This document shows, in pieces, positions 1-36,379 of a stretch of 36,379 nucleotides of DNA. The notes under the pieces are model-generated. The model made no database searches, was not told the DNA's origin, and saw nothing but the letters and a program-made list of their open reading frames with translations. Every line of letters begins with the position of its first letter. Position 1 is the stretch's first letter. The position numbers and the translations under genes are program-made. Source of the stretch: Desulfobacterales bacterium (GTDB taxonomy: Bacteria; Desulfobacterota; Desulfobacteria; Desulfobacterales; JAHEIW01); assembly GCA_037388985.1 (NCBI GenBank), contig JARRJQ010000013.1, positions 2,300 through 38,678 of the forward strand. Reading direction: 5' to 3'.

Positions 1-2
1 TA

Positions 3-380
3 ATCGGGCTTCACGAAAATGAAATGGATTTTGGAGATCTAGATATTAATTTTGTAGCCCGCAATGGACGGATTGAAACCTCTCCCATCCGGCTTGAAAT
101 CGACGGCTACCCGATTGAGTTGCACGGCTCGGTAGGCTTTGATAAAAGCCTTGACTATATCGCCAAACTGCCTATTACCCCCATGCTGGTTGGAAATAAA
201 GCTTACCCATATCTTAAAGGCGCTACAATTGACGTGCCCATTCGCGGGAGCGCTTCACATCCGAATATCGACAAAAGAACGATGCATAAGGTGAGTGCAG
301 AGATGGTGCAACAGGCTTTTCAAAAACCCCTTGAGCAAGGGGTTCAAAAAATTTTCGAGCAACTACTCAAAAACAAGTAG
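3..380 (+). CDS. AsmA-family protein, C-terminal fragment (5' end lies outside the window)
   Basis: The frame is open from the window edge to TAG at 378-380. The C-terminal pattern (DGYPIELHGSVGFDKSLDY...IDVPIRGSASHPNID) resembles AsmA-like C-terminal regions. Confidence 0.45.
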   Translation: MGLHENEMDFGDLDINFVARNGRIETSPIRLEIDGYPIELHGSVGFDKSLDYIAKLPITPMLVGNKAYPYLKGATIDVPIRGSASHPNIDKRTMHKVSAEMVQQAFQKPLEQGVQKIFEQLLKNK

Positions 381-520
381 TCGTTGACTGTCGGTGCTCA
401 TCGCCCTTGGCGGTGGCACAGGCGGGTTGAACCGACAAGCAGCCGACCCTGGTTGACACATCAGCCCTCTTTTTTTATATTGCGTTTGCCGCACATTGAA
501 TTGGCTTTAGTTCCGACGAT

Positions 521-1090
521 TTGGCTGAAAATATAAGAATGTGCGGATCCCGCATGACGAAAATAGTCGATCTTCATCATTATCGCACTCAAAGGGTTGA
601 GCAGCGGGCTTTTGGTCCCTGGCAAAAACGTTTCGGCGAAGCCTACAATGCAAAGACCTGCCTGGGTGAGCTTTCCGATCAGACCCTGTATTTCCTGGCC
701 CAACCTGGAGAAAGCTGTTCAATCGCTTATTATGAAGCCATAATGGGTGTCTTAGGTTTGGGACCCGCAGCAAAGTTTGACTATCTGTCCAGTGAAGAAC
801 AGATGAAAGTGGTGGATATCCACCTGTTTTTGGCCGACCAGTTGCGATTTGAAATGATGCGCCGTTTGACCTGGCTTGACACCCTGTCTTGTCAAAAAAT
901 CAGTATTGTTGAAATGATCCGGGATTTCAACGCGGTCAAAGCAAAGTGCGCCGGTAATCCTCCGAAACTGGCACCATCCCATCCGGGCTACGCATCTTAC
1001 CAAAATCTAGCTGCCCGCGATAAGGAAGTCTTTATTCGACAACTGCTGCGGCAGGCACTGGAGGAATTTCCGAAACGGTTTGAAAAATAA
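521..1090 (+). CDS. hypothetical protein (189 aa; alternative start at MTKIV, about 554)
   Basis: Long ORF with coding-like composition. No domain recognised by eye. Confidence 0.55.
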   Translation: MAENIRMCGSRMTKIVDLHHYRTQRVEQRAFGPWQKRFGEAYNAKTCLGELSDQTLYFLAQPGESCSIAYYEAIMGVLGLGPAAKFDYLSSEEQMKVVDIHLFLADQLRFEMMRRLTWLDTLSCQKISIVEMIRDFNAVKAKCAGNPPKLAPSHPGYASYQNLAARDKEVFIRQLLRQALEEFPKRFEK

Positions 1091-1117
1091 TTCAGATCGA
1101 AAAATAGAACCTATATA

Positions 1118-1313
1118 GAACCTATCTTAAAAATGTGGATCAGGGTTCAGGGCTCCCGCATATGCGGGATTTCACCTCTTGATTAAAGAGACACTAAGGA
1201 GTTCAAAAGGCGCGGCTTGGCGAAAAAGCGGAGCATACACGTTAGTATGTGAGCATTTTGAGCCGAGCCGCAACACAGCCATGAGCCCTTAGACGCATTT
1301 TTAAGATGGGTTC
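1118..1313. mobile_element. MITE-like element E1 (196 bp) with terminal inverted repeats and TA flanks
   Basis: Left end is GAACCTATCTTAAAAATG (1118-1135). The right end (1296-1313) reverse-complements to GAACCCATCTTAAAAATG. TA lies at 1116-1117 and 1314-1315. It contains the TCCCGC-loop-GCGGGA hairpin (1154-1169) and a 74-nt core homologous to 31593-31666. Confidence 0.55.
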
Positions 1314-2188
1314 TAAATAACTTTATTCAGAGGATATTCAATTATGCCTTCCGCTCCTTTTTTTAAAAGCCTGGGTATCAATTCGCGCACCACATCCGAA
1401 CTCACCACGATTTCCACCGAAAACCATTTGGTGTTATAAAGCGGGGCTACCGTCGGTGCGTTCAGACTGGGAAGCTGAGCGGTTACCTCTTTCATCTTTT
1501 CCTCGGGCACATTCATTTTAATGCCGACCATTTTTTCACCATGTAAGGCGGCGTTGAGCAAAAGCGCAATTTGCTCTATTTTCTCCCGTTTTTTACGATC
1601 TTTCCAGGACCGGTGATTGGCAATCAACTGGGTGTTGGTCTGCATCAATTCATGAATCACCCGCAGGCCATGCGCCTTGATTGTGGACTCGGTCTCGGTA
1701 ACTTCCACGATGGCATCTGCAAGACCGGAGACCGCTTTGGCTTCAGTCGCTCCCCAAGAGAATTCGACGTCGACTTTAATTCTACGTTTCTTGAAATAGC
1801 GTCGCGTAAAATTGACCATCTCAGTGGCAATCTTTTTCCCTTTGCAATCCTCTATCTTTTTAAGCGCAGAATCATAGGGTACCGCCAGTACCCAGCGTGC
1901 CGGCCGCGAACTCACCTTAGAATAAATCAGGTCGCAGACAACATGCACATCCGATTCGTTTTCGGCAATCCAATCTTTGCCGGTCAGTCCTGCGTCCAGG
2001 GTGCCGCTTTCAACATAATGAGACATCTCCTGTGCGCGGCAGATGGCACACTCGATTGCATCGTCATCAATTTCCGGAAAATAGCTTCTACCGTTAACAT
2101 TTATATTCCACCCTGAACGTTTAAACAGCGCAATGGTGGCATCCTGCAGACTTCCTTTGGGAATTCCCAGTTTGAGCCGTTGTTTCAC
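1313..2188 (-). CDS. hisG: ATP phosphoribosyltransferase, long form
   Basis: 291 aa. The N-terminus [22 protein letters not shown] and the overall length are typical of long-form HisG. It overlaps hisI by 4 nt. Confidence 0.9.
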
Positions 2189-2562
2189 TTGCGGTATACC
2201 TCCTTGGGGTCAAACACAGGCTTATCGATAATCCGTACCGACCCATTTTCTATTTTTTTGTGAAAGCAGCTGCGATGCCCTGTATGACAGGTAGCTCCTC
2301 CGATCTGTTCAACTTTTAAAAGCACTGCGTCCTCATCACAATCGATGCGGATTTCCCTGACAATTTGCAGATATCCGGATGTCTGGCCTTTAACCCACAG
2401 CTCCTGCCTGCTGCGACTCCAATAGGTCGCCTTGCCGGTATTCAGGGTTGTCTCCCAGGCCTTCTGATTCATAAATGCCAGCATCAAAACCTCGCCGGTT
2501 TTATAATCCTGCACGACAGCCGGAATGAGGCCGCCTATTTTATCAAAATTTAGATTAATCAT
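2185..2562 (-). CDS. hisI: phosphoribosyl-AMP cyclohydrolase
   Basis: 125 aa with the motifs IPAVVQD...[16 protein letters not shown]...[25 protein letters not shown]. Confidence 0.9.
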
Positions 2563-2714
2563 TTTTGTAAAATCAAATATTGAATTTGTTGAATAAAGGC
2601 GTTAAAGTAAAAGTTTATGGTGTGGCACATTTTAAGTTAAAAATATGCAGCTTGAAATTATAAACTTTTATAGCTAACCGCAACACGATTGAATGTCAAA
2701 TAAATTATTTTAAA

Positions 2715-3878
2715 ATGGCAAAGCAAAAAAGCAAATCCGAGATCTTAAAACAACGCACCCGACCCAAAAAGCGCCGCTTTTTGCGAGCATTTTTGCTGTG
2801 GTCATTTCTGGTGGGTTTTATTTTGGTGCTGATGGGGGCGCTGGCCGGTATCGGCGTTTATTTCTATTTGAGCAGCAGGTTGCCTCAGATTGGCTCTTTA
2901 ACCGAATATCATCCGCCGATCATTAGCACTGTCTATTCGGATGACGGGCGCAAGATTGGCGAATTTTTTGAGGAGCGCCGGATTGTCAAACCTCTTGATC
3001 AGATCCCCGAGCAGCTGATTAATGCATTTATCGCGGCAGAGGATTCGCGGTTTTACAAACACAAAGGTGTTGATTTTTACAGCATCCTCCGCGCGTTTTT
3101 CAAAAACTTGGAGGCCGGTACGATTGTTCAAGGCGGCAGTACCATCACCCAGCAGGTAACCAAATCCTTTTTGTTGACGCCCGAAAAAAGCTATACCCGG
3201 AAATTAAAAGAAGCCATCTTAGCCTACCGGATAGACAAAGCATTTAATAAAAAAGAGATTCTTTACCTATACCTGAACCAGATCTATTTGGGACATGGTG
3301 CATATGGGGTAGAAGCAGCCGCTGAAAATTATTTTGGTAAATCGGCCAAGGATCTTAACCTGGCCGAATGTGCCATTTTGGCCGGATTACCTCAGGCACC
3401 CAGCAAATACTCACCATTTAAATATCCGGAGCGCGCCAAGCAGCGCCAGATTTACGTGTTAAACCGCATGGTGGACGAAGGCTATATTACCAACATCGAA
3501 GCCACCGAGGCGATTAACACCACCGTTGAGATCAAGCCTCGCCGTAATTGGTATATTGAAGAAATCCCTTACTACACCGAGCAGGTTCGCCGCTATGTCG
3601 AGGAAAAATATGGACGAGACATGCTGTACAATCAAGGACTCAAGAGTTATACGGCCGCTAACATTGAAATGCAAAAAATCGCCGAGGAGGAAGTTGAAAA
3701 AGGACTTTATGAACTTGATAAACGCCAGGGCTTCCGGGGCCCGGAACAGCAGCTAGCGCCCGAAGAGATCGAGGCATTTTCAAAAACGATTCAATCCGAG
3801 CTGGACGAGCACCCACTCGAAGCCGGCCAGATCCTAAAGGGCGTTGTGATTAAGGTGTTAAGTGTAAAGCAAAAATGA
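2715..3878 (+). CDS. mrcA: penicillin-binding protein 1A, N-terminal part (TM anchor plus GT51 glycosyltransferase domain); first half of a split gene
   Basis: GT51 motifs EDSRFYKHKGVD, GGSTITQQVTK and RKLKEA. It ends at a TGA that overlaps the ATG of the next ORF (ATGA at 3875-3878). Confidence 0.85.
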   Translation: MAKQKSKSEILKQRTRPKKRRFLRAFLLWSFLVGFILVLMGALAGIGVYFYLSSRLPQIGSLTEYHPPIISTVYSDDGRKIGEFFEERRIVKPLDQIPEQLINAFIAAEDSRFYKHKGVDFYSILRAFFKNLEAGTIVQGGSTITQQVTKSFLLTPEKSYTRKLKEAILAYRIDKAFNKKEILYLYLNQIYLGHGAYGVEAAAENYFGKSAKDLNLAECAILAGLPQAPSKYSPFKYPERAKQRQIYVLNRMVDEGYITNIEATEAINTTVEIKPRRNWYIEEIPYYTEQVRRYVEEKYGRDMLYNQGLKSYTAANIEMQKIAEEEVEKGLYELDKRQGFRGPEQQLAPEEIEAFSKTIQSELDEHPLEAGQILKGVVIKVLSVKQK

Positions 3879-4978
3879 AAGACGCGGATTTATGGCAGCT
3901 GGCTTTGGAGCAAGAACCTATAGCTCAGGCGGCCTTGCTTTGCATCGAAGCTGAAACCGGATTTGTAAAGGCTATTGTGGGCGGTCGCGACTTTCGCGAC
4001 AGCCAGTTTAACCGGGCATTGCAGTCCAGGCGACAGCCCGGCTCTGCTTTTAAACCGATTATCTATGCCGCCGCCTTAGATAAGAAGTTCGATGAACCCG
4101 GTAAATTTTATACCCCTGCAACGGTTATTATTGATTCACCGATTGTTTTTGAGGATGAGGAGAGGGATTTTACCTGGAAACCGAGAAATTACAAAGAGCA
4201 CTTTTTCGGTCCCACCCTAATGCGCGATGCGCTCGCTAAATCCCGCAATGTGGTAACGATCAAGATTTTACAAGACATCGGCGTGGAGTATGCCATTGAA
4301 TATGCCAAAAAACTGGGGATTACCTCTGAATTAAGCAAAAATCTTTCCATTGCGCTGGGTTCCTCAGGTGTATCATTGCTTGAGCTGACCAAAGCCTATT
4401 CGGTTTTCGCCAATCAGGGTTATCTGATTGAACCGGTATTTATAGTCAAAATCGAAGACCGGGACGGTAATGTACTTGAGGAGATGGCCCCCGAACGCGT
4501 TAAAGTCATCGACAAGACCACCGCCTACTTGATGACGCATATGCTGGAAGGTGTGGTTAAGTATGGAACCGCGTGGCGCGTCAAAGCATTAAATCGGCCG
4601 GTAGCCGGAAAAACCGGTACCACAAACAATTTATTCGACGCCTGGTTTATCGGTTATTCACCCCAGTATATCACCGGCACCTGGGTGGGCTTTGACGATG
4701 AGGCTCCCCTGGGAAAATCCGAAACCGGCTCCCGGGCCGCAAGCCCAATCTGGCTGGGTTTTATGCAGCGCATCCTGGCCGATAAGCCACCAAAGGTTTT
4801 CGAGGTGCCCGAGGGCGTGGTTTTTACTAAAATTGATGCCGAAACCGGGCTTTTACCGATTCCCGAATCCAAAGAGACGGCTTTTGTCTGTTTTAAGGAA
4901 GGCACCGAACCCACTGAATACAGTAAAAGACCCGGCGAAATTGCGGACACCGGCGAGTTTTTTAAGAAGGATCTTTAG
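3875..4978 (+). CDS. mrcA: penicillin-binding protein 1A, C-terminal part (transpeptidase domain); second half of a split gene
   Basis: Transpeptidase motifs RQPGSAFKP (SxxK), SRN and KTGTT. It lacks its own membrane anchor and continues the PBP1A alignment from the upstream ORF. Confidence 0.85.
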   Translation: MKDADLWQLALEQEPIAQAALLCIEAETGFVKAIVGGRDFRDSQFNRALQSRRQPGSAFKPIIYAAALDKKFDEPGKFYTPATVIIDSPIVFEDEERDFTWKPRNYKEHFFGPTLMRDALAKSRNVVTIKILQDIGVEYAIEYAKKLGITSELSKNLSIALGSSGVSLLELTKAYSVFANQGYLIEPVFIVKIEDRDGNVLEEMAPERVKVIDKTTAYLMTHMLEGVVKYGTAWRVKALNRPVAGKTGTTNNLFDAWFIGYSPQYITGTWVGFDDEAPLGKSETGSRAASPIWLGFMQRILADKPPKVFEVPEGVVFTKIDAETGLLPIPESKETAFVCFKEGTEPTEYSKRPGEIADTGEFFKKDL

Positions 4979-4980
4979 CC

Positions 4981-5216
4981 TGGCAACTGGTTTCTCGCTT
5001 CTTGCCGCTCGCAACTCGATTCTAGCCCAAAATAGGTTTCGGGTGTCAGGTTTCAGGTCAATAGATAAGCGCTGAGTGCTGAGGACTGAGGACTGAGCAA
5101 AAAATTATTCCTTATGTCCCACCGACCTCAGTCCTCAGCACTCAGTCCTCAGTCCTAAATTTGCAGACACCTGAAGCCTGACATGCAACCGGTAGCCAGA
5201 GGCCAGTTACAGACTT
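4981..5216. repeat. Nested composite inverted repeat made of three heptamer word types, filling the whole convergent spacer
   Basis: Outer tracts are TGGCAAC/TGGTTTC/TCGCTTC... (4981-5025) against 5187-5216. Middle arms are GGTGTCAGGTTTCAGGT (5034-5059) against GACACCTGAAGCCTGAC (5166-5186). Inner arms are GCTGAGTGCTGAGGACTGAGGACTGAG (5071-5097) against CTCAGTCCTCAGCACTCAGTCCTCAGTCC (5127-5155). Confidence 0.75.
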
Positions 5217-6191
5217 TTACTCGGGTGCGGGATAAATCGCCTTTTTGGTCGCAAGGTGTTTGGGCCAGATAACTTCCAGTTTTCCCTCGATCCATTGCAC
5301 CAGAAGAGTCGGATGTTTGTTCTGCCGCGTTTTTTGGTCGTAGCTGATGAACTTAACCGGGCCGAACACTGTCATTAAGTCGGTTGCCGCCAGGGCATCG
5401 CGAACTCCCCTGGGGCTCAGCGCCGATGCGCATTTGAGCGCAGCGGCAATCACCTGCATACCGGCATAGGCCTCAGCCCCATGGTATCCGGGCGGTGTAT
5501 TGGTTGCGGTCCTAAATTTTTTGAAGTACTCTTTTGCTCCGGGGTAAGGCACCGAAGCTGCCCAAGGGGTAAGGGAGACAACCTGTTCAGAGGCTTTTCC
5601 GGCATTTTTTACAAATTCATTTTGGGTGAATCCGGTCGCAGAGCCGATAAACAGCTTTGGATTCAGCTTCAGTTCCCTGGCTTGACGGATCAGACCTGCT
5701 GCATCCCGCATATCATGGGCAACCACGTAAAGCAGATCGGGCCTTTGGATTTTGATCTTAGCCAGCAAGGGTTTGAAGTCGTTGCTGCCCCGCTCATAAC
5801 GTTCCCTGGCCACCAGCCGTAGGTTTAGCACTCGGGCTGTTTTGAAAAAATTCCTCGCTTCGGATGCCCCTGTTAGCGTGTTAACATACACGAGTGCAGC
5901 TGATTTGATGTCAGTTGCAACCTCTTTGACAAAAGATGCGAATGTCTCAAATTGCTCTCCTACCGGCTGATTCAATCTGAAAATGAATTCCCAACCCTGC
6001 TCGGTGATTTTATCCGCTGACGCGCTGTTGACCAGAAATGGTATTTGATTTTGCTGGGCGATGGCGATCGTCGCCCAGGTTACCGAACTTAAAAAACCAC
6101 CGCCGATTACCAGGGGGTGGTTGCGGCGGATTAATTTTTCAATCGCAGCACGCCCTGCATCAGGATTGCCCTGCGTATCTGCAATGATCAA
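5217..6191 (-). CDS. Leu/Ile/Val-type ABC substrate-binding protein, apparently 5'-truncated (no signal peptide; possible pseudogene)
   Basis: 324 aa, starting at a TTG inside the conserved AAGGINGKKIEL region. An in-frame TGA lies at 6246-6248. Complete family members carry roughly 50-70 more N-terminal residues. Confidence 0.65.
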   Translation of the reverse strand: MIIADTQGNPDAGRAAIEKLIRRNHPLVIGGGFLSSVTWATIAIAQQNQIPFLVNSASADKITEQGWEFIFRLNQPVGEQFETFASFVKEVATDIKSAALVYVNTLTGASEARNFFKTARVLNLRLVARERYERGSNDFKPLLAKIKIQRPDLLYVVAHDMRDAAGLIRQARELKLNPKLFIGSATGFTQNEFVKNAGKASEQVVSLTPWAASVPYPGAKEYFKKFRTATNTPPGYHGAEAYAGMQVIAAALKCASALSPRGVRDALAATDLMTVFGPVKFISYDQKTRQNKHPTLLVQWIEGKLEVIWPKHLATKKAIYPAPE

Positions 6192-6319
6192 TTCTATTTT
6201 CTTGCCATTTATGCCGCCGGCCGCAGAGGATAATTGAAAGGTTTTTCATTGGTCCCGACGATAAAAATAGGAATTGGTTTAAACGCACGTGGATTTTTTG
6301 GAGTTTTTAAACTGGATTG

Positions 6320-7027
6320 TCAAATTCCCAGATAGGCCTCTCTGATATCAGACGATCCCTTTATTTCTTCAGGAGTCCCTTTGGCCTTGATCACACCTTC
6401 GTGCATGACATAGACAAAGTCAGCAGCATTCAGTGACGCATCGGCATTTTGTTCCACCAAAAGAATCGTTAAGCCGATTTCGGCTTTCATTTTTTGAATG
6501 GTTTCAAAAACCTCGCCCACCAATTTTGGGGCCAGTCCCTGGCTGGGCTCATCCAGCATCATGAGTTCGGGCTTGGTCATCAACCCCCGTGCAATAGTGA
6601 CCATTTGTTGTTCGCCGCCACTCAAAGACCCGGCCATTTGTTTGCTTCTTTCCTTCAAACGGGGAAATAAGGAATAAACCAGCTCAAGCGATTCTTTCTT
6701 GTGCGCCAGCGCTTTTTTTAAATAGGCACCCATGGAAAGATTTTCGTAAACCGTCATTCCGGGAAACAAATGCTTGCCTTCCGGCACCAGGGCAATGCCC
6801 ATCCCCACCTTTTTATGGGTAGGAACGGTAGTAACATCTTGTTCATTATAAGTCACGCTTCCTCCCCAGGGTTCGACGGAGCCGAAAATCGTGGCGAGCA
6901 TCGTGCTCTTTCCCACGCCATTAGGCCCCAACAGGGATGTTATTGTTCCTTTTTCGACTTCGATGCTCGGTTTCCACAACACCTGCATGGAGCCATAGCC
7001 GGATTCCAATTCATTAATACTTAACAT
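6320..7027 (-). CDS. livF: branched-chain amino acid ABC transporter ATP-binding protein LivF
   Basis: Walker A GPNGVGKST, signature LSGGEQQ, Walker B MMLDEP, and a C-terminal AYLG. Confidence 0.85.
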   Translation of the reverse strand: MLSINELESGYGSMQVLWKPSIEVEKGTITSLLGPNGVGKSTMLATIFGSVEPWGGSVTYNEQDVTTVPTHKKVGMGIALVPEGKHLFPGMTVYENLSMGAYLKKALAHKKESLELVYSLFPRLKERSKQMAGSLSGGEQQMVTIARGLMTKPELMMLDEPSQGLAPKLVGEVFETIQKMKAEIGLTILLVEQNADASLNAADFVYVMHEGVIKAKGTPEEIKGSSDIREAYLGI

Positions 7028-7029
7028 GG

Positions 7030-7605
7030 TTATCCCTCCGGAGGATGACCCAGGTAAACCTCCACAACCTTTGGATCTTGCAGAGCTTCTTGTGTAGGAG
7101 CATCAACGATTTTGGCCCCCTGGTCCAAGACGATAACTTTTTCGGCCATGCCGACAACTGCGCGCATGATATGCTCAACCATGGCAACAATGGCAATTTT
7201 GTCGCGATGCTCATCCAGACCGACACGCTTGGCAATGATATCTGCAAATTCCAAGGCTTGATCAACATTGACTTTACTGCCAATTGTGCCGAACATCGCC
7301 CCAACCGCAATATTTTCTCTAACGCTGGCGGAAGCGAATGGTCTTGGAATCTGAAAGGTTCGACCGATCCCCAGTGGCGCTCTTTTATAAGGCGGCAAGG
7401 TTGTGATATTCTGCCCTTCAAAGATAATCTGGCCCTCTTCGGGAAAGAAGACACCGCTGATGCAATTGAACAGGGTTGTTTTGCCGCTTCCGTTCGGGCC
7501 CACGATTCCGACGAACTGACCGCGTTTTATCTGCAGACTCACCCGATCCACCGCAATCAGACCGCCAAACCGCTTGGTTACTTTTTCGAGCTCTAATAAC
7601 GCCAT
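7030..7605 (-). CDS. livG: LivG-like ABC ATP-binding protein with an internal in-frame deletion (signature and Walker B absent)
   Basis: Walker A GPNGSGKTT, Q-loop RTFQ, H-loop VEH and a C-terminal VYLG are present. The protein is only 191 aa and jumps from RVGLDEHRDK straight to IAIVAMVEH. Confidence 0.75.
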   Translation of the reverse strand: MALLELEKVTKRFGGLIAVDRVSLQIKRGQFVGIVGPNGSGKTTLFNCISGVFFPEEGQIIFEGQNITTLPPYKRAPLGIGRTFQIPRPFASASVRENIAVGAMFGTIGSKVNVDQALEFADIIAKRVGLDEHRDKIAIVAMVEHIMRAVVGMAEKVIVLDQGAKIVDAPTQEALQDPKVVEVYLGHPPEG

Positions 7606-7613
7606 AACCCCAC

Positions 7614-8615
7614 CTAAATGATAAATTTTCCAAGAGCGGTATATTTTAACCTGCTTTTCAACATTCCGACCACACCTTCCGGAAACATCACGATAATCAG
7701 AATGATAATCGGCGCAAAAATCAGCAGCTGAAATCCTGGAAGGAAAATGGCCAGATAGTATTTGGAGATGCCATAAATCAATCCGCCGAAGACCGGTCCC
7801 AGCAATGTGCCGGCGCCGCCTAAAAGCACAATAATAATCGCCTCAACGGTATAATGGATTTCAAAGACTTCCGGGGGAAATACATAGGGAGTTTTGAGCG
7901 CCCAGGACGAGGCGCCGATCAAACCGGCGAAACCGGCGCTGGTGATAAAAGCAAAGATTTTGAATTTCGTCACATGAATGCCCATGACCTTGGCGGCATC
8001 TTCATCTTCGCGCAAGGCTGTCAACGCGTAACCGATTTTGCTGCGCATGTAAAACAGCGTAACGAAGGCCGCCAGCGCCGCAATGATCAGCACCATCACA
8101 TCCGCCCAGAAGGTTGACAGCGCGCTGGCGGCTTCCCTGCCTAAAATTTTATTGAGCTGGGCGGTAAATATGATGCCTTCAGAGCCATTCCAGATCCGGG
8201 CACCTTCGATTAGAAAACGAAACCCTTCATTGACGCCGATGGTGGCAATCGCAAAATAAGCGCCCCTGAGCCTCAGCGCCACAGCGCCTACCGCAATGGA
8301 CAGAAGACCGGACATCAGCAAGGCCAGCAAAAATCCGATGGCAATAATGACGAGTCCCGATTCCAGCCTATTGGCCAGACGCGAGATGGACAAGGCCATG
8401 CCGTAAGTGCCGACACCCATAAATGCCACATAACCGAAATCCACATATCCGGTCATGCCCAGGAAAATATTGAACGCCTGTCCCAGCGCACAATAAAAGA
8501 GAAGCATTGCGACAAGCTGCCATACGCCGGAAACATTATTGCCGATCAAAAATAAAATCAAATAAGCCGCATAGACGGGGATCAGCGGGTAGTATTTTTC
8601 AATTTTATTTTTCAT
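7614..8615 (-). CDS. livM: branched-chain amino acid ABC transporter permease LivM
   Basis: 333-aa polytopic membrane protein at the LivM position of the operon. It overlaps livH by 4 nt. Confidence 0.85.
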   Translation of the reverse strand: MKNKIEKYYPLIPVYAAYLILFLIGNNVSGVWQLVAMLLFYCALGQAFNIFLGMTGYVDFGYVAFMGVGTYGMALSISRLANRLESGLVIIAIGFLLALLMSGLLSIAVGAVALRLRGAYFAIATIGVNEGFRFLIEGARIWNGSEGIIFTAQLNKILGREAASALSTFWADVMVLIIAALAAFVTLFYMRSKIGYALTALREDEDAAKVMGIHVTKFKIFAFITSAGFAGLIGASSWALKTPYVFPPEVFEIHYTVEAIIIVLLGGAGTLLGPVFGGLIYGISKYYLAIFLPGFQLLIFAPIIILIIVMFPEGVVGMLKSRLKYTALGKFII

Positions 8616-9499
8616 TTTTTGCTTAAAATTCCGGTGGGTTTAATTAGAAGAATGACTAACAGCATCAAAAACGAGAAAAACCGGGTCAAGGCAAACGGCT
8701 CCACTCCCGGAATCAAGGCAAACAGGGTATAGGTACCATTTTCTAAAAGTCCAAATACCAGTCCGCCGAAGAAAGCCCCGTAAGGTGAAGACAGACCCCC
8801 TAAAACTGCAATCACAAAAGCTTTCAAGGTGTATCCGCCTCCCATGTAGGGATTGATACCCACAGGGATAAACATCGTAACCAGGACTCCGCTGGCCGTC
8901 GTCAGCCCGATTCCCAGTGCGAAGCTCAAGGCATACGCGCCGCCCACATTCACGCCGCAAACCCTGGCCCCTTGGCTGTCTTCCACCACACTGCGCATGG
9001 CAGCTCCTGCCCGGGTTTTGTTGAACCACAGATAAAGAAGCACGGCAATGCAAACGCTGCCGATAGCGGCATACAGTTTTGACATCGGCAAAACGGTTAT
9101 CCCCAGGTTCAGTTTGCCGACGACCCAGTTATACCCGCGGAACTCGGATCCGAAGATGAGCTTAACCAATTCCTCGAGCAAAACCCCGATCGCGAAGGTG
9201 GCCAGCAGGGTGGCGAGCTCGGGCGCTTTGAGCAACCGTTTGATAGCGGTGTAATAAAAAATGAGACCCAGGCCTATGCCGATAACAAAAGCAACCGGAA
9301 TCGCTAGTATAGGATTTAACCCCAACGCATTAAACAGCATAAGCGCCACAAAGGCACCTACCATGATAAAAGCGCCGTGGCCTACATTGACCACCTTCAG
9401 AACACCAAAAATAAGGCTCAAACCCATGGTGGCCATGCCGTACACGGTTCCCAGCACAAGGCCTTGGATCAGATTGCCCATCAGCTGTTCGAAAATCAT
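8612..9499 (-). CDS. livH: branched-chain amino acid ABC transporter permease LivH
   Basis: 295-aa polytopic membrane protein. The N-terminus (QLMGNLIQGLVLGTVYGMATMGLSLIFG) is typical of LivH. Confidence 0.85.
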   Translation of the reverse strand: MIFEQLMGNLIQGLVLGTVYGMATMGLSLIFGVLKVVNVGHGAFIMVGAFVALMLFNALGLNPILAIPVAFVIGIGLGLIFYYTAIKRLLKAPELATLLATFAIGVLLEELVKLIFGSEFRGYNWVVGKLNLGITVLPMSKLYAAIGSVCIAVLLYLWFNKTRAGAAMRSVVEDSQGARVCGVNVGGAYALSFALGIGLTTASGVLVTMFIPVGINPYMGGGYTLKAFVIAVLGGLSSPYGAFFGGLVFGLLENGTYTLFALIPGVEPFALTRFFSFLMLLVILLIKPTGILSKK

Positions 9500-9600
9500 T
9501 CTAGAATATCCTTATGGTCATTCAGAATATTCAATGCCTTTTCTGAATGGAGATATCGCCATCACCGGCGTAATTTTTTGGGTGATGGCGATTATATCCT

Positions 9601-10872
9601 TTATTTTGGAACCGCAACCTTTCCTTTTGCTTTCTCTTCAAAGGTAGGCATCGGATAAACAAGGTCACCGGTCTGGGCTTCCTTAGGCCAGACAATAACG
9701 CGCTTGCCCATTTGCCATTGAACATTTACCATGGAATGCCCAATTTGCATGCCTGTGTCGTCAATAGCCCAGCCACCGTAAAAAGACATAAACGTCAGAT
9801 CGCCCAGGGCCTTTCTGACGGCATCCGAATCAAATGAATTGGCTTTCTCGGCTGCCAGTACATAGGCCAGCACCTGAGCGCCGGCTTCGGCGGCATGATA
9901 ATCCGGAATGATTTCTTTTCCCAATGCTTTCTTAAAAAGGGTCACAAATTCATCCTGGCTGGGGCCGATCCACTGCTTTCCAACCTTTTTAGCATCAGGT
10001 TCTGAATATTTCACACCATATTCCCAGTGGGAAGGACCCATAACGCCCTCGGCCATGCTGGTAAGCGCTTTGTAGAAGGCCGGCAGGGTCGCCGCGGCGA
10101 TCAACGACAGGGCATTGGTGTCGATGTCCAGATCGGCCATCTGGCGGTTGAAGAGCTGCCCGTCTTCAAAATGTCCTCCACCGAGAACAAAGTCAGGGCT
10201 GGTGGCTTTCATGGCCGAAAGCAGCGGGGTCAAATCCGTAACACCTTTAGGGTAAGTGCGCTGAAAGATAATATTAAAACCCAGTTTTTTGGCGTAAGCT
10301 TCGGCCCCCATCATGACCGTTTTGGCAAATTCGTCGTCTTCATAAGCCAAAGCGACATTTTTGGCTTTCGGATCCACAGCCTTGATCATATCGAGGGTAC
10401 CCATGTGATAGCTCGTAGCCGGCCCGATGGTTTGAACAACGTAGCGGAAACCCTGCTGGAAAATCTTGTTGCTGGCTCCGCCATGATCCATATACAGCAT
10501 CTTGTAACTCTCTGCTACCGGCGCGCCACGCAACGTCAGGCCGGAGCTGTAAGGAGCGAAAATCACATTTACCTTATCGGATGTGATCAGGCGCTCAATC
10601 AGGCTGGTGACGCCTTCTTTTTTAGATTCACAGTCGTAATATTTATACTCAATCGGATATTTTTTCCCACCGACGTTTATGCCGCCCCTATTGGTATTGA
10701 CCCAATCGACTACCGCCTTAATTCCACCCAAGGCCTGCTCACCGGCCTTGGCATATTTGCCTGACAGGCAGGCAGGATGACCGATGACGACTTTATCGGC
10801 AGCCGAGGCACCCGTCAGTATCAACCCCATGACACACAAAGTTGAAAAAAAGATTAATGCATGTTTTTTCAT
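9601..10872 (-). CDS. ABC transporter substrate-binding protein (Liv-type periplasmic binding protein) with signal peptide
   Basis: The likely start is ATG at 10872 (MKKHALIFFSTLCVMGLILTGASA), preceded by AAGGAGG. The 10935 start on the ORF track is probably too far upstream. Confidence 0.85.
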   Translation of the reverse strand: MKKHALIFFSTLCVMGLILTGASAADKVVIGHPACLSGKYAKAGEQALGGIKAVVDWVNTNRGGINVGGKKYPIEYKYYDCESKKEGVTSLIERLITSDKVNVIFAPYSSGLTLRGAPVAESYKMLYMDHGGASNKIFQQGFRYVVQTIGPATSYHMGTLDMIKAVDPKAKNVALAYEDDEFAKTVMMGAEAYAKKLGFNIIFQRTYPKGVTDLTPLLSAMKATSPDFVLGGGHFEDGQLFNRQMADLDIDTNALSLIAAATLPAFYKALTSMAEGVMGPSHWEYGVKYSEPDAKKVGKQWIGPSQDEFVTLFKKALGKEIIPDYHAAEAGAQVLAYVLAAEKANSFDSDAVRKALGDLTFMSFYGGWAIDDTGMQIGHSMVNVQWQMGKRVIVWPKEAQTGDLVYPMPTFEEKAKGKVAVPK

Positions 10873-10968
10873 ACCTTTTGCCTCCTTTAAATTAAGGGTT
10901 CGATTCTTCTGTCTATGACCATAATTCATGTTCAACTATTTATCCGGCAATGATAAATGAACCGCCAT

Positions 10969-11044
10969 CGGTTTCTATACAATTGAAATTCAAAGAGTGT
11001 CAACCTATAAAAATCTGAAAAACCTGTCCGGTTTTTATACGATT
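10969..11044 (-). promoter_or_regulatory. Two copies of a 16-nt direct repeat upstream of the liv-type operon (candidate operator or UTR element)
   Basis: CGGTTTCTATACAATT (10969-10984) and CGGTTTTTATACGATT (11029-11044) match at 14 of 16 positions, 60 bp apart. They lie about 100-170 nt upstream of the 10872 start. Confidence 0.25.
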
Positions 11045-11293
11045 AGACTGAAAATAACCCGTGATATCGGCTGCTTAATCATTTCACGACAGGCTTTACC
11101 AAGGCGTTTGCAGGATGGAAATGCTAAAGCACTTAGGCGGATCTCCAGGGGCTTATTTTCTAATTGACTTGATCGGATTAGAGCGGATGCGCTGGTTTTG
11201 CATGGCAAAAAGGCCGTCGCTAGATTTAGGCACCTCGACCCGGCTACCGATGCATGATAGGTAAAATTGGTGGGTGTTTGCCGGGCAGATAAA

Positions 11294-12340
11294 TTATTTA
11301 ACTTGTAATTCCTGTTCGCCTAAAGACAGATCCGGGACAACTTCTACTGATTTTAGCCTAAATTTTTCTTTCAGAATGCTGATATTTTTATTTCCCAGAC
11401 CCCGCATCTTAGATAGGCTGTGCGGATGAACATGAAGCGCAGCTGATTTCCCGATACTTCTCGCAGAATTCAGGGCGGCAACGGCCATATCCAGAAAAAT
11501 CGCAGAATAAACCAGATGCCCGAAGGCGGCGTGATAGGGGCCGGCCAAAATGGTCGAATCTTTTTCAAGATCTTCGGTTGCCTGCAGGCCCATTCGAACG
11601 ACACGAATATTTTCATGCTTGAAAATTCGATAGATATCTTTCACCTCGGCCACTGCCTGTGCAAGGCTCAAAGGTGTATAGCGGCCGTTTTTATACCATT
11701 TTGCGAGGGGGCTGTCGGCCAAAACCACTGTCGGGTAAATACGGATAAAATCCGGCTTCAAACGGGCAACCCGGCGGGCAGAATCGCGCAGTCGTGCCGG
11801 GGTATCGCCCGGCAGGCCGACCATTAATTGCAGACCGATCTCATAGTTTAATTCCTTGAGGCGTTGAATGGCTTTTTCTGTATCTGAGGCGGTGTGACCG
11901 CGCTTTGTCGCCGACAGCACCCGATCATCCATGGATTGAACACCCAGTTCGACGGTTGCGACCGGAAATTTTTTAATCATATTCAGCCGATGGCCGTCGA
12001 TTGTATCTGGCCGGGTCGAAAAACGGATACTGTCGGCACGGCCTGTCCGAACCAATTCGGCAGCCTCGGCCAGCAGTCCCTTCATTTCATCCGATTTAAT
12101 TCCTAAAAAATTTCCGCCGAAAAAAGCAATCTGGACACCATTTCGCCGCTTGCCTTTGTATTTCAAAAACCTTTCGACGTGATCGGAGACCCTGATTTTA
12201 GGTGTCTTAAAACCGACTCCGGTAATCGAAGATTGGTTGCAAAACACGCACCGGTGCGGGCAGCCGGCATGTGGAATAAAAATGGGGATGATAAACGGCT
12301 TTTGTAAGTTGGATATTACTGTCAAATCTTTATCCCGCAA
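11294..12340 (-). CDS. radical SAM protein, ELP3-like family
   Basis: CxxxCxxC motif in PIFIPHAGCPHRCVFCNQ. 348 aa with a TTG start. Confidence 0.8.
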   Translation of the reverse strand: MRDKDLTVISNLQKPFIIPIFIPHAGCPHRCVFCNQSSITGVGFKTPKIRVSDHVERFLKYKGKRRNGVQIAFFGGNFLGIKSDEMKGLLAEAAELVRTGRADSIRFSTRPDTIDGHRLNMIKKFPVATVELGVQSMDDRVLSATKRGHTASDTEKAIQRLKELNYEIGLQLMVGLPGDTPARLRDSARRVARLKPDFIRIYPTVVLADSPLAKWYKNGRYTPLSLAQAVAEVKDIYRIFKHENIRVVRMGLQATEDLEKDSTILAGPYHAAFGHLVYSAIFLDMAVAALNSARSIGKSAALHVHPHSLSKMRGLGNKNISILKEKFRLKSVEVVPDLSLGEQELQVK

Positions 12341-12587
12341 GCTGTTTGAATCGGCGAGCCGATTAGCGCTCCGCGCTTGAGGAGCACTTCGTTCGAGGAT
12401 CAGCCCTTCGGGCGTCTAGGAGCGCCCTGGCGGGCTTTAGGCAATAACCGGAGCCGACCCAGCTGCTATGGTTAATGATCCTTCATACTTCAACCCGTTT
12501 CATCAAATCCCGCAGAAAGCGGGATGCTCTTCAAGTGAAACGCTCCTCAAGCGCAGCGCTCCTCAAATTCCGCCCGAAGTGGGATGG
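12341..12587. repeat. Structured repeat E12, sharing modules with the E1/E13/E16/E31 family
   Basis: Inverted repeat GCGCTCCGCGCTTGAGGAGC (about 12365-12385) against GCTCCTCAAGCGCAGCGCTCC (about 12541-12562). Hairpin ATCCCGCAGAAAGCGGGAT at 12507-12525. The reverse complement contains CTAGACGCCCGAAGGGCTG, similar to CTAATGTCCGAGGGCTG in E31. Confidence 0.45.
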
Positions 12588-13289
12588 TCATTGAGATTCT
12601 TTTTTTAGAATCTCTAACGCCTTGCGGGCCGCATCCTGTTCGGCTGCCTTTTTGTTTTTGCCTTTGCCTTCAGTTTCGATATCAAAGACTTTCACCGTAA
12701 TCCAAAAGGTTTTATCGTGATCCGGGCCCTCCTCACGGACGACCCTGTAATTGGGTATTTCGCCCTGCTTTTCCTGGACACACTCCTGAAGCTGACTTTT
12801 GTAATCATAGCTGTCAGTTGCCGAATAAACCAGATCCAGAAAGGGCACAAAGCTGTTTTCAATTATTTTAAAAGCGGTTTTGAAACCGCTGTCCAGATAA
12901 ACAGCAGCCACCAAAGCTTCAAAAGCGCCTGCTAAAATTGAGTTTTTTTCCCTTCCGTCGGTTTGAATTTCTCCTTTTCCAAGCCGAATAAATGCGCCCA
13001 GATCCAGGGAGCGCGCAATTACGGCCAGCCGGGATTCGTTCACCAAATTGGCCCGGGTTCTTGAAAGGTCCCCCTCCTTTAAGTGCGGATGGCGTTCCAT
13101 TAAAATATGGCCGACAATTAGGTTCAGCACCGCATCTCCTAAAAATTCGAACCGCTCGTTATCCCGCAGGTCTGCATCCGGCTGTTCATTTACATAGGAG
13201 CTGTGTCTTAAAGATTCCTCCAGCAATTCCTTTGAATTAAATTTATAGCCAAGCTTGGTTTCAATCTCTACGTAGTTGGCGTTTTCCAT
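12588..13289 (-). CDS. rnc: ribonuclease III
   Basis: Signature ERFEFLGDAVLNL plus a C-terminal dsRBD (KNKKAAEQDAARKAL). The likely start MENANY at 13289 is preceded by AGGAAGG. Confidence 0.9.
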   Translation of the reverse strand: MENANYVEIETKLGYKFNSKELLEESLRHSSYVNEQPDADLRDNERFEFLGDAVLNLIVGHILMERHPHLKEGDLSRTRANLVNESRLAVIARSLDLGAFIRLGKGEIQTDGREKNSILAGAFEALVAAVYLDSGFKTAFKIIENSFVPFLDLVYSATDSYDYKSQLQECVQEKQGEIPNYRVVREEGPDHDKTFWITVKVFDIETEGKGKNKKAAEQDAARKALEILKKESQ

Positions 13290-13389
13290 AACCCTTCCTA
13301 AAATTAAATGATTTAAATGCCCGCTTGACGGCATGCCTGCAGTTCAGGAAGAGGTGCGGGGCGATGGTTGATCGGCGGCTTAATCGTTA

Positions 13390-13634
13390 GAAGTGGTTTC
13401 AAAACCCCATCTAGCGTCCGATAGCTGCGTTGCAGCCCTCTTCAAATTAGGTGCTCATCCCGCCTCAGGCGGGACTGCGCTTTTTCACTTGTCCCGCCAT
13501 AGCCCCGTAGCTCGCCAAAGGGCGACGGCGGATCGGCCTGCGCTTGCTGAGCACCTTAAATTAGCAAGATTAGATGCGAAGTCCCGCTATCTAGCGGGGC
13601 TCTCGAACGCGATCTGAGACTTTGAAACCACTTC
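13390..13634. mobile_element. MITE-like element E13 (245 bp), E13/E31 subfamily
   Basis: Terminal inverted repeat GAAGTGGTTTCAAA (13390-13403) against TTTGAAACCACTTC (13621-13634). The left end GGTTTCAAAACCCCATCTAGCGTCCGATAGCTGCGTTGCAGCC is about 80% identical to the E31 left end. Internal hairpins lie at 13458-13474 and 13583-13598. Confidence 0.55.
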
Positions 13635-14496
13635 CGGCTAATTCTTCGTATAGTTTATATGGAATAAACAGCGCTCCTTTTCCTGTTCCCATTTCTATTT
13701 TTGGCGTTATTGAACCGTGAAAATCAGTGCCTCCGGTGATTAAAAGATTATATTTATCGGCGAGTTGCCTATAGCGCAGGATTTGTTCGGGCGAATGTTC
13801 CGGGTAATATACTTCTATTCCGCGCATTCCAATTTTTATTAAATTTTGGATGAGCTCCTCCAACTGAAAATCGTCAGTAATGTTTAAAAGAGCCGGATGG
13901 GCCAGTACCGGGACACCTCCAGCGCCCCTGATCATTTTAATGGTTTCTTCACATCCGATGCGATCTTTGTCAATATAGGCGGGCTTGCCGGCTCCTAAAA
14001 ATTTGTCAAATGCTTCATCCATCGATTCCACAAATCCCTTTTTGATCATTACCTGAGCGATATGCGGTCTGCCCAGCTGGCCATGGTCGACGGTTTGATT
14101 GACATCTTCCATCGAGATTTCAAGCCCCAATTCATTCAGCCGTTTTATAATTTTGGGATTGCGATTTTTCCTGGCTTCCCGGAGTCTGTTCAAGGCCTGA
14201 TTTAAGGCTTGATTATCAAGGCGGATACAATATCCCAAAATATGGAAACTGCCAGAACCGGGAAAAAACGGGGGGTGTGCTGCACTGATTTCGACGCCGG
14301 TTAAAAACTTTAAAGAAGAGGGTATGCCAGTTCGGAGAGCCTCTTTAGATCCATATATGGAGTCATGATCTGTTATAGCGATCGCGGCCAGATTAAGCCT
14401 TTGAGCATGGTCGATTATTTCAGCGGGTGTGAAAGAGCCATCTGAGGCAGTTGAATGTATATGAAGATCAATCCCCAGACGATTTTTATAATCCAA
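13591..14496 (-). CDS. PHP-domain phosphoesterase (TrpH/YciV-like)
   Basis: N-terminal DLHIHSTASDGS...AITDHD. TTG start. The last 14 codons and the stop lie inside repeat E13. Confidence 0.8.
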   Translation of the reverse strand: MDYKNRLGIDLHIHSTASDGSFTPAEIIDHAQRLNLAAIAITDHDSIYGSKEALRTGIPSSLKFLTGVEISAAHPPFFPGSGSFHILGYCIRLDNQALNQALNRLREARKNRNPKIIKRLNELGLEISMEDVNQTVDHGQLGRPHIAQVMIKKGFVESMDEAFDKFLGAGKPAYIDKDRIGCEETIKMIRGAGGVPVLAHPALLNITDDFQLEELIQNLIKIGMRGIEVYYPEHSPEQILRYRQLADKYNLLITGGTDFHGSITPKIEMGTGKGALFIPYKLYEELAGSGFKVSDRVREPR

Positions 14497-14830
14497 GAGC
14501 CTTTTCTAATGCCTCCTCTTTGGATTTACAATTAATGCATTGAGTTGTGACCGGCCGGGCCTTTAGCCGTTTTAATGAGATCTCTTCCCCACAGGTTTCG
14601 CAAATTCCGTAAGTATCATTTTCAATGCGGCCAAGCGCTTCTTTAATTTTTTTAATGAGTTTATGTTCTCTATCCCGTATGCGCAGCATAAAATTGCGGT
14701 CAGCTTCTAAGGCGGCACGGTCTGTGGGGTCGGGAAAATTTTCTTTCGGTACCGTCATCCCCGATACCGTATCACCGGCTTGATCCAAAAGCTCTTCCAG
14801 CCAATTGTTGAGTAATTTTTTGTAAAGCAT
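14486..14830 (-). CDS. DksA/TraR-family C4-type zinc-finger protein
   Basis: CETCGEEI...QCINC four-cysteine finger preceded by a coiled-coil region. 114 aa. Confidence 0.8.
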   Translation of the reverse strand: MLYKKLLNNWLEELLDQAGDTVSGMTVPKENFPDPTDRAALEADRNFMLRIRDREHKLIKKIKEALGRIENDTYGICETCGEEISLKRLKARPVTTQCINCKSKEEALEKALGL

Positions 14831-15359
14831 TAATTGTAGATTATCGTTTTTTGTCGAGCAAAATTATCCTGTTCTTCAATGCAACAATATATGACAAGTA
14901 TGGGTTAAATCAATCTTTATGGGGATATCGGCCCCGCAGCCCCATCACTTTAAGCATTTGAGCCGATTATCAGTTTTGTCCCCTATGTACTGATCGGGTC
15001 GCGCTAAATACGCTAAACATTTTATTATATCACAAATTTGCATCCTATCTGCAACTAAAATTCCAACTTCATCCGGACTTGGATAGAAATTATTGCCCTT
15101 TGCGACCAATAAAGGCGGCATAAATCCGCTGCCGTTAAAGGCGACATGTTTTCAATAAATAATGGAAATTCCGAAGGGTTTCTATTAAGTTTGCCACTCA
15201 ATTTGCCGATATCAATTTGTATAAACCGGTTTATTCCGGGAAACTGAATGCCGCTGCCGTCATTTTACTTGTATTGATATCAACATGAGTTGCGGCGCTG
15301 CATTCAATTGCGAAATCAGGCTATGGCCGATTGACCAATCATGAGCTGACGGAAAAATT

Positions 15360-15593
15360 ATGAAAAGTCCAAATTACGGCAGTACTGAATACCGCTCCAT
15401 TACAATCAAAACCACAGATGGTTCAACGATTCACGGCAAGGTAAATCTGGCTTACAAACAAAGAGTTTCGGATTTATTCACAAAATGCACCTCTCCTTTT
15501 TTAATCATGGTTGACGTGATGTCAAAAGACAGCAAGGGCCGGGTCATGTTTGTCAATAAAGAGCACATCGTGTGGGCCGAACCGGAGGAATGA
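15360..15593 (+). CDS. small hypothetical protein (77 aa)
   Basis: ATG-initiated ORF with a weak RBS. Its sequence looks protein-like (IHGKVNL...RVSDLF...FVNKEHIVWAEP). No family recognised. Confidence 0.45.
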   Translation: MKSPNYGSTEYRSITIKTTDGSTIHGKVNLAYKQRVSDLFTKCTSPFLIMVDVMSKDSKGRVMFVNKEHIVWAEPEE

Positions 15594-15667
15594 TCAAGGG
15601 TTAAACCAATTAGGATCGCTCGGGACAGTAATTGCTGATATTCAAATTCGTTTTAGATATAAAGGGT

Positions 15668-16606
15668 TCAGGTGTTTTCCTTGAGAAAACCTTCGAGCTG
15701 CTTCATGTTGCCGACATTGTAAATCTTGGCCGGATAATCATCCGGCAAAATCTTTTTTAGAAGACCAGCGAGGACCTTGCCCGGTCCCACTTCAACAAAA
15801 ATTTCAATATTTTTTTCCATCATTTTTTTCATAGCGGGATACCATTTCACGGGGCTGCAAAGTTGGCGGCCCATAATCGCCCTAATTTCTTCTGCTTCAG
15901 TGGCAACATCACCGGTCACATTTAAAACCACGGATTTTTCGGGAGTGCTAAAATTGATCTCCGCTAAGATTGCCTTGAACTCAGCTTCGGCCCCTTTAAT
16001 CAGTTCACTGTGCCAGGCACCGCTGACTTTCAGCGGTATGGATTTCGCGCCTTTTTCCGCCGCGAGCATGGAGACTTTTTCGACAGGATCGGGGGAGCCG
16101 GTGATTACAATCTGCAGTTCACTGTTATGATTGGCCACCGATACAACACCCTGGGTTTGTACTTTGGCGACAATACCTTCAACCTCATCGATGGGCAGCC
16201 CGACGATGGCATGCATTGATCCCCTGTACTTTAAGGATTCACGATGCATGAGTTGGCCTCTTTTAAACACGAGTTTGATGGTGTCTTGAAGAGAGACAGC
16301 CCCAGCGGCGTTGAGCGCACTGTATTCTCCAAGGCTATGACCCGCGCAAAAATCAAAATCGATTCCCTCTTTTTTCAGAACCGCCAGGCAGGCCAGGTTA
16401 ACGGTCGTAACGGCCGGCTGCAGGTTGACCGTAGCAGTCAATTCTTCCATCGGGCCTTTAAAGCACAGCTTGGCGATATGCATTTTTAGAGTTTCTTCAG
16501 CCATATCGAAAACTTCACGGACTAAATCATATTGCTGATAGAATTCCTCACCCATTCCCACGCTCTGGGATCCCTGACCCGGAAAAAGAAAAACCGTCTT
16601 GCTCAA
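15668..16606 (-). CDS. fabD: malonyl-CoA:ACP transacylase
   Basis: FLFPGQGSQSVGMG and the GHSLGEYSAL active-site motif. TTG start preceded by GGAGGA. Confidence 0.9.
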   Translation of the reverse strand: MSKTVFLFPGQGSQSVGMGEEFYQQYDLVREVFDMAEETLKMHIAKLCFKGPMEELTATVNLQPAVTTVNLACLAVLKKEGIDFDFCAGHSLGEYSALNAAGAVSLQDTIKLVFKRGQLMHRESLKYRGSMHAIVGLPIDEVEGIVAKVQTQGVVSVANHNSELQIVITGSPDPVEKVSMLAAEKGAKSIPLKVSGAWHSELIKGAEAEFKAILAEINFSTPEKSVVLNVTGDVATEAEEIRAIMGRQLCSPVKWYPAMKKMMEKNIEIFVEVGPGKVLAGLLKKILPDDYPAKIYNVGNMKQLEGFLKENT

Positions 16607-16624
16607 AATCTATCCTCCATGTGA

Positions 16625-17012
16625 ATTGTCCGTCGTTCGTTGTCTGTTGTCCGTTGCAAGGACTTACTCAGAAAAACAAAAGCCGATCGAAAAGATCGAT
16701 TTTCCTCGCGCTGGATCGAAATCTCACATTTAGATAGTGAATATGTGGGAGACGATTCAAAGCGCTATCGAAACGAATCCGACTAGAAGCCATCTCAAAA
16801 ATGTCTTTTGGCCTCCCGCCTTTTTCGGCGGGATTGGTGCCTCGTTTCAAATCCTCGACAACCAATAGGTTGCCTGCGGTTTGAAACTCGGCCCCGCCGC
16901 GATCTTGAACCAAAATCCTATTTTTGAGATGGCTTCTAATACATGTTTCTGATCCAAGCACCCGTTAGTGTTTAGGAAATTGCTACTGACCACTAACCAC
17001 GGACAACGAACA
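16625..17012. repeat. Heptamer-arm inverted repeat (TTGTCCG/TCGTTCG words) whose loop carries MITE E16
   Basis: Left arm TTGTCCGTCGTTCGTTGTCTGTTGTCCGTTGC (16625-16656). Right arm AACCACGGACAACGAACA (16995-17012). The core GTTCGTTGTC is perfectly complementary between the arms. Confidence 0.6.
16786..16936. mobile_element. MITE-like element E16 (151 bp) with a perfect 17-bp terminal inverted repeat and TA flanks
   Basis: GAAGCCATCTCAAAAAT (16786-16802) against ATTTTTGAGATGGCTTC (16920-16936). TA at 16784-16785 and 16937-16938. Hairpin TCCCGCCTTTTTCGGCGGGA at 16814-16833. Confidence 0.6.
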
Positions 17013-17016
17013 TTCT

Positions 17017-18282
17017 TTATTCGTCCAATTTAAACAGTTTTCTGACCGTATCGATATAAAAGGATTTATTTTCACCCATAGGGTTGCGTTTCAAAAACAC
17101 GGTCGGGTCATGCATAATTTTTTTGATCAGTGATTCGGCCATTTTATGAATCGCTTCAGTGTCTTTTTCCGAGAGTGTACTGGATTGCAGGGTTTTTTGA
17201 AGTTCGGCCCAGGCAATGGATTCTATTTTATTGCGTAAAGCAATAATCGTCGGGACAACATCCAGACTCTCATACCATTCGCGGAACCGAATAACGGCCT
17301 CGTCAACGATTCGTTCCGCTTTAATGGCTTCTTTCTGGCGATCTTTGATGTTTTCATCAATGACGTCTTTTAAGTCATCAATGTCGTAAACAAAGGCGTT
17401 GGTCAAACGGTTGATTTCCGGATCAATATCCCGTGGCACGGCGATGTCGATAAAAAATAATGGCCTATTTTTCCGCTGGCGAATCACACCTTTAACCTGA
17501 TCACGGTGTATCACAAAATCAGGCGCGCCGGTTGAGCTGATGATAATGTCTACTGTTTTTAAACTTTCCGGAATTTCTTCGAAACGGATCGCCTCGCCGT
17601 CAAAATGCCTGGCCAGTGAAAGGCCGGTTTCAAAGGTGCGGTTGGCTACCCATAGCTTGCCGGATTTGTTGCGGATCAGATGCTCAACCGCCAGTTCGGC
17701 CATTTCCCCTGCGCCGATGAGCAAAACCGTTTTGCCTTCCAGTATGCCAAAAATTTTGCGAGCGAGTTCAACGGCGGCATAACTGATGGAGACCGCACTG
17801 TCGCCAATACCGGTTTCGGTGCGAACCCGTTTGGCGACAAAAAATGTGCGGTGCAGCAATCGGTTTAAAATAACACCTGAAGTTTTCTCTTCCGTAGCGG
17901 TTCGGTAGGCAGCCTTTACCTGTCCAAGGATCTGGGGCTCACCAACAACCATCGAATCCAGGCTCGAAGCAACCCGAAATATATGGCGCACTGCCTCTGA
18001 GCCTTCATGGATGTATAGGGCATCTTCAAATTGCGCCAGCGGAATTTTGTTGAATTCGGAGATAAACGCTTTGGTTTCCTCAATCGCCCGGGATATATTA
18101 TCGGCAACCAGAAGAACTTCCACCCGGTTGCAGGTTGAAAAGAGCAACGCCTCTTTAATATAAGGTTTTCGCAAAAGCGCATGCAAGGCAGATTTTGACT
18201 CATCCTCTGAAAAGGCGATACACTCCCTGACCTCAACCGGAGCGGTTTTATGGTTGATGCCGATTAGTACGATATCCAACAT
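17017..18282 (-). CDS. hemA: glutamyl-tRNA reductase
   Basis: N-terminal GINHKTAPVEVRE, the CNRVE active-site region and the NADPH motif LIGAGEMAEL. The likely start is the ATG at 18282 (MLDIVLIG) rather than the TTG at 18333. Confidence 0.9.
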   Translation of the reverse strand: MLDIVLIGINHKTAPVEVRECIAFSEDESKSALHALLRKPYIKEALLFSTCNRVEVLLVADNISRAIEETKAFISEFNKIPLAQFEDALYIHEGSEAVRHIFRVASSLDSMVVGEPQILGQVKAAYRTATEEKTSGVILNRLLHRTFFVAKRVRTETGIGDSAVSISYAAVELARKIFGILEGKTVLLIGAGEMAELAVEHLIRNKSGKLWVANRTFETGLSLARHFDGEAIRFEEIPESLKTVDIIISSTGAPDFVIHRDQVKGVIRQRKNRPLFFIDIAVPRDIDPEINRLTNAFVYDIDDLKDVIDENIKDRQKEAIKAERIVDEAVIRFREWYESLDVVPTIIALRNKIESIAWAELQKTLQSSTLSEKDTEAIHKMAESLIKKIMHDPTVFLKRNPMGENKSFYIDTVRKLFKLDE

Positions 18283-18360
18283 AGCTTGATTTGTTCCAAT
18301 AATGGCTGCTCGAGAGGTTTTCTTAAGCAACAAACTTTTTGGCCGCTTTTAGCATAGCAC

Positions 18361-18493
18361 AAATTCGAAATTCGAATATCGAAGCACGAAACAAATTCGA
18401 ATATCAAATGATCAAAATTTTAAAATGTTTAAAACATTCGGATTTAAGATTTTGAAAATTGTTTCGAATTTCGAGTTTCGGATTTAGGATTTT
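18361..18493. repeat. Heptamer-arm inverted repeat (AAATTCG words)
   Basis: AAATTCGAAATTCGAATATCGAAGCACGAAACAAATTCG (from 18361) against TTGTTTCGAATTTCGAGTTTCGGATTT (18459-18485). The centre holds the palindrome AATGTTTAAAACATT. Confidence 0.6.
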
Positions 18494-18547
18494 TACACAG
18501 GCAAAGTTCAAGCGCGCTAATTGTTAGGATGTACCGTTCTTATGATC

Positions 18548-19369
18548 CTAAAACCGCGTAAATTCCACGTGGTGTCCTTTCAATAGGAGATTTACGCCTA
18601 AGAAGGTGAATATCAGGACGGCAAAGCCGATAATCGCCATAATGGCCGAGCGCCGTCCCCGCCACCCAACCGTCAGTCTTTCATGCAGCAGCGCCGCATA
18701 AAACAGCCAGGTGATGCCGGACCAAACCTCCTTGGGATCCCAGCGCCAAAAATGACCCCAGACCGCTTTGGCGTAAACGAAGCCGGTTATCAGCCCTAAG
18801 GTGAGCAGGGTAAATCCGATAACGATGCAGATGTATCCCGTATTGTCCAACAATTCTAAAGACGGCAGGCGTTTGAAAAAGAATCGATGTTTCTTGGCCT
18901 TGATTTCGTGTTCTTGAAGCAAATACAACACACCCAGCCCGCAGGCTAAAGCGAATGCGGCCTCACCGATGAAAATGACCGTCACGTGACTCACCAGCCA
19001 GAAGCTTTTAAAAATTTCTGTCACTTGGGTGGGTTCATCGGGAAGCCGGGAGACGATCAGCATGATTAGCGCCAGGATGGGTGCGGCAAATATCCCCAGA
19101 ATTTTTAAATGAACCTTAAATTGAATGAGCAGAAACACCACTGCAATCGCCCAACCGGCAAAGGATAATGTCTCATGCATGTTGCTGACCGGCAGATGTC
19201 CGGCCTTGATGTACCCGTAAACAATGGTCAGAGTGTGGAATAGAAACCCGACCAGCAGCAAAAACAAGGCGGTGCGTTGCAGATAGTCTTTCTGAATAAA
19301 CAGGTATGCGAAATAGCCGACGGTGCTCAGCAAGTAAAGTAAAATGCTAATGAAGATGATCGATTCCAT
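18548..19369 (-). CDS. ccsA: cytochrome c assembly protein (CcsA/ResC/HemX-like)
   Basis: 273-aa polytopic protein with the tryptophan-rich motif WGHFWRWDPKEVW. It sits between the sirC-like gene and hemA. Confidence 0.8.
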   Translation of the reverse strand: MESIIFISILLYLLSTVGYFAYLFIQKDYLQRTALFLLLVGFLFHTLTIVYGYIKAGHLPVSNMHETLSFAGWAIAVVFLLIQFKVHLKILGIFAAPILALIMLIVSRLPDEPTQVTEIFKSFWLVSHVTVIFIGEAAFALACGLGVLYLLQEHEIKAKKHRFFFKRLPSLELLDNTGYICIVIGFTLLTLGLITGFVYAKAVWGHFWRWDPKEVWSGITWLFYAALLHERLTVGWRGRRSAIMAIIGFAVLIFTFLGVNLLLKGHHVEFTRF

Positions 19370-19384
19370 TAATACTCCAGTTAG

Positions 19385-19485
19385 GGTTTGCCGCTTTCCG
19401 GTTTAGCCGGTTGCGCCGGTTTAAATTGAGGAGGAACTTGATTATATTTTTTTACCCGGCAAACGGGCTCAACGGGCAACGGGCC
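19385..19485. repeat. Weak heptamer-type tracts flanking the ccsA ribosome-binding region
   Basis: GGTTTGCCGCTTTCCGGTTTAGCCGGTTGCGCCGG against CCCGGCAAACGGGCTCAACGGGCAACGGGCC. Only about 8 bp (GTTTGCCG/CGGCAAAC) are clearly complementary. Confidence 0.3.
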
Positions 19486-20153
19486 TAATCTGTTTCAGCT
19501 GACAATAATTCTTCAACCCTATATCCCTCTCCCAATATTTTATAAAGAAGTAAATTTAGCTCCTTTCTTTGACCGCTGCGCAATAGCTCAATAAGGTCGC
19601 TGTCTATCAATTGATTAAATAAGGCTTTATGCGCCTCCGGTTCATGGGCTCTACTCAGCAACTTTTTGCGGATGGCTCCCATTAAAAGCAGAAAATCCGC
19701 ATATTCTTCACCGAATTGGGCCTCTATTTTTCGGCGTAACCGTTTTGCCAGGGCCGGACTTTGACCGGAAGTCGAAATCGTAATGACCAAATCTCCGCGT
19801 TGTACAATAGAAGGCAGGACAAAGTTGCAAGCTTCCGGACGATCGGCAATATTGCACAGGATGCCGATTTGCCCGGCATCCTCGCTGATTTGATGATTCA
19901 GCTTTTCATCATCTGTGGCTCCGATGACCAGAAACATGTCTTTCAAATCGGCGCTTCGGTAAATCCGTTCTCTTAGGGTAATGGACCCCTCTTCATCCAG
20001 TTTTTTTAGCTGCTGGGTCGGAGCAGGACTGACGACTGTAACTCTGGCGCCGCACGTTAAAAGAGTATTTACCTTGCGGGTGCCCACCGCCCCTCCCCCC
20101 ACGACCAGACAGTTGCGGCTTTTAATATCCAAATGGATGGGGTAGTACTTCAT
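19485..20153 (-). CDS. precorrin-2 dehydrogenase / sirohydrochlorin ferrochelatase (siroheme synthase N-terminal type)
   Basis: Rossmann motif LVVGGGAVGTRK and 222 aa, the typical SirC/Met8 size. It lies in a heme gene context. Confidence 0.8.
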   Translation of the reverse strand: MKYYPIHLDIKSRNCLVVGGGAVGTRKVNTLLTCGARVTVVSPAPTQQLKKLDEEGSITLRERIYRSADLKDMFLVIGATDDEKLNHQISEDAGQIGILCNIADRPEACNFVLPSIVQRGDLVITISTSGQSPALAKRLRRKIEAQFGEEYADFLLLMGAIRKKLLSRAHEPEAHKALFNQLIDSDLIELLRSGQRKELNLLLYKILGEGYRVEELLSAETD

Positions 20154-20264
20154 GATTTGTCTAAAACGTTTTATGGGTCTTATTGGTTTGATTGGTCATG
20201 AAAAATCTAATTTATTTGGCTTATTGTATACATATTTAAAACAAATTAAACGAATTTAACCAAT

Positions 20265-21053
20265 TCAACAGAGCTTTATTTGCATCAAATCTTCAGCCAA
20301 GATTAACGGGCCGGAAAATGTTTTACGGCATTCGGCCGCAATGTCTTCATTGTCGCATTGCGGATAAAAATGGGTTAAGACCAGCTGGCGGACAGCGGCT
20401 TTGGTCGCCAGATCGCCTGCTAATGATGGTGTCAGGTGTCCTTTTACCCTGAACCTATCAGGCAAGGCACACTCACAGATCAACAAATCTGTATTTTTGG
20501 CCAGATCAATGATTGTTTCACTGTAATCGGTATCGCCTGTGTACACGACGGAATCGCCACCGGGGCCGGTTACCCGATAGGCAATGCTTTCCGGGTTGTG
20601 CGCAACCGGCGCGGTTTTTACCGTGAAATTTTCGAATTGCCGAAAATCAGTTCTTTGGTTGTCAAATTCGATGATATTCATCTGCTGGGGGGCAAGTTCG
20701 ATCCAGCGGCCATATGCGGTTTTCAATCCTTTGTAAAAATCCAGAAATCCCCAGCCACCGGCAACCGTCAAAGGGCTTGTTCGGCGATTATTTTCCGGGT
20801 ATTTAGTGGCAAATATAATCGGGACGAATTCGCCGCTGTGGTCGGGATGTAAATGACTGTAAAAAATGTGCGATAGTTCAAAAATGGTGGTGCGGGCTTC
20901 CAGAAGCCGCCGTATGGTCCCGGGGCCGGAATCAAATAATAATTTTGAAGTACCCACTTTCATCAAGACCGAGCACGAACTACGCTTTAGCGATGGCACA
21001 CAGGTTCCGGAACCCAGGATAGTCACGCTTATGCCGGGTTTGCTTTCCATCAT
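20265..21053 (-). CDS. MBL-fold metallo-hydrolase (RNase Z-like)
   Basis: HLHPDHSGE (HxHxDH) motif. 262 aa. Confidence 0.8.
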   Translation of the reverse strand: MMESKPGISVTILGSGTCVPSLKRSSCSVLMKVGTSKLLFDSGPGTIRRLLEARTTIFELSHIFYSHLHPDHSGEFVPIIFATKYPENNRRTSPLTVAGGWGFLDFYKGLKTAYGRWIELAPQQMNIIEFDNQRTDFRQFENFTVKTAPVAHNPESIAYRVTGPGGDSVVYTGDTDYSETIIDLAKNTDLLICECALPDRFRVKGHLTPSLAGDLATKAAVRQLVLTHFYPQCDNEDIAAECRKTFSGPLILAEDLMQIKLC

Positions 21054-21109
21054 AACTTAAGACCGGATATAATTTAATTAAATTCTTTTATGAGCTAGGT
21101 AAGGCTTAA

Positions 21110-21274
21110 AAATAAGTGACCTAAAGTGACAAGTGATCTAAAGTGACTAAAGTTAAGGAATCGGGTCATTTTTATAAAAAAGATGGAGCGTTAAGCGGCG
21201 CAAGCTCCTGCGCTGCTTGAGCGACTCTTGAACTTTAGTCACTTCAAACTTTAGTTCACTTTAGTCACTTATTT
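21110..21274. repeat. Inverted repeat with TAAAGTGAC-type word arms; homolog of the 35786-35903 element
   Basis: AAATAAGTGACCTAAAGTGACAAGTGATCTAAAGTGACTAAAGTT (21110-21154) against AACTTTAGTCACTTCAAACTTTAGTTCACTTTAGTCACTTATTT (21231-21274). The loop contains AAAAGATGGAGC (21177-21188). Confidence 0.7.
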
Positions 21275-21283
21275 ACCTTAACG

Positions 21284-22279
21284 CTACTTGGGTTCCACCC
21301 TTCGGGCAGTCCTTCCGATAATCCATGACTGCAGTTTCTTGTCATCCCGTATATCGATGTCTGCCTGTTCTTTGAGATCATTTATCGAAATTTCTGCTCT
21401 GGCCATGTTTTTATGGCCGCCGGCGTTTCCCAATTTCCCAAACCCTTCTTTGGCAACCTTGCCTGCGTTTTTTCGGATACCGTCGTTGCGGAAAATAATA
21501 ATTAGCTTCTTATCACAGATTCCGGAGACGATACTCCAGGTGACGGTATTGACGCGCATAAAAAAATCGGCAATTATCACACAAATATCCGGATTAACCA
21601 CGTTACCCAGATGGATGTAAACCTTGCCCTTTCGCTGCCGCATATTTTGCAAGGCGAATTTAAAATATTTTAAGAGGTCAAATCGAAGATCGGCCTGCTC
21701 AATCTTGCGGGCGAGATGGATGTTGGCATGGCGAAATAAGTATTGAAATGCGCGGACATCTTCAATCTGGGTTTGTCCTTTAAAATCATTGGTATCCGTT
21801 TTGATACCATGGTAAAGGCCGGTAGCCAGTTTGGCAGATGGCTTTATTTTTGCTGCTCGCAGGTATTCGGTCAAAATGGTGGAAGTGGCACCGTACTGGG
21901 GTCGGATATCGACAAATGGTGCTTTGGAACCGGAATCCGGGTGGTGGTCGATTATGACATGCGGGTTCAGCTGAGCCATTTGTTCATTATGGTCTGGCTG
22001 GGAATCCACGATCACAATCCGGCTGAATTGATCTATTTGAATCTGTTCAAAAGGAACCATGGTTACGTCTAGGAGTCGGATCATGGTCAGATTGTCCGGC
22101 CGGTTGATGATATTGATGTGGGTAATCGTCACGTTCAGCACTTTGCGCCACAGCAAGCGACTGACGGCCATTGCACTGGCGATCGCATCCGGATCGGCAT
22201 TAATCACAACCACCACGTGATCGTTACCTGAAAACTGATCGTAAAATCGACGTAATTTTTCTGGAAGCGATTGTTTCAT
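21284..22279 (-). CDS. DHH-family phosphoesterase (NrnA-like)
   Basis: Motifs INADPDAIASAMA, VDSQP, IIDHHP and a C-terminal GGHKNMA (DHHA1). Confidence 0.8.
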   Translation of the reverse strand: MKQSLPEKLRRFYDQFSGNDHVVVVINADPDAIASAMAVSRLLWRKVLNVTITHINIINRPDNLTMIRLLDVTMVPFEQIQIDQFSRIVIVDSQPDHNEQMAQLNPHVIIDHHPDSGSKAPFVDIRPQYGATSTILTEYLRAAKIKPSAKLATGLYHGIKTDTNDFKGQTQIEDVRAFQYLFRHANIHLARKIEQADLRFDLLKYFKFALQNMRQRKGKVYIHLGNVVNPDICVIIADFFMRVNTVTWSIVSGICDKKLIIIFRNDGIRKNAGKVAKEGFGKLGNAGGHKNMARAEISINDLKEQADIDIRDDKKLQSWIIGRTARRVEPK

Positions 22280-22340
22280 AAGAATTTGATATCCTGAAAT
22301 AAACGTCAGGATATTACGCCGTGTTAGCTGAGATTACAAT

Positions 22341-22371
22341 AAAAAACAAAAACCCGGCTCTTAAGGCCGGG
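22341..22371 (-). terminator. Rho-independent terminator of clpB
   Basis: Stem CCCGGC/GCCGGG (22353-22358 with 22366-22371) with a 7-nt loop. On the minus strand it is followed by UUUUUGUUUUUU. It lies 23 nt past the clpB stop. Confidence 0.6.
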
Positions 22372-22393
22372 CATGTTTCATTTAAATCGACAT

Positions 22394-24982
22394 CTATACC
22401 GTTTTAAATACGATTTTATCCCCCTCGGCTTCTGCGCTCACCCGGGCGCCATCAGGAATTCTGCCGCCAAGGATTTCCAGTGATAACGGATTTTCGATGT
22501 ATTGCTGGATCACCCGTTTTAAAGGTCGCGCACCATAGACCGCATCATAACCTTGCCTGGCAAGCAACGCCTTGGCGCTGTCGGATAATATAAGATCGAT
22601 ATTTCTGTCGGCAAGCCGTCGGCCTAATCTGTCGATCTGAATGTCCACGATCTTTACGATATCATCGAGCGTCAGGTTCTGGAATATGATGATTTCATCG
22701 ATGCGGTTTAAGAATTCCGGCTTAAAATTCGCTCGCAGGGCATCGGTTACCCGCTTTTCCATTTCCTGACGGTCAGCGCCTGCCAGTTCTTGAATCCACT
22801 GGCTGCCCACATTGGAGGTCATAATGACAATCGTATTTTTAAAATCAACGGTTCGGCCGTGGCCGTCGGTCATGCGGCCGTCATCCAGGATTTGCAACAT
22901 GATATTGAATACTTCCGGGTGAGCTTTTTCGATTTCGTCAAATAGAACCACCGAATACGGCCGGCGGCGAACCGCTTCGGTCAGGTAACCGCCTTCCTCG
23001 TAACCGACATACCCCGGTGGAGCGCCGATCAGCCGGGCAACTGAATGTTTTTCCATATACTCGGACATATCAATGCGAACGATAGCCTGTTCGCTGTCAA
23101 AGATAAATTCGGCCAGTGCTTTCGCCAGCTCAGTTTTTCCGACCCCGGTAGGCCCCATAAAAATAAATGATCCAATCGGCCGGTTAGGATCTTGCAGGCC
23201 GGAGCGAGCCCGGCGGACGGCATTGGCTACCGCCGATACGGCTTCGTCCTGCCCGATAACCCGCCGATGCAGCCGATCTTCCATACGCAGCAGTTTATCC
23301 CGTTCACCTTCCAGCATTTTGCTGACCGGAATCCCGGTCCAGCGGGAGACGACTTCTGCGACATCCTCATCATCGACTTCTTCTTTAAGCATTTTGCTGG
23401 ATTGCTGAAGCTCTGAAAGCTTTTGGTTGGCTTCTTCCAGCCGCTTTTGCAACTCCAGAGCTTTGCCGTATCGAATTTCAGCTACCCTGGCTAAATTGCC
23501 TTCGCGTTCGGCCAACTGGGCTTCGGTGTTCAATTGCTCCTGATCCTCCTTGATCTTGCGAATCGTCTGGATCAGATCTTTTTCATTTTGCCAGTGGCCT
23601 TTCATTTTCATCAACTCGTCATTCATATCGGCCAATTCAGCTTCCAATTTCTTGAGGCGTTCTTTAGCGGCCGGATCCGTTTCCTTTTTCAGCGCCTGAC
23701 GTTCGATTTCAGATTGGGTGATTTTGCGCTGAATTTCGTCAATTTCCGCCGGCATGCTGTCAATTTCAATTCTCAACTTGGAAGCACATTCGTCAATAAG
23801 ATCAATGGCTTTATCCGGCAAAAAGCGATCGGCAATATAACGATGGGAAAGGGTGGCAGCCGCCACAATCGCTGAATCTTTTATGCGAACACCGTGGTGA
23901 ACCTCGTATTTTTCTTTCAACCCGCGCAAAATGGATATGGTATCTTCCACGGTGGGTTCACCTACGAAAACGGGCTGAAATCGACGTTCCAGAGCGGCAT
24001 CTTTTTCAATATATTTGCGATATTCGTTGAGCGTGGTAGCTCCCACGCATCTTAGCGTGCCCCGCGCCAGGGCGGGTTTGAGCATATTGGATGCGTCCAC
24101 CGCGCCTTCGGCGGCTCCGGCACCCACCACGGTATGAAGCTCATCGATAAACAGGATAATTTCCCCCTCGGCGGTTTCGACTTCTTTGAGTACCGCCTTA
24201 AGCCGGTCTTCAAACTCGCCGCGATATTTCGCGCCGGCGATCAGGGCCCCCATATCAAGGGCCACCAGGCGACGATTTTTCAGAGTTTCGGAAACATCTC
24301 CTTCTACAATTCGCTGGGCCAGACCTTCGACAATGGCGGTTTTTCCGACACCTGGTTCTCCGATCAAAACCGGATTGTTTTTCGTTCGCCTGGAAAGCAC
24401 CTGGACGATTCTTCGGATTTCGTCATCCCGGCCGATCACAGGATCCAATTTGCCCAAACGGGCCAGATCCGTCAAATTACGGCTAAATTTTTCCAGAGCC
24501 TGATATTTTTCTTCCGGATTCGGGTCGGTGATGCGCTGGTTTCCCCGAATTTCGATCAGCGCTTTTAAAATGGCTTCACGCGTTATACCGTTGCCGGTCA
24601 GAATACGAGCCGCTTCACCACCTTTTTTATCGCACAAGGCTAAAAGAATGTGCTCGATGCTGACATATTCGTCTTTCATATTGGTGGCTTCGGCAAATGC
24701 CTGTTCCAGTACCGTTTTGGTTCTAGGCGAAATGTAAACCTCTCCCATTCCGGTCCCGCTGACGCTCGGAAGTTTGGCGACTGCCGCATCTGCTTTTTGA
24801 GCAACTTCAGCAGGCGAGACACCTAATTTGCGAAGCATGGCACCGGCGATACCATCGGCCTGACCAAGCATTGCGGCCAGCAGGTGTTCGGGCTCGATCT
24901 GCTGATTATTGCGCTGCGAGGCCAGCGACTGGGCACTCTGTATAAGTTCTTGAGATTTTATGGTAAATTTATCAAAACGCAT
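22394..24982 (-). CDS. clpB: ATP-dependent chaperone ClpB
   Basis: 862 aa with two AAA+ modules ([18 protein letters not shown]), a long middle coiled-coil and a Clp N-domain. Confidence 0.95.
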
Positions 24983-25025
24983 CTGTCCTTCATCCTTTCT
25001 GGAATAAAAGATTTATTATTAATCT

Positions 25026-25069
25026 ATAATAATCACATTACTTTAAATGTCAATTATCCTAAAGTAATG
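25026..25069 (-). promoter_or_regulatory. Candidate sigma70-type clpB promoter with an overlapping 10-bp perfect inverted repeat
   Basis: On the minus strand: TTGACA (25053-25048), a 16-nt spacer, then TATTAT (25031-25026). The inverted repeat CATTACTTTA (25036-25045) / TAAAGTAATG (25060-25069) brackets the -35 box. Confidence 0.4.
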
Positions 25070-25144
25070 AACACTAAATTTTGAGCAATTCCAAAAAGCG
25101 CAGCGCTTTTCCTTAGTCTTATACTCGAATTGCCTGATGCCGAC

Positions 25145-25183
25145 AAGCCGGTTGGAGTCAGACGTAAATCCCGATTTATCGGA
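25145..25183 (+). repeat. Bipartite 39-40-nt repeat, copy A
   Basis: AAGCCGGTTGGAG-N7-TAAATCCCGATTTATCGG. It matches the reverse complement of 27149-27188 over blocks of 13 and 18 nt. Confidence 0.6.
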
Positions 25184-25285
25184 GGCCTAAAAAATAAAAA
25201 TTTAGCCCCGAAAACAGAAAAATGAAAGAGTATAAATTTCATGCTTTCCAGATTTCGGGTTTTTGGGTTGAAATGATCCAGCAGC

Positions 25286-25798
25286 TTAAACACTCCAGGC
25301 ATGAAAGCGCGGCATTGACCTCAAACTTTCATAGAGGGCAATACCGGCAGCCGTGGAAAGGTTCAATGACCGTATATCTTTAGTAATGGGAATATGATAG
25401 GTAGCGTCCGGATATCGGTTCAGGATATCTGAGGGAAGCCCACGGGTCTCAGAGCCAAAGATTAAAAAAAGTCGTGCTGGTGAAGGCATGTCCCAGAAAG
25501 GTCGGGCTCCGGTTTTTGAAAAGATGGCTACTTCATTTTGAGCGGGCTTTAATTTTGAGTGAAATTGATCAAAATCCTTCCAGACATTGAGCTTTACCCG
25601 CTCCCAATAATCCAAACCTGCCCGCTTAATTTCTTTGCTTTCCAGTGAAAACCCCAATGGTTGGATCAAATGCAGAGAGGATCCAGTAGCCACACACGTT
25701 CGGCCGATGTTGCCCGTGTTCCAGTGAATTTCCGGTGATACCAGAATGATGTGCCTTTCAAGGAGGAGGTTCCCTGCATTTTCTAGGTTTTGATTCAC
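25286..25798 (-). CDS. trmL: tRNA (cytidine/uridine-2'-O)-methyltransferase TrmL (SpoU family)
   Basis: NTGNIGRTC, the LIFGSETRGLP region and a C-terminal SLNLSTAAGIALYE motif. GTG start. Confidence 0.8.
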   Translation of the reverse strand: MNQNLENAGNLLLERHIILVSPEIHWNTGNIGRTCVATGSSLHLIQPLGFSLESKEIKRAGLDYWERVKLNVWKDFDQFHSKLKPAQNEVAIFSKTGARPFWDMPSPARLFLIFGSETRGLPSDILNRYPDATYHIPITKDIRSLNLSTAAGIALYESLRSMPRFHAWSV

Positions 25799-25825
25799 CC
25801 CGATTGTTCCAATTTCAGCATCAAT

Positions 25826-25941
25826 GGGTTTCAGTGTTCAGGTGTCAGAAAACAGAAGACAACGAACGTTGGACAGAACCTGATAACACCATAAGTCTTA
25901 AGGCTCGAACTGCTGACACCCGAAACCTGACACCTGAAACC
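25826..25941. repeat. Heptamer-arm hairpin (GTGTCAG/TGTTCAG words), copy 1, just 3' of the zinc-ribbon gene
   Basis: GGGTTTCAGTGTTCAGGTGTCAG (25826-25848) against CTGACACCCGAAACCTGACACCTGAAACC (25913-25941). The loop contains GACAACGAACG words like the 16625 element. Confidence 0.7.
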
Positions 25942-25945
25942 AAAA

Positions 25946-26263
25946 TTATACTTTTTGCCCGCAATGTGGGCAGTATTTGAAATCTTTATCCAGCCTTTTT
26001 CCACAATATCTGCATGTCCCGGCTCCTTCCTGTTGCCGCCGGATAAAATCCGAGTCAAACTCATGGAAGCTCTTCTCGCATCGCTCGCACATAATAAACG
26101 GTTGTCCTTTTTTAACTCTTAAGATTGGAATGAAAAAAAGGCTGAGGTAATGGTCGATGCGCTTATAGTAGGCCTGATTCAATCCGCAAACCGGGCATCT
26201 GCGGGGATTTTGATCCAAAATCTTTATTTTGGGTGCAACACCGGCGATGAAGATCATTTTCAA
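25946..26263 (-). CDS. zinc-ribbon domain protein (105 aa)
   Basis: Paired CxxC motifs (CPVCG...CERCE; CRYCG...CPHCG) with a hydrophobic segment between them. TTG start at 26263, or ATG at 26257. Confidence 0.6.
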   Translation of the reverse strand: MKMIFIAGVAPKIKILDQNPRRCPVCGLNQAYYKRIDHYLSLFFIPILRVKKGQPFIMCERCEKSFHEFDSDFIRRQQEGAGTCRYCGKRLDKDFKYCPHCGQKV

Positions 26264-26276
26264 AAGTTCATGCTTT

Positions 26277-26408
26277 AGGTTTCAGGTGTCAGTGTTCAGG
26301 TGTCAGCGCTGCCGGGTTGGAGGGTTTAAGGTTCAGCATTGAGAGGTCTGCCCTTGAATATAATGCATTGAGGAAACCTGACACCCGAAACCTGACACCT
26401 GAAACCTG
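26277..26408. repeat. Heptamer-arm hairpin (GTGTCAG/TGTTCAG words), copy 2, just 5' of the zinc-ribbon gene
   Basis: AGGTTTCAGGTGTCAGTGTTCAGGTGTCAG (26277-26306) against GAAACCTGACACCCGAAACCTGACACCTGAAACCTG (26373-26408). The 29-nt right arm is identical to 25913-25941. Confidence 0.75.
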
Positions 26409-26427
26409 CTTATTGAGCTAAGGCGGC

Positions 26428-26976
26428 TTAAAAGCTTCGCGGCTTACAAATAATTTCCCGGATCCTTAAATCAAAAAAATTGTTCTGGTGGGCGGGCTTG
26501 AGCACCAAAGCGGTATCCGCACCGTGGCCGGAACCCCCGATAGCGATGATATCATTGCCCGAAAGGGAGCCGGCATCCGCAGCCATTACTGCAACTTCCA
26601 CCGCAACCTTGGTGCCCTGACCAAAGAGTCTTAACGTGTCGGCCATGATTAAAACAGGATATACGCCGGAATGTTTTTTGGCGAGGGAGCGTTCGACCCC
26701 TGAAAGTGCATGGCTGGCGGCGACAACTGTAACACCTTTTTTATGCAAGTCTTTTTTGACCTCTTCAGGCATTTCACTTTTAAAGGGTTCTTTAAATCCG
26801 ATGTGGTAAGTTACCACCGTTATCCGGGGTCCGTCGAAAATTTCAATGGCTTGGTAAGCAGTGTAGCCCGCAATTGATGCCACCACCACTTCGTTTATTT
26901 CCAATTCTTTTGCTCTTTGCGCTGCCAGTTTTAAGGTTGCCTGCGTGTTGTCCTTCCCGGATTTGTCGAAATACAT
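26428..26976 (-). CDS. pyruvate kinase alpha/beta (C-terminal) domain-like protein
   Basis: 182 aa. MYFDKSGKDNTQATLKLAAQRAKELEINEVVVAS is typical of stand-alone PK_C-like proteins. Confidence 0.65.
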   Translation of the reverse strand: MYFDKSGKDNTQATLKLAAQRAKELEINEVVVASIAGYTAYQAIEIFDGPRITVVTYHIGFKEPFKSEMPEEVKKDLHKKGVTVVAASHALSGVERSLAKKHSGVYPVLIMADTLRLFGQGTKVAVEVAVMAADAGSLSGNDIIAIGGSGHGADTALVLKPAHQNNFFDLRIREIICKPRSF

Positions 26977-27047
26977 AAGGGGCCCTCCATCTTTTCGCTT
27001 TAGAATTTTAATTGAAATTTCTTGGCACTTTTTATAAAAACTTTTTT

Positions 27048-27130
27048 CACCACGAAAACACGAAATTTAAAAAAGCACGAAATTTATATTATTATTTTTC
27101 GTGTTTTTATCTTTTCGTGCTTTCGTGATT
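27048..27130. repeat. Word-arm inverted repeat (CACGAAA words)
   Basis: CACCACGAAAACACGAAATTTAAAAAAGCACGAAATTT (27048-27085) against TTTTTCGTGTTTTTATCTTTTCGTGCTTTCGTGATT (27095-27130). Confidence 0.6.
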
Positions 27131-27148
27131 AATTAATCTTTTTTAGTT

Positions 27149-27188
27149 CCCCGATAAATCGGGATTTAAGCTTCGCTCCAACCGGCTT
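27149..27188 (-). repeat. Bipartite 39-40-nt repeat, copy B
   Basis: The reverse complement reads AAGCCGGTTGGAG-CGAAGCT-TAAATCCCGATTTATCGGGG. It contains the 14-nt palindrome CCCGATTTATCGGG. Confidence 0.6.
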
Positions 27189-27267
27189 ATCCGGGTTAGG
27201 TAATAGATGCCGAATTCTATCGGATCGGCTGCATTTTATCCCAAATAATATCTCAGTCAATATCGCT

Positions 27268-27504
27268 TTGTTTTTTGCGCTGTTTGGTAAAATCGGCATT
27301 ACGACAATCGTAACCGATAAATATTCGGGCCGATCCAGAGGCTTTGGTTTTGTCGAAATGGCCGATCAAAATGAGGCCCGCAAGGCAATTGCAGAACTTG
27401 ACGGAAAAGAGATCCAGGGCCGCAAGCTTAGGTTTAGCGAGGCTTTGGCCAGAAAAGATAAAGGCGGCGCTGGCAACGATCGTTCCTCGCGCTCTAAGAG
27501 ATAG
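27268..27504 (+). CDS. RRM-type RNA-binding protein with a degenerate N-terminus and no ATG (possible pseudogene)
   Basis: RNP-1 RGFGFVEM and a glycine/arginine-rich tail are present. The frame is open upstream to at least 27181 and contains no ATG. The TTG at 27268 would remove beta1/RNP-2. Confidence 0.6.
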   Translation: MFFALFGKIGITTIVTDKYSGRSRGFGFVEMADQNEARKAIAELDGKEIQGRKLRFSEALARKDKGGAGNDRSSRSKR

Positions 27505-27528
27505 GTCTACCTTCTGAAGCAAACCTGT

Positions 27529-29004
27529 TTAAAGGATGTGTATCTCGCAGACTTTTCGGAAATGATGGCCATATATTGCAAAGGTGATGGCCAAAGGCAT
27601 TAATTCAGGCCGCTTGCAAAGGGTCCACAGCAAAAGTTTCCAATATTGAAACCTTTCCTTGCCGAAAATTCCCAAATGAATGCAGGAATGCAAAAAGGCT
27701 ATTAAGCTTTCAACGTTGGCCGGAATTTCAATTTTCGGGGGTTTATATTCTCCCAGAAACGTTTTCACCCGTTCATAATAGTGTTTGGGTGAATAAATAT
27801 ATCCTAATATTTTTTTATAGCCATCGCTTAGGGTTTTAAGTTCCATTCGCGGAATAATATTGGTTGTACCGTCGGTATTGCCCGAGATCAAGCCAGACAG
27901 GCGGCCTTCCGCTTTCATCCGCTGATAAAGCTGCGTACCCGGAGGCGCATTCAGCAACCCGACCATGGCGGTCACGATTCCACTTTTCTGGATAAAATCG
28001 ATTTGCCGCTGGAAAATGAAAGGCGTGTCGCTATCGAAGCCCACAATGAAGCCTCCCTGAACCTGGAGGCCGGCTCTTTGTATATGCTTTACGTTTTCGA
28101 CCAGATCACGGTTTTTATTCTGTCTTTTATTGCATTCAGCCAGACCCGCTTCAGCCGGTGTCTCAATCCCGATAAAGACCGAATCAAACCCTGCCGTAAC
28201 CATCATTTTCATTAACATTTCATTGTCAGCCAGATCGATTGACGATTCGGTGTTGAAGCGGATTTGTTTTTTGTCTTTTTGCCATTCAATTAAGGCCGGC
28301 AGGAGCTCAGTAAGGAGATACTTCCTGTTTCCGATAAAGTTATCGTCTACGAAAAAAATCTGCCCCCGCCACCCTAATTGATAAAGGCCATCGAGCTCGG
28401 CAATGATTTGCATGGCGGTTTTAATTCGCACGCGATGCCCAAGCAACGCCGTAATATTGCAAAAGTCACAATTAAAAGGACAGCCGCGGGAAAACTGGAT
28501 GCTCATCGCCGCGTAACGCTTTAAATCAATCAGCTCCCACATTGGTGGCGGCGTTCTACGGATATCGGCAAATTCCGTTGTGTGATAGACTTTCCTGGCG
28601 CATCCCTGTTGCAGATCCTTCAGAAAGGGAGGCAATGTCAACTCGGCTTCATTCAAGACAAAATGGTCAACCTCATCAAACAGACCGTGTTCACTGGCGA
28701 ACAGAGGCCCGCCGGCAACGACTTTTAATCCCGCCTTTTTGCAGCGGGCAATGACCTGACGGGTAGATTCTCTTTGTACCGCCATGGCACTGATAAAAAC
28801 ACTGTCGGCCCACTGCAGATCTTTTTCGGTAAGCCTGGTCACATTTAAGTCAACCAGGCGTTTGGGCCATTTGGGGGGCAACATGGCACCTACCGTCAGC
28901 AGCCCCAGGGGAGGGAAGGCCGATTTTTTGTGAATAAACTTCAGTGCGTGCTTAAAGCTCCAGAAAGTATCTGGAAATGCCGGGTAGAGAAGCAGTGTGT
29001 TCAT
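27529..29004 (-). CDS. B12-binding-domain radical SAM protein (class B, DUF4070-type C-terminus)
   Basis: N-terminal B12-binding-like region (PPLGLLTVGAMLP), the radical SAM motif SRGCPFNCDFC, and about 490 aa. ATG at 29004. Confidence 0.85.
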   Translation of the reverse strand: MNTLLLYPAFPDTFWSFKHALKFIHKKSAFPPLGLLTVGAMLPPKWPKRLVDLNVTRLTEKDLQWADSVFISAMAVQRESTRQVIARCKKAGLKVVAGGPLFASEHGLFDEVDHFVLNEAELTLPPFLKDLQQGCARKVYHTTEFADIRRTPPPMWELIDLKRYAAMSIQFSRGCPFNCDFCNITALLGHRVRIKTAMQIIAELDGLYQLGWRGQIFFVDDNFIGNRKYLLTELLPALIEWQKDKKQIRFNTESSIDLADNEMLMKMMVTAGFDSVFIGIETPAEAGLAECNKRQNKNRDLVENVKHIQRAGLQVQGGFIVGFDSDTPFIFQRQIDFIQKSGIVTAMVGLLNAPPGTQLYQRMKAEGRLSGLISGNTDGTTNIIPRMELKTLSDGYKKILGYIYSPKHYYERVKTFLGEYKPPKIEIPANVESLIAFLHSCIHLGIFGKERFQYWKLLLWTLCKRPELMPLAITFAIYGHHFRKVCEIHIL

Positions 29005-29082
29005 CAATAGGTTCTCGTAATCTGATAGTGTTAATAATCGAGGGATTAGACACCCTGAAGTGATTCGAACAGATCTAAATCA

Positions 29083-29274
29083 TCAAATAAGAGCTTGTGA
29101 TATCGCCTTTTTGATCTTTTTGCCCTCATAGGTTTCGATACAAAGCAGGGTAAAGTCGTCCGGGGTTAACGTGCTGATCTCATAGGTTTTCGGGTTGCCG
29201 GCAATCACTGCATATTCCTCAATGGTTAATTCATTGGTCTTTTCATCGCGGGAAATAAAGTATCGCTGTTTCAT
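29083..29274 (-). CDS. small hypothetical protein (63 aa)
   Basis: ATG preceded by AGGAGAA. It lies directly after the csp terminator and 78 nt upstream of the radical SAM gene. Confidence 0.5.
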   Translation of the reverse strand: MKQRYFISRDEKTNELTIEEYAVIAGNPKTYEISTLTPDDFTLLCIETYEGKKIKKAISQALI

Positions 29275-29292
29275 AATTCTCCTATTTGAGTT

Positions 29293-29322
29293 AAAAAAGG
29301 CAGAGTCCCATCTGACCCTGCC
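29293..29322 (-). terminator. Rho-independent terminator of the cold-shock gene
   Basis: The minus-strand RNA GGCAGGGUC-AGAUGG-GACUCUGCC forms a 9-bp stem (one G-U pair) with a 6-nt loop, followed by UUUUUU. Confidence 0.6.
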
Positions 29323-29354
29323 CTTTTATGAATTAAAATGCAGGCAGCAAACAA

Positions 29355-29555
29355 TCAAATTCGCTTAACGTTGACTGCCTGTTTTCCTCTCTGAGTCTCC
29401 TTTACTTCGAATGAAACGCGGTCATCGGTTTTCAGGGTAAAAAAACCATGATCCTCGATACCGGTTCGGTGCACGAAGATATCGCCTTCTTCATCCGACT
29501 CGATAAAGCCATAGCCTTTCTTTTCATTGTACCACTTGATGCGGCCTTCAGCCAT
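29355..29555 (-). CDS. cold-shock protein (CspA family)
   Basis: GRIKWYNEKKGYGFI (RNP1-like) and DIFVH (RNP2-like). ATG at 29555 preceded by AAGGAGG. Confidence 0.9.
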   Translation of the reverse strand: MAEGRIKWYNEKKGYGFIESDEEGDIFVHRTGIEDHGFFTLKTDDRVSFEVKETQRGKQAVNVKRI

Positions 29556-29881
29556 AAATGGGATCCTCCTTATGGTCAACTGCTTGTACAGTTTCTTGGG
29601 AGATCACCTCGGTAGAAGGCAAAGAAGGCCTCATCCAAAACAGAACTGAGGTTCACCTTGGGAATCTGCTTAAGCTCAGATCCAAAATAAATTCCCAGAA
29701 AGTGTACGGGTTTTTGTTTTACAATTTATTGCGTTTAACCTAATAGCATTAAATCGTTTTCTCCACAAGCTTTATATTTTGAAGCATATGTGCACGGTGA
29801 ACCCCGTGATTAAAAAGCGGATTTGAGGTCTGATAAATAAAATCATTGGCAACTGATGTCTTTTTCAATATGATTCGTCGC

Positions 29882-29910
29882 TTGACAGGCAGCCAGAATA
29901 ACTTTAAATA
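29882..29910 (+). promoter_or_regulatory. Candidate sigma70-type promoter for the STAS / REC-PP2C operon
   Basis: TTGACA (29882-29887), a 17-nt spacer, then TAAATA (29905-29910), about 105 nt upstream of the 30016 ATG. Confidence 0.35.
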
Positions 29911-30015
29911 GATTCTGTGTAAGATGTTGATTTGATCTTGGAAATGATTATATGATATCTTTTCATGAATGGTCATAAAACCACTGCCTGAATTTACCAA
30001 TCAAAGGGGTTTGAA

Positions 30016-30351
30016 ATGGAGATAGATCAAAAAGAGGAGAACGGGGTCGTATTTCTGGCTTTCAAAGGTCGTTTGGACGGGTCATCTGCGCCTGAAGCTG
30101 AGCAAATTATCGATAATATCTTAAAGGACCAAAAAAATCGTCTCCTTTTCGACTTTGAATTTCTTGAATATCTTAGCAGTGCCGGCCTGCGGGTGGTCTT
30201 AGGCGCTGCAAAAGAAATGAAGCGCCGAGACGGAAAATTTGTTCTTTGCGCCCTGAATGCCTATGTTAAAGAAGTTTTTGACGTCAGCGGATTCGGTGCC
30301 ATTATTCCGATTGCCGACTCTGTCGAAGCGGGTTTAAGACAAATTGCCTAG
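30016..30351 (+). CDS. STAS-domain anti-sigma-factor antagonist (SpoIIAA/RsbV-like)
   Basis: 111 aa. FLEYLSSAGLRVVL carries the conserved phosphorylatable serine context. Confidence 0.85.
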   Translation: MEIDQKEENGVVFLAFKGRLDGSSAPEAEQIIDNILKDQKNRLLFDFEFLEYLSSAGLRVVLGAAKEMKRRDGKFVLCALNAYVKEVFDVSGFGAIIPIADSVEAGLRQIA

Positions 30352-30408
30352 CCGTTGCAAACCACTTCCGTTTTAGCAATTTCCCCAAATCTATCCAGGA
30401 GATAGTGG

Positions 30409-31560
30409 GTGTCCGATCGTCCAAAAGAAATTGAATCGTTGCTGCTGGTTGACGACAATCCAACCAATCTCCAGGTCCTTTATCAAACCCTTGAAACAAC
30501 CGGTTGCAAGCTGTTAGTGGCCAAAAACGGTGAAACCGCGTTGTCCATTGCCCAAAAAGCATCACCGGATCTGATTTTGCTGGATATCATGATGCCCGGA
30601 ATAGATGGATTTGAGGTCTGTCGCCGCCTAAAAGGCGATCCGGCCACAGCAGCCATTCCGGTCATTTTTCTTTCAGCGCTTACCGACACCAAGGACAAGG
30701 TCCAGGGACTTCAACTGGGGGCGGTTGATTACGTCTCCAAACCGTTTCAACCGGATGAAGTCATTGCGCGGGTAAACACCCACCTGACCATTCATCGACT
30801 CAAGCGCGAAGTCGAAAAGAAAAAAGATGCACTTGAAAATGAACTTAAAATCGTCTCCGATGTCCAGCGCCGACTGCTGCCCAAGAAGGTGCCGGAAATT
30901 CCGGGTTTTAAACTCGCGGTTCATTATGAAACCAGCCTTTATGCCGGTGGCGACTATTACGATATCGTCAAAATGCAAGACAATCAATGGGGCTTTCTGG
31001 TGGCCGATGCCGAGGGACACAGCGCGCCAGCGGCAGTCATGATGGCCATGACCTGCGCGCTTTTTCGTTCTTATCCTCAACCGCCCACGGAACCCGGCGA
31101 ACTTCTGTATTTTCTGAATGATCACCTGTGCAAGGTTGCCGATCCCAGCTTTGTCACCGCCTTATACGTGGTCTACGATGCCGACCATCACACCGTAAAA
31201 ATTGCACGGGCTGGCCATCCGCCGCCGATGATTTGCCGCTCTGACGAGCAAAAAGCAATCGAGGTTGATTGCAGCGGTGTGTTTCCCATGGGAGTCGATC
31301 CCTACGATCGAGTGCCACCGGTAACCGAAGTCGAATTAAAGCCTGGAGATCGCATACTGATGTATACGGACGGGGTTACCGAAAGGTTTAACACGGATGC
31401 GGAAACATATGGAGAAGAACGTCTGCTGAAGCAGCTTGAAGTCAACCTGGAGGGCGGCCCTGAAGAATTGCTGGCTGCCATTATGCAAGATGTGGACGCT
31501 TTTGCCAATGGTCGCCCGGCGGATGATGATCAGGCCTTGTTGTTAGCCATCGTACGGTAA
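30409..31560 (+). CDS. response regulator with PP2C-type (SpoIIE/RsbU-like) phosphatase output
   Basis: N-terminal REC domain (LLVDDNPTNL...LLDIMMPGIDG...SKP) and a C-terminal PP2C domain (GGDYYD...VADAEGHS...YTDGVTE...DDQALL). GTG start after AGGAG. Confidence 0.85.
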   Translation: MSDRPKEIESLLLVDDNPTNLQVLYQTLETTGCKLLVAKNGETALSIAQKASPDLILLDIMMPGIDGFEVCRRLKGDPATAAIPVIFLSALTDTKDKVQGLQLGAVDYVSKPFQPDEVIARVNTHLTIHRLKREVEKKKDALENELKIVSDVQRRLLPKKVPEIPGFKLAVHYETSLYAGGDYYDIVKMQDNQWGFLVADAEGHSAPAAVMMAMTCALFRSYPQPPTEPGELLYFLNDHLCKVADPSFVTALYVVYDADHHTVKIARAGHPPPMICRSDEQKAIEVDCSGVFPMGVDPYDRVPPVTEVELKPGDRILMYTDGVTERFNTDAETYGEERLLKQLEVNLEGGPEELLAAIMQDVDAFANGRPADDDQALLLAIVR

Positions 31561-31703
31561 AATTGGTTTTAAAACCCCATCTAATGTCCGAGGGCTGTGT
31601 TACAAGCCGGCTAAAAATGCTCACGTACTATCGTGTACGCTCCGCTTTTTAGCCGACTTGCGCCTTGCCCTCAGCCATAATCTGAGGTCTTAAAACCAAT
31701 TTT
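31559..31703. mobile_element. MITE-like element E31 (145 bp)
   Basis: 14-bp perfect terminal inverted repeat AAAATTGGTTTTAA (31559-31572) / TTAAAACCAATTTT (31690-31703). The left end is homologous to E13. The 74-nt core (31593-31666) is 81% identical, ungapped, to the reverse complement of 1207-1280. Confidence 0.6.
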
Positions 31704-31817
31704 GAAATTTTTATCTAACGAAATTTCGCTGAACCAGAGAACTTCTTACTTCTAGATTCCTTGTTCGACCTGCCCGCCATGACGAGCCGTCTGGTTATTC
31801 AATTTTCAAAGAGGCGG

Positions 31818-34800
31818 TTAAGCCTTTTTGGCAAGCTTTTCCAACTCACCTACCAATTTGGAAATTCCTTCAAAGTCAAAGTCCTCGGCCAATCGAACAA
31901 ATTGATCACCGATGGGGATGAAGGCATCGGATTTGGACTTCAGCTCTGCGACAATGGACTTTACCTGGGTGACATCACCCATTTCAGCCGGCTCTTTGAT
32001 TCGGTCGACAGCCTCCTCAGCCAAGTTGGGCGGCAGGTCGACCATTTCGTTTGAAGACGGCCGTTGAGGCTTTTCAGCGGGCACCGGACCCAAGGTTTGG
32101 ACCGCTTCCAGAGCGTGATTGATGGACTTTTCCAGTTTCGCAAATTTTGGGTCCCACTGCTTTTGAGATACTGCCTTTGCTTGATCTCCTTTAACCAGTT
32201 TCTCCAATTCCACCGCCGAGGCCTGAAGCTCGGTGGCCGCCAGATTTCCGGCCAACCCCTTCAGGTTGTGAATCAGGCTGTGGGCCTGCTTTAAATCCCC
32301 GGCATCCAGTGCCTGTCGGATTTCAGCGGCCACCTGGGTGTATTTGCCACCGAAATCCATCAGCAGCTTTCGGTAAAGCTGTTGATTGCCCCGCAGGCGC
32401 TTGAGTCCTTCGGCCAGGTCAAATCCAGGCAGGGAATCCGGCAACACTGTTTTTGGCGGCATCGTCTTGATTGCCGCCGCTTTTGCAGCCGATGGCACCG
32501 CCGGTCGGACCGGCACATGTTTGCCTGTCGGCTGTATCCATTTTTGTAAAGTCGCAAACAGCTGATCCGGATCTATAGGCTTGGTGACATGGCCGTTCAT
32601 GCCGGCGGTCATGCTTCTTTCTTCATCTCCGGCCATGGCATGGGCGGTCATGGCTATAATTGGAAGTGCTGAGGACTGAGGACTGAGGGCTGAGTTTGCT
32701 TTTTGGATTTCTTTTTCCCACTCGCGTATTTTGCGAGTTGCGGTGTAGCCGTCCATAACCGGCATCTGTATATCCATAAGCACGGCGTCATAATGATTGT
32801 TCTGCACAGCAACAACGGCCTCCTGGCCGTTGTTGGCCAGGGTGACCCTGAGGCCGGCACCTTCCAATATTTCCCTGGCCACCTGCTGGTTGATCTCGTT
32901 GTCCTCTGCCAGCAATACCTGCGCCCCCCGGATATTTCGTAATGTATCGGTCTCCTGCGCCTTCATCCGGGCTCTGTGTGAAGTTTCCAGCACCTCTTTG
33001 CCGAAAGCCTGCATGATGGCGTAAAAAAGAACCGAAGGGCTCACCGGTTTGAGCAGGAATCCATCCAGTCCGAGGTGTTCGGCCTTGCGCATCACGTCTT
33101 CCCGACCGTAAGCCGTCACCATGATAATGGCGGGGATATACTTCAGGCCGGAATGCTGCTTGATGCGCCGGGCGGCCTCGATGCCGTCCATGCCCGGCAT
33201 CTTCCAGTCCATAATCACCAGCTCAATCGGTCCCTCCTCAGGAGCATTCTCCAACTCAACCAGCCCTTCCGGACCGGATGCCGCCAGGGCAACGTTAAAT
33301 GAAAAAGACTCCAGCATATCCTGAAAGATTTCCCGTGAGGTGAAATTGTCGTCCACCACCAGCACTTTCATGCCCCGCATTTCCGGTGAAGTAGCAAAGT
33401 GCCTCTTGGCTCTCTGCTTTCCCGGACCGAAGGTGGCCGTAAAACTGAAGGTGCTGCCCCGACCGAGTTTGCTTTCCACCCAGATTTCACCGTTCATCAT
33501 CTCCACAAGGCGCTTGCTGATAGCCAGGCCCAGTCCGGTTCCGCCGTATTTGCGCGTGGTGGAGGTATCGGCTTGACTGAAGGATTGAAACATCCTGGCC
33601 GCCTGTTCCTGTGTCAGCCCGATACCCGTATCGCTGACCGCAAACTTCAACGTGATCCGCTCTTCACTCTGTTTTAACAATTCGGTGGAGACCACAATTT
33701 CACCCTGTTCGGTAAATTTGACCGCATTGTTGGCCAGATTGATCAAAATCTGCCCCAGTCGCAACGGATCACCCACCAGAAAGTGGGGAACATCCTGCGC
33801 CGTAGCGAAAAGAACTTCCAGATCCTTTTTTTCCTGGGCCTTTACGGTGACCAGATTAGCCAGATTATCCAGCACTTCATCAAGGTTGAAGTCGATCGAT
33901 TCCATGTCGAGTTTGCCGGCCTCGATCTTGGAAAAATCCAAAATGTCGTTGATGATGCCCAGAAGCGAATTGGCTGATGACTGGATCTTGGTCAGATAAT
34001 CCCGCTGTTTTGAGGTCAACTCGGTCTTTAAGGCCAGATGGGCCATGCCGATGATCGCATTCATCGGTGTGCGGATTTCGTGGCTCATATTGGCCAAAAA
34101 ATCACCCTTGGCCCTGTTGGCCTCCTCGGCGGCCTGTTTGGCCTCGATTAATTCAACTTCCATCTGCTTGCGTCCGGTGATATCGCTGAACACCACCACA
34201 CTTCCCGTGAGGGTGCCGTTTCTCGCAATCGGAACACTGCTGTATTCCACAGGAAAAAAGGTGCCGTCTTTACGCCACAGAATTTCATCATCGATCTTGG
34301 CGCTCGTACCTTTGGTCAGCGTTTGATGCATCGGACAATCTGCGAGGGGATAGGGAGTTCCGTCAGCATGCGTGTGATGCACCAGGGCATGAATCTGCTG
34401 GCCGATCACTTCTTCGGCTTTAAAGCCCAGCATGGCCAATCCGGCCGGATTGATGAAAGAAACCAATCCGTCTCGCCCAACGCCAAAGATACCTTCGCCG
34501 GCTGACTCTAAAAGAAGGCGGCTGCGCTCTTCAGCCTGCTCGAGGCGCTTCTGATTTTCTTTCAATTCGGCAGTGCGCTCGGCGACCAACTCTTCCAGGT
34601 GATCGCGATGTTTCTTTAGTTCGGATTCTGATTGTTTCAGCGCAGACTCGGCCTGATCAATGGAAGCAATCATTTCGTTGAAAGACTGAGCCAGGCTGCC
34701 GACTTCATCTTTGGATTTGATTTCAATTTGATAGTCGAGATCACCGGTTTGGGCGATCATCCGGGTACCGTCATTCAGCTTTTTTATGGGTTTGATGACA

Positions 34801-35765
34801 AACTTTTGCAAACCGGCAACGGTCAAAACACTCAGCAGCGCCAGCGAAACGAAAAGGGCCAGAATAATCCGGTTTACAGATTTTTTGACCTCACTGTGTA
34901 TTTCTTCAACTGGAATAATCATTCCGAGTTTCCAGCCCAGCTCGGGAGACGTATAAAAGAAAAGATAGCGTTTTTCCGACTTTTTGGTGACGGTTAAAAA
35001 GCCCTGGCTCTCTTTAAAAAATGCTTCCAAATCATCTTTGAATAAAGCATCGATGGTCAGTCCCCGCAAAGCGCGATCCGAGCTGGCCAGAAAAGTTCCT
35101 TCCCCGTCCAGTAAAACCATATACCCCTTATGGCCTACTTTGACGTTTTCAATATAATCGGTAAGATTGGTAATGGTGACATCAATGCCCACCACGCCGT
35201 AAATCTCACCCTTTTCGTCCAGCAGCGCCTTGACCGTTCCGATGTTGACATCCGGGGAGGTTACTGACGCATATGGAGGGGTTCGCATGACTTTTCCCGG
35301 ATTCTCCTTTGCCAGCGTGTACCAGGGCCGTGTTCGCGGATCATATTTTGTAGGCCGTGTTCTTCTATGCGAGCGCACAAAACTGCCGTTTTCCCGGCCC
35401 ATGTAAACCGAGTTCACATATTTATGAGCTTGTCGATAGCGGTTGAAGATGTCGATGATCTTCTGTTCCAGTGGGCCGATGTCATATTGGAAGGTATCAG
35501 GGTCTGCTTCTAAAAAATTGGTAAATTTCTGATCGTTTCTGGATCTGACCGTTTCATTGGAAACCAGTTCATTCAGATCTTCTTCGACCTGATAAAAATA
35601 GCTATTCAGGGCAAAATCAATGTGGGCCAACTCGTTCTGGATGCCCTTATATATCGTCGAAAACCGTTCCTTTTTCAGCCTTGATGAAACGAAGCTGCCA
35701 ATTGAAAGCAGGATTAAAAGGCCAATCGCCACATAAAGCAGCAATATTTTAGACCTGAGCTTCAT
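31818..35765 (-). CDS. hybrid sensor histidine kinase (TM-Cache-TM-HAMP-PAS-HisKA-HATPase-REC-REC-Hpt)
   Basis: 1315 aa. H-box [10 protein letters not shown]-box DTGIGL...GTGLGL, two receiver domains (DWKMPGMDG; [10 protein letters not shown]) and a C-terminal Hpt domain (HNLKG). Confidence 0.9.
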
Positions 35766-35785
35766 GGCATTTTCTCCAAATGCGC

Positions 35786-35903
35786 CAAAATTTTAAAATG
35801 ATCTAAAATGCCTAAATTTGAGGAATTCTATCATATGATAAAAGATGGAGCACAGCGACACCATAACTTTAGGCATTTTAGATCATTTTAGGCACTTTAG
35901 ACA
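35786..35903. repeat. Word-arm inverted repeat; homolog of the 21110-21274 element
   Basis: Perfect 22-bp stem AAAATGATCTAAAATGCCTAAA (35794-35815) / TTTAGGCATTTTAGATCATTTT (35867-35888). The loop contains AAAAGATGGAGC (35839-35850). Confidence 0.75.
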
Positions 35904-35957
35904 CTTCTTACTTTGAAGCACCTTTGGATTTTTTTCTTTGCCTTCGGAGGTAAACCG

Positions 35958-36379
35958 CTATTTTTGAGTTAATATCTCGACACCGGTCCAATCTTCGGGA
36001 ACGCCGTTTACCATGTAATTGGCGGAGCGTTTGAGATAGATGCGGGCGGCCAGATCATCCGGGTGTTTTCCCAGCACTTGGTTAAACTTGACGCTGGCCT
36101 CGGTGAATTTGCGGTCATAAAAAAGACCCAGCCCCTCTTCGAAATCATCTTTGGTCATTTCTTTCAACTCAATCACCGCTGCTGGATCACCGTCAAAGAC
36201 TTCATGCACCGATACCGGATCTTTTTTGCCCTTTACCTGAACTTTATCAACGAAACGATGTTTGTACTGGTCCGGATCTTTTAGTTGGGCCAGAGTGGGC
36301 TCGCTGATCGTAATTGAGGATCCATATACGCGGGTTAATCCTTCCAGGCGCGATGCCAGGTTGACCGCATCTGCGACCA
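35958..36379 (-). CDS. class III adenylate/guanylate cyclase, C-terminal fragment with a TPR-like tail (5' end lies outside the window)
   Basis: The frame is open to the window edge. It translates as VADAVNLASRLEGLTRVYGSSITISE...VQVKGKKDPVSVHEV, then a helical-repeat tail. Confidence 0.8.
   Translation of the reverse strand, partial: VADAVNLASRLEGLTRVYGSSITISEPTLAQLKDPDQYKHRFVDKVQVKGKKDPVSVHEVFDGDPAAVIELKEMTKDDFEEGLGLFYDRKFTEASVKFNQVLGKHPDDLAARIYLKRSANYMVNGVPEDWTGVEILTQK

Follow-up and report, generated by a model that had tools for sequence, protein, structure and literature searches.

Two palindromic repeats of a Desulfobacterales bacterium, E1 and E16, are real transposase-less mini-transposons (MITEs), and their 17-bp ends are probably served in trans by an IS5-family transposase of the IS427 type. 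Both lie in a 36,379-nt stretch of contig JARRJQ010000013.1 (the window, to which coordinates refer unless a locus is named). The elements are an ordinary addition to a known type and introduce no new principle. They do correct the common shortcut by which TA flanks are equated with IS630/mariner, as the bacterial IS427-type branch of the IS5 family leaves the same signature. Moreover, they tie an unannotated repeat, abundant in Desulfobacterales of marshes and marine sediments, to a 17-bp end that occurs on both MITEs and ISs in no fewer than eight phyla.

Ends, flanks and copies of the elements

With 196 and 151 bp and no coding function, E1 and E16 have the format of MITEs (Table 1); the sole ORF across E16 (16668-16961) has no Pfam match. 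The inverted 17-bp ends described by the first-pass annotation were recovered by direct reading and by pattern search. In E1, they are identical at 16 of 17 positions, or at 17 of 18 when the next G is included. The consensus end, GAASCYATCTYAAAAAT, has four exact matches in the window and one with three mismatches, for a chance expectation of 1.2 at up to three mismatches. The same annotation had placed a TA on each side of both elements, an 11-bp tandem duplication at the left junction of E1 and no transposase in the window. All four TA dinucleotides are present, and the two copies of the duplication (ATAGAACCTAT, 1104-1114 and 1115-1125) are identical; the repeated unit comprises the flanking A, the TA and 8 nt from the start of the terminal inverted repeat (TIR). 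Scans for IS630-type and IS5_3-type motifs in the window were empty. The TCCCGC hairpins that it described exist in both elements, but they lie 36 nt (E1) and 28 nt (E16) from the left end, and not 18-28 nt. Each element folds into one closed hairpin, of -81.1 kcal/mol for E1 (z = -8.8) and -83.6 kcal/mol for E16 (z = -10.9).

Table 1. Coordinates of the elements, their insertion sites, nested hairpins and the transposase-bearing elements with the same ends
Feature	Position	Strand	Description
E1	1118..1313	.	196-bp MITE, type B core of ~142 nt plus nested insert
E1 left TIR	1118..1134	+	GAACCTATCTTAAAAAT; pattern search
E1 right TIR	1297..1313	-	GAACCCATCTTAAAAAT (reverse-complemented); ends at 1313 with the G of hisG TAG
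TA, hisG side of E1	1314..1315	.	apparent target site; TA of the former TAA stop codon
TA, other end of E1	1116..1117	.	presumed duplicated copy
Extra 23 nt	1093..1115	.	CAGATCGAAAAA plus first copy of the 11-bp duplication; absent from empty alleles
Nested insert in E1	1154..1206	.	53 nt: hairpin TCCCGC-ATAT-GCGGGA (1154-1169) plus ~37 nt
hisG	1313..2188	-	ATP phosphoribosyltransferase, 291 aa; Pfam HisG and HisG_C
E16	16786..16936	.	151-bp MITE, type A (canonical form 142 bp)
E16 left TIR	16786..16802	+	GAAGCCATCTCAAAAAT; pattern search
E16 right TIR	16920..16936	-	perfect inverted copy of GAAGCCATCTCAAAAAT
TA left of E16	16784..16785	.	read directly; metagenome contigs diverge at 16782-16784
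TA right of E16	16937..16938	.	read directly; metagenome contigs diverge at 16938-16941
E16 GC hairpin	16814..16833	.	TCCCGCC-TTTTTC-GGCGGGA, in place of CAATATCTTTG of canonical 142-bp copies
CCCGC-loop-GCGGG hairpins	1155-1168, 12509-12523, 13459-13473, 13583-13598, 16815-16832, 24061-24076, 28730-28748		window
Leptospira weilii plasmid IS	L307:2503-3365		863 bp; TA-GAACCCATCTCAAAAAT…GTTTTTGAGATGGGTTC-TA
L307 orfA	2835-3281		DUF4096, 1.4e-27
L307 orfB	2512-3039		DDE_Tnp_1, 3.6e-18
Marine IS (Tara and other marine samples)	L312:755-1622, L312-L321		868 bp; TA-GAAGCTATCTCAAAAAT…GTTTTTGAGATGACTTC-TA

Reference contigs, with one genome per species, were scanned with GAASCYATCTYAAAAAT, which gave at least 117 stretches; ends at most 460 bp apart were paired as short elements. 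At least 65 such pairs, 76-455 bp long with a mode of 142 bp, share the same 17-bp ends. TA is found on both sides of 49 of the 65 listed pairs, on one side of 12 and on neither side of 4, against a TA background of 5% in the loci with copies. Other copies thus have conserved termini and TA flanks, as the first-pass annotation expected, and its reading of the family as non-autonomous, multi-copy, TA-flanked inverted-repeat elements, presumably moved in trans, is supported. The wider target is palindromic, T.AY-TA-RT.A, with YTAR as its core: position -3 is a Y in 55/65 and position +3 an R in 51/65 of the listed pairs, and both occur jointly in 33 of 50 copies with TA on both sides. When copies are oriented according to their interior, the bias is seen at either side. 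In viral contigs, used as a control, the same pattern had 81 matches, 11 with TA, and gave no short pairs; the sole long pair lies within phage structural genes. A search for in-frame insertions showing the element plus 2 nt gave no convincing case, and a text search of the literature for the end sequence returned only human and other unrelated matches.

Many of the listed copies come from MAGs of Desulfobacterales, Desulfosarcina and Desulfatiglandales. Further hosts are Bacteroidota, Ignavibacteria, Acidobacteriota, Chloroflexota, Leptospira borgpetersenii, Myxococcota, Campylobacterota, Gamma- and Betaproteobacteria, and MAGs labelled as Saccharibacteria. Between phyla, only the ends are common and the interiors are unrelated. 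Abundance was estimated as summed contig word depth in four marsh metagenomes that hold the organism: 650-12,000 over E16 and ~130-4,100 over E1, for 8-35 in the unique flanks. At E16, the metagenome contigs part directly outside the TA. These metagenomes contain hundreds of copies of the family, and the depth agrees with the genome scan in showing many copies dispersed over unrelated sites, as is typical of MITEs. One 142-bp copy (L071:4068-4229) is accompanied by an 8-nt direct repeat, TAGTCTAC, of which the left copy stands directly before the flanking TA and the right copy starts with the flanking TA; this element may have inserted into another repeat.

Insertion sites at hisG and hemA-fabD

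As noted in the first reading of the sequence, the stop codon TAG of hisG (1315-1313) is made of the flanking TA and the terminal G of E1. The HisG protein has 291 aa in all of the 120 best homologues; an exact look-up of the window protein found no record. Two kinds of empty alleles were identified. Those of L126-L137 (HisG 92-93% identical) read …AAAGTTATT TAA A TTATTTTTC…, that is ATT TAA ATT, and the stop of the convergent neighbor is 1 nt beyond that of hisG. The allele is also present in marsh run X1, where a Logan contig joins 1092 to 1314. In L002-L006 (94% lineage), the sequence is …GTCATC TGA A TTA…. Filled alleles occur in the window, in L007 (94%) and in the closest relatives, L001 and L125 (96%); in the last three, the element is of type B and occupies the same TA in the orientation of E1. 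The hisG contigs of L001 and L125, which come from other metagenomes, end 16-33 nt inside the element, an example of how this repeat family fragments short-read metagenome assemblies.

Because related lineages have the empty ATT TAA ATT allele, E1 is placed at what was a TAA stop, within its TA. With TA plus G, the same codon is still a stop, hence HisG is kept at 291 aa. Judging from these alleles, E1 evidently inserted into the TA of the TAA stop of hisG and left the length of the protein unchanged; such elements are able to replace stop codons without altering the protein. In comparison with the empty allele, the window contains 221 extra nt: the 196 nt of E1, the 2 nt of TA and 23 nt more. 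The empty site has a single TA (in the TAA stop), the junction on the hisG side is exact and the far junction carries the 23 extra nt. The comparison with empty sites suggested in the earlier annotation thus found such a site in relatives, but it does not cleanly show a TA duplication for E1. In L007, 5 nt are missing on one side, at the far junction. There, a single 144-bp element (L007:3374-3521) gives the G to the TAG stops of both hisG and its convergent 189-aa neighbor. Within 1093-1115, CAGATCGAAAAA includes an ATCGAAA word that is also present beside E16; read on the hisG strand, the stretch recreates ATC TGA, as in the L002-type allele.

The second element, E16, is situated in the spacer between hemA and fabD (16607-17016), which has 410 nt in the window and contains a heptamer-arm hairpin and ATCGAAA words in addition to E16. 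In relatives with HemA proteins 81-93% identical, this spacer measures only ~20 nt (TAAATCCGGAGGATTTATT and the start codon), which illustrates how intergenic spacers are inflated by elements. In a lineage with 88% HemA identity, E16 is absent from the surrounding heptamer-arm hairpin, whose center has diverged. None of the relatives offered an exact empty site for E16: their spacers are either compact (~20 nt) or contain a heptamer-arm hairpin that has diverged. A small palindrome of ATCGAAA words, CGATCGAAAAGATCG, with T-rich tails on both strands, is located at 16683-16699; no other site in the hemA-fabD spacer resembles a terminator.

The positions of the elements, E1 between convergent genes and E16 within the hemA-fabD transcription unit, and the great stability of both hairpins could also be explained if they were resident functional RNA or DNA structures (a bidirectional terminator, an RNase III site or an attenuator) and not mobile at all. 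We consider this very unlikely in view of the hundreds of copies in unrelated contexts and phyla, and of the close relatives that have empty hisG sites and a hemA-fabD spacer of ~20 nt. Furthermore, scans found no promoter-like or terminator-like site inside E1 or E16, and an Rfam search of the window and of nine loci with copies gave no family. A weaker form of this explanation, in which copies were co-opted after insertion for a secondary role as RNA hairpins, is possible but unsupported.

The probable partner transposase

A 30-nt query from the end of E16, searched against plasmids, matched Leptospira weilii plasmids at a feature labeled 'IS5 family transposase'. Only two transposase-bearing elements were found with the exact 17-bp end: the 863-bp Leptospira IS, in L307 and L308, and the 868-bp marine IS, in L312-L321. 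Autonomous elements with the ends of the MITEs therefore exist. With its flanks, the L307 IS reads cTA-GAACCCATCTCAAAAATGCC…GGTTTTTGAGATGGGTTC-TAa; its left 17-mer equals the ends of the L007 element and, save for the Y position, the right end of E1. The copy in L308 occupies a different TA site, and the marine IS is flanked by TA in several flank contexts. The OrfA proteins of the two ISs are 65% identical, and that of L307 has more than 4,000 metagenome homologues, many of them on contigs of ~1 kb.

Both ISs contain an orfA (DUF4096) and an orfB (DDE_Tnp_1), match NCBIfam NF033580 (IS5 family) and have an A7G frameshift site. The IS5-family transposase domain and the two overlapping ORFs are clear in the L307 IS, where orfA and orfB overlap at the slippery site GCAAAAAAAGGGG (A7G). 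The two halves score 112.9 and 127.9 bits with NF033580 (cut-off 110), which covers model positions 4-112 in orfA and 109-258 in orfB. A -1 frameshift probably fuses both frames. The orfB stop is inside the right TIR in both ISs (TTT TGA in L307:2503-2519; GATGAC for GATGGC in L312:1606-1622), so part of the IS end is also coding. A more distant relative of the transposase, L329, has GAGCCGGTCTCAAAACT ends and TAA flanks, and the ends of Deinococcus relatives, 50-60% identical, are unrelated.

The IS427 group, to which IS1248, ISPpa2 and ISPaes1 of Paracoccus belong, comprises ISs of 832-865 bp with direct repeats of 2 bp and a pair of ORFs that bear a frameshift motif (PMC3281130). For membership, an element was expected to span ~800-1000 bp, to have TIRs of 13-21 bp that open with GA or GG, and to show a 2-bp direct repeat (reference values from PMC3281130). 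The two ISs, of 863 and 868 bp, agree in size, in their 17-bp TIRs starting with GAA and in their TA flanks. Because two ISs with the same ends have these IS427-group traits (PMC3281130), the 17-bp ends are assigned, by sequence, to the IS427-type clade of the IS5 family and not to IS630.

The first-pass annotation had taken the TA flanks as a sign of transposition of the IS630/Tc1-mariner type. IS630-family elements duplicate TA, and TA is indeed found on both sides of E1 and E16. The inference is nevertheless unsupported, as the IS427 group within the IS5 family likewise makes 2-bp duplications (PMC3281130), of TA as well; TA flanks are common to both and do not discriminate between them. 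Moreover, the exact 17-bp end sits on two IS5-family ISs, no IS630-family (DDE_3) element with these ends was found in the examined loci or the plasmid collection, and 1.24 Mb around more than 100 copies contain no SPxLNPIE-type transposase motif. It is thus highly improbable that the MITEs were derived from and mobilized by a transposase of the IS630/Tc1-mariner family. A transposase with the same ends, which that annotation had suggested looking for, was found in the two ISs, and it belongs to the IS5 family rather than to IS630.

Strongly folding hairpins over the whole length of the elements, with stems held by compensatory changes (15/53 pairs), would also be expected if they were moved single-stranded by a Y1 transposase (IS200/IS605-like or a REP-associated RAYT). 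TA would then be a one-sided target without duplication, and by sequence alone a carried TA looks the same as a duplicated one. However, oriented copies show a symmetric target context at their two ends, and Y1-moved elements lack a TIR-bearing DDE partner, whereas a partner with identical ends exists here. The probability of such a mode of movement is minimal.

The following mechanism, with an IS427-type enzyme, is proposed. The GAASCYATCTYAAAAAT ends would be the binding and cleavage sites of an IS5-family, IS427-type DDE transposase, an OrfAB protein of ~260 aa made by -1 frameshifting, with DUF4096 as its N-terminal part and DDE_Tnp_1 as its catalytic part, and provided in trans. The enzyme would cleave the TA in the palindromic YTAR, after which TA would be present on both sides of the insert. 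As YTAR includes TAA and TAG and the element starts with G, a stop codon hit at its TA would be rebuilt (TA+G = TAG), and this presumably took place at hisG. The interior would be an unrelated long imperfect palindrome that gained nested GC hairpins later. We infer both the cleavage chemistry at the TA and the movement of E1 and E16 by an IS427-type transposase in this host; mobilization in trans can only be deduced here, because such a transposase was found neither in the window nor in any Desulfobacterales locus examined, and the similarity between MITEs and ISs stops at the TIR. Beyond these 17 bp, it is not significant (z ≤ 2.3), hence the MITEs are not simple deletion derivatives of the two ISs. 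The ORFs adjoining ten solo ends are ordinary genes and no transposase was found among them. Three long end pairs (L123, L102 and L259) were considered as autonomous copies and rejected, as their content is either ordinary genes or a structural gene of a phage.

Rebuilt stop codons were counted at 130 ends that have a TA flank and at least 300 nt upstream. At 23 of them, an open frame of at least 100 codons is closed exactly with TA+G, compared with 7 and 10 in the two remaining frames. This excess is no more than suggestive and would fit a YTAR target combined with purifying selection.

Interiors, nested hairpins and known systems

The two elements represent two sub-families, E1 the ~145-bp type B and E16 the 142-bp type A. 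Eleven canonical 142-bp copies of type A align end to end, and the pairs of their consensus hairpin held by changes on both sides include the S position of the ends. The TCCCGC hairpin is a secondary nested insert and not a feature of the family, as most copies are without it. The E1 insert is missing from most copies, and joints such as 1153 to 1207 occur in all four metagenome runs; among canonical copies, L075:1936-2107, for example, reads GGGC/AAGGCGCG. In E16, a 20-nt GC hairpin stands for an 11-nt stretch of the canonical form, a state shared with L061 (alignment A1).

The motif CCCGC-N3-9-GCGGG was observed seven times in the window (0.37 expected). Five of these hairpins are nested at differing positions in MITE-like elements and two are at non-MITE sites. 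The copies that carry one at differing positions are E1, E16, E12, E13, L061, L085 and L106, and, compared with canonical copies, the hairpins appear either inserted or substituted for other sequence. This suggests that CCCGC-loop-GCGGG is a separate small hairpin module. It may enter or replace short palindromic stretches through a mechanism of its own, independent of the IS427-type transposase. The invariant TA/G…C/TA ends, in turn, may be selected because TAG is rebuilt in both inward directions; if so, the stop codons of convergent genes would be safe landing sites. That both hold together, an independently mobile mini-module and ends selected for stop rebuilding, seems rather unlikely.

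Two sister elements in the window, E13 (13390-13634) and E31 (31560-31702), have the variant ends GAAGTGGTTTCAAAAC and AAATTGGTTTTAAAAC, built on the same GAAG…TCAAAA plan. A 98-nt core is common to E31 and E1 and lies inverted in one relative to the other. The left-flank TA and first A of E31 form the TAA stop (31558-31560) of a response-regulator/SpoIIE gene (30409-31560). The right flanks of E13 and E31 are CG and TG, not TA.

The IS427 group and the two partner ISs are the closest to E1 and E16: the partner ISs have the same 17-bp ends starting with GA, and the 2-bp flank (TA) and the target TA are common to all. Unlike the IS427-group ISs, E1 and E16 contain no gene, and their palindromic interiors are unrelated to those of the ISs. 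The Correia elements of Neisseria are also palindromic (~100-155 bp), with TIRs and TA at both ends, and are intergenic and present in high copy number. To our knowledge, they too are without an obvious resident transposase. Their ends and host lineage differ from those of E1 and E16, and their effects as promoters and RNase III sites are documented. ERIC/MITEEc1 is IS630-related according to ISfinder (named in bioRxiv 10.1101/2024.01.18.576219). Like E1 and E16, these are small palindromic intergenic repeats at TA, but they are assigned to IS630, and their sequence and ends are unrelated. The Rickettsia palindromic elements (RPE) are hairpin, MITE-like repeats located in genes or at their edges without destroying them, and are typically translated in frame. 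E1, in comparison, rebuilds a stop codon and leaves the protein unaltered.

What the first reader, a model, noticed from the sequence alone, without database searches (positions are those of the whole stretch)
1207..1280. The 74-nt core shared by E1 and E31 shows four compensatory base-pair substitutions
The reverse complement of 1207-1280 aligns without gaps to 31593-31666, with 60 of 74 positions identical. Eight of the 14 differences fall in four predicted base pairs and preserve pairing. In the long stem, 31604/31659 A-T, 31605/31658 A-T and 31606/31657 G-C in E31 correspond to G-C, G-C and C-G in E1. In the apical stem, 31625/31638 G-C corresponds to A-T. The fold is a stem of about 15 bp (CAAGCCGGCTAAAAA/TTTTTAGCCGACTTG) enclosing a 5-bp stem (CGTAC/GTACG). 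Covariation like this is the classic signature of selection on structure, whether in an RNA or in a DNA hairpin recognised by a protein.
Basis: seen in the sequence. Interest (0 to 1): 0.62.

Follow-up and report, generated by a model that had tools for sequence, protein, structure and literature searches.

The report
Conserved core of ERIC-like hairpin transposon
The two matching 74-base hairpins are the conserved centre of a small non-coding jumping element, a relative of the enterobacterial ERIC repeat, which inserts into the TA of stop codons; the compensatory base changes are real, but this kind of element is already known.

Summary
The reverse complement of 1207-1280 matches 31593-31666 at 60 of 74 positions, and four base pairs are compensated.

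With 119 further copies from other genomes the hairpin shows massive covariation. It has two asymmetric conserved loops and folds much better on one strand.

It is not a free-standing RNA gene. It is the apex of a 145-196 bp terminal-inverted-repeat element (a MITE). The window holds four copies: 1118-1313, 13390-13634, 16786-16936 and 31559-31703.

- **Insertion shown:** relatives with 93% identical hisG have an empty site, so E1 was inserted into the TA of the hisG TAA stop codon.
- **Placement:** about half of all copies abut a stop codon, nearly always in one orientation.
- **Spread:** true members occur in Desulfobacterales, gut Alphaproteobacteria, Alistipes, Nitrosomonas and every E. 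coli genome searched.
- **Relatives:** the classic ERIC repeat shares the apex motif, two flanking blocks and the same strand asymmetry.

No transposase is linked to the element, and what the conserved apex does is not shown. Verdict: a real feature, a new member of a known kind, of moderate interest.

The parts
1118..1313 (-). E1, full element of 196 bp. Its termini are GAACC...GGTTC. Its right arm carries an extra module of about 65 nt (GAAATCCCGC-ATATGCGGGAG hairpin).
   Evidence: Inverted repeat I3. The empty-site comparison with L120/L121 sets the boundaries.
1207..1280 (-). E1 core, the 74-nt hairpin named in the finding. The better-folding strand is the window + strand.
   Evidence: CM R1 scores 85.6 bits at 1201-1290 on the + strand.
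1313..1315 (-). Stop codon TAG of hisG (1313-2188, - strand). It is made of the duplicated target TA (1314-1315) plus the first base G of the element. The second TA copy is at 1116-1117.
   Evidence: Relatives with 93% identical HisG read ...GTTATT-TAA-ATTATTTTTC with no element. HisG domains were found by Pfam.
1083..1115 (.). About 22 extra bases between E1 and the point where homology with the empty site resumes. They include a 9-10 nt duplicate of the element end (TAGAACCTA).
   Evidence: Origin not explained.
31559..31703 (+). E31, full element of 145 bp with 37-nt terminal inverted repeats. It starts at the TAA stop (31558-31560) of the response-regulator/PP2C gene 30409-31560. The right-hand TA has decayed to TG.
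   Evidence: Inverted repeat I5. Fold energies are -58.0 (+ strand) and -80.8 kcal/mol (- strand). Pfam domains.
31593..31666 (+). E31 core, the 74-nt hairpin. The better-folding strand is the window - strand.
   Evidence: CM R1 scores 92.6 bits at 31583-31672 on the - strand.
16786..16936 (+). Third copy, 151 bp, with perfect 17-nt terminal repeats (GAAGCCATCTCAAAAAT) and TA on both sides (16784-16785 and 16937-16938). Its apex is divergent (CCGCAGG...CGAGGA) with a compensated closing pair. It lies between hemA and fabD, with the better-folding strand in the sense direction.
   Evidence: CM R1 scores 31.1 bits, E = 9e-6, at 16817-16906 on the - strand. Sequence, fold.
13390..13634 (+). E13, a probable divergent and longer member. 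It shares its outer arm with E31 (80% over 50 nt). Its apex is AAAAAGCGCAG-[7-bp GC hairpin]-TGAGCA, which keeps the loop invariants. The stop of the PHP-domain gene 13591-14496 lies inside its right arm.
   Evidence: Repeats D3 and I7, alignment, blastn. The CM hit is weak: 12.7 bits, E = 0.64.

Best explanation
The 74-nt core is the conserved apex of a non-autonomous, TA-inserting miniature inverted-repeat element (MITE) of 145-196 bp, belonging to an ERIC-like superfamily.

Shown:
- The element folds end to end into a long hairpin. On its better-folding strand the consensus reads 5'-GGC-G-[~10-bp variable stem]-AAAA-GC-G-GA-GC-RUAC-loop-GUAY-GU-GA-GC-A-UUUU-[stem']-C-AACRCA-GCC.
- The stems covary freely, while the two asymmetric loops are kept.
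- It inserts at TA and duplicates it. E1 landed in the TA of the hisG TAA stop codon and rebuilt the stop as TAG.
- About half of all copies sit in that same register on a stop codon, almost always with the weaker-folding strand as the sense strand.
- The window holds no transposase, and no protein family is linked to the element.

Inferred:
- It is mobilised in trans by a DDE transposase of the IS630/Tc1-mariner type, as proposed for ERIC relatives.
- Once inserted it is co-transcribed into the 3' end of the upstream mRNA.
- Orientation-dependent RNA effects then decide which insertions survive. A very stable hairpin right behind a stop codon would be disfavoured, while the other orientation would be tolerated or useful for mRNA decay or stability, as reported for ERIC in Yersinia.
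- The hairpin and its apical tandem G.A / G.U motif are kept because lineages that lose them no longer propagate or are no longer tolerated.
For: **Structure.** There are 119 copies with strong covariation. Copies found by the covariance model that break the search pattern still compensate the closing pair (G-C to C-G or A-U) and keep CGSAG/UGAG.

**Mobility.** None of 80 orthologous hisG loci carries the element. Those at 93% identity give a clean empty site with TA. In E. coli the hemE-nfi junction is empty in K-12 and occupied in other strains.

**Ends.** Copies end in TA|GAAnnn...nnnTTC|TA.

**Placement.** Sixty of 124 copies have an open frame of at least 150 codons ending 18-44 nt before the core on one strand, with a mode at 29-31 nt. 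Only 10 do so on the other strand (p = 8e-10). Divergent-promoter contexts are rare, 5 of about 100.

**Non-autonomous.** The window contains only housekeeping genes. No protein family recurs in the 8-kb flanks of 119 loci.

**Family.** E. coli and Klebsiella copies score 42.7 and 45.1 bits, E about 1e-10.

**ERIC link.**
- The ERIC consensus (PMC2759123) carries exact CAAGGCG and AACGCAGCC in the right order and on the right strand. None of 20,000 shuffles reaches this.
- It has the apex GGAGC-TTAC-ATAA-GTAA-GTGA.
- It shows the same strand asymmetry, -61.8 against -45.2 kcal/mol.
- The covariance model scores it 15.4 bits.

**Literature.** ERIC has TA termini and a target duplication, is co-transcribed, and has orientation-dependent effects on mRNA stability (PMC2229807). 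ERIC-type MITEPlu5 resembles IS630-type ends (PMC6267812). Compensatory changes are known in the MITE-like bcr1 repeat (PMC3184786).
Against: - No mobilising transposase was identified.
- The terminal repeats differ strongly between subfamilies while the apex is the most conserved part. This is the reverse of a textbook MITE and is not explained by a transposase that binds the termini.
- The strand favoured by wobble pairs is usually antisense to the abutting gene. Simple selection on the mRNA hairpin does not predict the observed polarity.
- Transcription of the window copies was not shown. RNA contigs only show that some copies of the family occur in metatranscriptomes, without strand information.
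- The ERIC link rests on short blocks. nhmmer found nothing and local alignment gave z = 2.1. The four-block test gave p of about 0.007-0.03.
Confidence: 0.78

Rival explanations
1. The hairpin is conserved because the element moves through a single-stranded DNA intermediate. An enzyme that reads folded DNA, such as a HUH/Y1 transposase or another structure-specific recombinase, would recognise the folded better-folding strand with its asymmetric loops. On this view covariation reflects a requirement for mobilisation, not an RNA function.
For: - The wobble bias has the same polarity whatever the direction of flanking transcription: 50:18, 24:10 and 11:7.
- The apex, not the termini, is the invariant part across phyla.
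- The fold difference between the strands is large and shared with ERIC.
Against: - TA duplication and long terminal inverted repeats are hallmarks of DDE cut-and-paste elements, not of IS200/IS605 or REP/RAYT systems, which make no duplication.
- No Y1/RAYT gene recurs near the copies.
- The orientation bias relative to stop codons needs a transcript-level or replication-level effect in any case.
Confidence: 0.15
2. The compensatory changes are not selected. They arise because mismatches between the two arms of a palindrome are repaired against each other when the DNA extrudes as a hairpin or cruciform. That would be intra-element gene conversion.
For: - The whole element is a palindrome.
- Many changes on both sides are inherited within subfamilies, so the number of independent events is far smaller than the number of cells counted.
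Against: - Arm-to-arm conversion would erase the asymmetric loops (GGA opposite GA, the unpaired A, the AACRCA bulge). These are kept from Desulfobacterales to E. coli.
- It would not give a strand bias of G.U over A.C.
Confidence: 0.07
3. The core is a host-selected functional RNA module carried on a mobile vehicle. It could be a bidirectional terminator, or a 3'-UTR stability or processing signal, for example an RNase E or RNase III substrate. On this view it is kept because it benefits the host genes next to it.
For: - The apex hairpin is flanked by an A-run and a U-run.
- The elements sit at gene ends and avoid divergent promoters.
- ERIC and Correia elements are reported to modulate mRNA decay (PMC2229807).
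- An RNase III gene lies in the window next to E13, which is weak evidence.
Against: - A simple terminator scan finds one weak site in E31 and none in E1.
- The element is absent from all 80 orthologous hisG loci, so the host does not need it there.
- No strand-resolved RNA evidence was obtained.
Confidence: 0.2
4. It is a free-standing structured small-RNA gene or riboswitch-like element that happens to be duplicated.
For: There is strong covariation and there are conserved loops.
Against: - There is insertion polymorphism with TA duplication.
- The element is multicopy and dispersed next to unrelated genes.
- No promoter was found and no Rfam family matches.
Confidence: 0.03

Closest known systems
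ERIC / IRU / RU-1 (ISfinder MITEEc1; MITEYpe1 in Yersinia, MITEPlu5 in Photorhabdus)
   Same: - It is an imperfect palindrome over its whole length, with TA at the termini and a TA duplication.
- It lies between genes and is co-transcribed.
- The apex has the same design: stem - GA/GA loop - G.U - 4-bp stem (GGAGC-NUAC...GUAN-GUGA).
- The flanking blocks CAAGGCG and AACGCAGCC are identical, in the same order and on the same strand.
- The same strand folds better.
- From memory of De Gregorio et al. 2005 (not held in the library): ERICs next to stop codons also prefer one orientation.
   Different: - ERIC is 127 bp and reported from Enterobacteriaceae and Vibrionaceae. Here the elements are 145-196 bp and sit in Desulfobacterales and other phyla.
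- ERIC has a symmetric 2x2 loop and a CCCCAG/CUGGGG stem. This family has a 3x2 loop, a bulged A and an AAAA/UUUU stem.
- The terminal repeats are unrelated.
- Sequence profiles alone do not link the two.
The ~150-bp repeat present in every E. coli genome searched (median 5 places), probably what the K-12 GenBank record calls RSA (150/151 bp, 6 copies)
   Same: - It is a true member by covariance model: 42.7-45.1 bits, E about 1e-10.
- The apex is nearly identical (AAAAUSCUCAC-GUAC-loop-GUAC-GCUCCGSUUUU).
- It inserts on stop codons in the same orientation: hemE TAA in E. coli, dnaN TAG in Klebsiella.
- It is polymorphic between strains.
   Different: - The outer arms and the basal bulge differ; there is no GCUGCGUU block.
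- The name RSA is inferred only from length and copy number (PMC5172473) and was not verified against an annotated record.
Correia/NEMIS (Neisseria), RUP (pneumococcus) and bcr1 (Bacillus cereus group)
   Same: - They are small non-coding TIR elements with TA or short duplications.
- Their transcripts form hairpins that affect neighbouring mRNAs.
- bcr1 shows compensatory base changes (PMC2229807, PMC3184786).
   Different: - No sequence similarity was seen.
- Those families are confined to a genus or family.
- Their termini, not their centre, are the conserved part.
REP/BIME with RAYT, and IS200/IS605-derived PATE elements
   Same: They are extragenic palindromes at gene ends, and single-stranded hairpins matter for their mobilisation.
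   Different: - They have no terminal inverted repeats of this kind and make no TA duplication.
- They have a GTAG motif and an associated Y1 transposase, neither of which was found here.

Membership tests
Bacterial MITE (non-autonomous TIR element) | Small size (under about 300 bp) and no coding capacity | tested here: met
   The elements are 145-196 bp. The only ORFs over them are spurious short frames.
Bacterial MITE (non-autonomous TIR element) | Terminal inverted repeats | tested here: met
   Repeats I3, I5 and I7 span 36-43 nt. Copy 3 has perfect 17-nt repeats.
Bacterial MITE (non-autonomous TIR element) | Target-site duplication, and filled versus empty sites | tested here: met
   hisG shows empty (L120/L121) against filled (window) with TA. 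E. coli hemE-nfi is empty in K-12 and filled in other strains.
Bacterial MITE (non-autonomous TIR element) | Many dispersed copies | tested here: met
   There are four copies in the window. Metagenome depth is 50-100 times the flanks.
Bacterial MITE (non-autonomous TIR element) | A parent insertion sequence or transposase with matching ends | not testable with these tools
   None lies in the window or the 8-kb flanks.
ERIC / IRU (MITEEc1) | TA termini and TA duplication | tested here: met
   The ERIC properties are taken from PMC2229807, Table 1.
ERIC / IRU (MITEEc1) | The conserved 44-bp central inverted repeat (GTGAATCCCCAGGAGCTTACATAAGTAAGTGACTGGGGTGAGCG) | tested here: inconclusive
   Only the inner GGAGC-NTAC...GTAN-GTGA is shared, and the CCCCAG/CTGGGG stem is replaced. 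The covariance model gives 15.4 bits. nhmmer gives no hit. The two flanking blocks match exactly, with 0 of 20,000 shuffles reaching this.
ERIC / IRU (MITEEc1) | Length of about 127 bp and occurrence in Enterobacteriaceae/Vibrionaceae | tested here: not met
   These elements are 145-196 bp and the host is an uncultured Desulfobacterales. They are therefore filed as a relative in the same superfamily, not as ERIC proper.
ERIC / IRU (MITEEc1) | Orientation preference of copies that abut stop codons | tested here: met
   The split is 60 against 10 copies. That ERIC behaves this way is recalled from De Gregorio et al. 2005, which could not be opened.
REP/RAYT or IS200/IS605 PATE | No target duplication, a 5' GTAG or guide motif, and an associated Y1 transposase | tested here: not met
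   A TA duplication is present. No recurrent transposase lies in the flanks.
Described RNA family (Rfam 15) | A match to any covariance model | tested here: not met
   There was no hit at gathering score over the window, and none at E up to 10 over E1. The ERIC locus itself hits V_AS5 (RF02818) below threshold.

The most novel reading that the evidence does not exclude
ERIC, the E. coli ~150-bp repeat and this family would form one ancient, pan-bacterial superfamily. Its unit of selection would be the apical module: a tandem G.A loop closed by a G.U pair on a short hairpin, plus an A-rich bulge. A conserved cellular or transposon-encoded factor would read that module in a single-stranded form of one specific strand. 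The module would ride on interchangeable terminal repeats and be delivered preferentially to stop codons in one orientation, acting as a mobile 3'-end cassette.
Probability: 0.15. Interest if true: 0.7.

Novelty: new member of a known kind. Interest (0 to 1): 0.4.

Why it matters
The finding shows that a signal that looks like an undiscovered structured RNA, namely clean compensatory substitutions, can come from a mobile hairpin element. It also gives a concrete way to tell the two apart: empty sites, TA duplication and the register on stop codons.

ERIC repeats have served as typing targets for decades, yet their mobilisation and function remain unsettled. ERIC-like elements here share one apical motif and one strand polarity from sulfate reducers to E. 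coli and gut Bacteroidota. This points to a conserved, still unidentified requirement.

That requirement could be tested in E. coli K-12, which has an empty hemE-nfi site that is occupied in other strains.

Tried and rejected
**Searches that found nothing**
- Rfam gave no match, at gathering score over the window or at E up to 10 over E1.
- A search for a protein linked to the element clustered 2,737 ORFs from 119 loci. Only generic families recurred: response regulators, ABC ATPases and Hdr-like proteins.
- A simple terminator scan found one weak site in E31 and none in E1.

**Tests of the ERIC link**
- An nhmmer profile of the family did not hit ERIC. The profile is over-fitted to the exact pattern used to collect the copies.
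- Smith-Waterman alignment against shuffles gave z = 2.1.

**Reads and RNA**
- Laying metagenome contigs on E31 to find an empty site gave no clean result. It showed only a huge pile-up of other copies and one unclear 398-nt joint.
- The only RNA found for the window locus was other copies of the apex in one metatranscriptome, with no strand information.
- RNA contigs on the D. variabilis locus showed a relative with half the element deleted, not an empty site.

**Candidate identities rejected**
- Chunjie of Geobacter has 9-bp duplications.
- RU-3 of E. coli is a REP pair.
- attC sites lack the required pairing: the GTT lies in an unpaired bulge with no AAC partner.
- A K-turn would need a 3-nt bulge before the GA, which is absent.
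- IS200/IS605 ends do not fit, because terminal repeats and a duplication are present.

**Tools and papers not available**
No whole-genome census, replication-strand analysis or search for a parent IS was possible.
- De Gregorio et al. 2005 could not be opened.

Full report
**1. The observation**

The reverse complement of 1207-1280 aligns without gaps to 31593-31666 at 60 of 74 positions. Eight of them form four compensated pairs: 31604/31659, 31605/31658, 31606/31657 and 31625/31638.

The similarity extends to 98 nt and is far above chance, with blastn E = 4e-16. Both copies lie between convergent genes.

**2. More copies and the structure**

Rfam has nothing here. One scan of species-representative genomes used the two blocks conserved between E1 and E31, ATGCTCAC-N14-GCTCCGCTTTT. 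About four matches were expected by chance.

Most loci are Desulfobacterales or "Deltaproteobacteria" MAGs. Others are gut Alphaproteobacteria, Alistipes/Rikenellaceae, Gammaproteobacteria and Nitrosomonas. Only two hits look like chance.

In nearly every copy the free 14 nt form a 4-5 bp stem that covaries: GTAC/GTAC, ATAC/GTAT, ATAT/ATAT, CTAC/GTAG, AACC/GGTT and CACC/GGTG. The roughly 10-bp stem outside the conserved blocks differs in sequence but stays complementary.

On the 119-copy alignment:
- 85.9% of cells are paired, against 69% in shuffles and at most 51% with partners slid.
- The covariation score is 0.434 against 0.14, and 0 of 500 shuffles reach it.
- 19 of 27 pairs show changes on both sides.

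A covariance model (R1) finds about 20 further copies that break the search pattern. These still compensate the closing pair, G-C to C-G or A-U. They leave only 5'-N-C-G-S-A-G...U-G-A-G-N' invariant.

The fold has two asymmetric features that never become symmetric: a GGA/GA internal loop next to a G.U pair, and an unpaired AACRCA bulge.

**3. Strand asymmetry**

I call the better-folding strand f (E1 +, E31 -) and the other strand L.
- The f strand folds better in 119 of 122 cores.
- Full-length E31 gives -80.8 (f) against -58.0 kcal/mol (L), with z = -14.5 against -8.2.
- In the variable stems there are 126 G.U cells on f against 56 A.C. The ratio is similar whichever way the neighbouring genes run.

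**4. What it is**

The core is nested in a longer palindrome: E1 is 1118-1313 and E31 is 31559-31703.

The window has two more copies:
- 16786-16936, with R1 at 31 bits, perfect 17-nt terminal repeats and TA on both sides.
- 13390-13634, which shares E31's outer arm and keeps the loop invariants on a different apical hairpin.

Across Desulfobacterales the ends read TA|GAAnnn..TnnAAAA ... TTTTnnA..nnnTTC|TA.

*Empty-site test.* I fetched 80 metagenomic loci encoding HisG at 77-93% identity to the gene next to E1. None contains the element. The two closest loci read ...GTTATT-TAA-ATTATTTTTCAAAC. The window reads ...GTTATT-TA|GAACCC...GGTTC|TA, followed by about 22 extra bases and then ATTATTTTTCAAAC.

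E1 is therefore an insertion into the TA of the hisG TAA stop codon. The TA is duplicated and the stop is rebuilt as TAG.

*No transposase.* The window contains only housekeeping genes and no transposase. No protein family recurs beside the 119 copies. The element is a non-autonomous MITE.

**5. Placement**

Sixty of 124 copies have an open frame of at least 150 codons ending 18-44 nt before the core on the L strand. The mode is sharp at 29-31 nt, which places the stop codon at the element's first bases. Only 10 copies show this on the f strand (p = 8e-10).

Divergent-promoter contexts are rare. A cut-and-paste enzyme acting on symmetric ends should be blind to orientation. The bias therefore argues for strand-specific selection after insertion. 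This is an inference.

**6. Relatives in well-known bacteria**

A blastn search of plasmid records with E31 hit Enterobacteriaceae. The E. coli copy lies between hemE and nfi, and the Klebsiella aerogenes copy between dnaN and recF. They score 42.7 and 45.1 bits with R1, E about 1e-10. Both start on the upstream gene's stop codon in the L orientation.

All 5,426 complete E. coli genomes have the family, with a median of 5 places. K-12 has an empty hemE-nfi site, CGC-TAA-GGAG. Other strains read CGC-TAA-[GAGCCTGG...CCAGGCTC]-TAA-GGAG.

By length and copy number this is probably the "RSA" repeat of the K-12 record, listed at 150/151 bp and six copies (PMC5172473). I could not verify the name.

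**7. The ERIC link**

The apex recalled the ERIC core. The 44-mer joined from the two ERIC primers is in 5,424 of 5,426 E. coli genomes.

Evidence for a relationship:
- The published 127-nt consensus (PMC2759123) carries, on its f-like strand, exact CAAGGCG and AACGCAGCC. These are the two most conserved blocks of my alignment that were not fixed by the search pattern. They are in the right order around the apex GGAGC-TTAC-ATAA-GTAA-GTGA.
- A two-block position-weight test gives the maximum possible score. None of 20,000 dinucleotide or palindrome-preserving shuffles reaches it.
- ERIC shows the same strand asymmetry, -61.8 against -45.2 kcal/mol.

Weaker or negative results:
- A four-block test that includes the over-fitted apex columns gives p of about 0.007-0.03.
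- R1 scores an ERIC locus at 15.4 bits, E = 0.003 over 844 nt.
- nhmmer finds nothing and plain local alignment gives z = 2.1.

I read this as a real but distant relationship, at about 70% confidence.

*Literature.*
- ERIC has TA termini and a target duplication, is co-transcribed, and has orientation-dependent effects on upstream mRNA stability through a proposed RNase E site (PMC2229807).
- The ERIC-type MITEPlu5 has end similarity to IS630-type transposons and 47 indels between two strains (PMC6267812).
- Compensatory changes are known in the MITE-like bcr1 repeat (PMC3184786).
- From memory only: ERICs next to stop codons prefer one orientation (De Gregorio et al. 2005). The paper was not held.

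**8. Mechanism**

Shown: the element is a mobile, TA-duplicating, non-coding hairpin. Its stems covary, its loops are asymmetric and conserved, it has a preferred folding strand, and it shows an orientation-biased association with stop codons.

Inferred: it is mobilised in trans by an IS630/Tc1-type transposase, it is co-transcribed with the upstream gene, and survival depends on orientation at the RNA level.

Two things remain unexplained. The apex, rather than the termini, is the invariant part. And the strand favoured by wobble pairs is usually antisense to the abutting gene. Both keep open the rival view that a folded single strand of DNA is what is recognised during mobilisation.

**9. 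What failed**

- RNA evidence was weak. Metatranscriptome contigs contain copies of the family but carry no strand information, and none spans the window loci.
- Laying metagenome contigs on E31 showed a 50-100-fold pile-up of other copies but no clean empty site.
No census, no replication-strand analysis and no search for a parent IS could be made.

**10. Earlier notes of this scan**

One search lists similar TA-inserting, stop-codon-anchored, strand-asymmetric hairpin MITEs in other phyla. One is in Rikenellaceae, and one is "spread across ... many sulfate-reducer relatives". I saw these after reaching the ERIC reading. They agree with it but are not independent evidence.

**Verdict**

The structural interpretation is right as far as it goes. 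The object is the conserved apex of an ERIC-like MITE, a new member of a known kind, with an unresolved and testable question about what reads the apex.

Noticed in passing
L002:5841-6180 (also L006, L013, L074, L088, L096): In gut Alphaproteobacteria and Alistipes MAGs the short form of the element (about 88 nt) occurs in head-to-tail arrays of two or three copies with a 126-nt period between co-directional genes. Within the array the closing pair of the apex loop is compensated (G-C, A-T, G.T).
   Followed up: partly
window 1140-1200; window 13540-13600; L043 and L035 right arms: A subfamily carries an extra module of about 65 nt in the right arm. It ends in a small GC hairpin (GAAATCCCGC-ATATGCGGGAG). 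Copy 3 has a different side hairpin (CCCGCCGAAAAAGGCGGG, about 16823-16840). The family therefore appears to accept nested cargo.
   Followed up: no
window 1083-1115: About 22 bases between E1 and the resumed homology with the empty site include a duplicate of the element end (TAGAACCTA). This could be the remnant of a second insertion or of an aberrant event.
   Followed up: no
window 13591-13634: The stop codon and last ~14 codons of the PHP-domain gene (13591-14496, - strand) lie inside the right arm of E13. The element may have replaced the gene's original C-terminus.
   Followed up: no
L024:3135-3299: Wetland metatranscriptome contigs of relatives of Desulfosarcina variabilis join 3134 to 3300 with GA in between. 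They keep only the left half of the element downstream of the HdrA-like gene.
   Followed up: partly
window 5034-5156, 25827-26407, 32664-32694: Other hairpin repeats here are built from tandem 7-8 nt words (GGTTTCAGGTGTCAG, CTGAGGACTGAG). One tract lies inside the 1315-aa hybrid histidine kinase ORF. An earlier follow-up of this scan already treated them.
   Followed up: no
window 25129-25221 and 27112-27204; 12368-12559; 35794-35890: There are three further unrelated inverted-repeat or palindromic elements in intergenic spacers. They are a 93-nt pair at 72% complementarity, a 39-nt-arm palindrome upstream of the RNase III gene, and a 26-nt-arm AT-rich palindrome.
   Followed up: no
window 2715-3878 and 3875-4978: The transglycosylase and transpeptidase domains of a class A penicillin-binding protein sit in two ORFs that overlap by 4 nt. 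This could be a natural split, a frameshift or an assembly error.
   Followed up: no
L200:359-482: An E. coli ERIC copy matches the Rfam family V_AS5 (Vibrio antisense RNA AS5, RF02818) at 46 bits, below the gathering score of 96. That Vibrio 'RNA gene' family is probably an ERIC-type repeat.
   Followed up: no

Follow-up and report, generated by a model that had tools for sequence, protein, structure and literature searches.

Within its heptamer tracts, Nostoc reportedly carries small dispersed repeats, or SDR (Elhai et al. 2008, Genome Res 18:1484). The MITEs known from bacteria include Correia/NEMIS, ERIC and Nezha, and in Drosophila the Foldback (FB) element has long inverted arms made of short tandem sub-repeats. 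In cyanobacteria, hairpin-forming STRR tracts have been described in spacers such as hupS-hupL (PMC2670836). In Xanthomonas, heptamer tracts occur in inverted pairs, 70-75 per genome, for which no function has been found (Rehm et al. 2015, PMC4692102). GTAG-type REPs have already been reported in the Desulfobacterales species D. alkenivorans.

The sequence analysed here, hereafter the window, is a stretch of 36,379 nucleotides (assembly GCA_037388985.1, contig JARRJQ010000013.1), whose HemA matches those of Desulfobacterales MAGs at 76-79%, placing the host, an uncultured relative of sulfate reducers, in the Desulfobacterales. An initial annotation of the window had singled out nine spacers with tracts of short tandem words facing their reverse complements. 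It had likened them to STRR repeats, which is apt given the hairpin-forming STRR tracts cited above, and had regarded them as undescribed in this gene context. In the literature we likewise found no description of such repeats for Desulfobacterales, but inverted heptamer pairs are described in Xanthomonas. The tracts are listed below with related loci given as L numbers; the inverted pair at 12368-12566 and the CTGAGGA tract at 32664-32694 had been overlooked.

4981-5216: nested composite hairpin filling a convergent spacer, identical in L087 and L088; outer arms weak, TGGCAAC-type; middle arms of GTTTCAG/GTGTCAG words at 5034-5058 and 5163-5186; inner arms (CTGAGGA words, 5072-5097 and 5127-5152) with 20 nt of 100% complementarity (5068-5156 ssDNA fold z=-6.3; whole spacer 4979-5216 RNA fold z=-8.2)
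12368-12566: inverted pair of 16-nt-period tracts (GCTCCTCAAGCGAAAC; pairs I5, I19) in the rnc-radical SAM spacer; architecture as in the word hairpins with a longer unit; the L045 ortholog has GCTGCTG tracts opposite a 114-nt GCCAGAC heptamer tract
16619-17013: hairpin of CAACGGA/CAACGAA words (pairs I12, I18), arms 16619-16647 and 16985-17013, spanning from 4 nt past the hemA stop to just short of the fabD ribosome-binding site; the 337-nt loop contains a nested non-periodic inverted-repeat element (16784-16938); whole spacer 16607-17016 RNA fold z=-8.3
18361-18492: ccsA-hemA spacer; hairpin of AAATTCG/CGAATAT words (pair I2) whose arms lie at 18361-18405 and 18448-18492 (18358-18495 ssDNA fold z=-3.3); these words also lie upstream of hemA in L007
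19385-19485: degenerate GCAACGG/CCGGTTT tracts in the cysG-ccsA spacer, with period 7 at 19470-84; similar words in the orthologous spacer of L045
21114-21270: hairpin of TAAAGTGAC words (9 nt; pair I17), arms 21114-21153 and 21232-21270 enclosing a loop-A core at 21154-21231 (21120-21265 ssDNA fold z=-5.5)
25155-25266: 112-bp segment with a weak CCGAAAA-type hairpin and a GGTTG direct repeat at its borders; it is missing from assembly L003 and is therefore a presence/absence polymorphism within the population
25827-25941: hairpin of GTGTCAG/GTTTCAG words (pair I21), arms 25827-25848 and 25913-25941, with a marginal fold; right arm 100% identical to 26378-26406
26277-26407: second hairpin of GTGTCAG/GTTTCAG words (pairs I3, I7), arms 26277-26306 and 26378-26407 (26274-26410 ssDNA fold z=-4.9); together with 25913-25941 it brackets a 105-aa zinc-ribbon gene as an inverted pair
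27051-27127: hairpin of CACGAAA(A) words (8 nt) with a 13-nt loop, in the divergent spacer between a PK_C-domain gene and an RRM gene (27046-27132 ssDNA fold z=-5.7)
32664-32694: single CTGAGGA-word tract inside a hybrid histidine-kinase gene, in frame and encoding ..SALSPQSSA.., 87% identical to 5067-5097; it maps to a receiver-domain loop that is 4 aa in most homologues
35794-35906: hairpin of AAAATGCCT/TAAAGTGCC words (9 nt; pair I8), arms 35794-35819 and 35865-35906, 96% complementary over 26 nt, with a loop-A core between them (35786-35906 ssDNA fold z=-6.7)

Autocorrelation in the 6.7 kb of intergenic DNA of the window exceeded that of dinucleotide shuffles at lag 7 (z=+6.3) and lag 14 (z=+3.9), and the same analysis gave no period-7 signal in the coding DNA of the window. 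Tandem Repeats Finder placed period-7 arrays at 5034-5156, 16626-56, 18361-485, 19470-84, 25913-41 and 26277-408, and arrays of period 8-10 at 21114-270, 27092-127 and 35866-906. An inverted-repeat search recovered word tracts facing their own reverse complements as pairs I2, I3, I7, I8, I11/I15, I12, I17 and I21. The window and 80 related loci together held 433 short-period arrays, of which 53 had a reverse-complement partner within 500 nt, against 1, 4 and 7 for reversed, complement-only and direct controls respectively. The window hairpins were 100% identical in at least four independent metagenome assemblies from other samples and hence the tracts are not the assembly artefact that had been considered.

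Seven of the nine hairpin loci fold significantly. The tracts at 19385-19485, already judged the weakest case, are not significant as a hairpin (ssDNA fold z=-0.85) and are probably a decayed instance, and fold support for the spacer that contains 25826-25941 is marginal (z=-2.4 for the RNA fold of the whole spacer). Word hairpins occupy about 9-10 of some 21 window spacers of at least 100 nt, so that the earlier wording of "most" intergenic spacers was too strong, and the spacer at 27048-27130 is divergent rather than tandem because the RRM gene lies at 27268-27504 on the + strand. Non-periodic inverted-repeat elements are present in four other spacers (1105-1320, 13385-13640, 16780-16940 and 31555-31710). 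A further 7.8 kb of this genome, lying left of the window and bringing the coverage of the source genome to about 44 kb, contained no word hairpins. An intrinsic (Rho-independent) terminator consists of a short G+C-rich stem, a loop of 3-8 nt and a T-run. No word hairpin combines a short loop with a T-run behind it and none was reported by the terminator scan, so the terminator function once suggested finds no support; the single canonical terminator in the vicinity is a different one, at 22352-22372. Searches of Rfam 15 returned zero matches at or above the gathering threshold in the window and in 14 loop-A loci (118 kb).

Compared with the short ancestral spacers, the elements represent insertions. 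Across Desulfobacterales the genes follow the conserved order pkc-znr-spoU-clpB-dhh-mbl-cysG-ccsA-hemA-fabD, with spacers of mostly 10-100 nt (5-100 nt in related species); the long spacers are those that carry arrays, and the junction concerned differs from species to species. From the ccsA stop to the hemA start there are about 5 nt in L059 and L073, and L069, L051, L044 and L050 each have a different hairpin insertion at this junction. L050 has a 252-nt hairpin insertion with AAATTCG/CGAATAT words, bordered by the 7-bp direct repeat GGTTAGC, that its 95%-identical relative L044 lacks, and the difference between L014 and L015 is a 318-nt inverted-repeat element with the 4-bp border repeat GTGA. 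Between species that are 92-95% identical, hairpins thus appear as single blocks of 250-320 nt. The border repeats at the three polymorphic sites differ in length (7 bp in L050, 5 bp for GGTTG in the window versus L003, 4 bp in L014), and deletion between short repeats fits them as well as target-site duplication does. Newer elements are nested within the loops of older ones, at 4981-5216 and 16619-17013. The comparison of orthologous spacers recommended in the initial annotation revealed presence and absence of hairpins as well as word turnover. Between species whose HemA proteins are 79% identical, certain hairpins persist at orthologous sites with unchanged words, which could reflect selection for a host function.

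The hairpins at 21114-21270 and 35794-35906 share an asymmetric core of about 45 nt with hairpins of quite different arm words. The core has the layout AAGGWATTCTGYCNATTT..A/T-rich..GAGCGAAGCGA, with a small hairpin inside it as well as a GCGAAGC mini-hairpin; the copy at 21154-21231 is a variant, also found in L181, with a GC-rich hairpin inserted in the GAGCG...GAGCGA part. A metagenome scan for this loop-A core yielded at least 120 stretches, and most of the matches listed have the layout words, core, reverse-complement words. Among the 50 non-redundant elements in the matches listed, 7 was the best period for 40 left and 41 right arms, and the median score for arm complementarity was 27.5 compared to 14 for arms paired across elements. 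Core variants co-segregate with the arm word, and members of a subfamily inherit arms and core jointly. Chimeric elements exist in which a left GGATTTT arm and a right TTCGTCA arm are non-complementary, so an element need not form a hairpin. In the metagenome loci, some loop-A elements are flanked by a distinct unit with a GTAG tag.

The elements also recur as families within and between genomes. Seventeen words are common to different genomes where about 7 were expected (maximum 14 in 1000 trials). The CACGAAA hairpin family occurs with the same unit order in four genomes (the window and, at other junctions, L066, L068 and L069), the GTGTCAG family in 26 loci, and TAAAGTGCC with the conserved core twice in the window, in L012, in L016 and in many metagenome loci. 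Differing words on one architecture do not imply a generator producing a fresh word at every site, given this limited shared vocabulary and the recurrence of whole hairpins as families. A genome-wide process had also been proposed, and a lineage-wide one is supported by the finding of the architecture in some of the Desulfobacterales genomes and in numerous contigs from sediment metagenomes. The families are dispersed and common in marine-sediment bacteria and are apparently mobile. The number of units varies between copies and between the arms of one copy (at least 8 units against about 4 in L163), a dozen or more unrelated words occur within one genome neighbourhood, and words are degenerate inside a tract.

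Taken together, the tracts are probably copies of small dispersed foldback elements, non-coding and of the MITE/REPIN kind, which form several families and have inserted into intergenic and intercistronic spacers, and they are best read as non-autonomous elements whose microsatellite-like arms turn over by slippage. As in REPINs, two inverted copies form a hairpin that is extragenic and multi-copy; as in MITEs, there are terminal inverted repeats, small size, no coding capacity, dispersed copies and insertion polymorphism between relatives. The analogy may mislead because the conserved part is the middle here and the terminal arms there. Each element is a long imperfect palindrome with arms made of arrays of a 7-9 nt word and its reverse complement, which in at least one large superfamily flank the conserved asymmetric core. 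Arm word and length may change quickly via replication slippage, for which a heptamer preference was proposed in Mrazek et al. 2007 as cited in PMC4679880. Arm complementarity might be maintained at the DNA level if the element is copied as a hairpin or if one arm is corrected against the other. Such quasipalindrome correction proceeds by template switching within the hairpin. Spread would depend on a trans-acting enzyme. In the collected loci (about 1.85 Mb) we found no transposase or other autonomous partner sharing the inverted repeats, no protein family recurred beside the elements in 120 loci, and there was no Y1_Tnp domain (RAYT) among the called genes of L001 or L087. The observations counted against the foldback reading include the failure to find an autonomous partner, the border-repeat lengths, the non-complementary arms, the orthologous retention and the hairpin-free 7.8 kb.

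The hairpins might instead be host-selected RNA elements in polycistronic transcripts, giving upstream mRNA protection against 3' exonucleases as intercistronic stem-loops or serving as RNase III sites that uncouple cistrons; this role has been proposed for E. coli REP sequences and for cyanobacterial STRR hairpins as transcript stabilisers (PMC2670836). In the conserved co-directional array they extend from a few nt past the stop codon to just ahead of the next ribosome-binding site, and they are tolerated between essential genes and therefore must be transcribed through. The window and L045 retain the same CAACGGA/CAACGAA words at the hemA-fabD junction (with a 66-nt loop in L045), and divergent (promoter) spacers are the rarest context of loop-A elements (3 of 75). 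However, the hairpin at 27051-27127 lies in such a divergent spacer, hairpins are missing from the same junctions in close relatives, and both loop-A copies of the window are antisense to the neighbouring genes, the overall core orientation (11 versus 5, p=0.21) not being significant. Arm mismatches comprised 35 G.T against 28 A.C pairs, taken as equal, and G.U-compatible mismatches were not enriched on the sense strand, which was the more stable in only 5 of 17 cases, the antisense folding equally well or better. We found no support for stem selection at the RNA level and the complementarity points to DNA rather than RNA, hence such a role is unlikely. Under the foldback reading, co-transcribed stems of 25-45 bp would form double-stranded RNA and could influence how mRNA is processed or how stable it is; this would most likely be a side effect and not the reason that the elements exist.

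Growth in place without mobility, in which slippage expands a seed word and snap-back or template switching mirrors it as a neutral by-product of replication, is in keeping with the variation in unit number, the word turnover at orthologous junctions and the inner arms of 4981-5216, which are more perfect than the outer ones. Heptamer microsatellites are moreover over-represented in many bacteria, possibly through polymerase slippage, according to Mrazek 2007 as cited in later work. This origin is nevertheless very unlikely, as it sits poorly with the same order of variant units and a 45-nt non-repetitive core at non-orthologous sites of different genomes and with hairpins arising as single blocks, and an ancestral spacer of about 5 nt offers no seed to expand. 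It is highly improbable that the tracts are putative site arrays for a sequence-specific nucleic-acid-binding protein (a cold-shock-domain, RRM or CsrA-type RNA binder, or a nucleoid protein) with the 7-nt period as the footprint of one unit. The restricted vocabulary common to several genomes, partnerless tracts (32664-32694 and the chimeric elements), the RRM and CSD genes in the window, GGA or AAGGA in many words and at the core start, and the proposal by MacGregor of S1, Csp or CsrA binding to TAACTGA repeats (PMC4679880) agree with it, but the many unrelated words per neighbourhood would need many binders, words are degenerate within a tract, and a single-strand binder leaves the reverse-complement arrangement (53 versus 1-7 in controls) unexplained.

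The hairpins can be set beside the systems described elsewhere. It is quite unlikely that they, STRR/SDR, the Xanthomonas GGGAATC pairs and the Beggiatoaceae TAACTGA repeats are all products of one unrecognised enzymatic process that acts on DNA hairpins by adding or copying sequence in 7-nt steps, with the 45-nt core as recognition module; the enzyme might be, for instance, a nuclease or transposase that targets hairpins and has a 7-nt stagger, or a polymerase that adds templated repeats. If true, these would be the first bacterial foldback transposons with self-renewing arms.

STRR/SDR share with the present elements tandem 7-nt words in intergenic or intercistronic spacers, several word families per genome, tracts that face their complement and form hairpins, nested insertions and a small conserved module in heptamer tracts. 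Unlike the filamentous Cyanobacteria, the host belongs to the Desulfobacterota, most words differ (none of the canonical CCCCAGT, TTGGTCA and CAACAGT is in the window, and the STRR2 word TTGGTCA is found in relative L069 only), and no cyanobacterial counterpart of the core has been reported. The GGGAATC pairs of Xanthomonas campestris and X. axonopodis and the Nostoc GGGGAYT repeats (PMC4692102) have the same strong intergenic bias and convergent inverted pairs capable of forming a stem-loop or cruciform; the Xanthomonas pairs are mostly at the same junctions in sister species with variable length, and rare between divergent genes. There, however, one G-rich, G-quadruplex-capable word dominates, whereas many words that are not G-rich occur here, and neither a conserved core nor evidence of families across genera is described. 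REP/BIME/REPIN sequences (PMC3116915, PMC3733652) are likewise non-coding inverted doublets dispersed outside genes; as single-stranded DNA or mRNA they fold into long hairpins, and they occur in mosaic or nested clusters and in several "flavours" per genome. REP arms are conserved and non-periodic around a variable spacer, in contrast to periodic, variable arms around a conserved centre; inspection of the word-hairpin arm ends showed no GTAG or CGTC tag, and REPs have RAYT transposase partners whereas no RAYT gene was seen here. MITEs resemble the elements in the short direct repeats at their borders and in insertion into operon spacers without operon disruption, and FB in arms of tandem sub-repeats whose number varies between copies. 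Against both, no autonomous parent was found and the superfamily here lacks conserved arms; FB is also eukaryotic and far larger. The Beggiatoaceae TAACTGA repeats (MacGregor 2015, PMC4679880) are intergenic heptamer tandem repeats of sediment bacteria, with occasional in-frame copies inside genes and a patchy phylogenetic distribution suggesting transfer, but consist of one word in 169 direct sets versus one indirect, just upstream of start codons and without hairpins. Heptamer-arm hairpins are therefore already known as a kind; what is new here is the lineage, the diversity of words and the conserved core.

The host of the window is an uncultured member of the Desulfobacterales, judging by its gene content and by best HemA matches of 76-79% identity to Desulfobacterales MAGs. 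Base identity at lag 7 across the intergenic DNA (6.7 kb) was 0.293 as compared to 0.259 ± 0.005 for shuffles that keep dinucleotide content (z=+6.3), with a further signal at lag 14 (z=+3.9); coding DNA gave a period-3 signal only. The arrays found by Tandem Repeats Finder are listed with the fold z-scores of the word hairpins, i.e. spacer elements whose arms are tandem 7-9 nt words facing their reverse complement. An inverted-repeat search of the window found every tract opposed by its own reverse complement at a distance of 13-340 nt, the arms being 96% complementary over 26 nt at 35794/35865 and 100% over 20 nt at 5072/5126.

Short-period arrays in the window and stability of the corresponding folds
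5034-5156: period-7 array; DNA fold of 5068-5156, z=-6.3; RNA fold of whole spacer 4979-5216, z=-8.2
16626-16656: period-7 array; RNA fold of whole spacer 16607-17016, z=-8.3
18361-18485: period-7 array; DNA fold of 18358-18495, z=-3.3
19470-19484: period-7 array; DNA fold of 19380-19488, z=-0.85 (not significant)
21114-21270: period 8-10 array; DNA fold of 21120-21265, z=-5.5
25913-25941: period-7 array
26277-26408: period-7 array; DNA fold of 26274-26410, z=-4.9
27092-27127: period 8-10 array; DNA fold of 27046-27132, z=-5.7
32669-32694: period-7 array within a gene
35866-35906: period 8-10 array; DNA fold of 35786-35906, z=-6.7

The initial annotation named nine hairpin loci, seven of which fold much more stably than shuffles (six as single-strand DNA, the seventh as the 16607-17016 spacer); 19380-19488 does not, and 25826-25941 is marginal because the RNA fold of its spacer, a value for the whole spacer and not the locus alone, reached only z=-2.4. 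The claim that such tracts fill most spacers was overstated: word hairpins occur in about half of the window's spacers of more than 100 nt, a distinct, non-periodic family of inverted-repeat elements occupies four more, and the adjoining 7.8 kb of the genome is free of word hairpins. In the short spacer at 9500-9600 lie two ordinary hairpins without word periodicity, TTCAGAATA..TTCTGAATG and GATATCGCCATCACC..GGTGATGGCGAT (fold z-score -5.8), unrelated to the word families.

The tracts are real. Independently assembled contigs from at least five other samples match the window at 100% identity, hairpins included (identical in L001-L006, L087 and L088, contigs from different source samples), which excludes the assembly artefact that the initial annotation had considered. 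Chance is ruled out by the autocorrelation, the fold z-scores and the pairing controls: in the window and 80 related loci, 53 of 433 short-period arrays face their reverse complement within 500 nt, as against 1, 4 and 7 in the reversed, complement-only and direct controls. Several public assemblies of the window's own population (L001-L004, L087, L088) carry five internal segments that the window lacks, all in or at coding sequences, with the hairpins unaffected.

Segments missing from the window
3856/3857: 163 bp
6225/6226: 152 bp
~7192-7203: ~153 bp
14821: 85 bp
29095/29096: 122 bp

As a result, an 808-aa PBP1 gene is split in two, and genes for an ABC ATPase, a substrate-binding protein, DksA and a 116-aa product are shortened.

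Period-7 arrays are enriched in some relatives and absent from others; tract-rich genomes include L007, L012, L018, L045, L059, L069 and L073, tract-poor ones L009, L030, L035 and L052. Canonical heptamers common to several genomes numbered 17 (mean 6.9, maximum 14 in 1000 randomisations), and entire hairpins turn up repeatedly: the window shares with L066, L068 and L069 a CACGAAA(A) hairpin of one four-unit layout with an 11-15 nt loop, and the GTGTCAG/GTTTCAG arm CTGACACCYGAMACC was found in 26 loci. The proposal of a generator making words at each site is therefore unsupported. The right arms 25913-25941 and 26378-26406 are 100% identical and their loops unrelated. Between inverted GTGTCAG-word tracts (25913-26306, 88% complementary over 34 nt) lies a 105-aa zinc-ribbon gene (25946-26263), an arrangement that resembles a cassette with terminal inverted repeats. 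Since the gene is syntenic in L014, L019 and L068, the bracket is probably two adjacent hairpins and not a mobile gene. The CACGAAA hairpin lies in a divergent spacer upstream of an RRM-type RNA-binding protein gene (27268-27504, + strand), near a cold-shock-domain gene (29355-29555, - strand); RRM proteins are seldom found in bacteria other than cyanobacteria, another heptamer-repeat lineage.

One tract is coding. The CTGAGGA tract 32664-32694, 87% identical to 5067-5097 with flank included, lies in frame in a receiver domain of a hybrid histidine kinase (ORF 31818-35765, - strand), for whose exact product no database record was found. It encodes ..SALSPQSSA.. where most homologues have a loop of only 4 aa (RFKE or HFKD); a few have other low-complexity insertions at this point.

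A motif in the loops of both 9-mer-word hairpins (21154-21231 and 35817-35864) recurs in loops of hairpins from L007, L012, L016, L017, L059 and L073, where the arm words differ (CGAATAT, GAACGTC, AACATCC, TTGATTG). Searching public metagenome contigs for AAGGWATTCTGYCNATTT gave at least 120 stretches with this core, termed loop-A. The usual layout among the matches listed is tandem words, AAGGWATTCTGYCNATTT, an A/T-rich stretch, GAGCGAAGCGA, 7-8 nt and the reverse-complement words. For 50 non-redundant elements among these matches, period 7 was best in 40 left and 41 right arms, and the median score of arm complementarity was 27.5 as against 14 for arms paired across elements. The number of units differs from copy to copy and from one arm to the other within a copy, and a minority are chimeras whose left and right words are unrelated. 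Variants of the core co-segregate with the arm word; arms and core are thus transmitted together as one unit. Within the core lie a small hairpin, TCTGYC..GRCAGA, in which one pair covaries (TA/CG), and GCGAAGC, known as a very stable DNA mini-hairpin. Protein similarity places one contig with a loop-A element, L127, in Desulfobacteraceae/Deltaproteobacteria. No Rfam family matched the window or 14 loop-A loci (118 kb), and no plasmid database entry matched a loop-A element. Promoter, IHF-site and small-ORF readings of the core, judged by eye, did not hold consistently across copies or orientations.

In the metagenome contigs, loop-A elements often have a distinct repeated unit beside them: GTAGTTTCAYAYGAG, a GC-rich stem and GTCTGATCRAAAAAGAAACT, for which no Rfam match was found. 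It begins with GTAG, REP-like, its ends GTTTC and GAAAC pair, and it often precedes GAGGTTTCAG..CTGACACCYGAMACCTGAAACC and a T-run.

Sites of the GTAG-starting unit
L105: 166-225
L193: ~1655-1720, - strand
L106, L129, L167: several sites

The pkc-znr-spoU-clpB-dhh-mbl-cysG-ccsA-hemA-fabD-dksA-php-rnc block is syntenic in dozens of Desulfobacterales species, in most of which its spacers are 10-100 nt and array-free; the arrays occur in long spacers, at junctions differing from species to species. The ccsA stop is ~5 nt from the hemA start in L059 and L073, and a different insertion occupies this junction in each of L069 (a CACGAAA hairpin), L051, L044 and L050. A 252-nt hairpin of AAATTCG/CGAATAT words, flanked by the 7-bp direct repeat GGTTAGC, is present in L050 and absent from the 95% identical L044. 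Likewise, a 318-nt inverted-repeat element is present in L014 and absent from L015, and 25155-25266, flanked by GGTTG, is absent from L003, an assembly of the window's own population. Other hairpins have persisted between species. CGAATAT words precede hemA in both the window and L007. In L045, the closest relative (79% HemA identity), the hemA-fabD spacer has CAACGGA/CAACGAA words as in the window, and in both the hairpin spans stop codon to ribosome-binding site. The rnc-radical SAM spacer of L045 (8357-8652) sets GCTGCTG tracts opposite a 114-nt, 16-unit GCCAGAC tract, the longest array among the related loci.

The non-periodic elements are 150-260 nt inverted repeats with common ends such as TGGTTTYAAAACCCCATCTA..GTCCGA.

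Non-periodic inverted-repeat elements
1105-1320: window
13385-13640: window
16780-16940: window
31555-31710: window
15574-15697: L087

Identity between 13385-13434 and 31555-31604 is 80%, a 92% copy of 1207-1331 lies ~3 kb beyond the window, and one copy sits nested inside a heptamer hairpin's loop. Of the 12 substitutions that separate L003 from the window over 9.7 kb, 11 fall within 42 nt (16840-16881) at the tip of the element nested in the hemA-fabD hairpin. Both alleles still form hairpins, but their bases pair differently (-16.7 and -14.0 kcal/mol). An invertible switch was tested and rejected; possible sources are gene conversion from a paralogous copy, template switching or a chimeric assembly.

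The word elements are single-block insertions in multi-copy families without coding capacity, nested at 4981-5216 and at 16619-17013, whose loop holds a foreign element. Dispersed foldback elements of the MITE/REPIN kind, non-autonomous and with arms resembling microsatellites, would account for these data. Such elements would be moved by a trans-acting enzyme, their arms presumably turning over by slippage and being kept matched through copying as a hairpin or through template switching. Three points weaken this reading: no transposase, autonomous partner or recurrent neighbouring protein was found across 120 loci; the direct repeats at polymorphic borders are at most candidate target duplications and differ (GGTTAGC, 7 bp, in L050; GGTTG between window and L003); and ordinary MITEs and REPINs show the opposite of the conserved centre and variable arms seen here.

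Arm complementarity looks like a DNA-level property, since G.T and A.C mismatches are balanced (35 vs 28), the sense strand was favoured in only 5 of 17 cases, and an apparent bias in core orientation relative to genes (12 vs 3) fell to a non-significant 11 vs 5 (p=0.21) once duplicate loci were removed. G.U wobble bias gave no sign of selection on sense-strand RNA; applied to the internal hairpin of the core, this test was confounded by a search pattern that fixed one strand. A host role as RNA, in mRNA stabilisation or RNase III processing, is possible as an acquired effect, favoured by the exact stop-to-RBS placement, rarity in divergent spacers and retention at orthologous sites. The word hairpins do not match intrinsic terminators, a function proposed in the initial annotation, and no known RNA family, tRNA or tmRNA was found. 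Integron attC sites were discarded as an explanation, given that the genes alongside are housekeeping genes in conserved synteny, and neither spacing nor sequences fit CRISPR.

Heptamer tandem repeats have been on record since 1990 for cyanobacteria, with Xanthomonas and Beggiatoaceae following later; we know of no explanation of their origin or function. Elhai et al. reportedly described in 2008 small modules embedded in Nostoc heptamer tracts. Desulfobacterales, which dominate sulfate reduction in marine sediments, now add a third major lineage. The likeness to cyanobacterial STRR repeats noted initially is sound, as filamentous cyanobacteria carry hairpin-forming heptamer tracts in spacers (PMC2670836); Xanthomonas has convergent inverted pairs of heptamer tracts, 70-75 per genome (PMC4692102), and Beggiatoaceae heptamer direct repeats (PMC4679880). 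REPINs and GTAG/CGTC REPs are established mobile hairpins, with one family in a Desulfobacterales species (PMC3116915, PMC3733652). Our literature search found no account of heptamer repeats in Desulfobacterales or of the loop-A core; these two appear new, within a class of repeat already known and not a new category. The elements lengthen spacers and break translational coupling (ccsA-hemA widens from ~5 nt to at least 250 nt), can insert into coding loops while keeping the frame, and are relevant to annotation, metagenome assembly and strain typing of these uncultured bacteria. Earlier heptamer systems lacked a conserved non-repetitive core marking a whole superfamily, by which copies can be found and aligned although their arms differ; they also lacked cases in which close species differ cleanly by insertions within a conserved housekeeping operon. 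With both, mobility, arm turnover and effects on operon expression become directly testable, and a long-known class of bacterial repeats becomes experimentally approachable in an ecologically dominant group.
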